Assembly (NCBI GenBank): GCA_002780895.1
Contig: PEUB01000106.1
Span: 1 to 51,315 of the forward strand
Direction: 5' to 3'
DNA length: 51,315 nucleotides
From: Nitrospirae bacterium CG02_land_8_20_14_3_00_41_53
GTDB lineage: Bacteria; Nitrospirota; Thermodesulfovibrionia; Thermodesulfovibrionales; SM23-35
Position 1 is the stretch's first letter; the number at the start of each line of letters is the position of its first letter. Shown one piece after another: positions 1 through 51,315 of this stretch. A program made the translations under genes and the position numbers. The notes beneath the pieces were generated by a model. That model saw nothing but the letters and a program-made list of their open reading frames with translations. It was not told where the DNA came from and did no database searches.

Positions 1-113
1 AAGCTAAAAATAGCCTCTCCTTTTCTAACCTTAATCCCCATTGATTTATATAGTTTCTGAATATTTGACCTTATCTTTTGACTTGTGGTAGTCTTTAAAC
101 AAAGGTGATGATT

Positions 114-284
114 ATGAGCGTAAAACCAAATGTCAAAAAGGCGAAAAAGCATCTTGCTAAACTGCGTGAACTTGTGTCTAAAAGGAAACACCCATTCTCT
201 GAGATGAGCGAAGAAGAAATAATTAATGCCTTGCGCAAAACAAGAGAAGAAATCTGGGATAAAAAACTTGTTACTCGTTCTTGA
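114..284 (+). CDS. Small putative antitoxin (56 aa, not in the ORF track)
   Basis: Read manually: ATG114 to TGA284, MSVKPNVKKAKKHL...SEMSEEEIINALRKTREEIWDKKLVTRS; its 3' end overlaps the start of the PIN gene, as is typical of TA pairs. Confidence 0.65.
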   Translation: MSVKPNVKKAKKHLAKLRELVSKRKHPFSEMSEEEIINALRKTREEIWDKKLVTRS

Positions 285-690
285 TTCTAATGAATATATT
301 TTTGCTTTCGGGATTTTAAAGAAACCATCTTCCAAGACGCTTATTGATACAATTCTTGATTCATTCCCTATACATTCAATACGAATCCCTCGGTTGGTAG
401 TAGAAGAAGTGGGTCGCCATTTAACACCTGAAGAATTCAGAGAATTTATTGAATTTGTAATGAACCTTGCAAGTATTGACGAGGACTTTGTTGTACCGTT
501 TGAATTAGGTGTGAGATATGAGTTAGAAGGTTTAAAGCCAGCAGATGCTTTTATTGCAGCATATGTAGAGTGGACAGGAGCTGCCGCCTTGGTAACAGAA
601 AACAGGCATTTCCTAAGCCGCCATTCAAATTTGCCATTCAAGATTCTCAATGCAGAAAAATGTCTGAAAATCATTAAATCCTCAATATAA
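268..690 (+). CDS. PIN-domain (VapC-like) ribonuclease toxin
   Basis: N-terminal LVLDSN motif and C-terminal PADAFIAA...LVTENRHF PIN motifs; TTG268 is a more likely start than ATG226. Confidence 0.75.
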   Translation: MLLVLDSNEYIFAFGILKKPSSKTLIDTILDSFPIHSIRIPRLVVEEVGRHLTPEEFREFIEFVMNLASIDEDFVVPFELGVRYELEGLKPADAFIAAYVEWTGAAALVTENRHFLSRHSNLPFKILNAEKCLKIIKSSI

Positions 691-691
691 C

Positions 692-2212
692 CTACCATCT
701 CCAACTCACCCCTGCGGAGTAGAGATTTTTCCTATAATCATACAGCTCTATATTTGACGAGCTTCTCCTTCTCAGGTATTCGAGAGAAACACTCCAGCCT
801 TTTCCGATATTTTTTGAAAAAACTGTATTTACTGCCCTCTCTATATCCCTCCGCTTTTCATCGAAGTATATATTGGTATTTTTGTAACGGACCTGCTTGT
901 ATTCATAATCAACATTAAGCCTTATATCCTTTGGAAATGTGTATTGAATGCCTGCAACAAACTTATTTCCTGAATAGTCCCAGTTGCCTCCCTCGGCAAA
1001 CTCCTTATCATAGAAATAGCCTGCCTTTATGTAATGTTTGGCTTCATTGAATCTCAGGAAATGAATAAAGCCTACCTCATGGTTTAAGGCATCCCTGTTA
1101 TCCTCAAGGAATAGTGGTTTCTCTCTGAACTCTTTTGCCTGAAAGGCATACTGAAGGACGCTTAGATTTGTTGGGTTTTCCTGAAGGATAAAGACAGGTC
1201 TAATAGTATGTCTCTGAAGGAGATAACGATAGTCTGAAAGGAGATAGTCATAACTATATGTGAGCCGCATGTTAAAGGGCATGGTTTTTATATTTTCCCT
1301 TTTTGATAAATCAAGTGAAAGGATGTGGTCCTGAACATCCATATCCCTCATGGAATTGGTAATGGTCTGGTAAAAACCATAAGAGGCTGATATATCGTAG
1401 CTGGGCTGTCTTACAAGGACATATTCGCCCCTCAGGTAAAAAAGTTCTATAACACTCTTTCTGTCCTTATCTCTCAGGTTAAAGACATTGGTGGTTGGAA
1501 CAACAATGACATTGTCGTCATACTGGAGCTTTGTAGTTAATTCAATATTAATTTTCTTTTTAAGCCTTTCCTCTAATTCTATTGTTTCAAAGAGTCTCTG
1601 CGACGGAGCGGCTAAGGGAGAAGTTGGGTCGGATATGATTAATTGTTTATAAGCAATAACTGCCTCTTTTGTTTGTCCTAATTGCTGTCTGGCAAGTCCT
1701 GTGTAGTAAATAGTAAGGCTCTCAATAGTCTTGTCCTTTGTTTTTGCTTTTTCAAGATAATCTAAAGTCTTTTTATACTCACCTGTCTGATAATATGCAA
1801 ATCCAAGGAAATAACCCAAGTCTTCCCTTTCTGGTTCCTTTTTATAGACATTTTCAAGATGTGTTATAGCATCCTGATATGCCTTCTGCTGAATTAGAAC
1901 TACGCCTAATTGAAAATGGGCATCTGTATATTGCGGGTCTTTCTCAAGGGACTTTTTAAAATATTCAACAGCCTTTTCAGGTTCATTAAGTTGTAAAAAT
2001 GTAAGCCCGATATAGAATGGAATGTCAGGGTCGTCAGGGAAGATAACAATTGCTTTTTGCAAGTCCTCAAGCGCTTCTTTGTACTTACCATCCCTGTAAT
2101 GCTCCATGCCGGAGATGAGGGGCTGGTATTGAGTGTCTTGGGCAAAGGAAAAGGATTGGATGAAAATACAGGTGATTAATGCAATTAAGACAAGTCGCCA
2201 TTTGTTGAACAT
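692..2212 (-). CDS. TPR-repeat protein with C-terminal outer-membrane beta-barrel (Slam-like architecture)
   Basis: Signal peptide, several TPR repeats, alternating beta-strand C-terminus ending in an aromatic residue (AGVSWRW). Confidence 0.7.
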   Translation of the reverse strand: MFNKWRLVLIALITCIFIQSFSFAQDTQYQPLISGMEHYRDGKYKEALEDLQKAIVIFPDDPDIPFYIGLTFLQLNEPEKAVEYFKKSLEKDPQYTDAHFQLGVVLIQQKAYQDAITHLENVYKKEPEREDLGYFLGFAYYQTGEYKKTLDYLEKAKTKDKTIESLTIYYTGLARQQLGQTKEAVIAYKQLIISDPTSPLAAPSQRLFETIELEERLKKKINIELTTKLQYDDNVIVVPTTNVFNLRDKDRKSVIELFYLRGEYVLVRQPSYDISASYGFYQTITNSMRDMDVQDHILSLDLSKRENIKTMPFNMRLTYSYDYLLSDYRYLLQRHTIRPVFILQENPTNLSVLQYAFQAKEFREKPLFLEDNRDALNHEVGFIHFLRFNEAKHYIKAGYFYDKEFAEGGNWDYSGNKFVAGIQYTFPKDIRLNVDYEYKQVRYKNTNIYFDEKRRDIERAVNTVFSKNIGKGWSVSLEYLRRRSSSNIELYDYRKNLYSAGVSWRW

Positions 2213-2443
2213 GACATGACCTCCGGGCTATAAGGAGGGCTTTACAGCTCTCCATCGAGGGTTAGAAAAATCATTATTTAATTTGAAATAAAAACTGTTT
2301 ATTGCTTAATGCCTCCTCCCCCCTGGATTAATTTTCCCTTACTTTATGCACTTTTATACACTTATTACATTGTATTGTCAAGAAGAATTTTTACAATTTA
2401 AAACATTGTGGTAAGCAGAAGGTGAGGGTTGTTATAGTGGTTT

Positions 2444-2809
2444 ATGCAGAAAAAGAGGATAAAGACGAGCAAGGAAATCGGTGAGAAGATTAAAGGGCGG
2501 AGGAGGGAACTCGGGATTTCACAGGAAAGCCTTGCTGAAATATTGGGCGTTACATATCAACAAGTTCAAAGGTATGAGAATGGGACGAATAAACTTAATG
2601 TGGAAAACATCCAGAGTGTTGCAGATGCCTTAAATGTGCCTGTGTCTTATTTCTTTGAAGCTGAAAAGACATTAATGGTTGCTGAAAGGTCAGCGCCTTA
2701 TTTACCAGCTGAAGAAATCAGGCTTTTAAGACATTTTAGGAAAATCAAAAACACCGGTTCCAAAAACACGGTCATTCAGGTAGCCCGCCTCGCTGTAAAG
2801 GCAAATTAA
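2444..2809 (+). CDS. XRE-family HTH transcriptional regulator
   Basis: IGEKIKGRRRELGISQESLAEILGVTYQQVQRYENG. Confidence 0.9.
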   Translation: MQKKRIKTSKEIGEKIKGRRRELGISQESLAEILGVTYQQVQRYENGTNKLNVENIQSVADALNVPVSYFFEAEKTLMVAERSAPYLPAEEIRLLRHFRKIKNTGSKNTVIQVARLAVKAN

Positions 2810-2815
2810 AAACCG

Positions 2816-2925
2816 CTATTCTTTAATGTAAAACTGCATCTTAATATTTGCCACATCAACTATATCGCCGTCTTTCAGTTCATGACGCCCCTCTACCAGT
2901 GCGCCGTTAATCTTAAGTTTCTTAC
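2816..2925 (-). pseudogene. C-terminal remnant of an FHA-domain protein
   Basis: Minus strand reads KKLKINGALVEGRHELKDGDIVDVANIKMQFYIKE*, resembling the end of an FHA domain; upstream sequence is repeat DNA with no start codon. Confidence 0.5.
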
Positions 2926-2932
2926 TGCTTTC

Positions 2933-3045
2933 TCCCTCTCCTCCATGGCCGGCTGCGCGCGCTTCTTCTATTGCCTGCCCTGCTTCGCGGAGCGAGGCCG
3001 TGGACGGGAGGGGATTATCGGATACCCTGTAGCAAGACTACAGGG
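2933..3045. repeat. GC-rich nested palindrome cluster
   Basis: Imperfect arms TCCCTCTCCTCCATGGCC (2933-2950) and GGCCGTGGACGGGAGGGGA (2996-3014) around a GC-rich insert, then hairpin CCCTGTAG-caaga-CTACAGGG (3025-3045). Confidence 0.6.
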
Positions 3046-3110
3046 AATAACGAGTTTAATATTTACAGGATATGGGCTATAATAACTTTTTAATAAGATA
3101 GGAGGGTTTT

Positions 3111-4358
3111 ATTAAAAGATTACCTGACAGAAAAGGATATTTTGGTATTTACGGTGGACGTTTTGTCCCTGAAACTCTTATGCCTGCACTCAAAGAGCTT
3201 GAGGAGGCATTCTTTTACTCTAAAAAGGATAAAGAGTTCCAGAGGGAACTTAGACATCTCCAGAAGACATACATAGGCAGACCCACACCGCTTTATTTTG
3301 CCAGACGCCTTACAGAACATCTCGGTGGCGCAAAGATATACCTGAAGCGTGAAGACCTTGCACACACGGGTGCACATAAGATAAACAATGCTGTCGGCCA
3401 GGTATTACTCGCAAAGAAAATGGGGAAGAAAAGAGTGATTGCGGAGACAGGCGCTGGACAGCATGGTGTGGCAACTGCAACAGGGGCAGCGCTTAAGGGT
3501 CTCGAGTGTGGAATATATATGGGCACCGAGGATATGAAAAGGCAGGCTTTGAATGTGTTCAGGATGAGACTACTCGGCGCAAAAGTAACAGAAGTTCCAA
3601 CTGGCTCAAGGACATTAAAGGATGCAATTAATGAGGCATTGCGCGACTGGACTACAAACGTTCGCACAACACATTATGTTTTAGGCACGGTATTCGGGCC
3701 TCATCCATTCCCTGTTATGGTCAGGGATTTCCAGTCAGTTATCGGGAGAGAGGCAAGAAGGCAGATACTTGATGCTGAAGGTAGACTCCCTGATTATCTT
3801 ATAGCCTGTGTTGGAGGTGGAAGTAATGCCATGGGGCTTTTCTATGAATTTCTTAAGGAAGATAATCCCCCTACACCCCCCTTTAGTAAAGGGGGGAAGG
3901 AGGGATTATTGGATAAAGATATAAAAATGATTGGTGTTGAAGCAGGCGGTAAAGGCATAGAAACAGGAGAACATGCTGCAAGGTTTGCAGGCGGCTCCAT
4001 CGGTGTATTTCAGGGATGTAAGAGTTATCTCCTTCAGGACGATGATGGAAATGTCTTAGGAACACATTCTGTCTCAGCAGGTCTTGATTATGCATCTATA
4101 GGGCCTGAACATCCCTTTCTAAAAGATGCAGGACGTGTTCAGTATACATACGCAACCGATGATGAGGCATTGGCTGCATTTGAGCTTTTATCAAGGCTGG
4201 AAGGAATCATACCCGCACTTGAGTCTGCCCATGCGATTGCAGAGGTTGTAAAACTCGCTCCGAAATTGGACCAAGATAAAATTATTATAATCAACCTTTC
4301 AGGCCGCGGTGATAAGGATGTTCAGCATGTTGCAAAGATTAAAGGGATAGAGCTGTGA
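3111..4358 (+). CDS. trpB: Tryptophan synthase beta chain (probable ATT start; contains an in-frame palindrome insertion)
   Basis: [24 protein letters not shown] and GGGSNA motifs; conserved N-terminal [13 protein letters not shown] lies upstream of ATG3180. Confidence 0.97.
3864..3907. repeat. C/G-tract palindrome, in frame in trpB
   Basis: AATCCCCCTACACCCCCC-TTTAGTAAA-GGGGGGAAGGAGGGATT, encoding [14 protein letters not shown]. Confidence 0.9.
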
Positions 4359-5134
4359 TTTCGAGGATTACTAAGACGTTTAAAAGATTAAAGAAGGAAG
4401 GGAAGAAGGCATTCATCCCTTATGTCATGGCTGGTGATCCCTCTCTTGAGAGGACGAAAGAAATCGTCATTTTGTTCGGGGAGTGTGGAGCTGATATTGT
4501 CGAACTGGGTGTACCTTTTTCAGACCCACTTGCTGATGGTCCAACAATCCAGCGTGCGTCTGAAAGGGCATTAAAAAATGGTGTTACCTTACGAAAAGTC
4601 ATCTCACATGTAAAAGACTTGCGGCAGATAACCCGGATACCTATAGTTCTTATGACATATTACAATCCTGTATTTAAATATGGTGAGGAGAATTTTATAA
4701 AAGATTCTAAGGATGCAGGAGTTGATGGTGTGATTATCCCTGACCTGCCGCCAGATGAGGCAGAAGATTTTATAAAACAATCAAGGAAGGCAGTCCTCGA
4801 TAGCATTTTTCTTCTTGCCCCGACATCAACAGAGGACAGGATAAAAAAGGTGACAAAGGCATCGAGTGGTTTTATATACTATGTCTCAATAACAGGGATA
4901 ACAGGAGCCAACCTTTTACTTGATGGCTCGATGGATGTATTGATATCGAAAATAAAGAAATACACAGACAAACCAATAGCAGTTGGTTTTGGGGTCTCTA
5001 CGCCAATGGAGGCATCGGCAGTTGCTGGGCTGTCTGATGGCGTTATAGTGGGAAGTGCCATAGTCAAGAGGTTACATGAGTCTCCTGATGAGCTAAAGCA
5101 TTATCTTATCAGTCTGAGAGAGGCAATAAAATAA
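4355..5134 (+). CDS. trpA: Tryptophan synthase alpha chain
   Basis: [21 protein letters not shown] and DGVIVGSA motifs. Confidence 0.97.
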
Positions 5135-5175
5135 TTTTTATTGAACTTGGTACTTGGTTGTTGGAGTTTAAATAA

Positions 5176-6009
5176 ATGGCATGGTTTAAGAAGACAAAAG
5201 GAATAAGGACGGATAAGAAAGGAAAGATACCCGAAGGTCTGTGGGTTAAGTGCGATAGCTGTAAGGAGATAGTATATAAGAAGGAGATAGATAAGAACCT
5301 CAAGGTATGCCCTAAATGCAATTATCATTTCAGGATAAGCGCACGTGAGAGACTGAAACTCCTTGTTGATGAAGGGAGCTTCGTAGAAATGGATGAGGGC
5401 ATTGTATCAGTTGACCCGCTTAATTTTAAGGATACCATCTCTTATAAAGATAGGATAAAGGAGAAACAGAAAAAAAGCGGGCTCAAAGAGGCTGCGATTT
5501 CAGGGGATGCACTTATAAAAGGTTATCCTGTAAGTCTTATTATCATGGACTTTTCCTTTATGGGTGGAAGTATGGGTTCTGTCGTTGGTGAAAAGGTATC
5601 GAGGGCAGCTGAAAGGGCCGTAGAAAAAAAACAGCCGCTTATAATTGTTTCATCATCCGGCGGTGCAAGGATGCAGGAAGGGATTTTCTCCCTTATGCAG
5701 ATGGCAAAGGTCGCTGCTGCTATAGGAAGACTGAGGGATAATGGGATTCTTTATATATCAATTATGTGTGATCCAACATTTGGCGGTGTTACTGCAAGCC
5801 TTGCTACGATAGGTGACATAATTATTGCTGAACCTAAAAGTCTGATCGGTTTTGCAGGCGCGAGGGTAATAGAACAGACCATCAAACAACCACTTCCGGA
5901 TAACTTCCAGAGAGCTGAGTTCCTCCTCGAGCACGGGTTTATAGATATAGTTGTAGGCAGAAAAAACCTGAAGGAAACACTCGCTAAGCTTTTCGAACTT
6001 CTTCTATGA
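5176..6009 (+). CDS. accD: Acetyl-CoA carboxylase carboxyltransferase beta subunit
   Basis: Zn-finger CxxC...CxxC, MGGSMGSVVGEK, SGGARMQEG. Confidence 0.97.
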   Translation: MAWFKKTKGIRTDKKGKIPEGLWVKCDSCKEIVYKKEIDKNLKVCPKCNYHFRISARERLKLLVDEGSFVEMDEGIVSVDPLNFKDTISYKDRIKEKQKKSGLKEAAISGDALIKGYPVSLIIMDFSFMGGSMGSVVGEKVSRAAERAVEKKQPLIIVSSSGGARMQEGIFSLMQMAKVAAAIGRLRDNGILYISIMCDPTFGGVTASLATIGDIIIAEPKSLIGFAGARVIEQTIKQPLPDNFQRAEFLLEHGFIDIVVGRKNLKETLAKLFELLL

Positions 6010-7550
6010 GTTACAGCGAGACTGTTAATTATCTATATAATCTCCAGAAATATGGTATCAAATTCGGGCTTGATAATATAAGCAGGCTCATGTCTGCGCT
6101 CGATAACCCGCATACGTTATTTCTCTCAGTCCATGTTGCAGGCACAAACGGGAAGGGCTCGACTTCAGCAATTATTGCATCTATCTTAAAGACTGCTGGG
6201 TTCAAGGTCGGGCTTTTCACATCACCCCACATTATTAGCTTTACAGAAAGGATCAGGGTTAATGGTGAGGAGATAACCGAAAATGAAGTAGTAAGCCTTA
6301 CAGAAGAAATAAGAACCAGAATAGAGGACACCCCCTCCCTAACCCTCCCCCCTCGAGGGGGAGGGCAGGGGTGGGGGGGAGAAGTCGAACTATCACCTAC
6401 ATTCTTCGAGGTGGTAACTGCAATGGCGCTCCTGTATTTCAAAAGAAAAAAGGTAGATATAGCAGTAATAGAGGTGGGCATGGGTGGAAGACTCGATGCT
6501 ACAAACATAATTACACCTGAGATATCTATAATCACAAACATAAGCTGCGACCACAGGGAATTTCTTGGAGGTACACTTAAAGAAATAGCTCATGAGAAGG
6601 CAGGGATTATAAAAGGTGGTATACCCGTTGTAGCCTCATATCAAGAGTCTGAGGCAATGGATGTTATTGAGAAGAAGGCAGAGGAGAAAGATTCTGAGTT
6701 ATATATCTATGGGAAAGATTTTTCTTCAGTACTTAAAAGAGAAGACATTTCAGAAATATGCTTTGACTATTGGAGTAGCAGCTCTCTTATGATTAATGAT
6801 TTAATCTTACCGCTTACAGGTGAGCACCAGATGCAAAACGCCTCTGTTGCCATAAAAACTATCGAACTCCTCTCAAAAAAATTAACCTTGCACTCACTAC
6901 TTACTTCACCCTCGCTAAGCCTTCCCGTCAAGGGGGAGGAACACACCCCTACACCCCTCTCAAGAGGGGATTTACCCTCTCTCCTTGCGGGAGAGGGCAA
7001 GGGTGAGGGGTACCGTAGATTTTTGAATGCAGCTTTGTATCAATTTATCAGGAAAGGTCTCGAGAATGTTAAGTGGCCGGGAAGGCTTGAGATTATTAAA
7101 GAAGACCCGCCTATACTGATAGACGGTGCACATAACCCTGCCGCAGCAATTGCCCTTTCTAAGGCATTAAAAAAATTTTCCCCCGGAAAAAATAAAAGAA
7201 TTATACTTGTACTTGGCATAATGGGTGACAAAGATGCACGGGGAATAATGGAGCCATTATTGCCTCTCGCATCTGAAATTATACTTACTGCTCCAGCATA
7301 CAGCAGGTCAGCTTCTCCTGAAAAGCTTGCAGGTATTGCAGCATCGTTAGGATTCTTTGATGTGCGTATTGCACCTACTATGAAAGATGCTGTTGAAATG
7401 GCAATTGAAGATAGTTACAAAACCATTAATCCCCCCTTGCCCCCCTTTAATCACTCATCACTCATTGTAGTTACGGGTTCATTTTACACAATAGGTGAAG
7501 CTAAGGAAGTGCTTGGTCAGAAGGGTGTACTTACAAGGCTGAGAGAATAA
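6006..7550 (+). CDS. folC: Folylpolyglutamate/dihydrofolate synthase with three repeat-derived insertions
   Basis: HVAGTNGKGS, EVGMGGRLDATN, WPGR, DGAHN and VTGSFY motifs; 514 aa is longer than typical FolC. Confidence 0.95.
   Translation: MSYSETVNYLYNLQKYGIKFGLDNISRLMSALDNPHTLFLSVHVAGTNGKGSTSAIIASILKTAGFKVGLFTSPHIISFTERIRVNGEEITENEVVSLTEEIRTRIEDTPSLTLPPRGGGQGWGGEVELSPTFFEVVTAMALLYFKRKKVDIAVIEVGMGGRLDATNIITPEISIITNISCDHREFLGGTLKEIAHEKAGIIKGGIPVVASYQESEAMDVIEKKAEEKDSELYIYGKDFSSVLKREDISEICFDYWSSSSLMINDLILPLTGEHQMQNASVAIKTIELLSKKLTLHSLLTSPSLSLPVKGEEHTPTPLSRGDLPSLLAGEGKGEGYRRFLNAALYQFIRKGLENVKWPGRLEIIKEDPPILIDGAHNPAAAIALSKALKKFSPGKNKRIILVLGIMGDKDARGIMEPLLPLASEIILTAPAYSRSASPEKLAGIAASLGFFDVRIAPTMKDAVEMAIEDSYKTINPPLPPFNHSSLIVVTGSFYTIGEAKEVLGQKGVLTRLRE
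6329..6379. repeat. C/G-tract palindrome, in frame in folC (copy 1)
   Basis: CACCCCCTCCCTAACCCTCCCCC-CTCGA-GGGGGAGGGCAGGGGTGGGGGG, encoding TPSLTLPPRGGGQGWGG. Confidence 0.85.
6907..7010. repeat. Three-module composite palindrome, in frame in folC (copy 2)
   Basis: Module A ...CCCGTCAAGGGGGAGG, module B AACACACCCCTACACCCCTCTCAAGAGGGGATTTA (6940-6974), module C CCCTCTCTCCTTGCGGGAGAGGGCAAGGGTGAGGGG. Confidence 0.85.
7428..7464. repeat. Half palindrome plus heptamer pair, in frame in folC (copy 3)
   Basis: AATCCCCCCTTGCCCCCCTTTAA then TCACTCA TCACTCA, encoding NPPLPPFNHSSL. Confidence 0.75.
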
Positions 7551-7551
7551 C

Positions 7552-7658
7552 AACAGTGAACAGTAATCAGTTGTCAGTGAACAGTAAGAAATATAAAAGA
7601 ATTATCCTTGTCATTTTGCTATTCACTATTCACTATTCACTATTCACTATTCACTGTT
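7552..7658. repeat. Inverted heptamer arrays at the lptD 5' end
   Basis: AACAGTG AACAGTA ATCAGTT GTCAGTG AACAGTA (7552-7586) facing five perfect CTATTCA units (7619-7653) plus CTGTT. Confidence 0.9.
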
Positions 7659-9520
7659 TTGCGGAGGAACAGACAATCATAACCTCCGACACCCTCGAGT
7701 ATAGCAAGGATACAGCCACATATGTTGCAAAAGGGAATGTGAAGTTTCAGAAAGCTGATAAGGTTATCGAAGCCAATGAGATGAGATATAATGAGCAGAC
7801 ATCGGATGTCATCGCATCAGGGGCTGTAAGATATAATGACACTGACACATCATTCACAGCAAGCAGGGCAGAGTTAAATCTCGAAACAGAAACTGGCATA
7901 CTCTACGATGCAGAAATCCTTTTCAAAAAAGATAATTACCATATTTCAGGGAAAGAAATTGAAAAGAAGGGTGAGAAATATTACTTCAGCCCTGAGGCGA
8001 CATTCACAACCTGTGATGGCCCGGTGCCTGCATGGTGTTTCAGAGGCAAGAATATAGATGCTGTGGGCGGAGAGGAGTTAAAGGCAAAGGATGTATCTTT
8101 TCGTATAAAGGATATCCCTGTTTTCTATACCCCCTATTTCCGGGCGCCGCTTCTTACTGAAAGACAGGCTGGATTTCTAACGCCGGTTATAGGGTATAGT
8201 AATTTAAGGGGAGCACACTTGAATACGCCTTTTTTCTGGGCGATATCAGAAAATCGTGATGCAACTATTAGCCTTGATCTATACTCGAAGAGGGGTATTG
8301 GAGAAGGCATGGAATACAGGTATATAGAGCCCGGGGACATTAAAGGTAAATGGTGGCTTTATCACATAAGAGATACGGAACTCAATAAGAATTTCTACGA
8401 AGTAAAGGCCTTGCACGAACAGAGATCTGCAAATGGAATCGGTGGTTTTCTGAATCTGAACTTTGTAAACGAAAAAGACTTTTATAGAGAGTTCAGCCCT
8501 CATTTAGAGGTGCGCACGAACCGCTTCCTTGAGTCAACAGGAGAGATATCGCTTCCTCTTACTAATTCCCGTGTTTACCTTTTATCACAGTACTGGGTTG
8601 ACCTGAGGGATGAAACCAAACTTGTTCCTCAGAGGCTGCCTGAGGCAGGATATGTTTTGAACCCTGCAAAGGTCGGTAATCTCTGGTTTTCTGCAATGGC
8701 GACAGTCTCCAATTTCTGGAGGGATGAAGGTGTAAATGGTCAGAGACTTGATATCTATCCAAGGGTGCTGCATAAGTTCGGGAGCGATGTCGTGGTTTTA
8801 CAGACGCTGGGTTTACGGGAAACAGCCTATTCGTTGCAGAAGGGTGAGGATGATTCCCTTCATAGAGAAGCTATTGAATACAGCATAGTAGCCCATACAA
8901 GGCTTTTGAAAAGATACGAGTCATTCACGCATGTATTAGAACCTTCCATAGGATATACTCTTATTACAGATTCTGAGGATCTGCCGCTATTTGATTCAAC
9001 AGAGCTTTTTAAAAAAACATCCACGGTAGAGCTTTCCTTACTTAACAGGTTTATAAATAATGGTGGGGAGTTTATGGTTCTCAGGGCTTCACAGGGCTTT
9101 GATTCATATAAGGGAGACAGGGCATTCCTGCCATTCAGGCTTGAGGTGGGGATAAGAAGACCTGTCTCGCTGCGCCTTGATACAAGCTATGATGTAAATA
9201 CAGGTAAACTTGAGAGTATAAATTCTGACCTGTGGATGAAGATATCTGAGGCTACAATCTCTGCTGGACAGAGATATAACAGGCTGAATGACACACACTT
9301 CTATACCGCGAGCATCGGGTTATATCCCTATAAACCATTGTATACGGAGGCGAGACTCTGGTATGATGCCAAGGAAAAGAAGTCAAAGGAAATCGCCATG
9401 AATATAAAATATACAAGTCAATGCTGGGGTGTAAATATGCAATTTATTAAAAGGCCAGGCGACTTTACTGCAGCATTATTGTTTGAGTTAAAAGGGATTT
9501 CTAAAGGCCTTAAGATTTAA
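7556..9520 (+). CDS. lptD: LPS-assembly protein LptD
   Basis: OstA-like N-domain, FTTCD...PAW, PVFYTPY...RQAGFLTP, C-terminal SQCWG...ELKG; located after folC. Confidence 0.9.
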   Translation: MNSNQLSVNSKKYKRIILVILLFTIHYSLFTIHCFAEEQTIITSDTLEYSKDTATYVAKGNVKFQKADKVIEANEMRYNEQTSDVIASGAVRYNDTDTSFTASRAELNLETETGILYDAEILFKKDNYHISGKEIEKKGEKYYFSPEATFTTCDGPVPAWCFRGKNIDAVGGEELKAKDVSFRIKDIPVFYTPYFRAPLLTERQAGFLTPVIGYSNLRGAHLNTPFFWAISENRDATISLDLYSKRGIGEGMEYRYIEPGDIKGKWWLYHIRDTELNKNFYEVKALHEQRSANGIGGFLNLNFVNEKDFYREFSPHLEVRTNRFLESTGEISLPLTNSRVYLLSQYWVDLRDETKLVPQRLPEAGYVLNPAKVGNLWFSAMATVSNFWRDEGVNGQRLDIYPRVLHKFGSDVVVLQTLGLRETAYSLQKGEDDSLHREAIEYSIVAHTRLLKRYESFTHVLEPSIGYTLITDSEDLPLFDSTELFKKTSTVELSLLNRFINNGGEFMVLRASQGFDSYKGDRAFLPFRLEVGIRRPVSLRLDTSYDVNTGKLESINSDLWMKISEATISAGQRYNRLNDTHFYTASIGLYPYKPLYTEARLWYDAKEKKSKEIAMNIKYTSQCWGVNMQFIKRPGDFTAALLFELKGISKGLKI

Positions 9521-10037
9521 GCCTTGCTATCTCCATCCTTATTCTCGCAATTATATCTTCTACAGAAGTCTTATCTGTGTCCATTACAATCTCTGGATTC
9601 ATTGGTTCTTCATAAGGCACAACAATACCAGGCACGGGCCAACCCGCAGCCCCTTTTTTATAAATATCCTTTGGTGCCTCATGAGCCTCTAACCTCTGTT
9701 TCTCGCGCTCGATGCACCACTCAATAGGGCATCTGAGATATACCTCTACATATATAGGTATAAGTTGTCTTGCGAGTTCACGCCATCTCCTAAGGTTTCC
9801 TGTAGCATCTATGATTATATTGTGTCCGAGTTCTGTCAGCGTTTTTGCAAGGTAAACGAGTGACCTGTAAACTATTTCTCTTTCAGAGTCAGAATAAGTT
9901 GGATCAGGGGTAACGATCTTCCTCAGCTCATCCATTCTTAGGATTACGAATTCAGGATGCGCTTTTTTTAGTGCGTCAGCAACTGTGCTCTTCCCGCTCC
10001 CCGGAAGCCCTGTTATCCATATCGCAATGCCAGACAT
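9510..10037 (-). CDS. Adenylyl-sulfate kinase-like P-loop kinase
   Basis: AIWITGLPGSGKST, EVYLRCP, PYEEPMNPE; ATG10037 is the likely start because the ORF-track extension runs into repeat DNA. Confidence 0.75.
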   Translation of the reverse strand: MSGIAIWITGLPGSGKSTVADALKKAHPEFVILRMDELRKIVTPDPTYSDSEREIVYRSLVYLAKTLTELGHNIIIDATGNLRRWRELARQLIPIYVEVYLRCPIEWCIEREKQRLEAHEAPKDIYKKGAAGWPVPGIVVPYEEPMNPEIVMDTDKTSVEDIIARIRMEIARLKS

Positions 10038-10142
10038 ATCCCTTCCTCTACCACTTTCTTTTTTCCCCTTCTGGTATATATAATACCTAAATTGAGCGAT
10101 TCTTAATAATATAATCATGGAACTTGTTGAATTTATTATCAA

Positions 10143-10330
10143 ACACCCCCACCCTAACCCTCCCCCGTCAAGGGGGAGGGGATAGAGAAAACCCCCCGTC
10201 AAGGGGGAGGGGATAGAGAAAACCCCCCGTCAAGGGGGAGGGGATATCTATATAAATCCCCTCTTGAGAGGGGTGTAGGGGTGTGTTATCCCCCCTCCCC
10301 TGGCGGGAGGGGCAAGGGGAGGGGGATTAT
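10143..10330. repeat. Intergenic composite palindrome cluster with 31-bp tandem amplification
   Basis: CCCCCGTCAAGGGGGAGGGGATAGAGAAAAC at 10162-10192, 10193-10223 and partially 10224-10246; module B at 10253-10287; module C at about 10288-10328. Confidence 0.9.
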
Positions 10331-10368
10331 AATCGCTCAATTTAGATAATATATAATTAAATAAGGAA

Positions 10369-11220
10369 ATGAAACAGATGAAGTCAGATATTACTACCAG
10401 GGATATAGACTTTCTGAAGGAAAAGGCAAGGATCATAAGGATAGAAATCCTTAAGATGCTTACTGAGGCAGGCTCTGGCCATACAGGTGGTTCTCTGTCA
10501 ACAGCCGATATTGTTACAGCACTATATTTCTACAAAATGAGGCACAAACCCAAAGATCCGAAATGGAGGGAAAGGGACAGGTTCATCCTTTCAAAAGGCC
10601 ATGCAGCACCTGTACTGTATGCAGCCCTTGCACTTTCAGGATATTTTGATAAATCATTGCTTAATACATTACGCAAACTCGGAAGCCCCCTTCAAGGACA
10701 TCCATGCTCAAAGATGCTTCAGGGGGTCGAGATATCAACAGGTTCTTTAGGGCAGGGCTTGTCTATTGCAAATGGGATTGCTATAGGGCTTAAGCTGGAT
10801 GGGTTGGCTTCACGTGTCTATTGCCTTCTTGGGGATGGTGAGACTCAGGAAGGACAGGTCTGGGAGGCTGCCATGACTGCTGCACATTACAGGCTTGATA
10901 ACTTATGTGCGATTATTGATAATAACGGCCTTCAGATAGACGGATATTGCAGTGATGTTATGTGCATTGAGCCGATTGTAGATAAATGGGAGGCATTTGG
11001 ATGGTATGTTATTGACATTAACGGGCATGATATGGAAGCTATAGTAAATGCCTTTAATGAGGCAGAGACAGTAAAGAATAAACCGACAATGATAGTCGCA
11101 CGGACAGTAAAGGGTAAAGGCGTTTCCTTTTTTGAAGGGAAAGTTCAGTATCATGGAATAACACCTACACGCGAAGAGCTCGAGAGGGCATTAAAGGAGT
11201 TAGGAGGAGATGGAGGGTAA
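10369..11220 (+). CDS. Transketolase, N-terminal subunit
   Basis: SGHTGGSLS, DRFILSKGH, STGSLGQG and GDGE TPP-binding motifs. Confidence 0.93.
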   Translation: MKQMKSDITTRDIDFLKEKARIIRIEILKMLTEAGSGHTGGSLSTADIVTALYFYKMRHKPKDPKWRERDRFILSKGHAAPVLYAALALSGYFDKSLLNTLRKLGSPLQGHPCSKMLQGVEISTGSLGQGLSIANGIAIGLKLDGLASRVYCLLGDGETQEGQVWEAAMTAAHYRLDNLCAIIDNNGLQIDGYCSDVMCIEPIVDKWEAFGWYVIDINGHDMEAIVNAFNEAETVKNKPTMIVARTVKGKGVSFFEGKVQYHGITPTREELERALKELGGDGG

Positions 11221-12151
11221 AGGACAAGGTATCGCCACAAGGGACGCCTATGGAGAGGCACTCCTTGAACTCGGCAAGAAAAGGGCTGAAGTTGTTGTTC
11301 TTGATGCAGACCTTTCAGGTTCTACAAAGACAGGGAAATTTGCAAAGGCATTTCCTGAGAGATTCTATAACTTAGGCGTTTCAGAACAGGATTTGATAGG
11401 CACAGCAAGCGGCCTTTCCCTCACAGGCAAGCTGCCGTTTGCCTCGACATTTGCAGTTTTTGAGACAGGGAGGGCATGGGAGCAGATAAGGCAGACTGTC
11501 TGCTACTCAAACCTTAATGTGAAACTTGTGGCAACGCACAGTGGCATTACTGTTGGTGAAGATGGTGCATCTCATCAGGCAATAGAAGATGTTGCACTTA
11601 TGAGGGTTCTTCCAAACATGACAGTCATAGTGCCTTCGGATGGTAATGAGACAAGGCAAGTTGTTAATGTCATATCAGATTATAGGGGTCCTGTTTATGT
11701 AAGGCTCGGCAGAACTAAGGTTTTAGATGTGATGCCTGATGATTATGAATTTAAAATAGGCAAGGCTTACATATTCAATATAGGAAAGGATGCTAATATA
11801 GTGGCTATGGGGATTATGGTATCCATGGCGATTGAGGCTGCAAGAGTCCTTAAGCGTGATGGTATAGATACCGGCGTTGTAAATATGTCTACTGTAAAAC
11901 CACTCGACACGAAGACCTTACTAAAGGCTTCAAGGGCATGTAAACTCATTGTTACTGCTGAAGAACATTCGATTATAGGTGGTCTTGGGGGCGCTGTAAG
12001 TGAATTTCTTTCTGAAAACTACCCTGTTAAGATTCGCCGGATAGGGCTAATGGACGACTTTGGATGCTCAGGCCCACCAGAGGAATTATTAAAATTTTAT
12101 GGCCTTACCCCTGAGAATATCGTAAAGACGATTAAAGAGGTACTAACATAA
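11210..12151 (+). CDS. Transketolase, C-terminal subunit
   Basis: LDADLSGST, GEDGASHQ, EEHSIIGGLG. Confidence 0.93.
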   Translation: MEGKGQGIATRDAYGEALLELGKKRAEVVVLDADLSGSTKTGKFAKAFPERFYNLGVSEQDLIGTASGLSLTGKLPFASTFAVFETGRAWEQIRQTVCYSNLNVKLVATHSGITVGEDGASHQAIEDVALMRVLPNMTVIVPSDGNETRQVVNVISDYRGPVYVRLGRTKVLDVMPDDYEFKIGKAYIFNIGKDANIVAMGIMVSMAIEAARVLKRDGIDTGVVNMSTVKPLDTKTLLKASRACKLIVTAEEHSIIGGLGGAVSEFLSENYPVKIRRIGLMDDFGCSGPPEELLKFYGLTPENIVKTIKEVLT

Positions 12152-12175
12152 ATTCAAGGTTTAAAATTTTTTGAG

Positions 12176-12838
12176 ATGATACACTTCCACGACGTATCAA
12201 AACACTATGATAATCAGACAGCTTTGAGAAAAATAACCTTTTCCATTGATAAAGGGGAGATGGTATTTGTAACCGGGCTGAGTGGTTCAGGGAAGACAAC
12301 ACTCCTGAAGTTAATATATCTTGCAGAAAAACCAGACGAGGGCAATATTTCGGTAGCAGAATGGGAAATAGATAAGCTGGAGGAATCAAGCATACCGTTA
12401 CTGAGGCGGCATATCGGTGTCGTGTTTCAGGATTTCAGGCTCCTCAATAACAGAAATGTATTTGACAACGTTGCACTTGCCCTGAGGATAAGGGGAGTAA
12501 ACGAGAAAGAGTTGAAGACACGTGTATTCGACTCGCTTAAGATAGTAAACCTGAGACATAGGGCAGACAGCTACCCTCATGCCCTGTCAGGAGGAGAGCA
12601 GCAGAGAGTTGCTATTGCAAGGGCTATTGTTTCTGACCCGACAATTATCCTTGCTGATGAGCCAACCGGCAATGTTGACCCTGATACCTCAGCAGGTATA
12701 ATAAGGACATTTAAGGATATCAATGCAAGAGGCGCGACGATCCTGATTGCCACACACGACAGAGCGCTTTTCAAAAACACAGGCAGAAGGGTACTGAGAC
12801 TTGATAGCGGTAATCTTACCGGAGAGGAGATTGGTTAA
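12176..12838 (+). CDS. ftsE: Cell division ABC ATPase FtsE
   Basis: GLSGSGKTT, VFQDFRLL, LSGGEQQRV; followed by ftsX. Confidence 0.92.
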   Translation: MIHFHDVSKHYDNQTALRKITFSIDKGEMVFVTGLSGSGKTTLLKLIYLAEKPDEGNISVAEWEIDKLEESSIPLLRRHIGVVFQDFRLLNNRNVFDNVALALRIRGVNEKELKTRVFDSLKIVNLRHRADSYPHALSGGEQQRVAIARAIVSDPTIILADEPTGNVDPDTSAGIIRTFKDINARGATILIATHDRALFKNTGRRVLRLDSGNLTGEEIG

Positions 12839-13714
12839 ATGGCTTTTCCATATGCATTCAGGCTTGCAGCCCGCAGCATATTATACGAGAAGTGGATAAA
12901 TCTACTTTCCATCCTGACAATAGCAGCAGGTCTCCTCTTTATAGCCATTACCGCCCTATCTGTATACAATATTGATGTAACAACAAAAAGGCTCCCTGAG
13001 AAGTTTTCTGTGATGCTTTACCTGAGGGATAATCTCTCAGGTAAAGAATTAGAAAATATAATAAATACTGTCAGGAAAGACGATACTGTAAAGAGAGTAA
13101 AATATATCTCGAGAGATGAGGCGATGAAGGAACTTAAAACTACGTTAAAGGATACAAAGTATGTACTCGATGGCCTCGGAGAAAATCCTCTCCCTGATTC
13201 AATAGAGGTGAAACTTAAGGATGAAGCAGTAAGCCCTGACACTGTAAAAAGGCTTACAGCAAAGTTAAGGGAGATAAAGGGAGTGGACGAGATAGAGTAT
13301 GGCGAAAAATTCCTGTCCTCTATATATTCCTTAAAAGTCGGGATGAATACTATAGGCATAGTATTTGTCATTATAATGTCTGCTGGAATGATATTTGTTT
13401 GCTACAGCACTGTGAAGATACTTTTTTACAGGAAGAGTGAGGAGATAGAGACCTACAAACTTTTAGGCGCCACAAAAGGATTTATAAGGGCACCGTTCAT
13501 TATAGAAGGCGCTGTTATGGGCTTTATCGGGGGGCTTTTGAGTCTCATTGGTATTTTATCATTATATTACACAGTTATTTTCAGGCTTAGCTATACAATC
13601 CCTCTCTTTAAGACGATCATCTTTCCGATTAATATATCCCTTTATCTTCCTCTGGCAGGACTTTTCCTCGGGATGACAGGCGCTGTTATAGCTATCGGGA
13701 GGATCAGATACTGA
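12839..13714 (+). CDS. ftsX: Cell division permease FtsX
   Basis: ENPLPDS and LLGATKGFIRAPFIIEG motifs; 4-TM layout. Confidence 0.9.
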   Translation: MAFPYAFRLAARSILYEKWINLLSILTIAAGLLFIAITALSVYNIDVTTKRLPEKFSVMLYLRDNLSGKELENIINTVRKDDTVKRVKYISRDEAMKELKTTLKDTKYVLDGLGENPLPDSIEVKLKDEAVSPDTVKRLTAKLREIKGVDEIEYGEKFLSSIYSLKVGMNTIGIVFVIIMSAGMIFVCYSTVKILFYRKSEEIETYKLLGATKGFIRAPFIIEGAVMGFIGGLLSLIGILSLYYTVIFRLSYTIPLFKTIIFPINISLYLPLAGLFLGMTGAVIAIGRIRY

Positions 13715-13719
13715 GCAAA

Positions 13720-14970
13720 GTGCAAATAGTAAAGTGCAAAGAGCTAAAAGTTAAGAAACTTAGTGCCATGCGTTCTTTGCTGCATACTCTTAGTTACATA
13801 CTAATAGTTACATGCCCTTTGCTATTTGTTTCATCTGAAAATCCCCCCATCCCCCCTTTACTAAAGGGGGGTGAGGGGGGATTACTTTCAATCTGTTATG
13901 CTGCTACACCGCATGAAGAATATAAAAGGATACAGAAAGAGATAGATTCGCACAAGGGAAAACTCAAAAAAGTAAAAAGGCGTGAATCCTCGATCCTAAA
14001 TGATATCGAGAAGACCAACATGCAGCTCAATATAGTAGAGGCTGAACTCAGAAAATACAGGAAGAAACTTATGGACACAGAATCAAATATATCGAAGGTA
14101 GAGGCTGAAATTTCTCAAAATAAAAGCAGTATCGAGAAGCGCAGGGAGTGGATAAAGAGAAAACTCAGGGCTATGCAGAAATATGGGCATACCGCAGACA
14201 TAGTTCTGTTATTTTTGAGCGCTGATGATGTCTCTCAGATGATGAGAAGCGGGAAATCCCTGCAATATATTGCTTCTTACGAACACAGGGTACTGAACAC
14301 CTATAAAGAGAACCTGGAAGGCCTTCAAGAGAAAGATAGTCAGCTCATGGCGCTCAAGACAGAACTGATAAAGAATAAAGAGAAGGTCAGGGCAGATGAG
14401 GCATCCCTTGCGGAAAAGAAGAAGAACAAAGAAGTAATTCTTACATCTGTAAGAAAAGAGGAATCCTCTTATACAAAGATGTTAAGGGAGTTAAAGGATG
14501 CCTCAAAAAGGCTGTTAGAGGTTATTAGAGAGGCTGAGAAGACAGATACGTTCTCCGCAAAGGGTCTTTCAAGACTTAAGGGAAAACTTCCCTGGCCTGT
14601 TGAGGGAAAGGTGGCAATCCCGTACGGCTCTCAAAAGGATCTCCAGTTTAATACGCCGATTTTCAGAAGCGGCGCATACATACAGTCAGGTGCTGATCCT
14701 TTTGCAAAGGCCGTATATAATGGCAAGGTTGTTTTTGCAGAGTGGTTTAAGGGTTACGGCCAGCTCGTGATTATAAACCATGGTGATGGATATCATACGC
14801 TATATGGAAGTCTTTCCGAGATTTTTACTAAAGTTGGAGATATAATAAAGATAAAGCAGATAATTGGACGAGTGGGAAATTCTGGCATCCTCAATACGCC
14901 TGGGCTTTATTTTGAACTGCGATATAAGGGCAAGCCCCTTGATCCAATACAGTGGCTGAAAAAGAGATAA
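13720..14970 (+). CDS. envC: EnvC-like coiled-coil/M23 murein hydrolase activator (start uncertain)
   Basis: Long coiled coil, KGKLPWPVEG, GYGQLVIINHG, LYFELR; follows ftsEX. Confidence 0.85.
   Translation: MQIVKCKELKVKKLSAMRSLLHTLSYILIVTCPLLFVSSENPPIPPLLKGGEGGLLSICYAATPHEEYKRIQKEIDSHKGKLKKVKRRESSILNDIEKTNMQLNIVEAELRKYRKKLMDTESNISKVEAEISQNKSSIEKRREWIKRKLRAMQKYGHTADIVLLFLSADDVSQMMRSGKSLQYIASYEHRVLNTYKENLEGLQEKDSQLMALKTELIKNKEKVRADEASLAEKKKNKEVILTSVRKEESSYTKMLRELKDASKRLLEVIREAEKTDTFSAKGLSRLKGKLPWPVEGKVAIPYGSQKDLQFNTPIFRSGAYIQSGADPFAKAVYNGKVVFAEWFKGYGQLVIINHGDGYHTLYGSLSEIFTKVGDIIKIKQIIGRVGNSGILNTPGLYFELRYKGKPLDPIQWLKKR
13840..13883. repeat. C/G-tract palindrome in the envC N-terminal region
   Basis: AATCCCCCCATCCCCCC-TTTACTAAA-GGGGGGTGAGGGGGGATT; its core is the reverse complement of the trpB/manC core; encodes NPPIPPLLKGGEGG. 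Confidence 0.9.
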
Positions 14971-15008
14971 ATCCACCTATGGCGGATAAATTCTGGAGGA
15001 TAAAAAAA

Positions 15009-16325
15009 ATGAATAAGAAGATGACTAAGAAAAGGATAATCCTGACGATAATTCTCATATTTACTATTACCTCAGCAGGTATCCTTATCGGAAGATGGAC
15101 CATAAACAGTGTGGGTGCAGAAGTCGAGGGATATGAAGAACTAAAGGTCTTTACAGAGGCCATCTCAGTTATCAGGAAGAACTATGTAGAAGATGTAAAA
15201 CCAAAGAACCTGATATATAGTGCGATTAAAGGGATGCTGGGCGCCCTCGACCCTCATTCCGGTTTTATGACACCTGAGATGTACAAAGAGATGCAGGTGG
15301 ACACAAAAGGAGAGTTCGGAGGTCTCGGTATTCAGATAGGAATAAAAGAAGGGTTTTTGACAGTGATAGCTCCGATAGAGGATACCCCTGCTTACAAGGC
15401 TGGCATAAAGGCAGGCGATAAGATAATAAAGATAAACAATGAGGCTACGAAAGACATGGGTCTTCATGACGCTGTCAGTAAGATGAGAGGAGTTCCATCA
15501 ACGTTTGTTAAATTAACTATACTCAGGGAGGGATGGAAAGAGTCAAAGGAATTTACTATAGTACGGGAGATAATAAAGATAAAGAGTGTTAAATCAAAGC
15601 TCCTTGAAGATGGTATAGGGTATATAAAGATAACCCAGTTTCAGGAGCAGACAGCAGATGACCTTTCTAATGCAATGGAGAAGCTGATGCAGGAAAAGAT
15701 GAATTCGCTTATACTTGACCTCAGAAACAATCCGGGAGGGCTCCTGAACAGCGCAGTGGATGTATCAGGCCAGTTCTTGCCATCTGGGAAGTTAGTGGTA
15801 TATATAAAAGGCAAAAAGGGTGAAAGGCAGGAGTATCGCAGCAATGAGACCAAGTCAAATTACACATTACCGATGGTCGTCCTTGTTAATCAGGGCAGTG
15901 CAAGTGCCTCAGAAATCGTTGCCGGTGCATTAAAGGACTGGAATAGGGCTGTTATTATCGGCACTCAGACCTTTGGTAAGGGGTCTGTACAATCAGTGGT
16001 CCCGCTTAGTGATGGTTCAGCCCTGAGGCTTACAACAGCAAGATATTACACACCGAAAGAAATATCTATACAGTCAACCGGGATTACACCTGATATCGTG
16101 GTAAAACCTGTAATAAAGGAAGGAGAGAAGGGACATCCTGCAATAAGAGAGAAAGACCTCGAGAGACATCTAAAGAATGGAGAGATAGAGATGGAAGAAA
16201 AACCAAAAGAGCCTGATGAGATAATACCCGTAGAGGTTGAAGAAAAAGAAGATATTCAGCTTCAAAAGGCTGTAGACCTTTTGAAGACTTGGAGAGTGTT
16301 TAAAGAACTGCCGAAGGCATCGTAG
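15009..16325 (+). CDS. ctpA: S41 carboxy-terminal processing protease
   Basis: PDZ domain, DLRNNPGG, SASASEIVAG, TFGKGSVQ; RBS GGAGGA at 14995-15000. Confidence 0.93.
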   Translation: MNKKMTKKRIILTIILIFTITSAGILIGRWTINSVGAEVEGYEELKVFTEAISVIRKNYVEDVKPKNLIYSAIKGMLGALDPHSGFMTPEMYKEMQVDTKGEFGGLGIQIGIKEGFLTVIAPIEDTPAYKAGIKAGDKIIKINNEATKDMGLHDAVSKMRGVPSTFVKLTILREGWKESKEFTIVREIIKIKSVKSKLLEDGIGYIKITQFQEQTADDLSNAMEKLMQEKMNSLILDLRNNPGGLLNSAVDVSGQFLPSGKLVVYIKGKKGERQEYRSNETKSNYTLPMVVLVNQGSASASEIVAGALKDWNRAVIIGTQTFGKGSVQSVVPLSDGSALRLTTARYYTPKEISIQSTGITPDIVVKPVIKEGEKGHPAIREKDLERHLKNGEIEMEEKPKEPDEIIPVEVEEKEDIQLQKAVDLLKTWRVFKELPKAS

Positions 16326-16326
16326 G

Positions 16327-17001
16327 GTGTCCAGAATTGTAGTTGACATAGAGACGGTTGGAAAGGATTTTGAGTCTCTCGATAAAACAACTCAGGAATA
16401 TCTTCTGAGGTATGCAGAGACAGAGGATGAAAAAGAGGGGATAAAAGACCGTCTCTCTTTTTATCCGCTGACAGCCGAAATCGTTACAATAGGATTACTC
16501 AATCCTGATACTCAGAAGGGCATTGTATTTTTTCAGAACGCAGGTGATCCACTTCTTCCATTCGAAGAAGATAACGTGAGATATGAAACAGGGACAGAGA
16601 AGGAGATTCTTGAGAAATTCTGGGATGTCATTAAGGGCCATGACAAATTTATAACCTTTAATGGCAGGGGTTTTGACTGTCCTTTTATTTTAATCCGTTC
16701 TGCCGTCCATAAAATAAGGCCAAAGAAGGATTTAATGCCGAATAGATATAATGATACGCATATAGACCTGCTCGATCAGCTTACATTTTATGGCGCCTCG
16801 CGCAGGAGGTTTAGTCTTGATATGTGGTGCAGGACATTCGGTATAAAAAGCCCTAAAGAAGACGGCATTACAGGGTATGAGGTTAAAGATCTCTTCAAGA
16901 CCGGAAGATACATAGATATTGCGAGATACTGTGTCGGTGACCTCAGGGCAACTAAGGAGCTTTTAAACTACTGGGAGAAATATATAAAGTTTTCACCTTA
17001 A
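16327..17001 (+). CDS. PolB-like 3'-5' exonuclease / RNase H-like protein
   Basis: DIET, TFNGRGFD and YCVGD DnaQ-like motifs. Confidence 0.8.
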   Translation: MSRIVVDIETVGKDFESLDKTTQEYLLRYAETEDEKEGIKDRLSFYPLTAEIVTIGLLNPDTQKGIVFFQNAGDPLLPFEEDNVRYETGTEKEILEKFWDVIKGHDKFITFNGRGFDCPFILIRSAVHKIRPKKDLMPNRYNDTHIDLLDQLTFYGASRRRFSLDMWCRTFGIKSPKEDGITGYEVKDLFKTGRYIDIARYCVGDLRATKELLNYWEKYIKFSP

Positions 17002-18135
17002 ATAATCATTAATCTTTTTAAGTTCAAACCTTTCATTATCAAGAACATTATTAACAAACCTAAAAATAAACTTTCTCTGTTCTGAGGTAATCTCTGGATA
17101 AAAAATAGGGTTTGCAACGACAGCTCCTCTGAAGGCAAAAAAAGGTGCAACAACTTCGTTTATCTCTGTATCTCCGGATGCTTTTATATATTCATCAAAA
17201 AACAAATTCAATCCTTCTAAATATGCTCCCCTGACATCACCGTGATTCTTAATTGAAAAAAATATGTAATTTATTGTAATCGCTGTTACATCATCAGCAG
17301 GTTCTCCCCACGGGCCCCTGCTCCTGTCGAGTAGGATGAAATCTACTACCCCCCCATTCCCCCCCTTGACAAGGGGGGGTATAGAGGGGGTAGAGTCCTT
17401 GCTAAGAGAAGGTGAAGGGGAGGGTGAGTCATGACTTCTAACTTCTTTAAACCAGATATTGCCTGGATGAAAATCTCCATGTATCTGTGACAGCCTATTG
17501 TGTTTGGGTTTTAATTTATAAATCCAGTCAACTGACTTTTTGATTATCTCCGTTATTTCATCATAACTCAAGGTTCCATCAGGATATGTATCAAAAACCC
17601 CCATCAGACATTCGCCATGTCCCACAGTATCTCTTAATTTCCTCCAGTAAAGTGTTTTGGAATGTTTCTTAACAGAATGAATTTCTGCAAGATATGATGT
17701 CATTGCTTTTATCTTCTTGATATCAGAATTTTCAAGCCTGTCTTTATGAGAAAATTCAGTTAGATCATTAAAATAATGTTTGCCCGATCCTTTTTCCATC
17801 AACAAATAATATTCTTTTCCACCGCCGATGGACTTTATCGAACCGTCCTCCATCTCAGAGAGCACATCAACAGCCTTAATATGCCTGGGCAGGTTTTTGT
17901 ACTCATCAAGGTCAAGAAGGAATACTGAAGCCCTGTCTGAGGGATAGTCATGCCCCAAACCTTCTGAAAGAAGAGTCTTTACAACATATGATCTAATGCC
18001 ATGCGGGGTTTTCATTTCTATAAGGAAGCCAGAGCCCTGAACACCTGAGCCGAGCTTTCTGATATCCACTTGAATTACATCACTGAATTTTTTCAGAAGG
18101 TAGGCTTTTAATGTTTCTTCATTGATCATATTCAC
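16993..18135 (-). CDS. APH/choline-kinase-like phosphotransferase with repeat insertion
   Basis: HGDFHPGNI and LLD...GEPADD motifs. Confidence 0.8.
   Translation of the reverse strand: MNMINEETLKAYLLKKFSDVIQVDIRKLGSGVQGSGFLIEMKTPHGIRSYVVKTLLSEGLGHDYPSDRASVFLLDLDEYKNLPRHIKAVDVLSEMEDGSIKSIGGGKEYYLLMEKGSGKHYFNDLTEFSHKDRLENSDIKKIKAMTSYLAEIHSVKKHSKTLYWRKLRDTVGHGECLMGVFDTYPDGTLSYDEITEIIKKSVDWIYKLKPKHNRLSQIHGDFHPGNIWFKEVRSHDSPSPSPSLSKDSTPSIPPLVKGGNGGVVDFILLDRSRGPWGEPADDVTAITINYIFFSIKNHGDVRGAYLEGLNLFFDEYIKASGDTEINEVVAPFFAFRGAVVANPIFYPEITSEQRKFIFRFVNNVLDNERFELKKINDYLR
17346..17446. repeat. Palindrome, half element and heptamers, in frame in the phosphotransferase
   Basis: CTACCCCCCCATTCCCCCCCTT-GAC-AAGGGGGGGTATAGAGGGGGTAG (17346-17393), half element 17397-17427, then GACTTCT AACTTCT. 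Confidence 0.85.
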
Positions 18136-19064
18136 AACTCTCCGAAATTGCTTTTATATCTTTCAACAAAATCTTCGTACGTATACTGATGTTCCTGAGT
18201 CCCGTATTTCTCTAATGCATATGCAGCCGCAACAGTTCCCATCTTTGCGGCAGTTTCAATATTCCTGCCTATAACAATTCCCTTCAGCAGCCCTGCCCTG
18301 AAAGCATCACCTGCGCCTGTAGGGTCAACGACATCGTGAACTTTTGGTGCCGGGATGCTCACATCAAAATCAGGATTGCTTATAAGAGAGCCTTTTTCTC
18401 CAAGGGTTGTTATAATAATCTTTGTCAGACCTTTCAGTCTTTTTTTGTCCATACCCGTTATTTTCATAATCATCTCAAGTTCATAATCATTGGAGATTAG
18501 CAACATCGAACCATCAAGCCACTCTATAAGAGGTTTTCCTTCCCATTGTGTGAGAGACTGTCCCGGGTCGCAGATATAATTTATGCCTTTATCCTTGCAT
18601 ATCCTTGCATATTTGATCATATCCTGAAGGTTTCCCGGGCCAATCACGCCAATTGAGGTTCCAGGGTCAGCGTTTTCGAACTTGTATTCGGATGGATATT
18701 TCATTGCACCAGGATTGAATCCTGTTATCTGATTGTCAGTCTTGTCGGTTATTATATATGCCCCGGCAGTGAACTCTTCATTAATTATCTTTATCCCCTC
18801 TTCCGAAATATTGTTCCTCTTCAGCCAATCGAAATAGATTTGGTAATCTTTACCTATGGTTGCAATTATAACCGCCCTCTCATTAAGGAGGCTGAGTGAA
18901 TAAGCTATGTTTCCGGCAGTACCGCCAAATTTTTCTACCATCCCGTTAACAGTAAAACATACATTCAGGATGTGTATCTTATCCGGCAGAATGTGGTCTG
19001 ATAATTTTCCTGGAAAGTCCATGATCCTGTCGTATGCCATTGAACCTGAGATATATATATTCAT
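18132..19064 (-). CDS. PfkB-family carbohydrate/nucleoside kinase
   Basis: GGTAGNIAY, NDYE, DPTGAGDAFRAG. Confidence 0.9.
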   Translation of the reverse strand: MNIYISGSMAYDRIMDFPGKLSDHILPDKIHILNVCFTVNGMVEKFGGTAGNIAYSLSLLNERAVIIATIGKDYQIYFDWLKRNNISEEGIKIINEEFTAGAYIITDKTDNQITGFNPGAMKYPSEYKFENADPGTSIGVIGPGNLQDMIKYARICKDKGINYICDPGQSLTQWEGKPLIEWLDGSMLLISNDYELEMIMKITGMDKKRLKGLTKIIITTLGEKGSLISNPDFDVSIPAPKVHDVVDPTGAGDAFRAGLLKGIVIGRNIETAAKMGTVAAAYALEKYGTQEHQYTYEDFVERYKSNFGEL

Positions 19065-19075
19065 AACCTCTCTAC

Positions 19076-20857
19076 TTATAACCTCCTCAATTCACTTAAA
19101 AGATTTTCAGCAACCTTCTTATTAAACCCTTTAATCTTCGCTATTTCATCAATGGTAGCATTTCTTATATCTTCTATACTACCAAAAACCCTTAAAAGTT
19201 CAAGCCTACGCTTCTTGCCTATGCCAGGAATTGTTTCAAGGGGTGATTGCAAAAGCCCCTTCTCCCTTAACTTCCTGTGATATCCTACCGCAAACCTGTG
19301 CGCCTCATCCCTTATTTTCTTGAGCAGTAAAGATGACGGTCTCCTGTCTTCAAGGTTTATGGAGGTTTCAGATGTTGTCAGGTATGCCCTGTCAGGGTCT
19401 TTAGCAATGGCAATTAGCATGGGCGGTTCTTTAAATGCTGCTATATTTTTATCTGTAACCTTTTTAGCTATTTTAAGCTGCCCTTTACCTCCATCAATGA
19501 TAATGAGGTCGGGCAATTTGCCTTCAAGATTTCCAATGATTCTCTCGATTATCTCTTCCATCATCGAATAATCATTAACCCCTTGAACTGTTTTAATCTT
19601 CAGCCTTCTATACATATCCTTCTCAAATTCACCACCCGACCAGTAAACGAATGCACCTACAGATTCATTTCCTGAGATAGTCGAAACATCAAAAGCACCT
19701 ATATCCTCGGGAGGTTTTTCAAACTTCAATCTTTCCTTTAAATCATTTAACAGCTCATGTATCCCTGGTTCCTTTCTATTTCTGTATGCGTGGAATGCAT
19801 TCTCCGATGCCATATTAATAAGCTCCTTTTTCTTTCCCCTCTTCGGAGACATTATTTTCACAGCAGCTCCTTTCCGCTGACCGAGCCAGTTTTCAAGCGG
19901 TTTTAATTCCTCAGGCAACACCGGTGTTGTGATTTTAGATGGAGGTATAATCTCCTTTGAATAAAACTGTGTAATAAAGGTATGCATTAATTCTTTATCT
20001 GAAACATTTTCAATATTCCTAATGAAAAGATCTTTCGACCCGATCATAATCCCATTTCTTATAAAGAAGATCTCAAATGATACTACGCTGCCTTCTCTAT
20101 AAAACCCGATTATATCTATGTTTCCGAGTTCAGGGGCAACGGCTTTCTGTGATTCCCATGCCTTTTCGAGTGCCTTAATCCTGTCCCTTAGTTTGGCAGC
20201 CTCCTCGAACATCATTTCCTCTGAGAGCTTTATCATCTTTTCCTCGAGCCCATCGATCAGCTCTTTTTTCTCACTGTTTAAAAAGAGCCTTATCTCCTCA
20301 ATTAGTTTCAGATATTCTTCCCTGCTTATAAGTCCTGCACAGGGTGCAGGACATCTTCCCATCTGATGCTGGATGCATGGCCGCATTGGTTTATCGAATG
20401 AATAACGGCAGTTCATTATCTGGAAGTTTCTCCTTATAAAGGAAAGGATTTCCCACATGGGGCCTGCCGGTACATAGGGACCAAAATATAATGCGCCATC
20501 CTTCTTAATCCTTCTTACGACCTCAAGCCTTGGCCACGCTTCATTAACAGTCAGTTTCAGATATGGATAGTTTTTATCATCCCTCAGTATTACATTAAAT
20601 CTGGGTTTGTATTGTTTTATAAGATTTGCCTCGAGCACGAGGGCCTCGAGTTCGTTGCCAGTGACTACATAAGTGAAGTCCCTTGTGTCTCTCATCATGG
20701 CTATTTTGCGGGCCTCGAGTCCTGATGACTTTTGAAAGTAACTCCTCAGACGATTCCTGAGGTTTTTTGCCTTGCCTACGTAAAGCACCCGTTCCTTCGC
20801 ATTTTTAAAAATATAAACACCTGATTTTGATGGCACACTGGAGAGCTTTGTAAGCAT
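19076..20857 (-). CDS. uvrC: Excinuclease ABC subunit C
   Basis: GIY-YIG (GVYIF...YVGKAKNL), LIIIDGGKGQ, RDEAHRFA, C-terminal HhH. Confidence 0.97.
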   Translation of the reverse strand: MLTKLSSVPSKSGVYIFKNAKERVLYVGKAKNLRNRLRSYFQKSSGLEARKIAMMRDTRDFTYVVTGNELEALVLEANLIKQYKPRFNVILRDDKNYPYLKLTVNEAWPRLEVVRRIKKDGALYFGPYVPAGPMWEILSFIRRNFQIMNCRYSFDKPMRPCIQHQMGRCPAPCAGLISREEYLKLIEEIRLFLNSEKKELIDGLEEKMIKLSEEMMFEEAAKLRDRIKALEKAWESQKAVAPELGNIDIIGFYREGSVVSFEIFFIRNGIMIGSKDLFIRNIENVSDKELMHTFITQFYSKEIIPPSKITTPVLPEELKPLENWLGQRKGAAVKIMSPKRGKKKELINMASENAFHAYRNRKEPGIHELLNDLKERLKFEKPPEDIGAFDVSTISGNESVGAFVYWSGGEFEKDMYRRLKIKTVQGVNDYSMMEEIIERIIGNLEGKLPDLIIIDGGKGQLKIAKKVTDKNIAAFKEPPMLIAIAKDPDRAYLTTSETSINLEDRRPSSLLLKKIRDEAHRFAVGYHRKLREKGLLQSPLETIPGIGKKRRLELLRVFGSIEDIRNATIDEIAKIKGFNKKVAENLLSELRRL

Positions 20858-21126
20858 GATTATTTAGCTGCCTTCAGCCTCGCTATCTCCTGTTTAAGAT
20901 GTTGTATTTATTTTAACAGATTTAAATTGTATTGATAAGGCATGTTTATCCTGACTTAAGCTGTGTAAAAACAAAAAAGTTGTCTTAAAGCCCTAATGTA
21001 ACTACCTGTGTGGCAGCTCTTACGAGAGACCCTCCCTCTCAGCCTTGATTCAAAATTCTGCTCAAGGTTGCCAAGCAGTGGCTTTAAAACAACCTTCATT
21101 AAATTTAGAAGCAACTATCATGCCAG

Positions 21127-21300
21127 TTACTAAGATGGCTATAAGTAAGGATACATTGTCTGTCATTCCCGCTTGTCGGGAATCTTTCTTTAACAACCCC
21201 CTGTATCCCCCTTTTCTAAGGGGGACTAAGAAGGATTCTGGACAAGCCAGAATGACAACATGCATTGGGAATGTTGTCTTACTTATGGCCGACTTAGTAA
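21127..21300. mobile_element. MITE-like element with nested REP-like pair and half palindrome
   Basis: 31-bp terminal inverted repeats (21127-21157 and 21270-21300, 25/31 matching); inner inverted hairpins at 21161-21184 and 21234-21257; central C/G element at 21195-21225. Confidence 0.75.
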
Positions 21301-21364
21301 ATTATTAAGGAGGCTAAGCAGTAATTTATAAGGGATAAGAAGTATAATAATTTCATTAATAGAT

Positions 21365-23539
21365 ATGCATATAGAAATTCAGGGTCAATTAGAAAAAATC
21401 AGCTATATCAATGAAGAAAATGGCTACACAATTGCCAAAATGAAGGTTAAAGGTCATAGGGAGCTTATTACAATCACAGGTAATCTGCTCTCTGTGACTC
21501 CAGGGGAAATATTAAAGCTCAACGGTATATGGTATAACCACCCTAAATATGGCGAGCAAATTAAAGTTACCGCTTACGAATCTGTTATCCCTGCTACTGT
21601 TAAAGGCATAGAACGGTATCTTGGTTCTGGTTTAATCAAAGGAATAGGTCCTATTATGGCAAAACGGATTGTTACTAAGTTTGGAGTTGAAACACTTGAT
21701 GTTATTGAAAATTCAATATTACGACTAAAAGAAGCGGACGGTATCGGAGATAAACGCATCGAGATGATCCAAAAGGCCTGGGCTGAACAGAAGGAGATAA
21801 AGGAAGTAATGCTTTTTCTTCAGGGTCATGGGGTAAGCTCATCTTATGCTACAAAGATTTTTAAACAATACGGTCAGAAAACTATAAAGATAGTCAAAGA
21901 AAATCCTTATCAACTGGCAACAGATATTTTTGGCATCGGGTTCATTACTGCTGACAAGATTGCTGAAAATCTGGGAATAGCTAAAGACTCCCAGATAAGG
22001 GCAGAGGCCGGAGTTCTTTATGTCCTTCAACAATTATCTAACGAAGGTCATGTCTATTATCCGTATGAACTCCTGGTAGAAGAATGCAAGAAAGTCTTAA
22101 ACCTTGAAAGGGATATTATTGTAAGGGCCTTTGGCAAGATTGCCTTAGAAAGGAAAATAGTTATCGAGGATATAAACGAAGAAGAGATTGAGAAGAACAA
22201 TAAGGCTGTTTATCTCACAGAATTTTACGTATCTGAAGTAGGTATTTCTGATAGCTTAAAAAAGTTGTTGAATACTAAAAAGATGTTGCGGCTCTTTGAC
22301 ATCGAAAAAGCCTTGGAATGGGTTCAAAAGGAACTCGGCATTATATTGGCAGAAAATCAAATTAAAGCAGTGAAAGAATCTATCCGGCAGAAAGTAATGG
22401 TAATCACCGGAGGACCCGGCACCGGGAAGACTACAATTATTAATTCCATCATAAAGATATATAAGAGGTTAGGACAAAGGGTTCTCCTTGCAGCACCAAC
22501 TGGAAGGGCATCAAAAAGAATGACGGAAGCAACAGGCCATGAAGCAAAAACCATACATCGTCTTCTGGGATTCAGCCCTGTGGAAGGACGCTTCAAAAGG
22601 AACGAACAGAACCCTCTGGAAGCTGATTTGATAGTAATCGATGAAACTTCGATGGTTGATACTATCTTGATGTATCACTTCTTAAAGGCAGTACCGATCA
22701 CTGCTACCTTAATTCTCGTGGGAGATGCGGATCAACTCCCATCCGTTGGAGCTGGGAATGTCCTGAAAGATATTATCGAGTCTGGTGTAATACATACGGT
22801 GAAGTTACATGAGATATTCAGACAGTCCGGAGAAAGCCTGATTATCACAAACGCCCATAAAGTAAATAATGGAGAAATGCCAATACTTACGCATAATAAA
22901 GATAGAATACAGGATTTCTATTTCTTTCAAATTGAAGAACCCGAGAAAATTCTTGAGAGGATAATCAGCCTTTGTAAAGAAAAAATACCTGAGAAATTTA
23001 AATTTGACCCTGTAAAAGATATTCAGGTTTTAACAGCGATGCATAAAGGAATAATAGGGACTTCAAATCTTAACATAGAACTACAGAAGGCATTAAATCC
23101 TTCAACCGATGAATTAGTCAGAGGCAGTAAGGTTTTCAAACCAGGCGATAAGGTGATGCAGATTATAAATAACTATGACAAAGATGTTTATAATGGTGAC
23201 ATTGGTGTAATAACACGTATAGATAAAGAAGAACAGGAGATTACCGTTGATTATGACGGAAAGAGTGTAATCTATGATTATAAGGATTTAGATGAAATTG
23301 TCTTAGCCTACTGTATATCGGTACATAAGTCACAGGGCAGCGAATATTTAGCAGTTGTGATGCCTGTCCATACACAACACTATATGCTTTTACAGAGGAA
23401 TTTGTTATACACAGGGATAACAAGAGGGAAAAGGCTTGTTGTATTAATAGGAACAAAAAAAGCCCTGGCAATAGCTATCAGAAATAACAAACCTCAAAAA
23501 AGGTATACGTATTTGAAAAATAGATTAATGAAACCTTAG
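21365..23539 (+). CDS. recD2: RecD2-like ATP-dependent DNA helicase
   Basis: YLGSGLIKGIG, TGGPGTGKT, DETSM, QLPSVGAG, HKSQGSEY. Confidence 0.93.
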   Translation: MHIEIQGQLEKISYINEENGYTIAKMKVKGHRELITITGNLLSVTPGEILKLNGIWYNHPKYGEQIKVTAYESVIPATVKGIERYLGSGLIKGIGPIMAKRIVTKFGVETLDVIENSILRLKEADGIGDKRIEMIQKAWAEQKEIKEVMLFLQGHGVSSSYATKIFKQYGQKTIKIVKENPYQLATDIFGIGFITADKIAENLGIAKDSQIRAEAGVLYVLQQLSNEGHVYYPYELLVEECKKVLNLERDIIVRAFGKIALERKIVIEDINEEEIEKNNKAVYLTEFYVSEVGISDSLKKLLNTKKMLRLFDIEKALEWVQKELGIILAENQIKAVKESIRQKVMVITGGPGTGKTTIINSIIKIYKRLGQRVLLAAPTGRASKRMTEATGHEAKTIHRLLGFSPVEGRFKRNEQNPLEADLIVIDETSMVDTILMYHFLKAVPITATLILVGDADQLPSVGAGNVLKDIIESGVIHTVKLHEIFRQSGESLIITNAHKVNNGEMPILTHNKDRIQDFYFFQIEEPEKILERIISLCKEKIPEKFKFDPVKDIQVLTAMHKGIIGTSNLNIELQKALNPSTDELVRGSKVFKPGDKVMQIINNYDKDVYNGDIGVITRIDKEEQEITVDYDGKSVIYDYKDLDEIVLAYCISVHKSQGSEYLAVVMPVHTQHYMLLQRNLLYTGITRGKRLVVLIGTKKALAIAIRNNKPQKRYTYLKNRLMKP

Positions 23540-24520
23540 CTATTCTGTCTCCTCTTTAAAACTCCCTATTTTCCTGAATTTTTTGTATCTTTCTTCTATA
23601 AGTTTACCAGGTGTTTTTGTTTTAAGCTCCTCGATAGCTGTTAGAATGAATTCAGATATCTTTTTTGCTATCCCCTCAGGGTCCCTATGTGCTCCTCCGA
23701 GTGGTTCAGGGATTATGCCATCTATTATCTTGAAACTCAGCAGGTCCTGAGCAGTAAGCTTAAGCGCATCTGCTGCTTTTGAAAAGTCCTCACTGCTGAA
23801 GTCGCCATTCTTTTTCCAGAGTATTGCAGCACACCCTTCAGGAGAGATTACAGAATAGATAGAATGTTCAAGCATAAATAATCGATCTGCAACACCGAGG
23901 GCAAGGGCTCCCCCGCTTCCACCCTCTCCAATAACTATAGAGATTATTGGCGTTCTCAACCTTGCCATTTCCATCAGGTTAACTGCAATAGCTTCTGCCT
24001 GACCTCTCTCCTCTGCACCGATTCCAGGGTACGCACCCGGAGTGTCGATAAAAGTTATCACTGGTCTTTTAAATTTCTCTGCGAGTTTCATTAACCTGAG
24101 CGCCTTTCTGTATCCTTCCGGATGTGGCTGTCCGAAATTACGGTATATCCTTTCCTTTGTTCCCCGCCCCTTCTGATGACCAACGATTATTACAGGTATA
24201 TCATTAATCTTTGCTACGCCTCCAACAATTGCAGGGTCGTCAGAAAATCTCCTGTCCCCATGCAATTCAATAAAGTCACTCGTTATCAGGTTTATATAAT
24301 CGAGTGTATATGGCCTCTCAGGGTGCCTTGCTATGAGTGTTTTCTGCCAGGGTTTCAGTTTTGAAAAAATCTCTGAACGGAGTTCCTTTACCTTCTTTTC
24401 AAGTTTCTTTATCTCGCTTGATATATCAATGTCTTTCCCGTCAGATATCCTTTTGAGCTCCTCTATCTTCAGCTCGAGCTCCTCGATAGTTTTCTCGAAT
24501 TCAAGGTAATATCTGATCAT
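23540..24520 (-). CDS. accA: Acetyl-CoA carboxylase carboxyltransferase alpha subunit
   Basis: [30 protein letters not shown]. Confidence 0.97.
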
Positions 24521-27500
24521 TGGAATGTCACAGCCCCTTTACCTGTTATTTCTTCTATCTTGCTTATTATCTCGCTATCAGGAGATAGCCTTATCCCTGT
24601 AGCTATCAATGTCTCTGTGTCTTTAAGGAATATTCTCAGATAAAGAGGATATTCACCTTTGCCATTTGATGTTATAACAGACTTTAGCTTTTCGAGGCTT
24701 ATGTTATTTGATGATGGATACCTCAGACTTATTTCAACCTTGTAATCCTTTTTTGTTCCAAGCGCATCTAACCTTGATATCTCTGTAGAGACGATTTTTA
24801 TTCCCTTTTCTGTTTTATCCAAAGTGCCTTTTACGAGAAGCGGTGTGTCTTTTTGCAAAATGGGCAGGCTGTTTCTGTAAAGTTCGGGGAATACTATTCC
24901 CTCTATGTTACCCTCAGGGTCTTCGAGTGTAAAATACGCCATTATCTCTGCCTTTGATTTTGTCTGAATCCTTTTGATGCTTATCAAAATACCGCCTATC
25001 TTAATCTCTTCCCCCTCTGGTAATTCTTCAAGTTCGGATGTCTTTTTTGCGCCGATCTTTTTGAGCTGTCTGTAGTATTTTGTTAATGGGTGGCCTGTTA
25101 TATAAAAACCAAGTGCCTCCTTTTCGCATTTCAAAAGTTCTTCTTCGCCCCACTCCGCAAGATTTTCTGTAGTTTCCTCAGTGATGTTGCCGAAGATGCT
25201 CTGTTGGCCAAATACTCGTGCAGTATGAATCCTTGAACTTTCGTTAAGAATCCTGTTCATCAACTCCATCGCTTTCGCTCTCGTCGTACCGAGTGAGTCA
25301 AAGGCACCTGCCTTTGTAAGGCTCTCTACGACCTTTTTGTTTACCTTCCTCGGATCTATTCTCTCGAGAAAATTTGGTACAGAAATAAACGGCCCGTCTG
25401 TATTTCTCGATTCAATTATGGACTCTATCGTAGATGCGCCGACCCCTTTTACTGCCTCAAGTCCAAAGCGTATTGAGTTACCTATTACCTTGAATTCCTG
25501 TCCGGATTGATTAATATCAGGCGGGAGTATTGCTATCCCCATCTCACGGCACTCGGTTATTGATTTGACTATCTTGTCTGTATTATCCATATCAGCACTC
25601 AGGGTGGCAGCCATGAACTCCACAGGGTAGTGTGCTTTTAGATAAGCTGTCTGGTAAGCAAGGTATGCATATGCTGTTGAGTGCGACTTATTAAAGCCGT
25701 ATTCTGCAAAGAAAGCCATTAAATCAAAAATCCTTGTTGCCTTTTTCTCCGAGATGCTGTTTGCATGAGCGCCCCGTATAAATACCTCTTTTAGTTTTTC
25801 CATCTCTTCCGGCCTTTTTTTGCCCATAGCCTTTCTAAGAATATCTGCCTGTCCCATGGTAAAGTTTGCAAGCTTATTTGCTATCCGCATGACCTGCTCC
25901 TGATAGAGGATAACACCGTATGTCTCGTCTAAGATTTCCTTTAGTTGAGGCAGGTCGTGTTTGACAGGTATCTTCCCCTTTTTTCTTTTTATGAAGTCAT
26001 CTATCATGCCGCTTCCCATAGGGCCTGGTCTGTGAAGGGCGACTATCGCTATAAGGTCTCCAAACCTGTTTGGAGAAATCTTAATAAGCAGGTCCCTCAT
26101 GCCGGCACTTTCAAGCTGGAATATACCTGTGGTATGTCCTGAACTCAGAAGTTCATATGTCTTTTTGTCTTCGAATGAGATATCTTTGAGTGATACGTCT
26201 TTACCATTATCTCCGATATATTTCAGGGCATTGTCAATTATTGTAAGGGTCTTTAGCCCTAAAAAATCGAATTTTAATAAGCCGATTTTTTCTATTGAGC
26301 CCATATCAAACTGGGTCATAATGCTTCCATCTGAAGGATTTTTATAAAGTGGTGTGTAGTCTGTTAAAGGGGTTGGAGAGATTACAAGACCTGCAGCATG
26401 GGTTGATGCGTGCCTGCAGAGCCCTTCGAGTCGCATGGCGATATTAATCAATTCTTTTATCCTCGGATTGCTATCATAAAGGGCTTTTAATTGCGGCTCA
26501 ACCTTTAATGTATCTTCGATCGTGATATTCAATGTGTTGGGCACCAGCTTTGCAATCCTGTCTACCTCTATATAAGGGAAATCAAGTGCCCTGCCAACAT
26601 CTCTTATCGCTGCCTTTGCAGCCATTGTGCCGAATGTAATTATTTGTGCAACATGATCTTTTCCGTATTTTTCTGCAACGTATGAGATAACCTCTGACCT
26701 TCTATCTTTGCAAAAGTCCACATCTATGTCAGGCATGCTTATCCTTTCAGGATTGAGAAATCGCTCAAAAAGGAGATTATATTTAACAGGGTCAATATCT
26801 GTGATACCGAGGCAGTATGATACCAGACTTCCGGCTGCCGAGCCTCTACCAGGGCCAACGGGAATCCCTTTCTTTTTTGCGTATCTTATAAAGTCCCAGA
26901 CGATAAGGAAGTATGATGAATAACCCATCTTTTTTATTATATCGAGTTCTCTGCTGAGTCTTTCTGTATAGAGGGTATTTGGATCAGCCCCAAATCTATG
27001 TAACATTCCTTCAATAGCAAGTTTCTCGAGCAGTGCATTAGGTGTCTGACCATTTTCAAGTTCGTATATCGGCAGCATGTTAGCCCCTAACTTAAATTCA
27101 ACATTACACCTCTCTGCAATGGCCCTTGTATTCAGGATTGCTTCTGGAATATCTTTGAATGCATTTTTTATTTCCTCGGGTGATTTGAAATAGAAACCAT
27201 CGGAACTGAACTGGAGACGGTTTTTATCCTTTACTGTCTTGCCTGTCTGGATACAGAGCAGGATATCATGTGCCCTTGAATCTTCCTTTTTCATATAGTG
27301 GCAGTCATTTGTGGCCACTAAATTAATATGTAACTCACTTGCAAGTTCGATAAGCCTCCTGTTCGCCTCCTCTTGTTCGGGCAGGTTATTATCCTGCAAC
27401 TCTATATAAAAATTTTCCGGGCCGAGTATATGTTTGTATTCAAGTGCCTTCTCCCTTGCCTTATCAATCATTCCCCTCTGCAGATAATACGGTACCTCTC

Positions 27501-27936
27501 CTTTAAGACATGATGTTAGTCCGATCAGGCCTCCGCTGTATTGGCCGAGCAGATCCATATCTATTCTCGGTTTGTAGTAGAAACCCTCAGTATATGCCTT
27601 TGTCACGAGTGAGACAAGGTTTCGGTACCCATTGTTATCTTTTGCGAGCAGGATGAGATGAAAGGATGCCTCCCCTACATCAGCAGCAAGCCTCTTCTCA
27701 AAACGGTTCTCTGGTGCTACATAGACCTCACAGCCGATTATAGGTTTTATCCCTGCTTTTGTGGCGTGCCTGTAAAACTCTACTGCACCAAATAAGTTGC
27801 CATGGTCTGTTATTGCCACTGCAGGCATCCTGAAGGCAGCAGCCTGCTCGACAAGCTCTTTTATCCTGATAGCTCCGTCCAGCAGGCTGTATTCTGTATG
27901 CAGATGAAGGGGGACGTAATCTGAATGCTGATGCAT
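24517..27936 (-). CDS. dnaE: DNA polymerase III alpha subunit
   Basis: [39 protein letters not shown]; no intein seen. Confidence 0.98.
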
Positions 27937-28028
27937 AATAAAATATTAACCTTATGGGTAGTTTCAAGTCAATGCAAACAGCGATGAAGATTTTGACACA
28001 TCTTCTACATCAAAGGTATAATGCAAAA

Positions 28029-30338
28029 ATGCGACTGAAACTTATTATTATCTTCACTGTCTTCTCAATTATAGTCGGTACCTTTACTGGAGGCTATCTT
28101 GCTATAAGCAGGGGGATACCTTCTATTGAGGAGATGAAGCAATATAAACCTGAAACAGGCACAAAGATATATGCTGACGATGATGTGCTTATAGGAGAGC
28201 TTAAAGTAGAAAAAGGTATATTTGTCCCGATAAATAAAATACCAGAACACATGATAAATTCCGTTATAGCTGTTGAGGATTCGAGGTTCTGGAGGCATAA
28301 AGGTATTGATTATCTTGCCATAGCAAGGGCAGTTATAAAGGACATTCTTTATGTAGGACTCAAGGAGGGCGGAAGCACAATAACCCAGCAGCTCGCAAAG
28401 GTGATGTTCCTTACCCCTGAAAAAACTCTTAAAAGAAAGCTCAGGGAGGCGGCACTTGCTATAAAGATTGAAAAGAGCCTCGATAAAAAAGAGATACTCG
28501 AACTCTACCTGAATAAGATTTATTTCGGCCATGGTGCGTATGGTGTTGAGATGGCCTCCAGGATATATTTTGGTAAATCAGTAAAGGATATAACACTGCC
28601 TGAGGCTGCACTCATTGCAGGTCTCATAAAAGCGCCTTCATTATATTCTCCATACAACGACCTGACAAAGGCAAAAGAAAGGCAGCAAATCGTGCTTTCG
28701 CGCATGGAAGAAGAAGGCTTTATTAAAATGTCTGAAAAGGATGATGCATTAAAACAGCCTGTTTATCTTTCAAGCATGAGGAAGGGTATAGAGGCAAACA
28801 ACTACTTCATAGAATACGTAAGAAAATACCTCGAAGAGAAATATGGTGAAGAGACTGTATATAAAGAGGGTTTGAAGGTATATACAACATTAGATAGAAA
28901 GGCACAATTATCAGGAGCGAAAGCCCTGCAGGAAGGGCTAAAGGAGCTCGATAAAAGAAGGGGATGGCGTGGGCCGTTAGAACATAAAAAAGACATTGAT
29001 ATTGAAAGAGAGATGAAGAGTAAAGAATTCACAACCTCGGTTGTTACAACTCCCGGATATAGTGCTTCAGGACTTGTTCTAAAGGTTAGCAACACCGAAG
29101 CCCTGATAAAGACAAGAGGTATTATGGGGAAGCTTTCCATCGGGGATGCAAGATGGGCCTCAAACGTCATCGGCCTAAAGAAGGGCACTGGTAAGGTTTT
29201 AAAAGATTTTAAGTTGACGCAGATACTTAAGCCTGGAGATATAGTGAAGGTGAGCATAAAAAGTATACGCGGCAGCGATGTCCGCCTTTCGCTTGAGCAG
29301 GAACCAGAAGTAGAAGGAGCCTTAGTGGCTTTAGAGCCTGATACCGGATTCATCAGGGCAATTGTTGGCGGGTACGATTTTGTGAAAAGCGACTTTAACA
29401 GGGCTTTATATGCAAAAAGACAGCCAGGTTCTGCATTTAAACCGATTATATATGCAGCTGCTCTGGATCACGGTTTTACCCCTGCAAGCACAATAGTAGA
29501 TGAACCTATAACCTATCATGGAGGGCCAAAGGGTGAATGGAGCCCTGAAAACTATGACCATAAATTTTATGGACCTACGCGGCTGAGAGAGGCATTGACT
29601 TATTCAAGAAATGTAGTCACAGTAAAATTGGTCGAGGCATTAGGAGTAAATAACGTGATTGATTTTGCAAGGACTATTGGCATTCAGGGAGATATACCGA
29701 CAGACCTGACCCTTGCACTTGGTTCGCTGAGTATTAGTCCACTTGACCTTGCCTTATGTTACACCGTATTTGCAAGTAATGGCATGAAGGTAAAACCTGT
29801 TGCAATTAAATATATCACAGATTCAAGAGGCAGGGTTCTTGAAAGTAATGAACCAGAGGCAGAAGAGGTTATAAGTCCCCAGACTGCATTCCTGATAACC
29901 TCGATGATGGAAGACGTTGTAAGGAATGGCACAGGGTGGAGGGCAAAGGCTCTTGGCAGGCCTGTTGCCGGAAAGACAGGGACAACAAACGAATATAGAG
30001 ATGCATGGTTTGTAGGCTATACACCTGATTTAGTCTCTGCTGTCTGGGTTGGTTTTGACGATATGAGACCTCTTGGTCATCTGGAGACAGGTGCACGCGC
30101 AGCATCTCCTATCTGGGTGTCTTTCATGAAGGATTTTCTGAGTGGAGAAATCGAAGATTTTACTGTACCTGAAGGTATAGTCAGTTATACTATAGATCCT
30201 GCAACAGGACTTTTATCAAAGGACGAATCTATAGGTGTTAAAGAATATTTTGAGGAAGGTACAGAGCCAAAAAAATTTGCACCATCCACCTCTATTCGGG
30301 AACCAAAAGAAAATCCCGTAAACCTTAATTTTGATTAG
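28029..30338 (+). CDS. Penicillin-binding protein 1A
   Basis: Transglycosylase EDSRF and GGSTITQQ; transpeptidase SAFK, SRN and KTG motifs. Confidence 0.93.
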   Translation: MRLKLIIIFTVFSIIVGTFTGGYLAISRGIPSIEEMKQYKPETGTKIYADDDVLIGELKVEKGIFVPINKIPEHMINSVIAVEDSRFWRHKGIDYLAIARAVIKDILYVGLKEGGSTITQQLAKVMFLTPEKTLKRKLREAALAIKIEKSLDKKEILELYLNKIYFGHGAYGVEMASRIYFGKSVKDITLPEAALIAGLIKAPSLYSPYNDLTKAKERQQIVLSRMEEEGFIKMSEKDDALKQPVYLSSMRKGIEANNYFIEYVRKYLEEKYGEETVYKEGLKVYTTLDRKAQLSGAKALQEGLKELDKRRGWRGPLEHKKDIDIEREMKSKEFTTSVVTTPGYSASGLVLKVSNTEALIKTRGIMGKLSIGDARWASNVIGLKKGTGKVLKDFKLTQILKPGDIVKVSIKSIRGSDVRLSLEQEPEVEGALVALEPDTGFIRAIVGGYDFVKSDFNRALYAKRQPGSAFKPIIYAAALDHGFTPASTIVDEPITYHGGPKGEWSPENYDHKFYGPTRLREALTYSRNVVTVKLVEALGVNNVIDFARTIGIQGDIPTDLTLALGSLSISPLDLALCYTVFASNGMKVKPVAIKYITDSRGRVLESNEPEAEEVISPQTAFLITSMMEDVVRNGTGWRAKALGRPVAGKTGTTNEYRDAWFVGYTPDLVSAVWVGFDDMRPLGHLETGARAASPIWVSFMKDFLSGEIEDFTVPEGIVSYTIDPATGLLSKDESIGVKEYFEEGTEPKKFAPSTSIREPKENPVNLNFD

Positions 30339-30486
30339 GAGGATTGCTATATGTCCTCGACCAAATTTTTCGCCTTTTTTTGTTAAGAAATAGTAATAGA
30401 AAAAATTTTACAATCTTATTTTATCTTCTTGACATTTCAGGACTGCCTGTGTAATATAATATTGATTTTTTCTAGAGGAGGTACCG

Positions 30487-31182
30487 ATGGCAGCTGGTAT
30501 TGAAGAGAAACTTTTAATGGATATTATTATTAATCCTGAAGTAATTCCACATTATGTTTCATATGCCTTCCTTGCATCAGCAATCCTGATTGTTGTGGCC
30601 CTTGTAATAAGAAAGTCTGCAAAGCTTGTGCCTACAGGTATTCAAAACTTCGTTGAGATTATAGCAGAGACCATGCTGAAATTGTCAGAGGACACTATAG
30701 GACATCATTGGGGAAGGACGTTCTTCCCTCTTATCAGTACCATCTTTATATTCATACTTACCTGTAACATGATGGGGCTTATCCCCGGGTTTGATTGCCC
30801 TACAGCCAATATAAATACAAACGCAGCGATGGCGGTACCTGTCTTTCTTATATATCAATTTTACGGATTAAGGATTCATGGTATTAAGTACATAAATCAT
30901 TATCTTGGGCCGATGCGTTCTTTGCCAGCCCTCCCGCTTATGATAATGATGTTTTTTATAGAATTAATTGGACATTTTGTAAGGCCGGTTACTCTCACAA
31001 TCCGACTTTTTGGCAATATGACAGCCAAACATATGCTACTCTTCGTCCTCGGTTTGATGGTGCCTGCTGTTATCCCAGTCTTAATACTTGTTCTCGGTCT
31101 TCTGGTGAGCGTTATCCAGGCATATGTATTTGCCCTGTTGACTACTGCATATATTGCTGGTGCTGTTGAAGAAGCACATTAA
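30487..31182 (+). CDS. atpB: F0 ATP synthase subunit a
   Basis: [27 protein letters not shown]. Confidence 0.95.
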
Positions 31183-31216
31183 TTTTGAAATTTTGTTAAG
31201 GAAAGGAGGAAGCGAA

Positions 31217-31576
31217 ATGAAAAAGCTGACAGCAGTGATACTACTTTCGTTTGTTATGCTCTGTTTGCTGGCTCCGCTTGTACTTGCTGAGGAAGCTGCT
31301 GCCCCCGAAGCCCAAGGTGGCGCCCAAACGAAGATGTTTTATTATGGATTGGCGGCACTCGGCTGTAGTATTGCTATCGGACTCGGAGCACTCGGCGCAG
31401 GCATTGGACAGGGTATCAGTACAAGCAAGGCATGTGAAGGCATTGCCAGAAATCCAGCCACAGCAGGAAAGGTCACAACAACCCTTATCATCGGTCTCGC
31501 AATGATGGAATCTCTTACAATTTACGCCCTTGTTGTGGCCCTGATAATCCTTTTTGTGAATCCATTCAAGATTTAA
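31217..31576 (+). CDS. atpE: F0 ATP synthase subunit c with N-terminal extension
   Basis: GIGQG...ARNP...MESLTIY; RBS AGGAGG before ATG31217. Confidence 0.95.
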
Positions 31577-31598
31577 GGCGTACAATATTTCTTAAAGT

Positions 31599-31630
31599 AA
31601 AAGGGCAGATATTCTGCCCTTTTATTTTTC
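31599..31630 (+). terminator. Intrinsic terminator after atpE
   Basis: AAAAGGGCAGA-tat-TCTGCCCTTTT followed by a T-rich run. Confidence 0.85.
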
Positions 31631-31714
31631 TGTGGTCTTCCTCCCGGTTTTTAGAAAAGAATAAATAGTCTTGACATCAGAGGGTCATTAGCGGGTAAGC
31701 TAAAACGAGCAACA

Positions 31715-32482
31715 ATGACAGTTGAGAATATTTACTCAAGACTAAGACAGACGGCTATAAGAACCGCAGAGTCACTGGGCGAGCTATCTTTTTATCCCAA
31801 TCACAAAGTCGAATTAGAGATATCACGTGAATCGTTTAAAACAGACATGCTCATAAAAAAAAGCCTCTCTTATATTGATGAGGCGTCTCTGAACGCTGGA
31901 CACGGTCTATCACATGCCGAGGCAGTAGCGCTTGATGCAGGGACTGTTATACAAGTCGAAGGCAGGCTTCAGAACATTAGCAGCAGCATGATACGCGAAC
32001 TAGTCGTTTATGTGCAGATAGCAGCTCTCCTTCACGACATAAAGCGTAAGGAAAAAGATCATACCATCGCTGGAAGCAATGAGGCAAGGAGGATACTGAA
32101 TGATTTTCTGATAGATGACAGCTATAAACGGTACATAGTTGCAGCCATCAGAAATCATGAGGCGTTTAAAGAGGTTTTAGAATCCGAAGATGAGAAGGCA
32201 GAACTAATCAGCAACTCATTGTATGATGCGGATAAGTTCAGATGGGGACCTGATAACTTTACCACCACGCTATGGCTGATGCTGGATTCTAATGATATGC
32301 CTGTGGAGATGTTATACAAAAATTTTTCAGGAAACTTAAAATATATAGAAAGAGTCAAGGCTACTTTCAGAACCCAGATCGGTAAAAAGTATGGCCCGGA
32401 GTTTATTGATATGGGTATTATAATTGGTCAGGCCATTTATAAAGAGATGTCTGCAATAATAGGCACTCAGTCAAAAATCTAA
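31715..32482 (+). CDS. HD-domain protein
   Basis: HGLSH, LLHD, IRNHE and LYDADK motifs. Confidence 0.75.
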   Translation: MTVENIYSRLRQTAIRTAESLGELSFYPNHKVELEISRESFKTDMLIKKSLSYIDEASLNAGHGLSHAEAVALDAGTVIQVEGRLQNISSSMIRELVVYVQIAALLHDIKRKEKDHTIAGSNEARRILNDFLIDDSYKRYIVAAIRNHEAFKEVLESEDEKAELISNSLYDADKFRWGPDNFTTTLWLMLDSNDMPVEMLYKNFSGNLKYIERVKATFRTQIGKKYGPEFIDMGIIIGQAIYKEMSAIIGTQSKI

Positions 32483-32646
32483 TACTGCATATTAGCTGAG
32501 GCAAACAGGACAGCCCACAATTCTTTATTGCAAAATTAGGTCTCTTATGATAAAGTCATTTATAGTTTGAGGGCGCTGGGGGTTGCTTTTCCCCTTGTGA
32601 GCCCTAAGTTTACCCTCTTATCAAATATTATAGTTAATAAATTAGA

Positions 32647-33666
32647 ATGGAGTTCCCTGTAGATACAGATATTTTGATCCAGCCTCCCCAGATTATGGGG
32701 AAAAGCCCAAAGATGCTTAAAGTTTTCAAGGGTATCGGGCGGGTTGCCATAAAAGACCTGGCAGTTCTTATATCGGGGGAGAGTGGAACATATAAGGAAC
32801 TGGTTGCAAAGGCGATACACTATAACAGCCTGCGCCTTAATGGTCCTTTTATTGCGGTCAGCTTCGTATCTATCCCCAAGGACATTATCGAGGCGGAGTT
32901 ATTTGGATATGAAAAAGGTGCATTCACAGGGGCGACTGAAAAAAGAACCGGTAAGATAGAGGAGGCAAATAAAGGAACACTCTTTCTCGATGAGATATTA
33001 GAGGTAGACTTAAAGCTCCAGGCAAAGATCCTGCGTTTTATACGGGAAAAGGAATTTAATCCTCTCAACAGTAATAATTCATTTAAGGCAGATGTCAGGA
33101 TAATTGCTGCAACCAACAAGGACATGAAAGAGGCTGTATCTAACGGGAAATTTATAGAAGACCTTTTTAATAGTTTCAATCATTTACATATCAAGCTACC
33201 TCCCCTCAGAGAAAGAAAAGAGGATATACTGCCCATTGCAAAACATTTCCTGAAAGAAGCTATCAGGAAATTTGAAACAGAACCGAAGGAACTCTCTAAA
33301 GATGCAAAGGATTTTCTTGTAAGATACGAGTGGCCAGGGAACGTGCGCGAGCTGGAGAATACTATAAAAAGAGCTGCCGTGCTTTCAAGAGGTGCAGTTA
33401 TAGGAAAAAAGGACCTCCTGCTTGAAGACGTCGGTTCTTACTCGATTAAGGAGTTCCTCGAGGAAAAACTTAGACGTTATTTAAAAGAAATGACAAAACT
33501 TGAAAACTGTTACCTCTATGAGACTGTGCTTTCGGAGGTAGAAAGTTCGCTTATTACGATAGTCCTTAAAGAGACTGGAGGCAACCAGCTCAAGGCTGCA
33601 AAAACTCTTGGTATAAATAGAAATACCTTAAGGGCAAAGATAAAAAAATACAAAATCCGCATATAA
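32647..33666 (+). CDS. Sigma-54 activator-like AAA+/Fis-HTH protein lacking a sensor domain
   Basis: ELFGYEKGAFTGA, WPGNVREL, GNQLKAAKTLGINRNTL; degenerate Walker A. Confidence 0.85.
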   Translation: MEFPVDTDILIQPPQIMGKSPKMLKVFKGIGRVAIKDLAVLISGESGTYKELVAKAIHYNSLRLNGPFIAVSFVSIPKDIIEAELFGYEKGAFTGATEKRTGKIEEANKGTLFLDEILEVDLKLQAKILRFIREKEFNPLNSNNSFKADVRIIAATNKDMKEAVSNGKFIEDLFNSFNHLHIKLPPLRERKEDILPIAKHFLKEAIRKFETEPKELSKDAKDFLVRYEWPGNVRELENTIKRAAVLSRGAVIGKKDLLLEDVGSYSIKEFLEEKLRRYLKEMTKLENCYLYETVLSEVESSLITIVLKETGGNQLKAAKTLGINRNTLRAKIKKYKIRI

Positions 33667-33948
33667 TTGCTACTCCCATGAGCCTTGAGGGCAATGGAGA
33701 ATGTCAAACCTGATCTTTCAATCTCAGCAGGTGATATCACCTTCTTTCTCAAATCGAACCCCGACTGTAGGTGAAACGATAACCATCTAATCTCTCTTTC
33801 TTTAATGTTTTTTCAATGAGCTTGCTCTTTTTAGATGGTATAAGTTTCCCCTTTAAATATGATACTGGAATCCTATCTCTGGATGCTTTTTTAAGTAATT
33901 TTACTGTTTTTCTTTTCATTTGAAAGCATTGTTTATCTTTTGTTTATA

Positions 33949-34608
33949 TTATATGCCAGTGTATTTCGGTTCAGTAATAAAATACTTTTTGAACCATTCC
34001 GCAGCAAGGCGCGCGACTTCCTCCAACGCTCCAGGCTCTTCGAAAAGGTGTGTGGCGCCAGGAATTATCTTCATTTGTTTTTTCGCCTTTACCATGTCGT
34101 ATGCCTTTTTGTTAAGTTCTATAACTACGTGGTCTTCGCCTCCTGCAATGAGAAGTATAGGGGCGATGACTTTTCCAATCGCATCCTTTGCGAGGTCCGG
34201 TCTTCCACCTCTTGAGACGATAGCCTTGATCTCTTTGCCGAAGTCTGCAGCCGCAACCAAAGCAACCGCTGTTCCGGTGCTAGCGCCGAAGTAGCCTATC
34301 TTCAGATTCGCAGTCTCGGGCTGCCCCTTGACCCACAGCGTAGCGGCCTTCAGACGACCGGTGAGCAGGGGGATATTGAAGCGGTTCTCATAGACCTCAT
34401 CCTCCTTTGTGGTCAAGAGGTCAAAAAGCAGTGTGCCCATGCCTGCCTTTTGCAAAACACCTGCCACGAACCTGTTTCTCGGGCTCAACCGGCTGCTGCC
34501 GCTGCCGTGAGCGAATATTACCAACACTATTGCATCCTTTGGAATTGTAAGAATGCCTTCAAGTTTCACGGAATCAACTGGAATCTTTACCTGTCTCTCT
34601 TCAGCCAT
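33949..34608 (-). CDS. Dienelactone hydrolase-family alpha/beta hydrolase
   Basis: FAHGSGSSRLSPRN, GYFGASTG, VSRGGRPDLA, HLFEEPG. Confidence 0.88.
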   Translation of the reverse strand: MAEERQVKIPVDSVKLEGILTIPKDAIVLVIFAHGSGSSRLSPRNRFVAGVLQKAGMGTLLFDLLTTKEDEVYENRFNIPLLTGRLKAATLWVKGQPETANLKIGYFGASTGTAVALVAAADFGKEIKAIVSRGGRPDLAKDAIGKVIAPILLIAGGEDHVVIELNKKAYDMVKAKKQMKIIPGATHLFEEPGALEEVARLAAEWFKKYFITEPKYTGI

Positions 34609-34739
34609 GTTATCCCCCTCATTGGAGCCCCCGATTCTTTTAGAATCTCTGCCACTTCCTCATCAGTAACCTGAGTAAAATCCTGATAATAGTTCCCTAC
34701 AGCCATGAAATCTGACGGCGTGTAGAGGCAGATGAACTC
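34587..34739 (-). pseudogene. C-terminal remnant of a phosphoribosyltransferase
   Basis: EFICLYTPSDFMAVGNYYQDFTQVTDEEVAEIL; this family is commonly adjacent to or fused with the hydrolase downstream. Confidence 0.7.
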
Positions 34740-34805
34740 AGTTGTAAACCTACATCTCTTCTATCAGTGAACATATTAACTCCAAGTTAGATAAAAAAAA
34801 CATCT

Positions 34806-34890
34806 TACAAGTGTCCCGGCTGCCAGAACTGGGAGATAGCGCATTGGAAAGAAGGGACAATGTATTCAGAATATCTCTCTCCTGAGGAAT
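34806..34890 (+). pseudogene. Fragment of a radical SAM (PFL-activase/AmmeMemoRadiSam-like) gene
   Basis: YKCPGCQNWEIAH...LSPEE, with the first Cys of CxxxCxxC missing. Confidence 0.5.
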
Positions 34891-35012
34891 GGGAGATATC
34901 TTTTCATTCTCGAAATGTTGAAGAAAGGCTCAAAAAACTCGGCATTACATACTACACTGCCCATAGACCTGACAATATTCCATCTGAGCAAATATAAAGC
35001 TACTCGCGGCAA

Positions 35013-35230
35013 TTATTCCTTAATCCCTCTGCATTCACATTTCATGGGGCATCGATCGCAGAAGCCTTTTCCACAGTAATCCTTGCCGAGCCTTAAAAGG
35101 GCTGCCTCGAAATAAGGAACCACTTGAAGATTTCTTCTGGATTCTGTAAAGAAAGATCGATACCCAGGGCAACAGAAAACCTCCCCCCAACACTTTCGAT
35201 AAGTTTTTTTAGAATCCTTCTGTCATCCAT
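35013..35230 (-). pseudogene. Internally deleted gene (possibly HhH DNA-glycosylase-like)
   Basis: N-terminus MDDRR...LGIDLS...EIFKWFL joined out of frame to C-terminus FEAALLRLGKDYCGKGFCDRCPMKCEC. Confidence 0.5.
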
Positions 35231-35444
35231 TTCTCCCTTCCCTTACTCCGTACTTTCCCTTCAAAATTCCTCTCGGCTTTTTTCCGGCTTTTTTGGCGGC
35301 GGCACTATCCAACCTTGCATTTTTACCTCTCCTTATATTTTGCTCAAGTAGAAAGTTGTAGACGGAGGGGTCACATTTTTTCCATGCAAGTCAATAACAG
35401 GTTAACACACTATATGCCATTTTCCTAACCTCCCTTCCTGTGTA

Positions 35445-35531
35445 TTATTCAATCATTACTTTTTTCTCTTTTTTCTTAGCTTCTTCAGTCTTTGGTATTC
35501 TTATCTCCAGTACCCCATCTTTAAATTTTGC
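35445..35531 (-). pseudogene. C-terminal remnant of an Hsp20 small heat-shock protein
   Basis: AKFKDGVLEIRIPKTEEAKKKEKKVMIE*. Confidence 0.75.
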
Positions 35532-35743
35532 AGATTATCCCGTCCTGAGTATCGCAATTCCTTTTCTTAAATATAAGAATACTCTCTTAATAATATATTT
35601 CAATAGGTGATTAGATCGATAAAAAGAATGCCTTAGCCGATTTCATTATGGTAATTAGTTTTTATCTATTATTTTTTCTCGAAATCAATAATATTTAAGC
35701 TTTTTCATGAACAATAACAATAATAACCAGAAAAAATAATTCG

Positions 35744-36076
35744 ATGATTATTAAAGTGGAATCTTTAAAAGATTTAAAAAAATTGATAAATGGGAAAAAG
35801 AATCAAGATATCAATGTGATACAACTTAATACCATTGCAAAAGAAGTTCAGAATGAATATAAGCGAGCTGCATCAGAGGTGGGAATCAAGATTGACGAAT
35901 TGAAAGCCATGTGGGATAGGATAACCAAGGCAAAAACCCTTATCAGCGAAGCAAAGAATGAATTAATAACCCGTAACCTGAGATTGGTAGTGAATGTTGC
36001 TAAGAATTATATTGGAAGAGGTCTTTCCTTGCTTGACCTTGAAAACTTAAACATTCAAAGAGGCGCAGTGCATTGA
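35744..36076 (+). pseudogene. Fragment of an RpoD-type sigma-70 factor
   Basis: AKNELITRNLRLVVNVAKNYIGRGLSLLDL (regions 2.1-2.2), broken before the expected IQEG; no regions 3-4. Confidence 0.75.
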
Positions 36077-36089
36077 AGGTCTTAATCGG

Positions 36090-36324
36090 TTAACTTTCTA
36101 TTACTGTCACAGTACTGGCCTGCGGTCCCTTTTCACCCTGTTCTTCCACAAAACGCACCTCCATTCCGACCTTCAGGTGCTTAAAGGGGAACTTCCACCA
36201 CGATTCTGCATCTCATGATTTGGTCGTAATATTTATCTAAGTTCTCCGCCTTCTTGCGGATGTCTTCCCTGAAAGTTTCGGGAAGATCAAAATTGCGGGC
36301 AGTAATTTGCAGCGGAAGTCTCAT
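36090..36324 (-). pseudogene. Internally deleted HPF/RaiA plus cold-shock-domain gene
   Basis: MRLPLQITARN...CRIVVEVP joined out of frame to FKHLKVGMEVRFVEEQGEKGPQASTV. Confidence 0.8.
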
Positions 36325-36462
36325 ATTATTTCCTCCATCAAACAACTTCAATATTAATGTTTCCATACTAACAATCAATGAAGCTCAAGTCAATACGTAA
36401 CTAAACAAATAAAGGGATCATGAGGTGTTGCTTGTTTCTAACTTATTGATTATACTATAAAT

Positions 36463-36497
36463 GCGTGGGGCTCATAACCCGAAGGTCAGAGGGTCAA
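36463..36497 (+). tRNA. Remnant of tRNA-fMet (anticodon arm to T-stem only)
   Basis: GGGCTCATAACCCGAAGGTC matches the initiator-tRNA anticodon arm and variable loop; no acceptor 5' strand or D-arm. Confidence 0.6.
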
Positions 36498-36629
36498 TAT
36501 GCTATAGGCTATCAGGACAAAAAGTCTTGATAGCCTGAGTTACTTTAACAGGACAAATGCAGGGCAGAAAATCCGAAATTGTCCCCGCCGCCGATAATGA
36601 AGGAATATGGAAATAGAAAAAAAGATTAA

Positions 36630-37610
<981 letters not shown>

Positions 37611-37618
37611 ACTTTCCC

Positions 37619-39133
37619 ATGCTAAATAATTATGCAACTAATTCAAACCCTTTGGAAAAAAAATTATACCAGCTTATTATCAGCAGGCTTAATGGTGAAG
37701 GCATCAGTTCAGTATCTTATCAGGGAGAAATATTTAAACTCGTAAGAAAGGGGATTGGTGGATTTATAATCTTTGGTGGTAAAAAAGATGAGGTAAGACA
37801 TTTCATTGAAAAAATCCAGTCGATCTCGGAGACGAGCCTGTTTATAGCATCGGACATCGAACGGGGGGTATCGCAGCAAATACAAAAAAGCACCATATTC
37901 CCATGCCAGATGGCTATCGCAGCAGCCATTGAGAAAAATAGACCTGAAGATGTTACGGTCATCGAAAGTGCGGTAAAGGCAATAGCAGATGAGGCGAAGG
38001 ATATCGGAATAAACATGCCCCTCATCCCTGTTCTTGATATAAATCAAAATCCTGATAATCCCATTATTTGCACGAGGGCATTCTCTGACAACCCTGGAGA
38101 TGTGGCATGGTTCGGCTCAAAATATATAAAAACATTAGAGAGTTCAGGACTTATAAGTTGTGCCAAGCATTTTCCAGGACATGGGGATACATCCACAGAC
38201 TCGCATATCTTGCTCCCTGTCATCAACAAATCTTACGAAGACTTGATGAATATGGATATAATGCCATTCAGAGAGGCCATTAAAACAGGTGTCAGCAGTA
38301 TCATGATTGGACATTTAAGTATTCCGGCCATTGATTATAAACCTGCAAGCTTATCAAAAAAGATAATCAGCGGTATATTGAGGGAAAAGCTTGGATTTGA
38401 GGGTCTTGTACTGACAGATGCCCTGAACATGAATGCCTTGAAAGACATCAAGAATGTCTCTGTACAGTGCATAAAGGCAGGTGCTGACATATTGCTGCAC
38501 CCTGTTAAAGCTGATTTAACGGTTAAAGAACTCATATCAGCTGTTAGAACAGGTGTTATTGCAGAGGAACAGATAGATTCAACAATAAACCGCATATTAA
38601 AAATAAAGGAAAAAATTAAATATGATAAACAACATTTTAGTTATGAAAACCATGAAAAACTTTCCTATCTTATCACTGAAATGTCCATAACCATTGTAAA
38701 GAATACCGCAGGAATATTGCCAACTTCTGAGGGGAATAAGACCCATTTAGTTTTTTGCGGGGATAATAAATTTTTTGAATCATCTCCATTAAAGACATAT
38801 TTCAAAGATATCTCAACAATTACCGATACGCTGGAGTTAAAAAATAAAATCGCCATATTTGCCATATTTACAAGTGTCGCTGCATGGAGAGGAAGTTCAG
38901 GGATAGATGAGGATGAAAAGGATAGGATTAATGAACTCATTGGAAAGGCTGAGAATTCCATTGTCATTTCCTTCGGTAATCCTTATATTTTGCGGTATTT
39001 TAAGAGAGCTGATGTACTTATTGCTGCTTATGAGCCAACTGAGCAGGCACAAAAGGCTGTCATAAAGTGTTTAACAGGAGAAATGGATTTTAAAGGCCGA
39101 CTTCCTGTGAAACTTGATATTTATGCGATTTGA
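37619..39133 (+). CDS. GH3 beta-N-acetylglucosaminidase (NagZ-like)
   Basis: KHFPGHG...DSH and TDALNM motifs; GH3 C-terminal domain. Confidence 0.88.
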   Translation: MLNNYATNSNPLEKKLYQLIISRLNGEGISSVSYQGEIFKLVRKGIGGFIIFGGKKDEVRHFIEKIQSISETSLFIASDIERGVSQQIQKSTIFPCQMAIAAAIEKNRPEDVTVIESAVKAIADEAKDIGINMPLIPVLDINQNPDNPIICTRAFSDNPGDVAWFGSKYIKTLESSGLISCAKHFPGHGDTSTDSHILLPVINKSYEDLMNMDIMPFREAIKTGVSSIMIGHLSIPAIDYKPASLSKKIISGILREKLGFEGLVLTDALNMNALKDIKNVSVQCIKAGADILLHPVKADLTVKELISAVRTGVIAEEQIDSTINRILKIKEKIKYDKQHFSYENHEKLSYLITEMSITIVKNTAGILPTSEGNKTHLVFCGDNKFFESSPLKTYFKDISTITDTLELKNKIAIFAIFTSVAAWRGSSGIDEDEKDRINELIGKAENSIVISFGNPYILRYFKRADVLIAAYEPTEQAQKAVIKCLTGEMDFKGRLPVKLDIYAI

Positions 39134-40373
39134 TATTTCTCCATATCTTCAGGTATTCCGCAGCCCGAGTATTGCTGTAGTGACATTTCTTGGTTTTTCC
39201 TCGGGGCTTCCTTTAGCCCTGACCAGCGGTACTTTACAGGCATGGATGACAGTGGCCGGCATAGATTTGCGCACTATCGGTATATTTGCACTTGTGGGAT
39301 TGCCTTATACATTGAAATTCCTTTGGTCACCGTTTATGGATCGTTTTATTCCTCCATGGCTGGGAAGACGTCGAGGCTGGATAATCATAACTCAATTTAG
39401 TCTTATTATTGGTATTTCAGCCATGGCTTTTAGCTCCCCACATCAAGCTCCATTGCTGTTAGCTGCACTTGCCATGATGGTAGCTTTTAGTTCTGCCTCT
39501 CAGGATATTGTGATTGATGCATACCGTACCGATGTTTTACAGGAACAACAGCGTGGGGTAGGGGCTGCCGTGTTTGTAATGGGCTATCGAATTGCAATGC
39601 TCGTCTCAGGGGCGCTGGCGCTTGTTCTATCCGATTATATAGGCTGGCGGAACACTTATTTATTAATGGCCGGAATAATGGGAGTAGGAATAATAACAAC
39701 ACTATTAGGGACCGAGCCTGACACAAGGATAGTGCCTCCTCAAGGCATTCGAGAGGCTGTATGGGGGCCTTTAAGAGATTACTTTTCGAGAAACTCTGCC
39801 ATTTGGCTTTTATTTTTAATAGTACTCTATAAGTTAGGAGATGCTTATGCAAGCTCGCTGACTACTGCGTTTCTTATCAGGGGGGTGGGCTTTTCTGTAA
39901 GCGATGTGGGTACCATAAATAAGGGACTTGGTGTCGTCTCACTGATTGTGGGTGCAATGTTTGGAGGCACTTTAATGATCAGGCTGGGGCTTTTCCGCTC
40001 CCTGGTAATCTTTGGTATACTTCAGGCTGTATCAAATCTTTCATTCATGGTTTTAGCATGGATGGGTAAAAGTTATGGTATGTTGATTTTTGCTATCGCC
40101 TTTGAAAACATGAGCGGTGGTATGGGTACCGCAGCCTTTGTCTCACTTCTAATGGCGTTGTGTAATCATCGCTACACTGCAACACAGTACGCACTATTGT
40201 CATCGATTGCTGCTCTTGGTCGGATATTTATATCACCAACATCAGGCTATCTGGTGGAGTCAATAGGCTGGGCCAGTTTCTTTTTTATAACCTTTCTTGT
40301 TGCCCTGCCTGGATTGTTGCTTTTGTGGTGGCTGCGACATAAAATTGACGGGTTGAAAAGCGAGGCCAGTTGA
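39123..40373 (+). CDS. ampG: Muropeptide MFS transporter AmpG
   Basis: LGFSSGLP, LGRRRGW, SQDIVIDAYR, YKLGD, TATQYALL. Confidence 0.92.
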   Translation: MRFDISPYLQVFRSPSIAVVTFLGFSSGLPLALTSGTLQAWMTVAGIDLRTIGIFALVGLPYTLKFLWSPFMDRFIPPWLGRRRGWIIITQFSLIIGISAMAFSSPHQAPLLLAALAMMVAFSSASQDIVIDAYRTDVLQEQQRGVGAAVFVMGYRIAMLVSGALALVLSDYIGWRNTYLLMAGIMGVGIITTLLGTEPDTRIVPPQGIREAVWGPLRDYFSRNSAIWLLFLIVLYKLGDAYASSLTTAFLIRGVGFSVSDVGTINKGLGVVSLIVGAMFGGTLMIRLGLFRSLVIFGILQAVSNLSFMVLAWMGKSYGMLIFAIAFENMSGGMGTAAFVSLLMALCNHRYTATQYALLSSIAALGRIFISPTSGYLVESIGWASFFFITFLVALPGLLLLWWLRHKIDGLKSEAS

Positions 40374-40374
40374 T

Positions 40375-41118
40375 TTAAATTGGTCTGAAAACAATTATAC
40401 CTGGTTTGCCAACTATATAATTTTTAAAATCCTGATCAACTACTTTTCTATGTTTTTTTAGAGAAGAAGCATGACGTAAATAAATTTTATCTCCATCTTC
40501 GATAATAATTCCTACATGCGAAACGTCTAAACCCTTTAATGTGGAATATATGCCGACATAATCCCCTGTTCTCAGTTTATTCAAAACTGAAACATCAATC
40601 GCATCTGAAGGAATATATATGATTTCTCGCTGCACAGGGCGAATCCCAGGCAGAAAACATGTCCTGTCTTCCTTAACATTCAGCGTTTTTTGTACTCTTA
40701 TGGTCTTTTTAGCACGGATTTTTTCAGTAACGTCATTAACAAAGTCAGGATTAAAATCCCGCCAATCAGTGAAGAAGTGATTTCTATTCTCAAAGGCAAC
40801 TATTCCTGATTTGTATCTTACCTTTCTTAAATTTACCTTAAATTCGGGAAAAGAGCCTGATAACCGCATTGCCTCTATGTAATCGATAAAGGTAAAACAA
40901 TCAACTCCTTTCAGATTTATCATGAAAACCTCTGGTATGTTTATATCTCCAATTAAAGTTGATTCGACATAATCTAAATCCAGAAAATTTCTGGAAAGAA
41001 AGTCTATCCGGCTGGCAACATCCTTAATTTTAGATGATTTTTGTATGATACGATCTAATCCTTCCTGCAAAAATTTACCTAAAATGATGATCTCTTCGGT
41101 ACGGAATGTTTTAAACAT
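40375..41118 (-). CDS. DUF1460/AmiA-like NlpC/P60 muramoyl amidase
   Basis: DCFTF, RNHFFTDW, GLDVSHVG and HASS motifs; likely start ATG41118. Confidence 0.8.
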   Translation of the reverse strand: MFKTFRTEEIIILGKFLQEGLDRIIQKSSKIKDVASRIDFLSRNFLDLDYVESTLIGDINIPEVFMINLKGVDCFTFIDYIEAMRLSGSFPEFKVNLRKVRYKSGIVAFENRNHFFTDWRDFNPDFVNDVTEKIRAKKTIRVQKTLNVKEDRTCFLPGIRPVQREIIYIPSDAIDVSVLNKLRTGDYVGIYSTLKGLDVSHVGIIIEDGDKIYLRHASSLKKHRKVVDQDFKNYIVGKPGIIVFRPI

Positions 41119-41214
41119 AGTATTTTTCTGTGGTATGATAACAAAAATTCTCAATGTCAATAAAATAATGAAACATTCATGTCTTAAAAGACACAAAATA
41201 TAATGAAAATTTGT

Positions 41215-41260
41215 AATCCCCCTATACCCCCCCTTTAGAAAAGGGGGGCGAGGGGGGATT
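41215..41260. repeat. Intergenic copy of the C/G-tract palindrome
   Basis: AATCCCCCTATACCCCCCC-TTTAGAAAA-GGGGGGCGAGGGGGGATT, with outer TGAAAAT/ATTTTCA arms. Confidence 0.9.
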
Positions 41261-41274
41261 TGAGGTATTTTCAG

Positions 41275-42132
41275 GTGAAGATTATTGATATACATACCCA
41301 TGGCATAGGTGGTTACGATACAAGGACAACAGCCGAAGGCGATATCCTCAAAATAGCTGGAATACATGGCTCATATGGAATTTCGGAAATTATACTTTCA
41401 GTATATTCAGCTCCTATACCAATCATGAGAGAAAATATGGATACAGTCAGAAAGGCAATGGAAATGCAAGATGTAGAACCTGCGAAAATCATCGGAGTTC
41501 ATCTCGAAGGTCCATTCCTCAATCCATCAAAATGCGGTGCCCTGAGTGCATCGTCATTCGTTGAACCAACAGAGGATAACTTCAAAGAACTCATTGAGGG
41601 GTTTGAAGATATAGTAAAGATAATCACCATTGCACCTGAGATAAATGAGGCTATAGGGCTTATCAAGAAGATGTCTGGCATGGGAATCATTGTCAGCATG
41701 GGACATTCTGATGCAACATATAATGAGGCAAAAGCTGGTTTTAATGCAGGTGCTAAGGGAATTACACACATCTTCAATGCAATGCGTTTTCATCACAGGG
41801 AGCCGGGACTTGCAGGGTTTGGACTTTTAAATCAGGATATTTATATTGAGCTTATTGCAGACCCCTGTCACCTCCATTCAAAAACACTTGAATTGATATT
41901 CAAAACAAAAAATCCTGACAGGATAATAATAGTGTCAGATACAGTAAAAGAGACAAAAGTGAGGGGAGGAGGGGGGAGGGAACAAGGTATTACCGATATC
42001 CACGGCAGACTTTCGGGGGGCTGCATGACCATTACAGAATCTTCAAAAAGGCTTATTGAGATAGGATATAATAAAAATTCTATAATGAGGTGCATAACTA
42101 AAAATCCTAAAATGTATCTCAGTTCTTTCTAA
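41275..42132 (+). CDS. nagA: N-acetylglucosamine-6-phosphate deacetylase (short form)
   Basis: DIHTHG, HLEGPF, APE, GHS, THIFNAM and SD motifs; start uncertain. Confidence 0.88.
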   Translation: MKIIDIHTHGIGGYDTRTTAEGDILKIAGIHGSYGISEIILSVYSAPIPIMRENMDTVRKAMEMQDVEPAKIIGVHLEGPFLNPSKCGALSASSFVEPTEDNFKELIEGFEDIVKIITIAPEINEAIGLIKKMSGMGIIVSMGHSDATYNEAKAGFNAGAKGITHIFNAMRFHHREPGLAGFGLLNQDIYIELIADPCHLHSKTLELIFKTKNPDRIIIVSDTVKETKVRGGGGREQGITDIHGRLSGGCMTITESSKRLIEIGYNKNSIMRCITKNPKMYLSSF

Positions 42133-42153
42133 TCTTATTATCTATAACTTCTG

Positions 42154-42231
42154 CTGTCATTGCGAGTGAAACAAAGCAATCTCGTCTTTCTCAGTGAGAT
42201 TGCCACGGTCGATGCAACCTCGCAATGACAG
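42154..42231. repeat. GTCATTGCGAG-type two-level palindromic element
   Basis: Perfect 13-bp IR CTGTCATTGCGAG/CTCGCAATGACAG and inner IR GCAATCTC (42176-42183)/GAGATTGC (42196-42203). Confidence 0.85.
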
Positions 42232-42284
42232 ATACGGCAATCGCCACTATTGTTATAACCGGATTTGGGTTATAATGTTTATAA

Positions 42285-42767
42285 ATGTGGTATGCCATTT
42301 ATACAAAGCCGGGGAAAGAGGATTCAATTGCCTATCGCCTTGAAGGTATAGGCATTGAGGTCATGAACCCGAAAATAAAGTTCAAGAAATATAGGCGCAA
42401 TAAACTTATTGAGGTCATAGAACCTCTCTTTCCTTCTTACCTATTTGCAAGCTTCGAGAAAGAGAAATATTCCCATCTCATCACTTACACAAGGGGTGTG
42501 AGATACATAGTAGGTAAAGGCAATCCTATTGTTGTTTATGATGAGATTATTAACACAATAAAAGAAGGCATGGGAGATGACAACATAGTGGTTATCAAAC
42601 CCAGGAGATTCGAAAAAGGAGACAGGATTTTAATAAAGGATGGACCGTTTAGAGATTTTTATGGAATTTTTGAAAAAGAGACCAGAGGCACTGAGAGGGT
42701 AATGATCCTTCTTGAAATGATTCATTACAGGCTTGAACTCGATAGTTGTTTTCTGACTAAAATATAG
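42285..42767 (+). CDS. NusG/RfaH-like transcription antiterminator heading the polysaccharide locus
   Basis: WYAIYTKP, PLFPSYLF, TRGV, KOW motif GDRILIKDGPF. Confidence 0.88.
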   Translation: MWYAIYTKPGKEDSIAYRLEGIGIEVMNPKIKFKKYRRNKLIEVIEPLFPSYLFASFEKEKYSHLITYTRGVRYIVGKGNPIVVYDEIINTIKEGMGDDNIVVIKPRRFEKGDRILIKDGPFRDFYGIFEKETRGTERVMILLEMIHYRLELDSCFLTKI

Positions 42768-42791
42768 TATAGCTTTTTGGAGGGTTTCTAA

Positions 42792-43664
42792 ATGAAAGGC
42801 ATAATCTTAGCAGGTGGCATCGGGACAAGGCTTTATCCGGTAACAATAGGTATTTGTAAACAGTTATTGCCTATTTATGATAAGCCGATGATTTATTACC
42901 CCCTGTCTGTACTTATGCTTGCAGGGATAAAGGATATCCTGATAATTTCCACGCCACAGGATTTACAGCGTTTTATGAATATATTCAATGACGGCTCTCA
43001 TTTAGGGCTTAGTTTTTCTTACAGGGAACAGTCTCACCCGGGCGGCATTGCAGAAGCCTTTATCCTGGGTGAGAAATTTATAGGCAGTGATGATGTTTGT
43101 CTTGTGCTGGGGGATAATATTTTTTATGGCCACGGTCTTACAGGTTTATTGGAGAAGGCGGTAGATGATGTAAAAACAAAGGGTGGTGCGACAATATTTG
43201 GTTATTATGTCAATGACCCTGAAAGATATGGAGTAGTCGAATTTGATGAGAAGGGCAATGTCCTGTCTTTAGAGGAAAAGCCCAAAATACCAAAATCGAG
43301 ATATGCGGTAACAGGCCTGTATTTCTATAACAACGAAGTAGTAAAGATTTCTAAAAATATAAAGCCGTCGCGAAGGGGTGAGCTCGAGATAACAGATGTA
43401 AATAGAGAATATCTTAAAAGGAGAAAACTCAGGGTTGAACTGATGGGCAGAGGCTATGCCTGGCTTGATACAGGTACTCATAAGAGCCTTTTAGAAGCCG
43501 GTGAGTTTATATCAACTATTGAAAAAAGACAGGGGTTAAAAATAGCCTGCATAGAAGAAATAGCATACAAATTAGGTTATATTGATAAAAAGCAATTGTT
43601 AAAACTTGCACAGGCCTTAAATCATAATGAATACGGAAAATATCTTTTGAGGGTGATAAAATAA
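42792..43664 (+). CDS. rmlA: Glucose-1-phosphate thymidylyltransferase
   Basis: GIILAGGxGTRL, [17 protein letters not shown]. Confidence 0.96.
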
Positions 43665-43700
43665 CAGCAGGCAAAGGCCTTTTTTCTAAGCTTTTTAGTT

Positions 43701-44318
43701 ATGCCATTTATTTTTAAAAAATTATCAATACCGGAAGTTATCCTAATAGAACCAAAGGTTTTCAGGGACAGACGGGGACTCTTTCTGGAAACTTACAAAT
43801 ATTCAGACTTTGCTCAGTCGGGCATAAAAGAGCAGTTTGTTCAGGATAATTATTCAAAATCTGTAAAAGGCGTATTGAGAGGACTTCACTTTCAGAAAAA
43901 TCCCAATGCACAGGGCAAATTAGTCCAGTGTGTAAAGGGAAAGATATTTGATGTAGCGGTAGATATAAGAAAAGGTTCTCCCACCTTTAGACATTGGGTT
44001 AGTGTTGAACTGTCTGAAGAAAATAATCTTATGCTTTATGTCCCTTCTGCCTTTGCTCATGGTTTTGTTGTCCTGAGTGAAACAGCTGATGTTATATATA
44101 AGTGTAATAGAGAATATTCGCCAGAAGACGATAGGGGGATTATCTGGAATGACCCTGATATAAATATCAACTGGCCGATCAAAGACCCGGTTCTCTCAGA
44201 AAAAGATAAAAAACATCCAGCATTATATAATGCTGATATTAATTTTGAATACCCTTTTATATCCCCCCTTGCCAGGGGGGTTAGGGGTGTGTTTAAAAAG
44301 GGAGGCAGGCTGATTTAA
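43701..44318 (+). CDS. rmlC: dTDP-4-dehydrorhamnose 3,5-epimerase with repeat-derived C-terminal tail
   Basis: QDN, VLRGLHFQ, DVAVDIR and AHGF motifs. Confidence 0.95.
   Translation: MPFIFKKLSIPEVILIEPKVFRDRRGLFLETYKYSDFAQSGIKEQFVQDNYSKSVKGVLRGLHFQKNPNAQGKLVQCVKGKIFDVAVDIRKGSPTFRHWVSVELSEENNLMLYVPSAFAHGFVVLSETADVIYKCNREYSPEDDRGIIWNDPDININWPIKDPVLSEKDKKHPALYNADINFEYPFISPLARGVRGVFKKGGRLI
44259..44293. repeat. Module-B-type element in the rmlC 3' end
   Basis: ATATCCCCCCTTGCCAGGGGGGTTAGGGGTGTGTT, similar to 10253-10287. Confidence 0.8.
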
Positions 44319-44403
44319 AACAATATGTTGAAAAATAAAGGATATTTTAAGAATTTACTAAAAAACTTTTGACAATATGGTTGTTTAATACAGGAGGTGT
44401 AAT

Positions 44404-45261
44404 ATGAAGATTTTAATTACAGGTGCAAACGGCCAGCTTGCAAGGGAATTTCAAAAGGCGTTAGAAAACTATGAATATACAGTAGGGGCTTTAGATAAAG
44501 AAAGTCTGGATATATCTGATTTGAATGTCGTTATAGAAGCTTTTTCAAAATATAATCCTGATATTATTTTAAACTGTGCTGCTTATAATTTTGTAGATAA
44601 GGCTGAAAAGGATTTTGATACTGCATACAAAGTAAACGCCGCAGGAGTGAGAAACCTGGCGGTTGCGTGCAAAAAAAATAATGCCCTGTTAGTTCACTAC
44701 AGCACTGATTACATATTTAATGGAACAAAGGAAGATTTTTATACAGAGGAAGATGAACCAGATCCAATTAACAATTACGGTAAAAGCAAATTAATGGGTG
44801 AAAAGATTTTAACAGAAGAGACTGATAATTTTTTATTATTCAGGGTTAGCTGGGTATTTGGAGAAGGCAAACAAAACTTTCTTTATAAATTGTCCGAATT
44901 GGCAAGGAAGAATATGGTTTTAAAAATTGTTTGCGACCAGACCTCGGTGCCGACCTTTACAAAGGACATTATAACTTTAACAATGCTTGCAATAGAAAAA
45001 GGTCTGAGAGGGGTTTACCATCTGACCAACAGCGGATATGTTACAAGATATGAAGTCGCACGCTATTTTATTGATAGGCTTGGTCTGGATAACCTGATAT
45101 TGCCTGTAAACTCAGATTATTTTCCTTCACCTGTCAAGAGGCCATATTTCTCTGCAATGTCAAATCATAAGCTTTCGAGAGCCCTGGGCGTTAATATACC
45201 TGACTGGAGGATCGGCATTGACAGGTACATAGAAGAAATGTTTAAACAAGAGGAAATCTAA
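44404..45261 (+). CDS. rmlD: dTDP-4-dehydrorhamnose reductase
   Basis: GANGQL, STDYIF, YGKSK. Confidence 0.95.
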   Translation: MKILITGANGQLAREFQKALENYEYTVGALDKESLDISDLNVVIEAFSKYNPDIILNCAAYNFVDKAEKDFDTAYKVNAAGVRNLAVACKKNNALLVHYSTDYIFNGTKEDFYTEEDEPDPINNYGKSKLMGEKILTEETDNFLLFRVSWVFGEGKQNFLYKLSELARKNMVLKIVCDQTSVPTFTKDIITLTMLAIEKGLRGVYHLTNSGYVTRYEVARYFIDRLGLDNLILPVNSDYFPSPVKRPYFSAMSNHKLSRALGVNIPDWRIGIDRYIEEMFKQEEI

Positions 45262-46229
45262 TGAAAAAACTTTTAGTCACAGGTGGGGCCGGATTTATAG
45301 GAAGCGAATTTGTCAGACAGGGCGCAGAAAAAAGTTACAGGATAGCAGTTGTTGATAAACTCAGTTATGCCGGTGATTTAAAGAGATTAAAAGAATTTAA
45401 GAAAGAAATTACTTTTTACAGGAAAAACATAACTGATAAAGACTCTCTGGAACATATCTTCAAGACAGAAAAACCAGATATCGTTGTTCACTTTGCAGCA
45501 GAAAGCCATGTCGATAGGAGCATAGCTGATCCATCTCCTTTTTTGGATACAAATATAAAAGGGACACAGGTACTTCTTGATATCTCAAAACACTATGGGA
45601 TCGAAAGATTCATAAATATATCGACCGATGAGATATATGGTGAACTAACAGGGAAAGGACAATTTTATGAAACAACACCCCTGAACCCCAATTCTCCATA
45701 TTCGGTTAGCAAAGCTGCTGCCGATATGCTCGGAAGGGCATATCACAGGACATACGGCATACCTGTAATAACAATAAGACCATCTAATAATTATGGTCCA
45801 TGGCAGTATCCGGAAAAACTTATTCCGGTAGTTATACTCAAGGCATTGAGCAATAAAAAGGTTCCTGTTTATGGAAAAGGGCAAAACATCAGGGAATGGT
45901 TATTTGTATCTGATTGTGTAGATGCAGTATTTGGAATATCAGAAAAAGGCAAAATTGGAGAGATATACAATGTCGGGAGCGGAGAAGAGAAGAGGAATAT
46001 AGATGTGGTCAAAACTGTTTTAAAGCTGTTAGGGAAACCAGAAGATTTAATAGAGTTTACGAAAGACAGATTAGGGCATGATTTCAGATATTCTTTAAAT
46101 TCGAATAAAATATGCAAGCAGATTGGCTGGAAGAGCAAAATACATTTTCATGAAGGCATAGAAAAAACTGTAAAGTGGTATGTGGATAATATGAAATGGA
46201 CAAAAAGCAAAAAGACAGGCTTAGGTTGA
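45261..46229 (+). CDS. rmlB: dTDP-glucose 4,6-dehydratase
   Basis: GGAGFIG, AAESHVDRS, STDE, YSVSK, PEKLIP. Confidence 0.96.
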   Translation: MKKLLVTGGAGFIGSEFVRQGAEKSYRIAVVDKLSYAGDLKRLKEFKKEITFYRKNITDKDSLEHIFKTEKPDIVVHFAAESHVDRSIADPSPFLDTNIKGTQVLLDISKHYGIERFINISTDEIYGELTGKGQFYETTPLNPNSPYSVSKAAADMLGRAYHRTYGIPVITIRPSNNYGPWQYPEKLIPVVILKALSNKKVPVYGKGQNIREWLFVSDCVDAVFGISEKGKIGEIYNVGSGEEKRNIDVVKTVLKLLGKPEDLIEFTKDRLGHDFRYSLNSNKICKQIGWKSKIHFHEGIEKTVKWYVDNMKWTKSKKTGLG

Positions 46230-46282
46230 GGCCGAGGTTAAGTAAAGACTCAATCTTAGCCTCAGCCTTGACCTTAACCTTG
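46218..46282. repeat. Inverted hexamer arrays
   Basis: GGCTTA GGTTGA GGCCGA GGTTAA facing ACTCAA TCTTAG CCTCAG CCTTGA CCTTAA CCTTG. Confidence 0.75.
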
Positions 46283-46289
46283 TATTCCT

Positions 46290-47702
46290 ATGTTGAACGA
46301 TAAGATATTCCGGGAATACGATATACGGGGGATTGTCGGAAGGGACCTCAACGAAAACTTTGCCTTTTCTTTAGGGAAGGCATTTGGCACCCTCATAAAA
46401 AATATAAAAAAAAATGGAAACAGGGTAAGTGTAGGAAGAGATGGGAGAATAAGTTCTGAAAGACTTGCTGCGAACATTATTAAAGGAATAATATCAACGG
46501 GTATCGATGTTTATGACATAGGTCTCTGCCCGACTCCCTTGCAGTATTTTTCCATCCACCATCTCAATCTGGACGGCGGCATCATGGTTACAGGAAGCCA
46601 TAACCCGCCTGAATATAATGGGTTTAAGCTGAGTATCGGGAAAGAGACGATTTTTGGAGAAGAGATACAAAAACTTAAAGATATCATAGAAAAAAGGTCA
46701 TGGTCTGAAAGCCCAGAAAACGGGCATCTGGAGCATTATGATATACTCGGTGCATATAAAGATATCATGGTAAACAGGTTTTCCTATTTATCAAATAAAG
46801 GCTACAGGAGATTGAAGGTGGTGGTCGATGCTGGAAACGGCACTGGGGGGATAGTAGCTCCCGGAATATTAGAGGCTATGGGATGTGAAGTGATACCCCT
46901 TTGTTGTGAGCCTGATGGACGATTCCCAAACCACCATCCAGACCCGACAGTGGTAGAAAATCTCAAGGGACTCATAAAGGTGACAAAAGAAGAAGGGGCT
47001 GATATAGGGGTTGGATACGATGGAGATGCAGATAGGATAGGCATAATTGACAGTTTTGGGGATATTGTATGGGGTGATCAGATTATGGTCATCCTTGCCA
47101 GGGACATCCTGAAGAGGAAACCTGATGCAATCATCATCGGGGACGTAAAGTGTTCCCATACAATGTTTGACGACATAGAGAGGCACGGCGGCAAACCCAT
47201 CATGTGGAAGACAGGACACTCCCTTATAAAAGACAAGATGAGAAAAGAGGGCGCCCTCCTTGCAGGCGAATTCAGCGGCCATATCTTTGTTTCAGACGGG
47301 TATTTTGGTTTTGACGACGCAATCTATACTACATTCCGGCTCATAGAGATTATGAAGACCACAGCCCTTGGAATAAACGAATTGCTTTCAGACATCCCGC
47401 GTATGTGCTCCACACCCGAAATACACATAGACTGCCCGGAGGATCAAAAGAAGATGGTTGTGGAAAGATTGGTGCACCGTTGTAAAGAGTATAATATATC
47501 CGGCAATTGCCCTTTCCCAATAAAGAAGATCTATGACATAGATGGAGCGAGGGTTGTTTTTGAAAAAGGATGGGGACTCATAAGATCGAGCAATACCCAG
47601 CCGGTGGTCGTAATGCGATTCGAGGCAGAAGATGAAAAAAGTCTCAACGAATACAGGAACTTTTTGGAGAGAGAGCTGAAAGAGGCAATGGAGTTATTAT
47701 GA
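46290..47702 (+). CDS. Phosphomannomutase/phosphoglucomutase
   Basis: TGSHNP, DGDADR and GEFSGH motifs. Confidence 0.95.
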   Translation: MLNDKIFREYDIRGIVGRDLNENFAFSLGKAFGTLIKNIKKNGNRVSVGRDGRISSERLAANIIKGIISTGIDVYDIGLCPTPLQYFSIHHLNLDGGIMVTGSHNPPEYNGFKLSIGKETIFGEEIQKLKDIIEKRSWSESPENGHLEHYDILGAYKDIMVNRFSYLSNKGYRRLKVVVDAGNGTGGIVAPGILEAMGCEVIPLCCEPDGRFPNHHPDPTVVENLKGLIKVTKEEGADIGVGYDGDADRIGIIDSFGDIVWGDQIMVILARDILKRKPDAIIIGDVKCSHTMFDDIERHGGKPIMWKTGHSLIKDKMRKEGALLAGEFSGHIFVSDGYFGFDDAIYTTFRLIEIMKTTALGINELLSDIPRMCSTPEIHIDCPEDQKKMVVERLVHRCKEYNISGNCPFPIKKIYDIDGARVVFEKGWGLIRSSNTQPVVVMRFEAEDEKSLNEYRNFLERELKEAMELL

Positions 47703-49240
47703 AAGCACTTATCCTCGCAGGTGGTTCTGGAACAAGGCTTTGGCCTCTCAGCAGAAGGAATTATCCGAAACAATTTCTGAAGCTGAATGGTAAAAGCTCT
47801 TTTTTACAAAAGACCGCGGAAAGGCTTTTAAAAGTGATTTCTATTGATGACATTATTGTGATGACGAACAGTGAATATAAATTCCACGTCTTAGCCGACC
47901 TTAATGTCATGTTCAACAACCAGCATTTAATATCCAACCCTAACCATTCGCCTTTTGCCAATATCATACTTGAACCTGTAAGCAGGAATACAGCACCTGC
48001 CATAGCTCTTGGGATAAAATACTGTGTGGAAAAACTTGGATGTAAAAAAGATGAAGTATTATTTATCTCTCCTTCAGACCATGTCATAAAACCTGCTGAC
48101 AAATTTGCTGAATATATTAAACTTTCAGAGGAGATAGCTAAAAAAGGCTATATGGTGGCATTTGGCATAAAACCGACAAGATCTGAGACAGGTTATGGAT
48201 ATATACAAGTCAGTAAGGAGTCAGCAGCAGACAGTAAGCACCATGGGACAAACATGGAGCACGACAACATAACAGACAATGAAAATAATCCCCTCTTGCC
48301 CCCCTTTAGTAAAGGGGGGATGGGGGGATTTCCTGGCGAGATCGTCAAAAATAACTATTTCAAAGTAGAAGAGTTTACTGAAAAACCGGATACGGAGACT
48401 GCAAAAAAATATATTGGTGAAGGCAATTATTACTGGAATTCAGGTATGTTTGCCTTTTGCATAGGCACCATAATAGAAGAATTCAGCAAACACGCACCGA
48501 AGATAAGCGAGATGCTTGATATGAGTTTTGATGAGATGGTAGCAAACTTTAAGCAAATGCCTGACATCTCATTGGACTATGCTGTGGCTGAGAAATCAGA
48601 AAGGATAGTAATCCTGCCGCTCGATTTATACTGGAATGACATAGGCTCATGGGACTCGATATACGATGTATTAGATAAAAATGGCAGGGGGAATATCAAG
48701 ATGGGTGATGTTGTCGCAATAGATACCAAAGATACCCTTATAATCAGTGATAAAAGGTTTGTCGCTACAATAGGGTTAGATGATTGTTTGATAGTTGATA
48801 CAGATGATGCACTATTAATTGCAAAAAGGGGAGAGACACAAAAGGTAAGGGAGATAGTAAATAAATTAAGGGAAGATGACCGCAAAGAGGCCTTGGAACA
48901 TGTAACCATTTACAGACCATGGGGAAGCTATACAGTTCTTGGAGAAGGCGAACGATACAAGATCAAACGGGTTGTCGTAAACCCGCGTGAGAGACTGAGT
49001 CTGCAATTACACCATCACAGGTCAGAGCACTGGGTAGTGGTAAAAGGGAAAGCAAAGGTGACCATAGGAGATCGCGAAACCTTCGTGCACGAAAACGAAT
49101 CAGTATATATCCCCGAGTTAACCCGCCACAGGCTTGAAAATCCCGGCAAGGTTCCGCTGGAGATAATCGAGGTTCAAAACGGCGAATATGTAGGTGAGGA
49201 TGATATTGAAAGAATAGATGACGCATATGGAAGGGAATAA
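47699..49240 (+). CDS. manC: Mannose-1-phosphate guanylyltransferase/mannose-6-phosphate isomerase with loop insertion
   Basis: LAGGSGTRLWPLSR, NTAPA, WNSGMF, WNDIGSW, C-terminal cupin. Confidence 0.95.
   Translation: MKALILAGGSGTRLWPLSRRNYPKQFLKLNGKSSFLQKTAERLLKVISIDDIIVMTNSEYKFHVLADLNVMFNNQHLISNPNHSPFANIILEPVSRNTAPAIALGIKYCVEKLGCKKDEVLFISPSDHVIKPADKFAEYIKLSEEIAKKGYMVAFGIKPTRSETGYGYIQVSKESAADSKHHGTNMEHDNITDNENNPLLPPFSKGGMGGFPGEIVKNNYFKVEEFTEKPDTETAKKYIGEGNYYWNSGMFAFCIGTIIEEFSKHAPKISEMLDMSFDEMVANFKQMPDISLDYAVAEKSERIVILPLDLYWNDIGSWDSIYDVLDKNGRGNIKMGDVVAIDTKDTLIISDKRFVATIGLDDCLIVDTDDALLIAKRGETQKVREIVNKLREDDRKEALEHVTIYRPWGSYTVLGEGERYKIKRVVVNPRERLSLQLHHHRSEHWVVVKGKAKVTIGDRETFVHENESVYIPELTRHRLENPGKVPLEIIEVQNGEYVGEDDIERIDDAYGRE
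48287..48330. repeat. C/G-tract palindrome, in frame in manC
   Basis: AATCCCCTCTTGCCCCCC-TTTAGTAAA-GGGGGGATGGGGGGATT, encoding NPLLPPFSKGGMGG. Confidence 0.9.
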
Positions 49241-49421
49241 AACTGAAGAGGGGCAACTTGGGGTCAAAATCTCAATAGTCAAGAGGCTGTTTAAATCGTT
49301 GCTGTATTAAATATGCTGTTTGATGAAATAAAAACCATAAACAGCATTTTCCTAAGTTTAAGAAATTATTTTGACTTGCACATCCGTAAAAGAATAGATG
49401 ACAAATCTATCTGAGGAAAAA

Positions 49422-49783
49422 ATGAAAACAAAAATCATTTTGGGTTTGACGGTTACAATTTCGTATATGGCTTTGATATTTTATTTCTCATCTCTTTCAA
49501 AACCGATTAAATATGAACTGCCGTATGGAGTGGATAAGGTTATTCACCTTATAGAGTATGCGATTTTAGGCTTTTTAATTGGATATAGCTTGAAGAACTC
49601 AGGAATCAGGCGCTATGTTCTGGTTGGGTGGATTGCTGCATCGGTTTATGGGATTACAGACGAGATACATCAGTCATTTGTGCTGATGAGGGATGCATCG
49701 GTGTTTGATGTTTTTGCTGATGGATTAGGTTCTTTTGCAGGGGTTTATTGCAATAAGTATTTCAGTTTAAAGGAGATTTTGAG

Positions 49784-49787
<4 letters not shown>
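49422..49787 (+). CDS. VanZ-family membrane protein
   Basis: DKVIH...[18 protein letters not shown]. Confidence 0.85.
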
Positions 49788-50384
<597 letters not shown>

Positions 50385-50426
50385 TCACCTTTCACGCTTC
50401 ACCGTTCACGGTCTTACGATCTACGC
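50385..50426. repeat. Degenerate heptamer array
   Basis: TCACCTT TCACGCT TCACCGT TCACGGT CTTACGA TCTACGC. Confidence 0.75.
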
Positions 50427-50543
50427 TTGTCAGCTTGTTGGCTCAGGAAATTGTCAAATGTCTCTTGCTTTTACATATGCTACAATTGATTTGAAGGCAA
50501 ACTGGGAGAAATATAGAGAAGACTTTGAGAGAGGAGATTAAAA

Positions 50544-50837
50544 ATGACGAAAGATGAAATAATCAAAAAAAACTTAGACCTTCATGCTGAATGGATGAAG
50601 TACGTTTTTGAACATCCCGATGTGCTTGACAGAATCCCTAAAGGAGCGGTTCTTGTAATACTTCCTGAAGATGATAAAGATCTGTATAATAAAAATTACA
50701 GGGTTTTAGAGGAAAATAAAAAGAAAGGGATACCTGTGTTTGTAGTAACAATGAAGATGCCAAAACCTCAGATTTCAAATATTGAGATTATAGCAGCTGT
50801 CAAGATGCGACCCCAAAATTTGAACTTACGGGATTAG
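50544..50837 (+). CDS. Small DUF5647-like protein (putative TA component)
   Basis: KNLDL..EWMKYVFEHPDVLDRIPKGA.LVILPEDD..L...N; good RBS. Confidence 0.6.
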   Translation: MTKDEIIKKNLDLHAEWMKYVFEHPDVLDRIPKGAVLVILPEDDKDLYNKNYRVLEENKKKGIPVFVVTMKMPKPQISNIEIIAAVKMRPQNLNLRD

Positions 50838-50917
50838 AACTCCTCTTGTATGGTATAATTTAATCTGTACGAGTATATAGTTTGATAAAAGGAACTAAAA
50901 ATGGAGGTTAGGATATA

Positions 50918-51166
50918 ATGAAAGACGAGGAGTTTTTAAATCGCATTACCATTAATCCTTCAATCTTTGGCGGTAAACCAATCATTCGGGGGATGCGGAT
51001 AGCCGTTGAGCACATTCTTGGGATGCTTGCCGCTGGCTCTACTGTTGAAGAACTGTTAGAAGGTTATCCTTTTCTGGAAAAAGAAGATATACAAGCATGT
51101 CTGGTTTATGCTCACCGAATAGTTGCACACGAAAGGATTGAGCCGGCTTTAGTTACATGTAGATAG
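50918..51166 (+). CDS. DUF433 antitoxin-like protein
   Basis: RITINPSIFGGKPIIRGMRI.V...YPFL..EDIQACL.YA. Confidence 0.9.
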   Translation: MKDEEFLNRITINPSIFGGKPIIRGMRIAVEHILGMLAAGSTVEELLEGYPFLEKEDIQACLVYAHRIVAHERIEPALVTCR

Positions 51167-51210
51167 TCAACACATTTGACCCCTTTTCTGCAAATAAAAT
51201 TGACCCCCCT
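51158..51210. mobile_element. Probable IS21-family terminal repeat
   Basis: Begins TGT and carries two direct copies of TTGACCCC 24 bp apart (51176, 51200). Confidence 0.5.
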
Positions 51211-51315
51211 CGTAATATACCCTTTTAGATACTTTTAGTGCTCTAAAAGGTGTAAGTGTTTTATCTGTTTCAAAAACGGCTTCGCCAAATCGCCTTAGAG
51301 ACATTTTTAAAAGCC

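Follow-up and report, generated by a model that had tools for sequence, protein, structure and literature searches.

How do near-identical palindromes of C and G tracts come to lie inside several unrelated genes of one bacterial contig while all of these genes stay open? The question arose from the window, i.e., the whole stretch of 51,315 nt analysed here, for which an earlier note had reported 44-nt palindromes in trpB, an EnvC-like ORF and manC as well as related ones at further sites. The three near-identical copies were found at 3864, 13840 and 48287, the related G/C palindromes at 6329, 6907, 7428, 17346, 44259, 10143-10330 and 21195 were all present, the peptides quoted from them could be reproduced, and every host ORF proved to be open. 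The features are as follows (folding energies are predicted values):

G/C palindromes in the window

3864..3907: trpB, 44-nt nested palindrome of type A with a slightly degenerate outer arm on the right
6329..6384: FolC-like gene, type-C triple-nested palindrome with TCGA loop, read as TPSLTLPPRGGGQGWGG; -41.7 kcal/mol
6906..7010: FolC-like gene, several G/C palindromes forming a composite of about 105 nt
7428..7448: FolC-like gene, left half of a type-A element, truncated old copy reading NPPLPPF
10143..10330: intergenic cluster between divergent genes, three tandem 31-nt units (each a GTCAA-loop hairpin plus spacer), then two more palindromes
13840..13883: M23-peptidase (EnvC-like) ORF, type-A element, 44 nt, read as NPPIPPLLKGGEGG; -32.6 kcal/mol
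17346..17393: minus-strand ORF 16993-18135, type-B palindrome with 7-nt loop and CTACCC...GGGTAG ends, reading TPSIPPLVKGGNGG
21137..21304: 168-nt MITE, terminal inverted repeats of about 24 nt, TA duplication; contains a degenerate hairpin at 21195-21237
41215..41260: type-A element between divergent genes, 46 nt
44259..44290: rmlC, C-terminal tail beyond the Pfam domain, short G/C palindrome
48287..48330: manC, type-A element, 44 nt, read as NPLLPPFSKGGMGG

The abundance of G/C palindromes in the window is not due to chance: the pattern CCCC-N6-20-GGGG was matched 54 times against 5.9 expected matches, the maximum in shuffled windows was 14, and 54 matches were reached in 0 of 100 shuffles. 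Rfam covariance models at gathering thresholds gave 0 matches in the window. The FolC-like host of the sites at 6329, 6907 and 7428 belongs to the Mur ligase family. The copy at 13840 makes up residues 41-55 of an M23-peptidase ORF whose true start codon is uncertain, the insert at 48287 divides the NTP_transferase domain match of ManC in two, and ORF 16993-18135 gave no Pfam match. The copy at 41215, described in the earlier note as intergenic with a stop codon, indeed has 46 nt and a TAG in the AAT register of the plus strand, but its minus strand is open, in the frame of an AmiA-like ORF only, where it corresponds to residues 36-51 of an N-terminal extension (the Pfam domain begins at residue 124), so this copy may be placed either between genes or within one.

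Architecture and copy number of the element

Type-A elements are nested palindromes of 44-45 nt with the architecture AATCCCCCC-nnn-CCCCCC-TTTAnTAAA-GGGGGG-nnn-GGGGGGATT, i.e., with AATCC/GGATT ends, flanked by a W base at -1 and +1. The 2.0-Mb genome (G000; 159 contigs, G+C content of 40.6%) holds 84 strict copies, a profile scan of the whole genome with nhmmer, as suggested in the earlier note, gave 180 loci, and the core CCCCCCTTTNNTAAAGGGGGG was matched 61 times on the forward strand. Fifty-one 44-mers of type A share a mean ungapped identity of 83%, varying mostly in the loop centre and in both spacers, while the C/G stems are conserved. The predicted folding energies of the hairpins are -27 to -34 kcal/mol. 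Conserved sequence beyond the core is weak and derives from subfamilies and neighbouring elements. The G/C hairpins also occur nested in one another, and 45 solitary arm matches in G000 represent degenerate copies, two-hairpin variants or loop-insert variants. Among 23 nested hairpins outside the AAT/ATT class, the outer triplets are complementary in nine, compared with 2.5 expected from shuffled partners (1000 shuffles, maximum 8). Type C is represented by 26 copies in the genome, 24 of which lie in genes.

Placement in genes and reading frame

Intragenic positions account for 69 of the 84 strict copies (82%) and for 76.9% of random 45-bp windows (p = 0.30), based on a crude, home-made gene map of ORFs of at least 90 aa, in which copies near N-termini may precede the true starts. 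None of the 69 coding copies contains a stop codon. They are distributed over the two open loop phases with 29 and 36 copies, and the four copies in the third phase are all stop-free loop variants, as expected from the frame filter postulated in the earlier note. The single register shared by the AATCC-type coding copies, which it had also described, applies to the window, but in the whole genome two registers have about the same share of the copies (29/36). Similarly, its estimate of about one insertion into coding sequence every 6 kb is valid locally, but not for the genome, where 134 C5+/G5+ hairpins lie in genes over 2.0 Mb, or about one per 15 kb. Copies inside and outside of genes differ in two further respects: the 44-nt form was found in 48 of 69 copies in genes vs. 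3 of 15 outside, where the 45-nt form prevails (Fisher p = 0.0008), and complementary spacers are present in 4 of 69 coding vs. 7 of 15 non-coding copies (p = 0.0003). The frame statistics suggest that the inserted peptide is translated.

The host genes include trpB, folC, manC, murD, ftsW, ddl, ftsQ and carA, and ten of ten further host proteins scanned contain housekeeping Pfam domains; the functions comprise cell division, cell wall, amino-acid and cofactor synthesis and hydrogenase. The same 44-mer was found in more than 60 unrelated genes, at unrelated positions within them. Most copies lie inside essential genes. The family offers a natural experiment on the extent of random loop insertion that core enzymes tolerate. 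The idea that non-coding copies have split genes was rejected, because all five same-strand flanking pairs analysed (out of seven tight ones) consist of distinct complete genes. The trpB insert falls into an 18-residue gap relative to a solved TrpB structure (PDB 5ey5_B), and AlphaFold2 produced a poor model of TrpB from 17 sequences (mean pLDDT 63), in which the insert appears as a low-confidence coil, as does the segment 258-315. In the case of trpB, this weakly suggests a location in a surface loop.

Comparison with related genomes

The congeneric genome G001 shows about 90% DNA identity in the flanks. We tried 21 strict copies against it and obtained both flanks for 14, and the type-A element is absent from G001 at all 14 of these orthologous sites as well as at the trpB and M23-peptidase sites (16 sites compared in all). 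Three of the 16 are clean empty sites, namely trpB (57 nt, 19 codons, the whole insert being 3864-3920), C44:47589 (54 nt) and C2:3202 (48 nt), and the lengths of these three measured inserts are multiples of three. They contradict the case considered in the earlier note as speaking against it, namely that the orthologues of all relatives carry the segments. No common direct repeat or target duplication was found at these three sites, a small sample, and the extra bases beside the element vary (4, 10 and 13 nt). Most of the remaining sites of G001 contain a different insert instead of being empty, either heptamer arrays or another palindrome: six of the 16 have heptamer or 8-mer arrays and a seventh has heptamers together with another palindrome, so part of the pattern could be due to old variable cassettes having undergone replacement or conversion.

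Among the sites of the window, G001 has heptamer repeats at 13840 and an 8-mer tandem repeat at the manC site. Its FolC-like gene is 51 nt shorter at the place of 6329-6384 and carries a different type-B palindrome at that of 6906-7010; the latter composite is copied elsewhere in G001, G007 and G022. The older copy at 7428 is common to both genomes and is decaying by point mutation and deletion, being near-full and point-mutated in G001 and lacking 24 nt (loop and right arm) in G000, and internal in-frame deletions were seen in old copies. The G001 orthologue of ORF 16993-18135 is 60 nt shorter overall, the homology with G001 at the rmlC site stops at 44251, and the site of the MITE at 21137-21304, which has about five near-full relatives in G000, is empty in G001.

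For trpB, we aligned 17 of 26 matching genomes, omitting nine more distant ones or those with split matches. The insert is present in G000 and G013 only, and the 48-nt element insert of G013 begins at the same nucleotide as in G000; besides G001, 12 further orthologues have either no insert at this place or one extra residue. Copies missing in the congener but common to other genera were also observed at murD site 2 (G003) and murD site 3 (G007), and together with trpB (G013) they call for parallel gain, loss or recombination.

Hairpins and heptamer arrays are associated, as 39 of 190 hairpins lie at most 60 nt from a period-7 array compared with 6.5 expected, and 102 of 160 heptamer arrays are inside genes. 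In an alignment of murD from 25 genomes (G013 was omitted because of a fragmented match), the heptamer units or palindromes at three variable sites differ between almost all genera. The element is a source of rapid change in protein length; in a single order, MurD varies between 454 and 574 aa. A 12-bp direct repeat at murD site 3 was considered as a target duplication and rejected, because it belongs to an older insert common to G007, inside which the hairpin is nested.

Distribution and search for a mobilising enzyme

The core is patchily distributed over 20 of 41 related genomes, the 20 carriers being separately assembled, and the reversed core used as a control gave 0 matches in all 41. 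Its copy number ranges from 0 to 115 among the genera of one family, which, together with the absences from G001 at trpB and the 14 paired sites, agrees with the mobility proposed in the earlier note. The core also occurs in more than 120 stretches from named MAGs of several other phyla, and it is coding at 4 of 4 sites in G022 and 4 of 5 sites in G036.

That the element is non-autonomous, as had been proposed, is likewise borne out in G000, where we found neither an autonomous copy or parent IS with the same arms nor a coding insert placed between two arms, and no C5+/G5+ hairpin lies within 3 kb of a Y1_Tnp gene at the six loci listed of eight matches. Y1_Tnp (PF01797) was found in 34 of 41 genomes, some of which lack the element, and its presence does not track the element load; G038 is without PF01797, and its core sits inside a 172-nt MITE. 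A RAYT/IS200 link was therefore dismissed as evidence either way. The range from 0 to more than 100 copies in related genomes makes the hunt for a mobilising activity tractable.

Comparison with known elements

The element is best read as a further variant of the kind represented by Rickettsia palindromic elements (RPEs) and mitochondrial GC clusters. As described in the available parts of PMC10969869 and PMC3733652, RPEs (Ogata et al. 2000) are in-frame palindromic repeats in genes, with a length of about 150 bp (PMC10969869). Like the present element (69 of 84 strict copies intragenic, 0 stops), they are palindromic, lie in frame in unrelated metabolic genes whose ORFs stay open, add a recurrent peptide and have no known mobiliser. 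In contrast to them, the element has 44-56 nt (44-45 nt in strict copies), is built of C6/G6 tracts, is intragenic in 82% of its strict copies, and is found in free-living, groundwater Nitrospirota-like genomes with a core reaching other phyla; the earlier note had also set it apart from RPEs, and here this is based on its length. The GC clusters of yeast mitochondria, which include in-frame insertions in var1 and the 'byp' elements according to the excerpted text of PMC8811140, resemble it in being short G+C-rich palindromes in an A+T-richer genome with in-frame coding insertions, fast-changing loops, merging and nesting, and no known enzyme. As far as this excerpt goes, they differ in being mostly intergenic, whereas most copies of the element are coding and reside in a bacterial chromosome, and the frame statistics speak against bypassing of the 'byp' type. 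Moreover, the AG/TAG terminal repeats of GC clusters were not seen here, the flanks showing only the W bases at -1 and +1.

REP/REPIN elements are also short hairpin repeats, and some REPs lie inside ORFs; they leave no target duplication, and none was seen at the three clean sites of the present element, but according to the accessible portion of PMC3733652, REP hairpins carry a GTAG or CGTC tag at one end. This tag is absent from the element, which also fits its separation from REPs in the earlier note. In addition, the element is mainly intragenic and REPs are mainly extragenic, and unlike in REPIN-RAYT systems the Y1_Tnp loci examined are not flanked by the hairpin. A single-strand HUH mechanism is plausible for both.

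Classical MITEs have terminal inverted repeats and a fixed target duplication. The element resembles them as a non-autonomous inverted repeat, and its hairpin modules ride in true MITEs (21137-21304 and the 172-nt one of G038), but no fixed duplication of the 44-nt form was seen at the three clean sites, and no parent IS with matching ends was found in G000.

The small dispersed repeats (SDR) of Nostocaceae reportedly have 21-27 nt and are embedded in heptameric STRR repeats. By this description they would resemble the element as very small hairpins in tandem heptamers, nested in their own copies and with no known mobiliser, but would differ in phylum, sequence and length (44 nt here), and the hairpins and heptamer arrays described here lie mainly inside genes. 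SDR and STRR are the subject of Elhai et al. 2008, as cited in the available part of PMC5861425.

In the literature searched, the element was not described for Nitrospirota or Thermodesulfovibrionia. Until now, in-frame 'selfish DNA in genes' has largely meant RPEs and mitochondrial GC clusters, and free-living bacteria now show the same outcome with an element that is much smaller and whose core recurs in other phyla. It also calls for practical caution in annotation, alignment and phylogenomics of such MAGs.

Origin of the inserts

We regard the inserts as probably belonging to a family of 44-56-nt non-autonomous hairpin mobile elements that are copied in trans, translated through and filtered by selection. 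Insertion would be roughly blind to coding status, and selection would then purge the copies that bring a stop or frameshift, leaving survivors that are read as Pro-Pro-x-Pro-Pro-(Phe/Leu)-x-Lys-Gly-Gly-x-Gly-Gly at tolerant loops, linkers and termini. A putative copying machinery would recognise the hairpin as such, in the form of single-stranded DNA or RNA, because the stems are conserved while spacers and loop centre vary, and because the ends of subfamilies stay complementary. No fixed duplication was seen at the three clean sites and the extra bases vary in length, which would fit two routes better than DDE cut-and-paste, namely a hairpin-specific single-strand (HUH/Y1-like) route and a template-switch or RNA-mediated one, and we weakly favour the former.

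It is unlikely that the hairpins have spread and been exchanged with no dedicated mobiliser, by ectopic gene conversion, template switching at stalled forks and slippage, within hypervariable cassettes that already occupied a limited number of tolerant protein sites. The arrays at seven G001 sites, the turnover of the murD sites between genera, the proximity of hairpins to period-7 arrays, the variable extra bases without fixed duplication and the internal in-frame deletions would all agree with such processes, but the clean empty sites at trpB, C44:47589 and C2:3202 lie in conserved sequence and indicate de novo insertion without a cassette in relatives, the same core occurs in different phyla, and the similarity between the flanks of different copies is weak beyond the core, which argues against their co-conversion. 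An even less likely extension of the mobile-element reading is that G/C hairpins and heptamer arrays are two products of one horizontally transferable insertion machinery, which would write short cassettes into DNA with a preference for coding regions. Such a machinery would use a hairpin or RNA as template, would leave no fixed target duplication and would create and continually rewrite hypervariable loops of the core proteome in several phyla; if this were true, no smaller self-propagating elements living mainly inside genes would be known.

That the element is more than a tolerated parasite and is kept for a function, either through its structure in DNA or RNA (as a site of pausing, recombination or cleavage) or by providing a flexible Pro/Gly loop, is very unlikely: the host enzymes and positions are unrelated, congeners manage without it, old copies decay, and no Rfam family was matched in the window, even if genes are not depleted of copies, type C is almost confined to them, stems are conserved with co-varying ends, and the core is conserved across phyla. 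We give still less credit to a bypass of the inserts by the ribosome or their removal from the mRNA, as in the 'byp' GC clusters of Magnusiomyces mitochondria (available part of PMC8811140). This precedent and the strong predicted hairpins inside ORFs would speak for it, but bypassed elements need no frame, yet no coding copy has a stop, the stop-bearing register is empty save for the four stop-free variants, the three measured inserts are multiples of three, and coding and non-coding copies differ in length and spacer symmetry. Finally, it is hardly credible that the segments are low-complexity loops of ancestral origin or that error-prone G/C homopolymer tracts led to an artefact in a 159-contig assembly, given the same 44-mer in so many unrelated genes with all host ORFs intact, the empty sites in relatives, the 20 separately assembled carriers and the presence of 98-99% of the words sampled from positions 3000-8000 of the window in 23 DNA runs, which may include the source sample. 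One RNA run contains 5% of the sampled words.

Palindromes in the window and in the genome

All G/C-tract palindromes that the earlier note had placed in the window were present at the positions given there. A 44-nt nested palindrome occurs at 3864, 13840 and 48287, and the layout of this main type is AATCCCCCC, a spacer of 2–4 nt, CCCCCC, TTTA-n-TAAA, GGGGGG, a further spacer and GGGGGGATT. The other elements of the window are the following:

6329, triple-nested palindrome with a TCGA loop
6906–7010, composite of G/C-tract palindromes, roughly 105 nt
7428, left half of the element only
10143–10330, intergenic palindrome cluster including three 31-nt tandem units
17346, palindrome with CTACCC/GGGTAG ends and a loop of 7 nt
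21195, degenerate palindrome copy
41215, main-type copy of 46 nt
44259, short palindrome in the rmlC tail
7552–7585 and 13715–13741, tandem heptamer repeats

The pattern CCCC-N6-20-GGGG was matched 54 times in the window versus 5.9 expected, a number reached by none of 100 shuffled sequences, and RNA folding of the 44–48-nt elements was predicted at −27 to −34 kcal/mol. Pfam confirmed as hosts a TrpB-type PALP enzyme, a FolC-like Mur ligase, an M23 peptidase with a coiled coil, RmlC and ManC, while the scan of the ORF at 16993–18135 returned no family. The 31-nt units (10162–10243) are located between divergent genes; each consists of a GTCAA-loop G/C hairpin and an A-rich spacer, and similar heads are also present on contigs C11 and C73.

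The window is contig C18 of an assembly of 159 contigs and 2.008 Mb with 40.6% G+C. A strict pattern search for the main type recovered 84 copies from this genome, a profile search with 81 seeds yielded 180 loci at E ≤ 0.01, and hairpins of any kind with C5+, loop and G5+ numbered 190. We placed them on a crude gene map, assembled by ranking ORFs of 90 aa or more on codon log-odds, which holds 1643 genes over 80% of the bases and is weakest at start codons. On this map, genes fully enclose 69 of the 84 strict copies and 76.9% of 20,000 random 45-bp windows (p = 0.30), and the repeats are therefore not kept out of genes. The corresponding numbers are 24 of 26 for the TCGA-loop type and 134 of 190 for all hairpins pooled. 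In both 30-codon flanks, the host frame was the best-scoring one for 52 of the 69 copies in genes. Ten further hosts were scanned and each contained housekeeping Pfam domains: the NiFe-hydrogenase large subunit, a LarC-like protein, CobQ, an amidohydrolase, CarA and a YegS-like kinase, together with the cell wall and division proteins MurD (two copies), FtsW, Ddl and FtsQ.

Reading frame and a probable selective filter

Of the three possible registers, one brings a TAG or TAA into the loop of the main type. The loop reads Phe-x-Lys in 29 of the 69 coding copies and Leu-x-Lys in 36; the remaining four use the third register, and all of these carry stop-free loop variants. The single register previously proposed thus describes the copies in the window but does not extend to the family. 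Length and symmetry also differ by location. A length of 44 nt was found for 48 of 69 copies in genes versus 3 of 15 outside (p = 0.0008), where 8 of 15 measure 45 nt, and complementary spacers were present in 7 of the 15 copies outside genes versus 4 of the 69 inside (p = 0.0003). If a 45-mer were perfectly symmetric and had the usual TCA or TTA spacers, TGA or TAA would fall in the Asn-Pro-Pro register, and the asymmetric coding forms are therefore what we would expect a stop and frame filter to leave. No gene was found to be cut in two by a "non-coding" copy: five of seven tight same-strand gene pairs were scanned and all consisted of separate, complete genes, as exemplified by those for ATP synthase gamma and beta.

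Occupied and empty sites in the congener

The genome of the congener, G001, is collinear with the window over 3048–33665 at about 85–97% identity, and the alignment breaks exactly at the elements. We tried 21 strict copies from five contigs against this genome and could pair both flanks for 14, none of which carries a main-type element in G001. Adding the trpB and M23-peptidase sites from the collinear alignment gave 16 compared sites. Three of these are cleanly empty in G001, namely trpB, C44:47589 in ftsQ (54 nt added in the source genome, G000) and C2:3202 in a hydrogenase gene (48 nt added). Six sites are occupied in G001 by tandem heptamer or 8-mer repeats, one by another, degenerate palindrome with heptamers, and the remainder by short unrelated sequence. 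The earlier reading of a non-autonomous mobile mini-element filtered by selection is supported in its main lines. At folC 7428, the G001 copy is nearly full and point-mutated, and the G000 copy lacks 24 nt (loop and right arm); this is a single old insertion common to both genomes and now decaying. Contig C12 of G001 additionally contains blocks of 2.06, 3.09, 1.55, 3.47 and 1.33 kb between genes adjacent in the window (5143–32491), which fits the larger genome of the congener (2.7 vs. 2.0 Mb).

TrpB is present in all 26 related genomes, and 17 sequences were aligned. G000 has an insert of 19 codons, and G013, from another genus, has a 16-codon insert of the same element which begins at the same nucleotide. 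G007 and G006 have unrelated inserts of 7 residues, and 13 genomes including G001 show zero or one extra residue at this site. Relative to the solved TrpB structure 5ey5_B, the insert forms an 18-residue gap past the helix following the GGGSN motif, and in a poor AlphaFold2 model (mean pLDDT 63) residues 228–245 appear as low-confidence coil between a helix (217–225) and a strand (249–254). The conserved N-terminus of TrpB (3099–3182) is encoded 5′ of the first ATG. No ATG, GTG or TTG lies between the preceding stop and this ATG; AGGAGG at 3100–3105 is followed by an ATT at 3111, which is the likely start codon. Short matches to 3003–3165, upstream of trpB, with 84–93% identity occur on other contigs of G001 and G013, and this region may represent a repeated leader or promoter element.

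Variable cassettes, heptamer arrays and MITEs

The open frames for MurD in 25 relatives from one order range from 454 to 574 aa and contain three insertion-prone sites. At the first, almost all genera carry tandem heptamers, each with a unit of its own, and G000 and G004 carry the hairpin. The second contains a 7-nt-loop palindrome between heptamer arrays, common to G000 and G003 and missing from G001. At the third, G000 and G007 have in common an older insert with a 12-bp direct repeat at its borders, in which a hairpin is nested only in G000. Several of the murD matches in relatives showed in-frame stops in the search output.

Seven is the commonest tandem-repeat period in G000 (160 of 399 arrays with at least three copies), and 102 of the 160 period-7 arrays lie in genes. 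The heptamer units vary by site, and at a given position of a protein they vary from genus to genus. Period-7 arrays were found within 60 nt of 39 of the 190 hairpins versus 6.5 expected (maximum of 13 in 200 placements). Hairpins also occur within true MITEs. The one at 21137–21304 of the window is 168 nt long, with terminal inverted repeats of about 24 nt and a TA duplication, which is typical of IS630/mariner-type elements; its site is empty in G001, and G000 contains about 5 relatives of near-full length and about 25 partial ones.

Distribution across genomes and phyla

The 21-nt core of the main type was detected in 20 of 41 related genomes, covering 16 of the 24 others of the family and two other families of the order, with forward-strand counts of 1 to 115 per genome (61 in G000, 10 in G001); the reversed core, used as control, was absent from every one of the 41. 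Sampled core sites lie within long ORFs in 4 of 4 cases in G022, 4 of 5 in G036 and 0 of 7 in G038, where the core lies inside a 172-nt MITE bounded by terminal inverted repeats. This MITE (L281:1378–1550) contains two hairpin modules and has at least seven copies of 91–99% identity, all non-coding.

Scanning one genome per species detected the core in at least 120 stretches. Labels of the MAGs among those listed include Nitrospirae/Thermodesulfovibrionales, Deltaproteobacteria/Syntrophales/Desulfobacterales, Nitrospinota, Brocadiia, Thiobacillaceae, Acidobacteriota, Ignavibacteriae and others. From these listed stretches, 91 core sites were parsed: long ORFs enclose 11 of the 15 sites with the complete AATCC...GGATT form and 15 of the 76 with incomplete forms, which are mostly from outside Nitrospirota. 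Deltaproteobacterial MAGs carry the core within an intergenic chain of roughly 100 nt, in which three hairpins are made of the same modules (inner hairpin, GGGGGGATT, AT-rich loop with AAGCGCTT, AATCCCCC, second inner hairpin); such chains were seen at L023, L027, L071, L091 and L096, with several sites per genome. The named loci closest to G000 among the matches listed belong to Nitrospirae/Thermodesulfovibrionales MAGs (70–78% DNA identity over 0.7–2.8 kb), and the sequencing runs containing the sequence are groundwater and aquifer metagenomes.

Possible mode of movement and comparison with known systems

The stems are nearly invariant, and variation is concentrated in spacers and loop centre. 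Of 23 nested hairpins without AAT/ATT ends, 9 have complementary outer triplets, where shuffling the partners would give 2.5. The three clean inserts are 4, 10 and 13 nt longer than the palindrome and have no direct repeat in common. Outside the 44–45 nt, the only general flank feature is a W base at −1 and +1, and longer similarity between flanks is weak. Taken together, these features point to recognition of a hairpin rather than of a linear sequence, and make a DDE transposase that leaves a fixed duplication less likely. A search of G000 for solitary arms yielded 45 matches, which proved to be degenerate copies, two-hairpin variants or elements whose loop holds a second hairpin; no copy was seen with a gene between its arms.

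Among known systems, REP elements mobilised by RAYT enzymes differ in tag, flanking gene and location. G000 contains eight matches to Y1_Tnp (IS200/RAYT-type); no G/C hairpin lies within 3 kb at the six of these loci listed, and the presence of Y1_Tnp did not track element load across 41 genomes. Ordinary REPs are mostly intergenic (PMC3733652), in contrast to the present repeats, which are not excluded from genes. With regard to MITEs, no parent IS was found in G000, and the three clean pairs have no duplication in common. The element behaves like those REPs that do occur inside ORFs (PMC3733652), and like the Rickettsia RPEs, in-frame palindromic insertions of which 44 are described in R. 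conorii genes (PMC10969869, PMC3733652); at about 150 bp, however, RPEs do not agree in size. It also resembles the GC clusters of yeast mitochondria, for which PMC8811140 describes in-frame var1 insertions, fast-changing loops, merging and shuffling, and translational bypass in one yeast.

Rfam returned no matching family in the window, and no description of the element was found in the limited literature collection searched. It stands out by its very small size, its mostly intragenic position in core genes, the tie to heptamer arrays and the cross-phylum core. The small dispersed repeats of Nostoc, which a 2008 study by Elhai (one cited in PMC5861425) reportedly described as embedded in heptamer repeats, share with it the association of hairpins with such repeats.

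Follow-up and report, generated by a model that had tools for sequence, protein, structure and literature searches.

Probable mosaics of BoxC/PIT/TM-type repeats in a Nitrospirota genome, with a middle unit found in either orientation

The known repeats and the two cassettes of the window

The BoxC/PIT/TM repeats, which were described in the 1990s, have to our knowledge no known mobilising enzyme, nor any accepted function or way of spreading. In the accessible text of Holder et al. (2015, PMC4666352), which cites earlier BoxC/PIT work (Bergler 1992; Bachellier; Hoyne & Maher 2000), triplex folding of an isolated TM strand is shown by CD and NMR, five inverted pairs are given for E. coli, each made of a type A and a type B unit, the copies in E. 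coli K-12 are described as 'always located intergenically', and PIT elements are said to have had no promoter or terminator activity in earlier work. Here we compare with these elements two cassettes found in a window of 51,315 nucleotides, namely the contig C18 among the 159 contigs of the source genome (G000 in the following).

The initial annotation held that the same cassette of three modules, A, B and C, occurs twice in this window with B exactly inverted. In fact the 35 nucleotides at 6940-6974 are the reverse complement of 10253-10287 at all 35 positions with 0 mismatches; even with 3 mismatches allowed, this 35-mer has no further site in the window, and 100 dinucleotide-preserving shuffles yielded 0 matches on average. 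The orientation of A and C is kept as well, whereas the sub-types of A and C differ between the two loci and so do the histories of the loci, and in this respect it is not the same cassette.

The first cassette lies in folC, a forward-strand open reading frame of the folylpolyglutamate synthase/dihydrofolate synthase type (6006..7550, 514 aa), which stays open through A-B-C. Module A (6907..6939, + strand) is a decayed 'a' unit with the outer C-block at 6907-6915, a spacer at 6916-6919, the C-arm at 6920-6926, the loop GTCAA at 6927-6931 and the G-arm at 6932-6939, and it fits an a-profile derived from six other loci, the stretch 6917-7012 of this contig being read as a+ b+ c+. Module B (6940..6974, + strand) consists of the outer block ACACACCCC, TA, a C-arm, a loop, the G-arm AGAGGGG and the tail ATTTA, with a predicted hairpin at 6954-6969 (z -2.5). 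Module C (6975..7010, + strand) is of the BoxC/TM type, with the C-arm at 6975-6984, a loop at 6985-6988, the G-arm at 6989-6997, the loop CAA at 6998-7000 and the mirror third block at 7001-7010, the blocks being CCCTCTC/GGGAGAGGG/GGGTGAGGGG. At the junctions B abuts A directly, and there is 0 nt between B and C.

The second cassette is intergenic, and the genes near the two cassettes are folC, an LptD-like ORF, an APS-kinase-like gene and a transketolase. Its module A (10144..10246, + strand) is the CCCTCCCCC/GGGGGAGGGG unit, with the outer block at 10144-10154, TAA, the C-arm at 10158-10166, a loop at 10167-10171 and the G-arm at 10172-10181, and the hairpin part is repeated in a perfect 31-nt tandem array at 10162-10246 (2.7 copies, 100% matches). 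After 6 extra nucleotides (10247-10252) follows the reversed module B (10253..10287, - strand), identical to 6940-6974, and after another 2 nt module C (10290..10325, + strand), with the C-arm at 10290-10300, a loop at 10301-10304, the G-arm at 10305-10312, CAA and the mirror third block at 10316-10325; its blocks are CCCCTCCCC/GGGAGGGG/GGGGAGGGGG, and the c-profile match at 10258-10326 of this contig reads b- c+. Around this cassette there is a 25-nt inverted repeat which had escaped the initial annotation, the left arm at 10077..10101 and the right arm at 10331..10355 (both given on the + strand) being 92% complementary, and the ends of this 10077-10355 element recur at C11, C73, C84, C87 and C89. 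A diverged B also stands alone at 44259..44293 (- strand), as had been noticed earlier, with 29 invariant columns in an alignment of 36 columns; its outer block is that of B and its arms are of the C6/G6 type.

Class of the units and their relation to the E. coli repeats

In members of the class a pyrimidine arm is followed by its complementary purine arm and then by a block that mirrors the latter (G opposite G; A or T opposite A), with short loops between them. These three blocks are found in A in its consensus form (CCCCTCCC / GGGAGGGG / GGGGAGGG), in B (CCCCTCT / AGAGGGG / GGGGTGT) and in C (CCCTCTC.. / GGGAGAGGG / GGGTGAGGG). Judged by this block plan, the three modules are three families of one repeat class, that of the BoxC/PIT/TM (potential intrastrand triplex) kind. 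Over the genome, the perfect hairpins are C-first in 361 cases vs G-first in 19, and at least one flanking third block under the mirror rule accompanies 311 of the 361; where the arms are asymmetric, only the mirror rule fits in 249 cases and only the direct one in 39.

Similarity to the E. coli consensus is established for module C only: it matches E. coli chromosomal repeats with 94.7% identity over 38 nt (36/38), in 5422 of 5426 genomes with a median of 7 places per genome, and its block plan is that of the TMECO table in PMC4666352. For module B, partial matches at chance level (E about 3) were obtained in only 10 of the 5426 E. coli genomes, and the comparison with plasmids gave no match. 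The elements described here and the E. coli repeats have in common the C-arm, the G-arm and the mirror G-block, the occurrence as single units or as inverted pairs of two types, and loci that vary between relatives. Unlike in E. coli, there are many more unit families here, B is without E. coli counterpart, and a third unit is nested at the centre of the pair, for which the accessible part of PMC4666352 describes no equivalent in E. coli. Moreover, the copies are reported as intergenic there, whereas here long open frames contain the folC cassette as well as 5 other multi-unit loci, and copies are translated within folC and other ORFs; intergenic location is a common trait of the E. coli copies and does not define the structure.

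Arrangements of module B and the folC site

There are 20 copies of B in the source genome, 8 in full A-B-C, 4 with B reversed, 5 partial (one of these loci carries two tandem B) and 3 solo, so that with respect to direction the 8 full copies and the partial ones stand against 4 reversed. The genome-wide tabulation of A..C junctions that had been proposed at the outset turned out in favour of B, which is enriched at the centre in both directions: among the 20 pairs with a readable centre, 12 hold B, 5 are empty with spacers of 8-11 nt, and 3 hold a unit of another type (C11, C97 and C55). At 15 of the 20 sites the outer block of B is no more than about 5 nt away from the end of a G-arm. It was also proposed that elements lie inside one another, and this is what we found, with units within the spacers of pairs and the whole intergenic cassette within an element with inverted ends. 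When the folC cassette is folded as DNA (ViennaRNA, hairpins only), A pairs with C in the minimum-energy structure and the hairpin of B sits at the tip (z -2.2); the fold energies of the cassettes are modestly below those of shuffles (z -2.2 to -3.6), and our case does not rest on them.

In metagenomes the exact 29-mer core of B was found in 75 distinct contexts, of which 43 belong to an unrelated composite; where B is at the centre of an A..C pair among the 75, its direction is 13 vs 6 reversed. For the intergenic element, which lies upstream of the transketolase gene, no counterpart is present in the 18 relatives listed among 30 loci, and most of the listed relatives (including G001, G022, G012, G018, G002 and G024) have a small gene at that place.

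The folC site merits more attention. A-B-C corresponds to residues about 301-336 of FolC, between the domains Mur_ligase_M (139-284) and Mur_ligase_C (359-470), in a region which is rich in indels according to the alignment with 29 family orthologues. Among orthologous folC genes, that of G003 has an intact A, a spacer of 11 nt and C, without B, that of G000 has A-B-C with flanks matching those of G003, and that of G042 keeps a remnant of A only. As a comparison of unrooted sequences, the difference between G000 and G003 could be an insertion in the line of G000 or a loss in that of G003. In either case B sits inside the essential folC without breaking the gene, and the mosaic persists because it keeps the reading frame and falls into an interdomain linker. 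The two genes are a natural pair of a filled and an empty site, by which units are seen to come or go without killing the gene.

Spread of the units and comparison with other systems

From these arrangements we consider it likely that the cassettes are mosaics of three short, G/C-rich dispersed BoxC/PIT/TM repeats, with B a separate unit at the centre of the pair in either orientation, and that they are not two states of one switch. Each unit would have the plan of an outer C-block, a C-arm, a loop and a G-arm, which reads on the other strand as C-arm, G-arm and a third G-block mirroring the G-arm. A and C would be two unit types placed head to head, a mixed inverted pair like that of type A and type B in E. 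coli, able to fold as one long hairpin, and B would be a third type, evolving separately, at the apex of such A..C pairs. Its outer-block end would lie against the G-arm of a neighbour, and since this may be on either strand, B is seen in both orientations with respect to A and C. The two copies in the window would then stem from separate insertions, or have been copied from two different founder mosaics. As to the spread, we infer a copy process tied to the folded form of the units, for which small DUF559 (Vsr-like) nuclease genes with such units as ends are the leading candidate, and template switching at stalled hairpins would be another route.

The explanation that competes best, though we think it unlikely, is that only whole mosaics move, the founders A-B-C and A-reversed B-C having arisen once each and been copied as blocks, without B ever inserting alone here. 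In G022, 11 near-identical composites with the same ends show whole mosaics copied, so that part of the A-B-C excess may be inheritance and not repeated targeting. In the same direction point the A|B junction, whose gap is nearly constant at a+ b+ loci (-1 to 3 nt), the fact that C89:6821-6934 and the intergenic cassette are clearly copies of one larger element, and the flanks shared beyond A and C at several A-B-C loci (C43, C44, C156 and contexts of G003). However, the orthologous folC site exists with and without B; B is found in three kinds of host pair (a/c, swapped c/a and the G022 pair, a different outer pair which holds 11 of the 13 contexts of B in that genome) and in solo copies; other units occupy the central position at C11, C97 and C55; and B is more uniform than its neighbours, with a mean identity of 0.91 in 7 composites vs 0.77 for A and 0.83 for C, though this could mean stronger constraint rather than youth. 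Accordingly the initial suggestion of an independently mobile B that targets the A-C junction stands as far as B is a module of its own, with both directions, solo copies, other hosts and absence from a folC to show for it, while part of the enrichment behind the targeting may reflect copied composites.

Still less probable is an in-place flip of B, through recombination or template switching between the inverted arms of A and C or through an invertase, by which the two orientations would be two states of a switch. B is flanked by A and C, which are in part complementary to each other, and both orientations are found in one host family with the same outer flanks, reversed in L195 and direct in L149, L201 and C156:35589. 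On the other hand, the complementarity is imperfect and extends over arms of only about 8 nt, and all 4 reversed loci of G000 have 6-10 extra AT-rich bases between A and the tail of B, which a simple flip of the direct form leaves unexplained; as proof against inversion this spacer asymmetry is weakened by some reversed metagenome mosaics with spacers of 4-5 nt only (L153, L157 and L159). Moreover, four near-identical loci in other assemblies (L189, L190, L191 and L210) keep the G000 orientation, pointing as C156 and C26 do, and the sole orthologous comparison is of presence and absence, with no flip. One copy lies in an essential gene, where flipping would often be lethal because two of the three reading frames of the reversed B contain a stop codon. 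Since the arrangements differ by spacer bases and near-identical loci keep their direction, the invertible B that was offered as an alternative at the outset has left no sign in the assembled sequences compared.

It is very improbable that the modules are host-selected signals such as terminators, attenuators or protein-binding sites, arisen in place and alike by selection and not by copying. The stable hairpins, often followed by T-rich tails, and the strict C-first polarity would suit such signals, but they do not account for exact identity over 29-35 nt at unrelated loci and across genera, for copies inside the coding regions of folC and other ORFs, or for orthologous sites differing in presence and absence, and the inactivity of PIT elements as promoters or terminators, as PMC4666352 relates it, is a further point against them. 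An artefact of metagenome assembly by repeat collapse or chimeric joins, such as 159 contigs, short repeats that are hard to assemble and N-gaps inside some repeat loci (C73, C156:31030) might suggest, is hardly credible for the identity or the orientation, as the folC frame is open through the cassette with both sides aligning with orthologues, other genomes and metagenome contigs show the same mosaics in both arrangements, and of the words sampled from 9900-10700 a fraction of 0.78-0.91 is present in each of the 24 listed runs, a figure of word content which is silent on orientation.

Returning to the mosaics with a separate B, their link to DUF559 genes is as follows. All 4 full-length DUF559 copies of the source genome are bracketed by matched units, the chance level being a perfect C-first hairpin in 2.6% of random 200-nt windows, and in G003, G018, G022 and G023, 12 of the 16 best loci among 33 matches are bracketed on both sides. 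Within these best 16 of 33, five have B-like ends, for example G018:C24 and G003:C230, and two have a C-type left and an A-type right end; in G023:C158 the types A and C are the right and left ends of the gene. The source genome has no DUF559 gene with exact B ends, its copy at C55 carrying a sister sub-type, and in G001 no DUF559 match was found, yet 7 copies of B are present. The outer blocks face the gene in the DUF559 cassettes, whereas they face outward in A..C pairs. Judged by the features of MITEs, inverted ends are present on the 10077-10355 element and A and C mirror each other, no target-site duplication came to notice, and the candidate autonomous partner would be the DUF559 cassettes with matching units at both ends, in an end orientation opposite to that of A..C pairs. 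At the level of titles and abstracts we found no publication tying DUF559 to BoxC or triplex repeats. A RAYT/IS200-type transposase was considered as mobiliser and rejected: none of the 8 PF01797 matches in the genome is bracketed by units, one of the 8 genes has a single perfect hairpin within 1.5 kb on one side only, and the gene at C81:66056-66739 has its own unrelated inverted repeats.

Tentatively, and from sequence comparison, the units might be the folded ends of DUF559 (Vsr-like) nuclease cassettes, with one unit type per lineage; one such cassette would end in A on the right and in C on the left, B would be the end of another, and A-B-C a solo end copied into the apex of joined ends. 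If this were true, it would be a self-nesting mobile system targeted to structure, in which the BoxC repeats gain both an enzyme and a mechanism, a repeat class and a protein family that are now orphans find one common explanation, and selfish DNA has a route to lengthen the linkers of housekeeping enzymes, new Pro/Gly-rich linkers being written into essential proteins.

Among other described systems, REP/BIME and REPIN-RAYT share with the present units the short palindromic units that occur single, as inverted doublets and in mosaic clusters of alternating orientation, and the sequence conservation throughout a clade. They differ from REPIN-RAYT in that the Y1-transposase (PF01797) genes are unflanked by units here, and the units bracket DUF559 genes instead. 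The Rickettsia palindromic elements (RPE), reportedly described by Ogata et al. in 2000 as selfish elements in frame in housekeeping genes and translated as a surface or linker peptide, are about 100-150 bp long and AT-richer; we know of no modular nesting of three units and no triplex plan in them. The insertion in frame in a housekeeping gene and its translation as an extra peptide are alike in both, though the two are unrelated in sequence.

The BOX elements of pneumococcus and S. suis, as far as described in the accessible text of Croucher et al. (2011, PMC3049150), are built as boxA-boxB(n)-boxC, make target duplications and are proposed to be mobilised via the similarity of their ends to ISSpn2. 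In BOX as here, the two terminal modules form a pair, and the middle one, which is independent and folds on itself, may be absent or multiple; that in S. suis one boxB lies between different terminal pairs compares with B in the a/c and the G022 pair. The likeness is one of architecture only: the sequences are plainly of different composition and apparently unrelated, the BOX modules are larger and not of the triplex type, and boxB expands as tandem arrays whereas B is single here, with two at one locus. What is new in our case is the filled and empty folC sites together with a rule of nesting, by which a mixed inverted pair has a third unit in its middle that may point either way and whose outer block adjoins a neighbouring G-arm; the link of the specific middle unit to the ends of DUF559 genes is a third addition, and all three are testable. 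Even if the nuclease link were false, these would still be clear modular repeat mosaics, like the pneumococcal BOX or the BIMEs of E. coli, in a deep-branching phylum.

Repeat class of the modules

The modules A, B and C are short hairpin repeats, which in the window (contig C18 of the source genome, G000; 2.0 Mb in 159 contigs, 40.6% G+C) form A-B-C within folC at 6907-7010 and A, reversed B and C in an intergenic cassette at 10143-10330. The module sequences at both cassettes were found as the initial annotation had described them, the 35-mer of B at 6940-6974 (plus strand) being equal to that at 10253-10287 (minus strand) with zero mismatches, and the third copy at 44259-44293 (minus strand) being diverged, with 29 invariant columns in the alignment. 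The window holds no further B match at ≤3 mismatches, and 100 shuffles gave 0 matches.

In the source genome, perfect hairpins with the C-rich arm at 5' and the G-rich arm at 3' number 361, and those of reverse polarity 19; since polarity survives reverse complementation, this bias belongs to the sequence family and not to the strand. Moreover, every module carries beside its hairpin an extra outer block that on the G-rich strand is the mirror image of the purine arm, the arm and the block being GGGAGGGG and GGGGAGGG in A, AGAGGGG and GGGGTGT in B, and GGGAGAGGG and GGGTGAGGG in C. Genome-wide, a mirror-type third block stands on at least one side of 311 of the 361 hairpins; where arms are asymmetric, 249 sides fit the mirror rule alone and 39 the direct-repeat rule alone. 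Judged by sequence, the plan of A, B and C is that of the BoxC/PIT/TMECO "intrastrand triplex" repeat class. Over 38 nt, module C (6975-7012) is 94.7% identical to chromosomal repeats of E. coli, which occur in 5422 of the 5426 complete genomes, at a median of 7 places in each, and its blocks agree with the TMECO table of Holder et al. 2015 (PMC4666352). The same paper describes five loci in E. coli K-12 with an inverted unit pair, always of its type A with its type B, and by this account the A..C pair here is a mixed inverted pair of the same kind. Module B has no counterpart in the E. coli genomes or the plasmid collection searched.

Other repeats are also frequent in the source genome. The commonest words of its k-mer table are not A, B or C but a C6/G6 unit CCCCCCTTTA-N-TAAAGGGGGG with outer blocks AATCCCCCC, and the heptamer-like words GAGCATA and GCAAAGA repeats are frequent as well. 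Some A and C hairpins have in their loop an extra small palindrome of ..TACGAGTCGTAGACC..-like form (contig:position C63:3880-3927, C44:52656-52700, C122:24243 and C87:33701-33766), which is either a second nesting level or the mark of a long-loop sub-family.

Placement of module B

Searching the source genome with a 29-nt core of B, at up to 4 substitutions, gave 20 sites, which were classed by eye. Eight are full A-B-C (C2:16316, C18:6941, C31:2124, C63:3928, C69:811, C87:33767, C156:31002, C156:35589) and in four B lies the other way round within the A..C pair (C18:10258, C89:6866, C115:31185, C120:3416); the five partial ones show B with an A remnant (C26:20189), B and C only (C31:6611), A and B only (C44:52627) or tandem B copies following A (C81:754 and C81:783), and three are solo (on C94, C118 and C140). 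Automatic parsing, with profiles drawn from these loci, agreed with this classification. Pairs of A and C also occur around an 8-11-nt AT-rich spacer without B (five: C81:33841, C115:35618, C131:5576, C141:45503, C43:11463), around a different central unit (three: C11, C97, C55), and once with the centre hidden by an assembly gap (C73). The initial annotation had placed B at the A-C junction, and when junctions with and without B are tabulated, B indeed occupies 12 of the 20 readable A..C centres. The outer block of B lies about 5 nt or less from the end of an adjoining unit's G-arm at 15 of its 20 sites, and 1 more site is ambiguous. Mean likeness among seven A-B-C mosaics is 0.91 for the B parts, 0.77 for A and 0.83 for C, a greater uniformity of B that fits either its later arrival or a stronger constraint on it.

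Of 24 further genera in the family, 9 carry B, often with 0 mismatches; none of 16 genomes taken from the order's other families does. Thirty contexts from three genera were compared: G003 contributes six full A-B-C mosaics, three partial ones and three of other form; in G023 two of five are reversed mosaics; and in G022, 11 of 13 have B inside another mixed pair, whose arms are CCCCTCTTTG and CCTCCCTTTG, the outer block of B lying again 3-4 nt past the upstream G-arm. In metagenome contigs the exact 29-mer occurs in at least 113 stretches, and the 80 loci listed comprise 75 distinct contexts, of which 43 are an unrelated composite, 13 direct or partial A-B-C, 6 reversed and 13 other.

Insertion or inversion of B

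The folC frame (6006-7550, 514 aa) translates its cassette in frame as ...LSLPVKGEEHTPTPLSRGDLPSLLAGEGKGEGY... between Mur_ligase_M (residues 139-284) and Mur_ligase_C (359-470). The FolC relatives carry names of Nitrospirota/Thermodesulfovibrionales MAGs, and in an alignment from 30 family genomes three indel hot spots are filled by Pro/Gly-rich repeat peptides in different genera. At hot spot 2, an intact A is separated from C by an 11-nt spacer in G003; the source genome has A, B and C with flanks matching G003 on both sides; G042 has an A remnant only, and G001, of the same genus as the source, another unit type. The folC A..C pair is conserved, with B present in the source genome and absent from G003, the direction of change being unrooted.

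FolC length in the family ranges from about 442 to 548 aa. At hot spot 1 the insert at 6333-6389 of the window encodes the repeat-derived PSLTLPPRGGGQGWGGEVE and is absent from G001; at hot spot 3 (about 7425-7448) there is a truncated repeat-derived remnant, INPPLPPF, where relatives have full units of 15 residues. For mosaics in long ORFs, the coding strand is the B strand in 5 of 5 (C2:16277, C18:6917, C26:20147, C31:6569, C81:716), and B reads HTP(T/A)PLSRGD, RGD tripeptide included, in 4 of the 5.

The neighbours of the intergenic cassette are an APS-kinase-like gene on one side and a transketolase gene on the other, and the ORF at 9510-10202 (minus strand), whose kinase domain begins only at residue 57, extends into the cassette. 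The cassette's A hairpin has undergone triplication into a tandem array of perfect 31-nt repeats, and a 25-nt inverted repeat, 92% complementary, encloses the whole (10077-10101 / 10331-10355). The same ends recur at C11:16855-17066, C73 (from 11648), C84:17905-18107, C87 and C89, some of these elements enclosing another unit or unrelated cargo. The element at 10077-10355 belongs to a MITE-like family with inverted ends of CCTAAATTGAGCGATT type and varying interiors, the C84 copy having a different repeat inside (arms GTCATTCCCGC/GCGGGAATCC). In the relatives examined, a small gene usually stands upstream of the transketolase gene, where the source genome has this element.

The observation of the initial annotation is confirmed, and its interpretation, namely that B is independently mobile or invertible and that such elements nest in one another, is partly supported. 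That B is a separate module is favoured by the folC A-C pair without B in G003, by the solo copies and by the different pair in G022. The invertible switch, a flip of B in place between A and C, is very improbable. A and C are partly complementary, they pair with each other in the predicted minimum-energy fold of the folC cassette, which leaves B at the tip, and one host family shows both orientations (metagenome locus L195 versus L149, L201 and C156:35589); however, at all four reversed loci of the source genome 6-10 extra AT-rich bases, which the direct form lacks, separate A from the B tail, four metagenome near-copies of source-genome loci from other samples (L189, L190, L191, L210) keep the B orientation, the sole orthologous comparison, folC, is one of gain or loss of B, and a flip there would usually bring in a stop codon.

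Candidate movers and known systems

As for what could move such modules, all four full-length DUF559 copies in the source genome lie between a matched unit pair, in the order hairpin, outer G-block, gene, outer C-block, hairpin. The bracketing unit type varies among them, and the ends of one copy (C55:15524-15946) are a sister sub-type of B; by chance, a perfect C-first hairpin occurs in 2.6% of random 200-nt windows. Among the best 16 of 33 DUF559 matches in G003, G018, G022 and G023, 12 are flanked by such units at both ends and 4 at a single end (a contig end truncates 1 of the 4). B-like ends occur in five of the 16 (G023:C248, G003:C116, G003:C64, G018:C24, G003:C230), and a C-type left with an A-type right end in two (G023:C158, G023:C88). 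The end layout of these cassettes is opposite to that of A..C pairs. G001 has B copies and no DUF559 match, and a literature search at title and abstract level found no published link between DUF559 and BoxC/PIT/TM-class repeats. The evidence for DUF559 is one of association and not of mechanism. A Y1 (IS200/RAYT-type) transposase was rejected as the mover, none of its 8 gene matches in the source genome being flanked by A/B/C-class units.

Two further observations belong here. The RAYT-like Y1 gene at C81:66056-66739 is flanked by an inverted repeat of its own (AATAGGGACACATCCCATTTTA with its complement) that bears no relation to the triplex-type units, and is possibly a separate REP-RAYT system. 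The other metagenome composite with an exact B core (43 of the 75 listed contexts; L137, L139-L144, L147 and others) is widespread and runs from a reversed B-like unit with a ~20-nt insert through 10-14 nt and B to AATCGCAC...CCGCCGC; its end-to-end layout is that of DUF559 gene flanks, and it may be a gene-less cassette.

Rickettsia palindromic elements lie in frame within housekeeping genes, and the folC cassette may be regarded as analogous to them. The three-part architecture is also paralleled by the BIME mosaics of REPs. The BOX elements of pneumococcus and S. suis (PMC3049150) likewise have a three-part plan with a self-folding, exchangeable middle module, which, like B, is enclosed by terminal pairs that differ from species to species. 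Altogether, the BoxC/PIT/TM unit class is already known, while relative to the portions of the literature compared, the translation of BoxC-type units, the rule of nesting at the centre of a pair, the filled and empty folC pair, and B as the end of a DUF559 cassette appear to be new.
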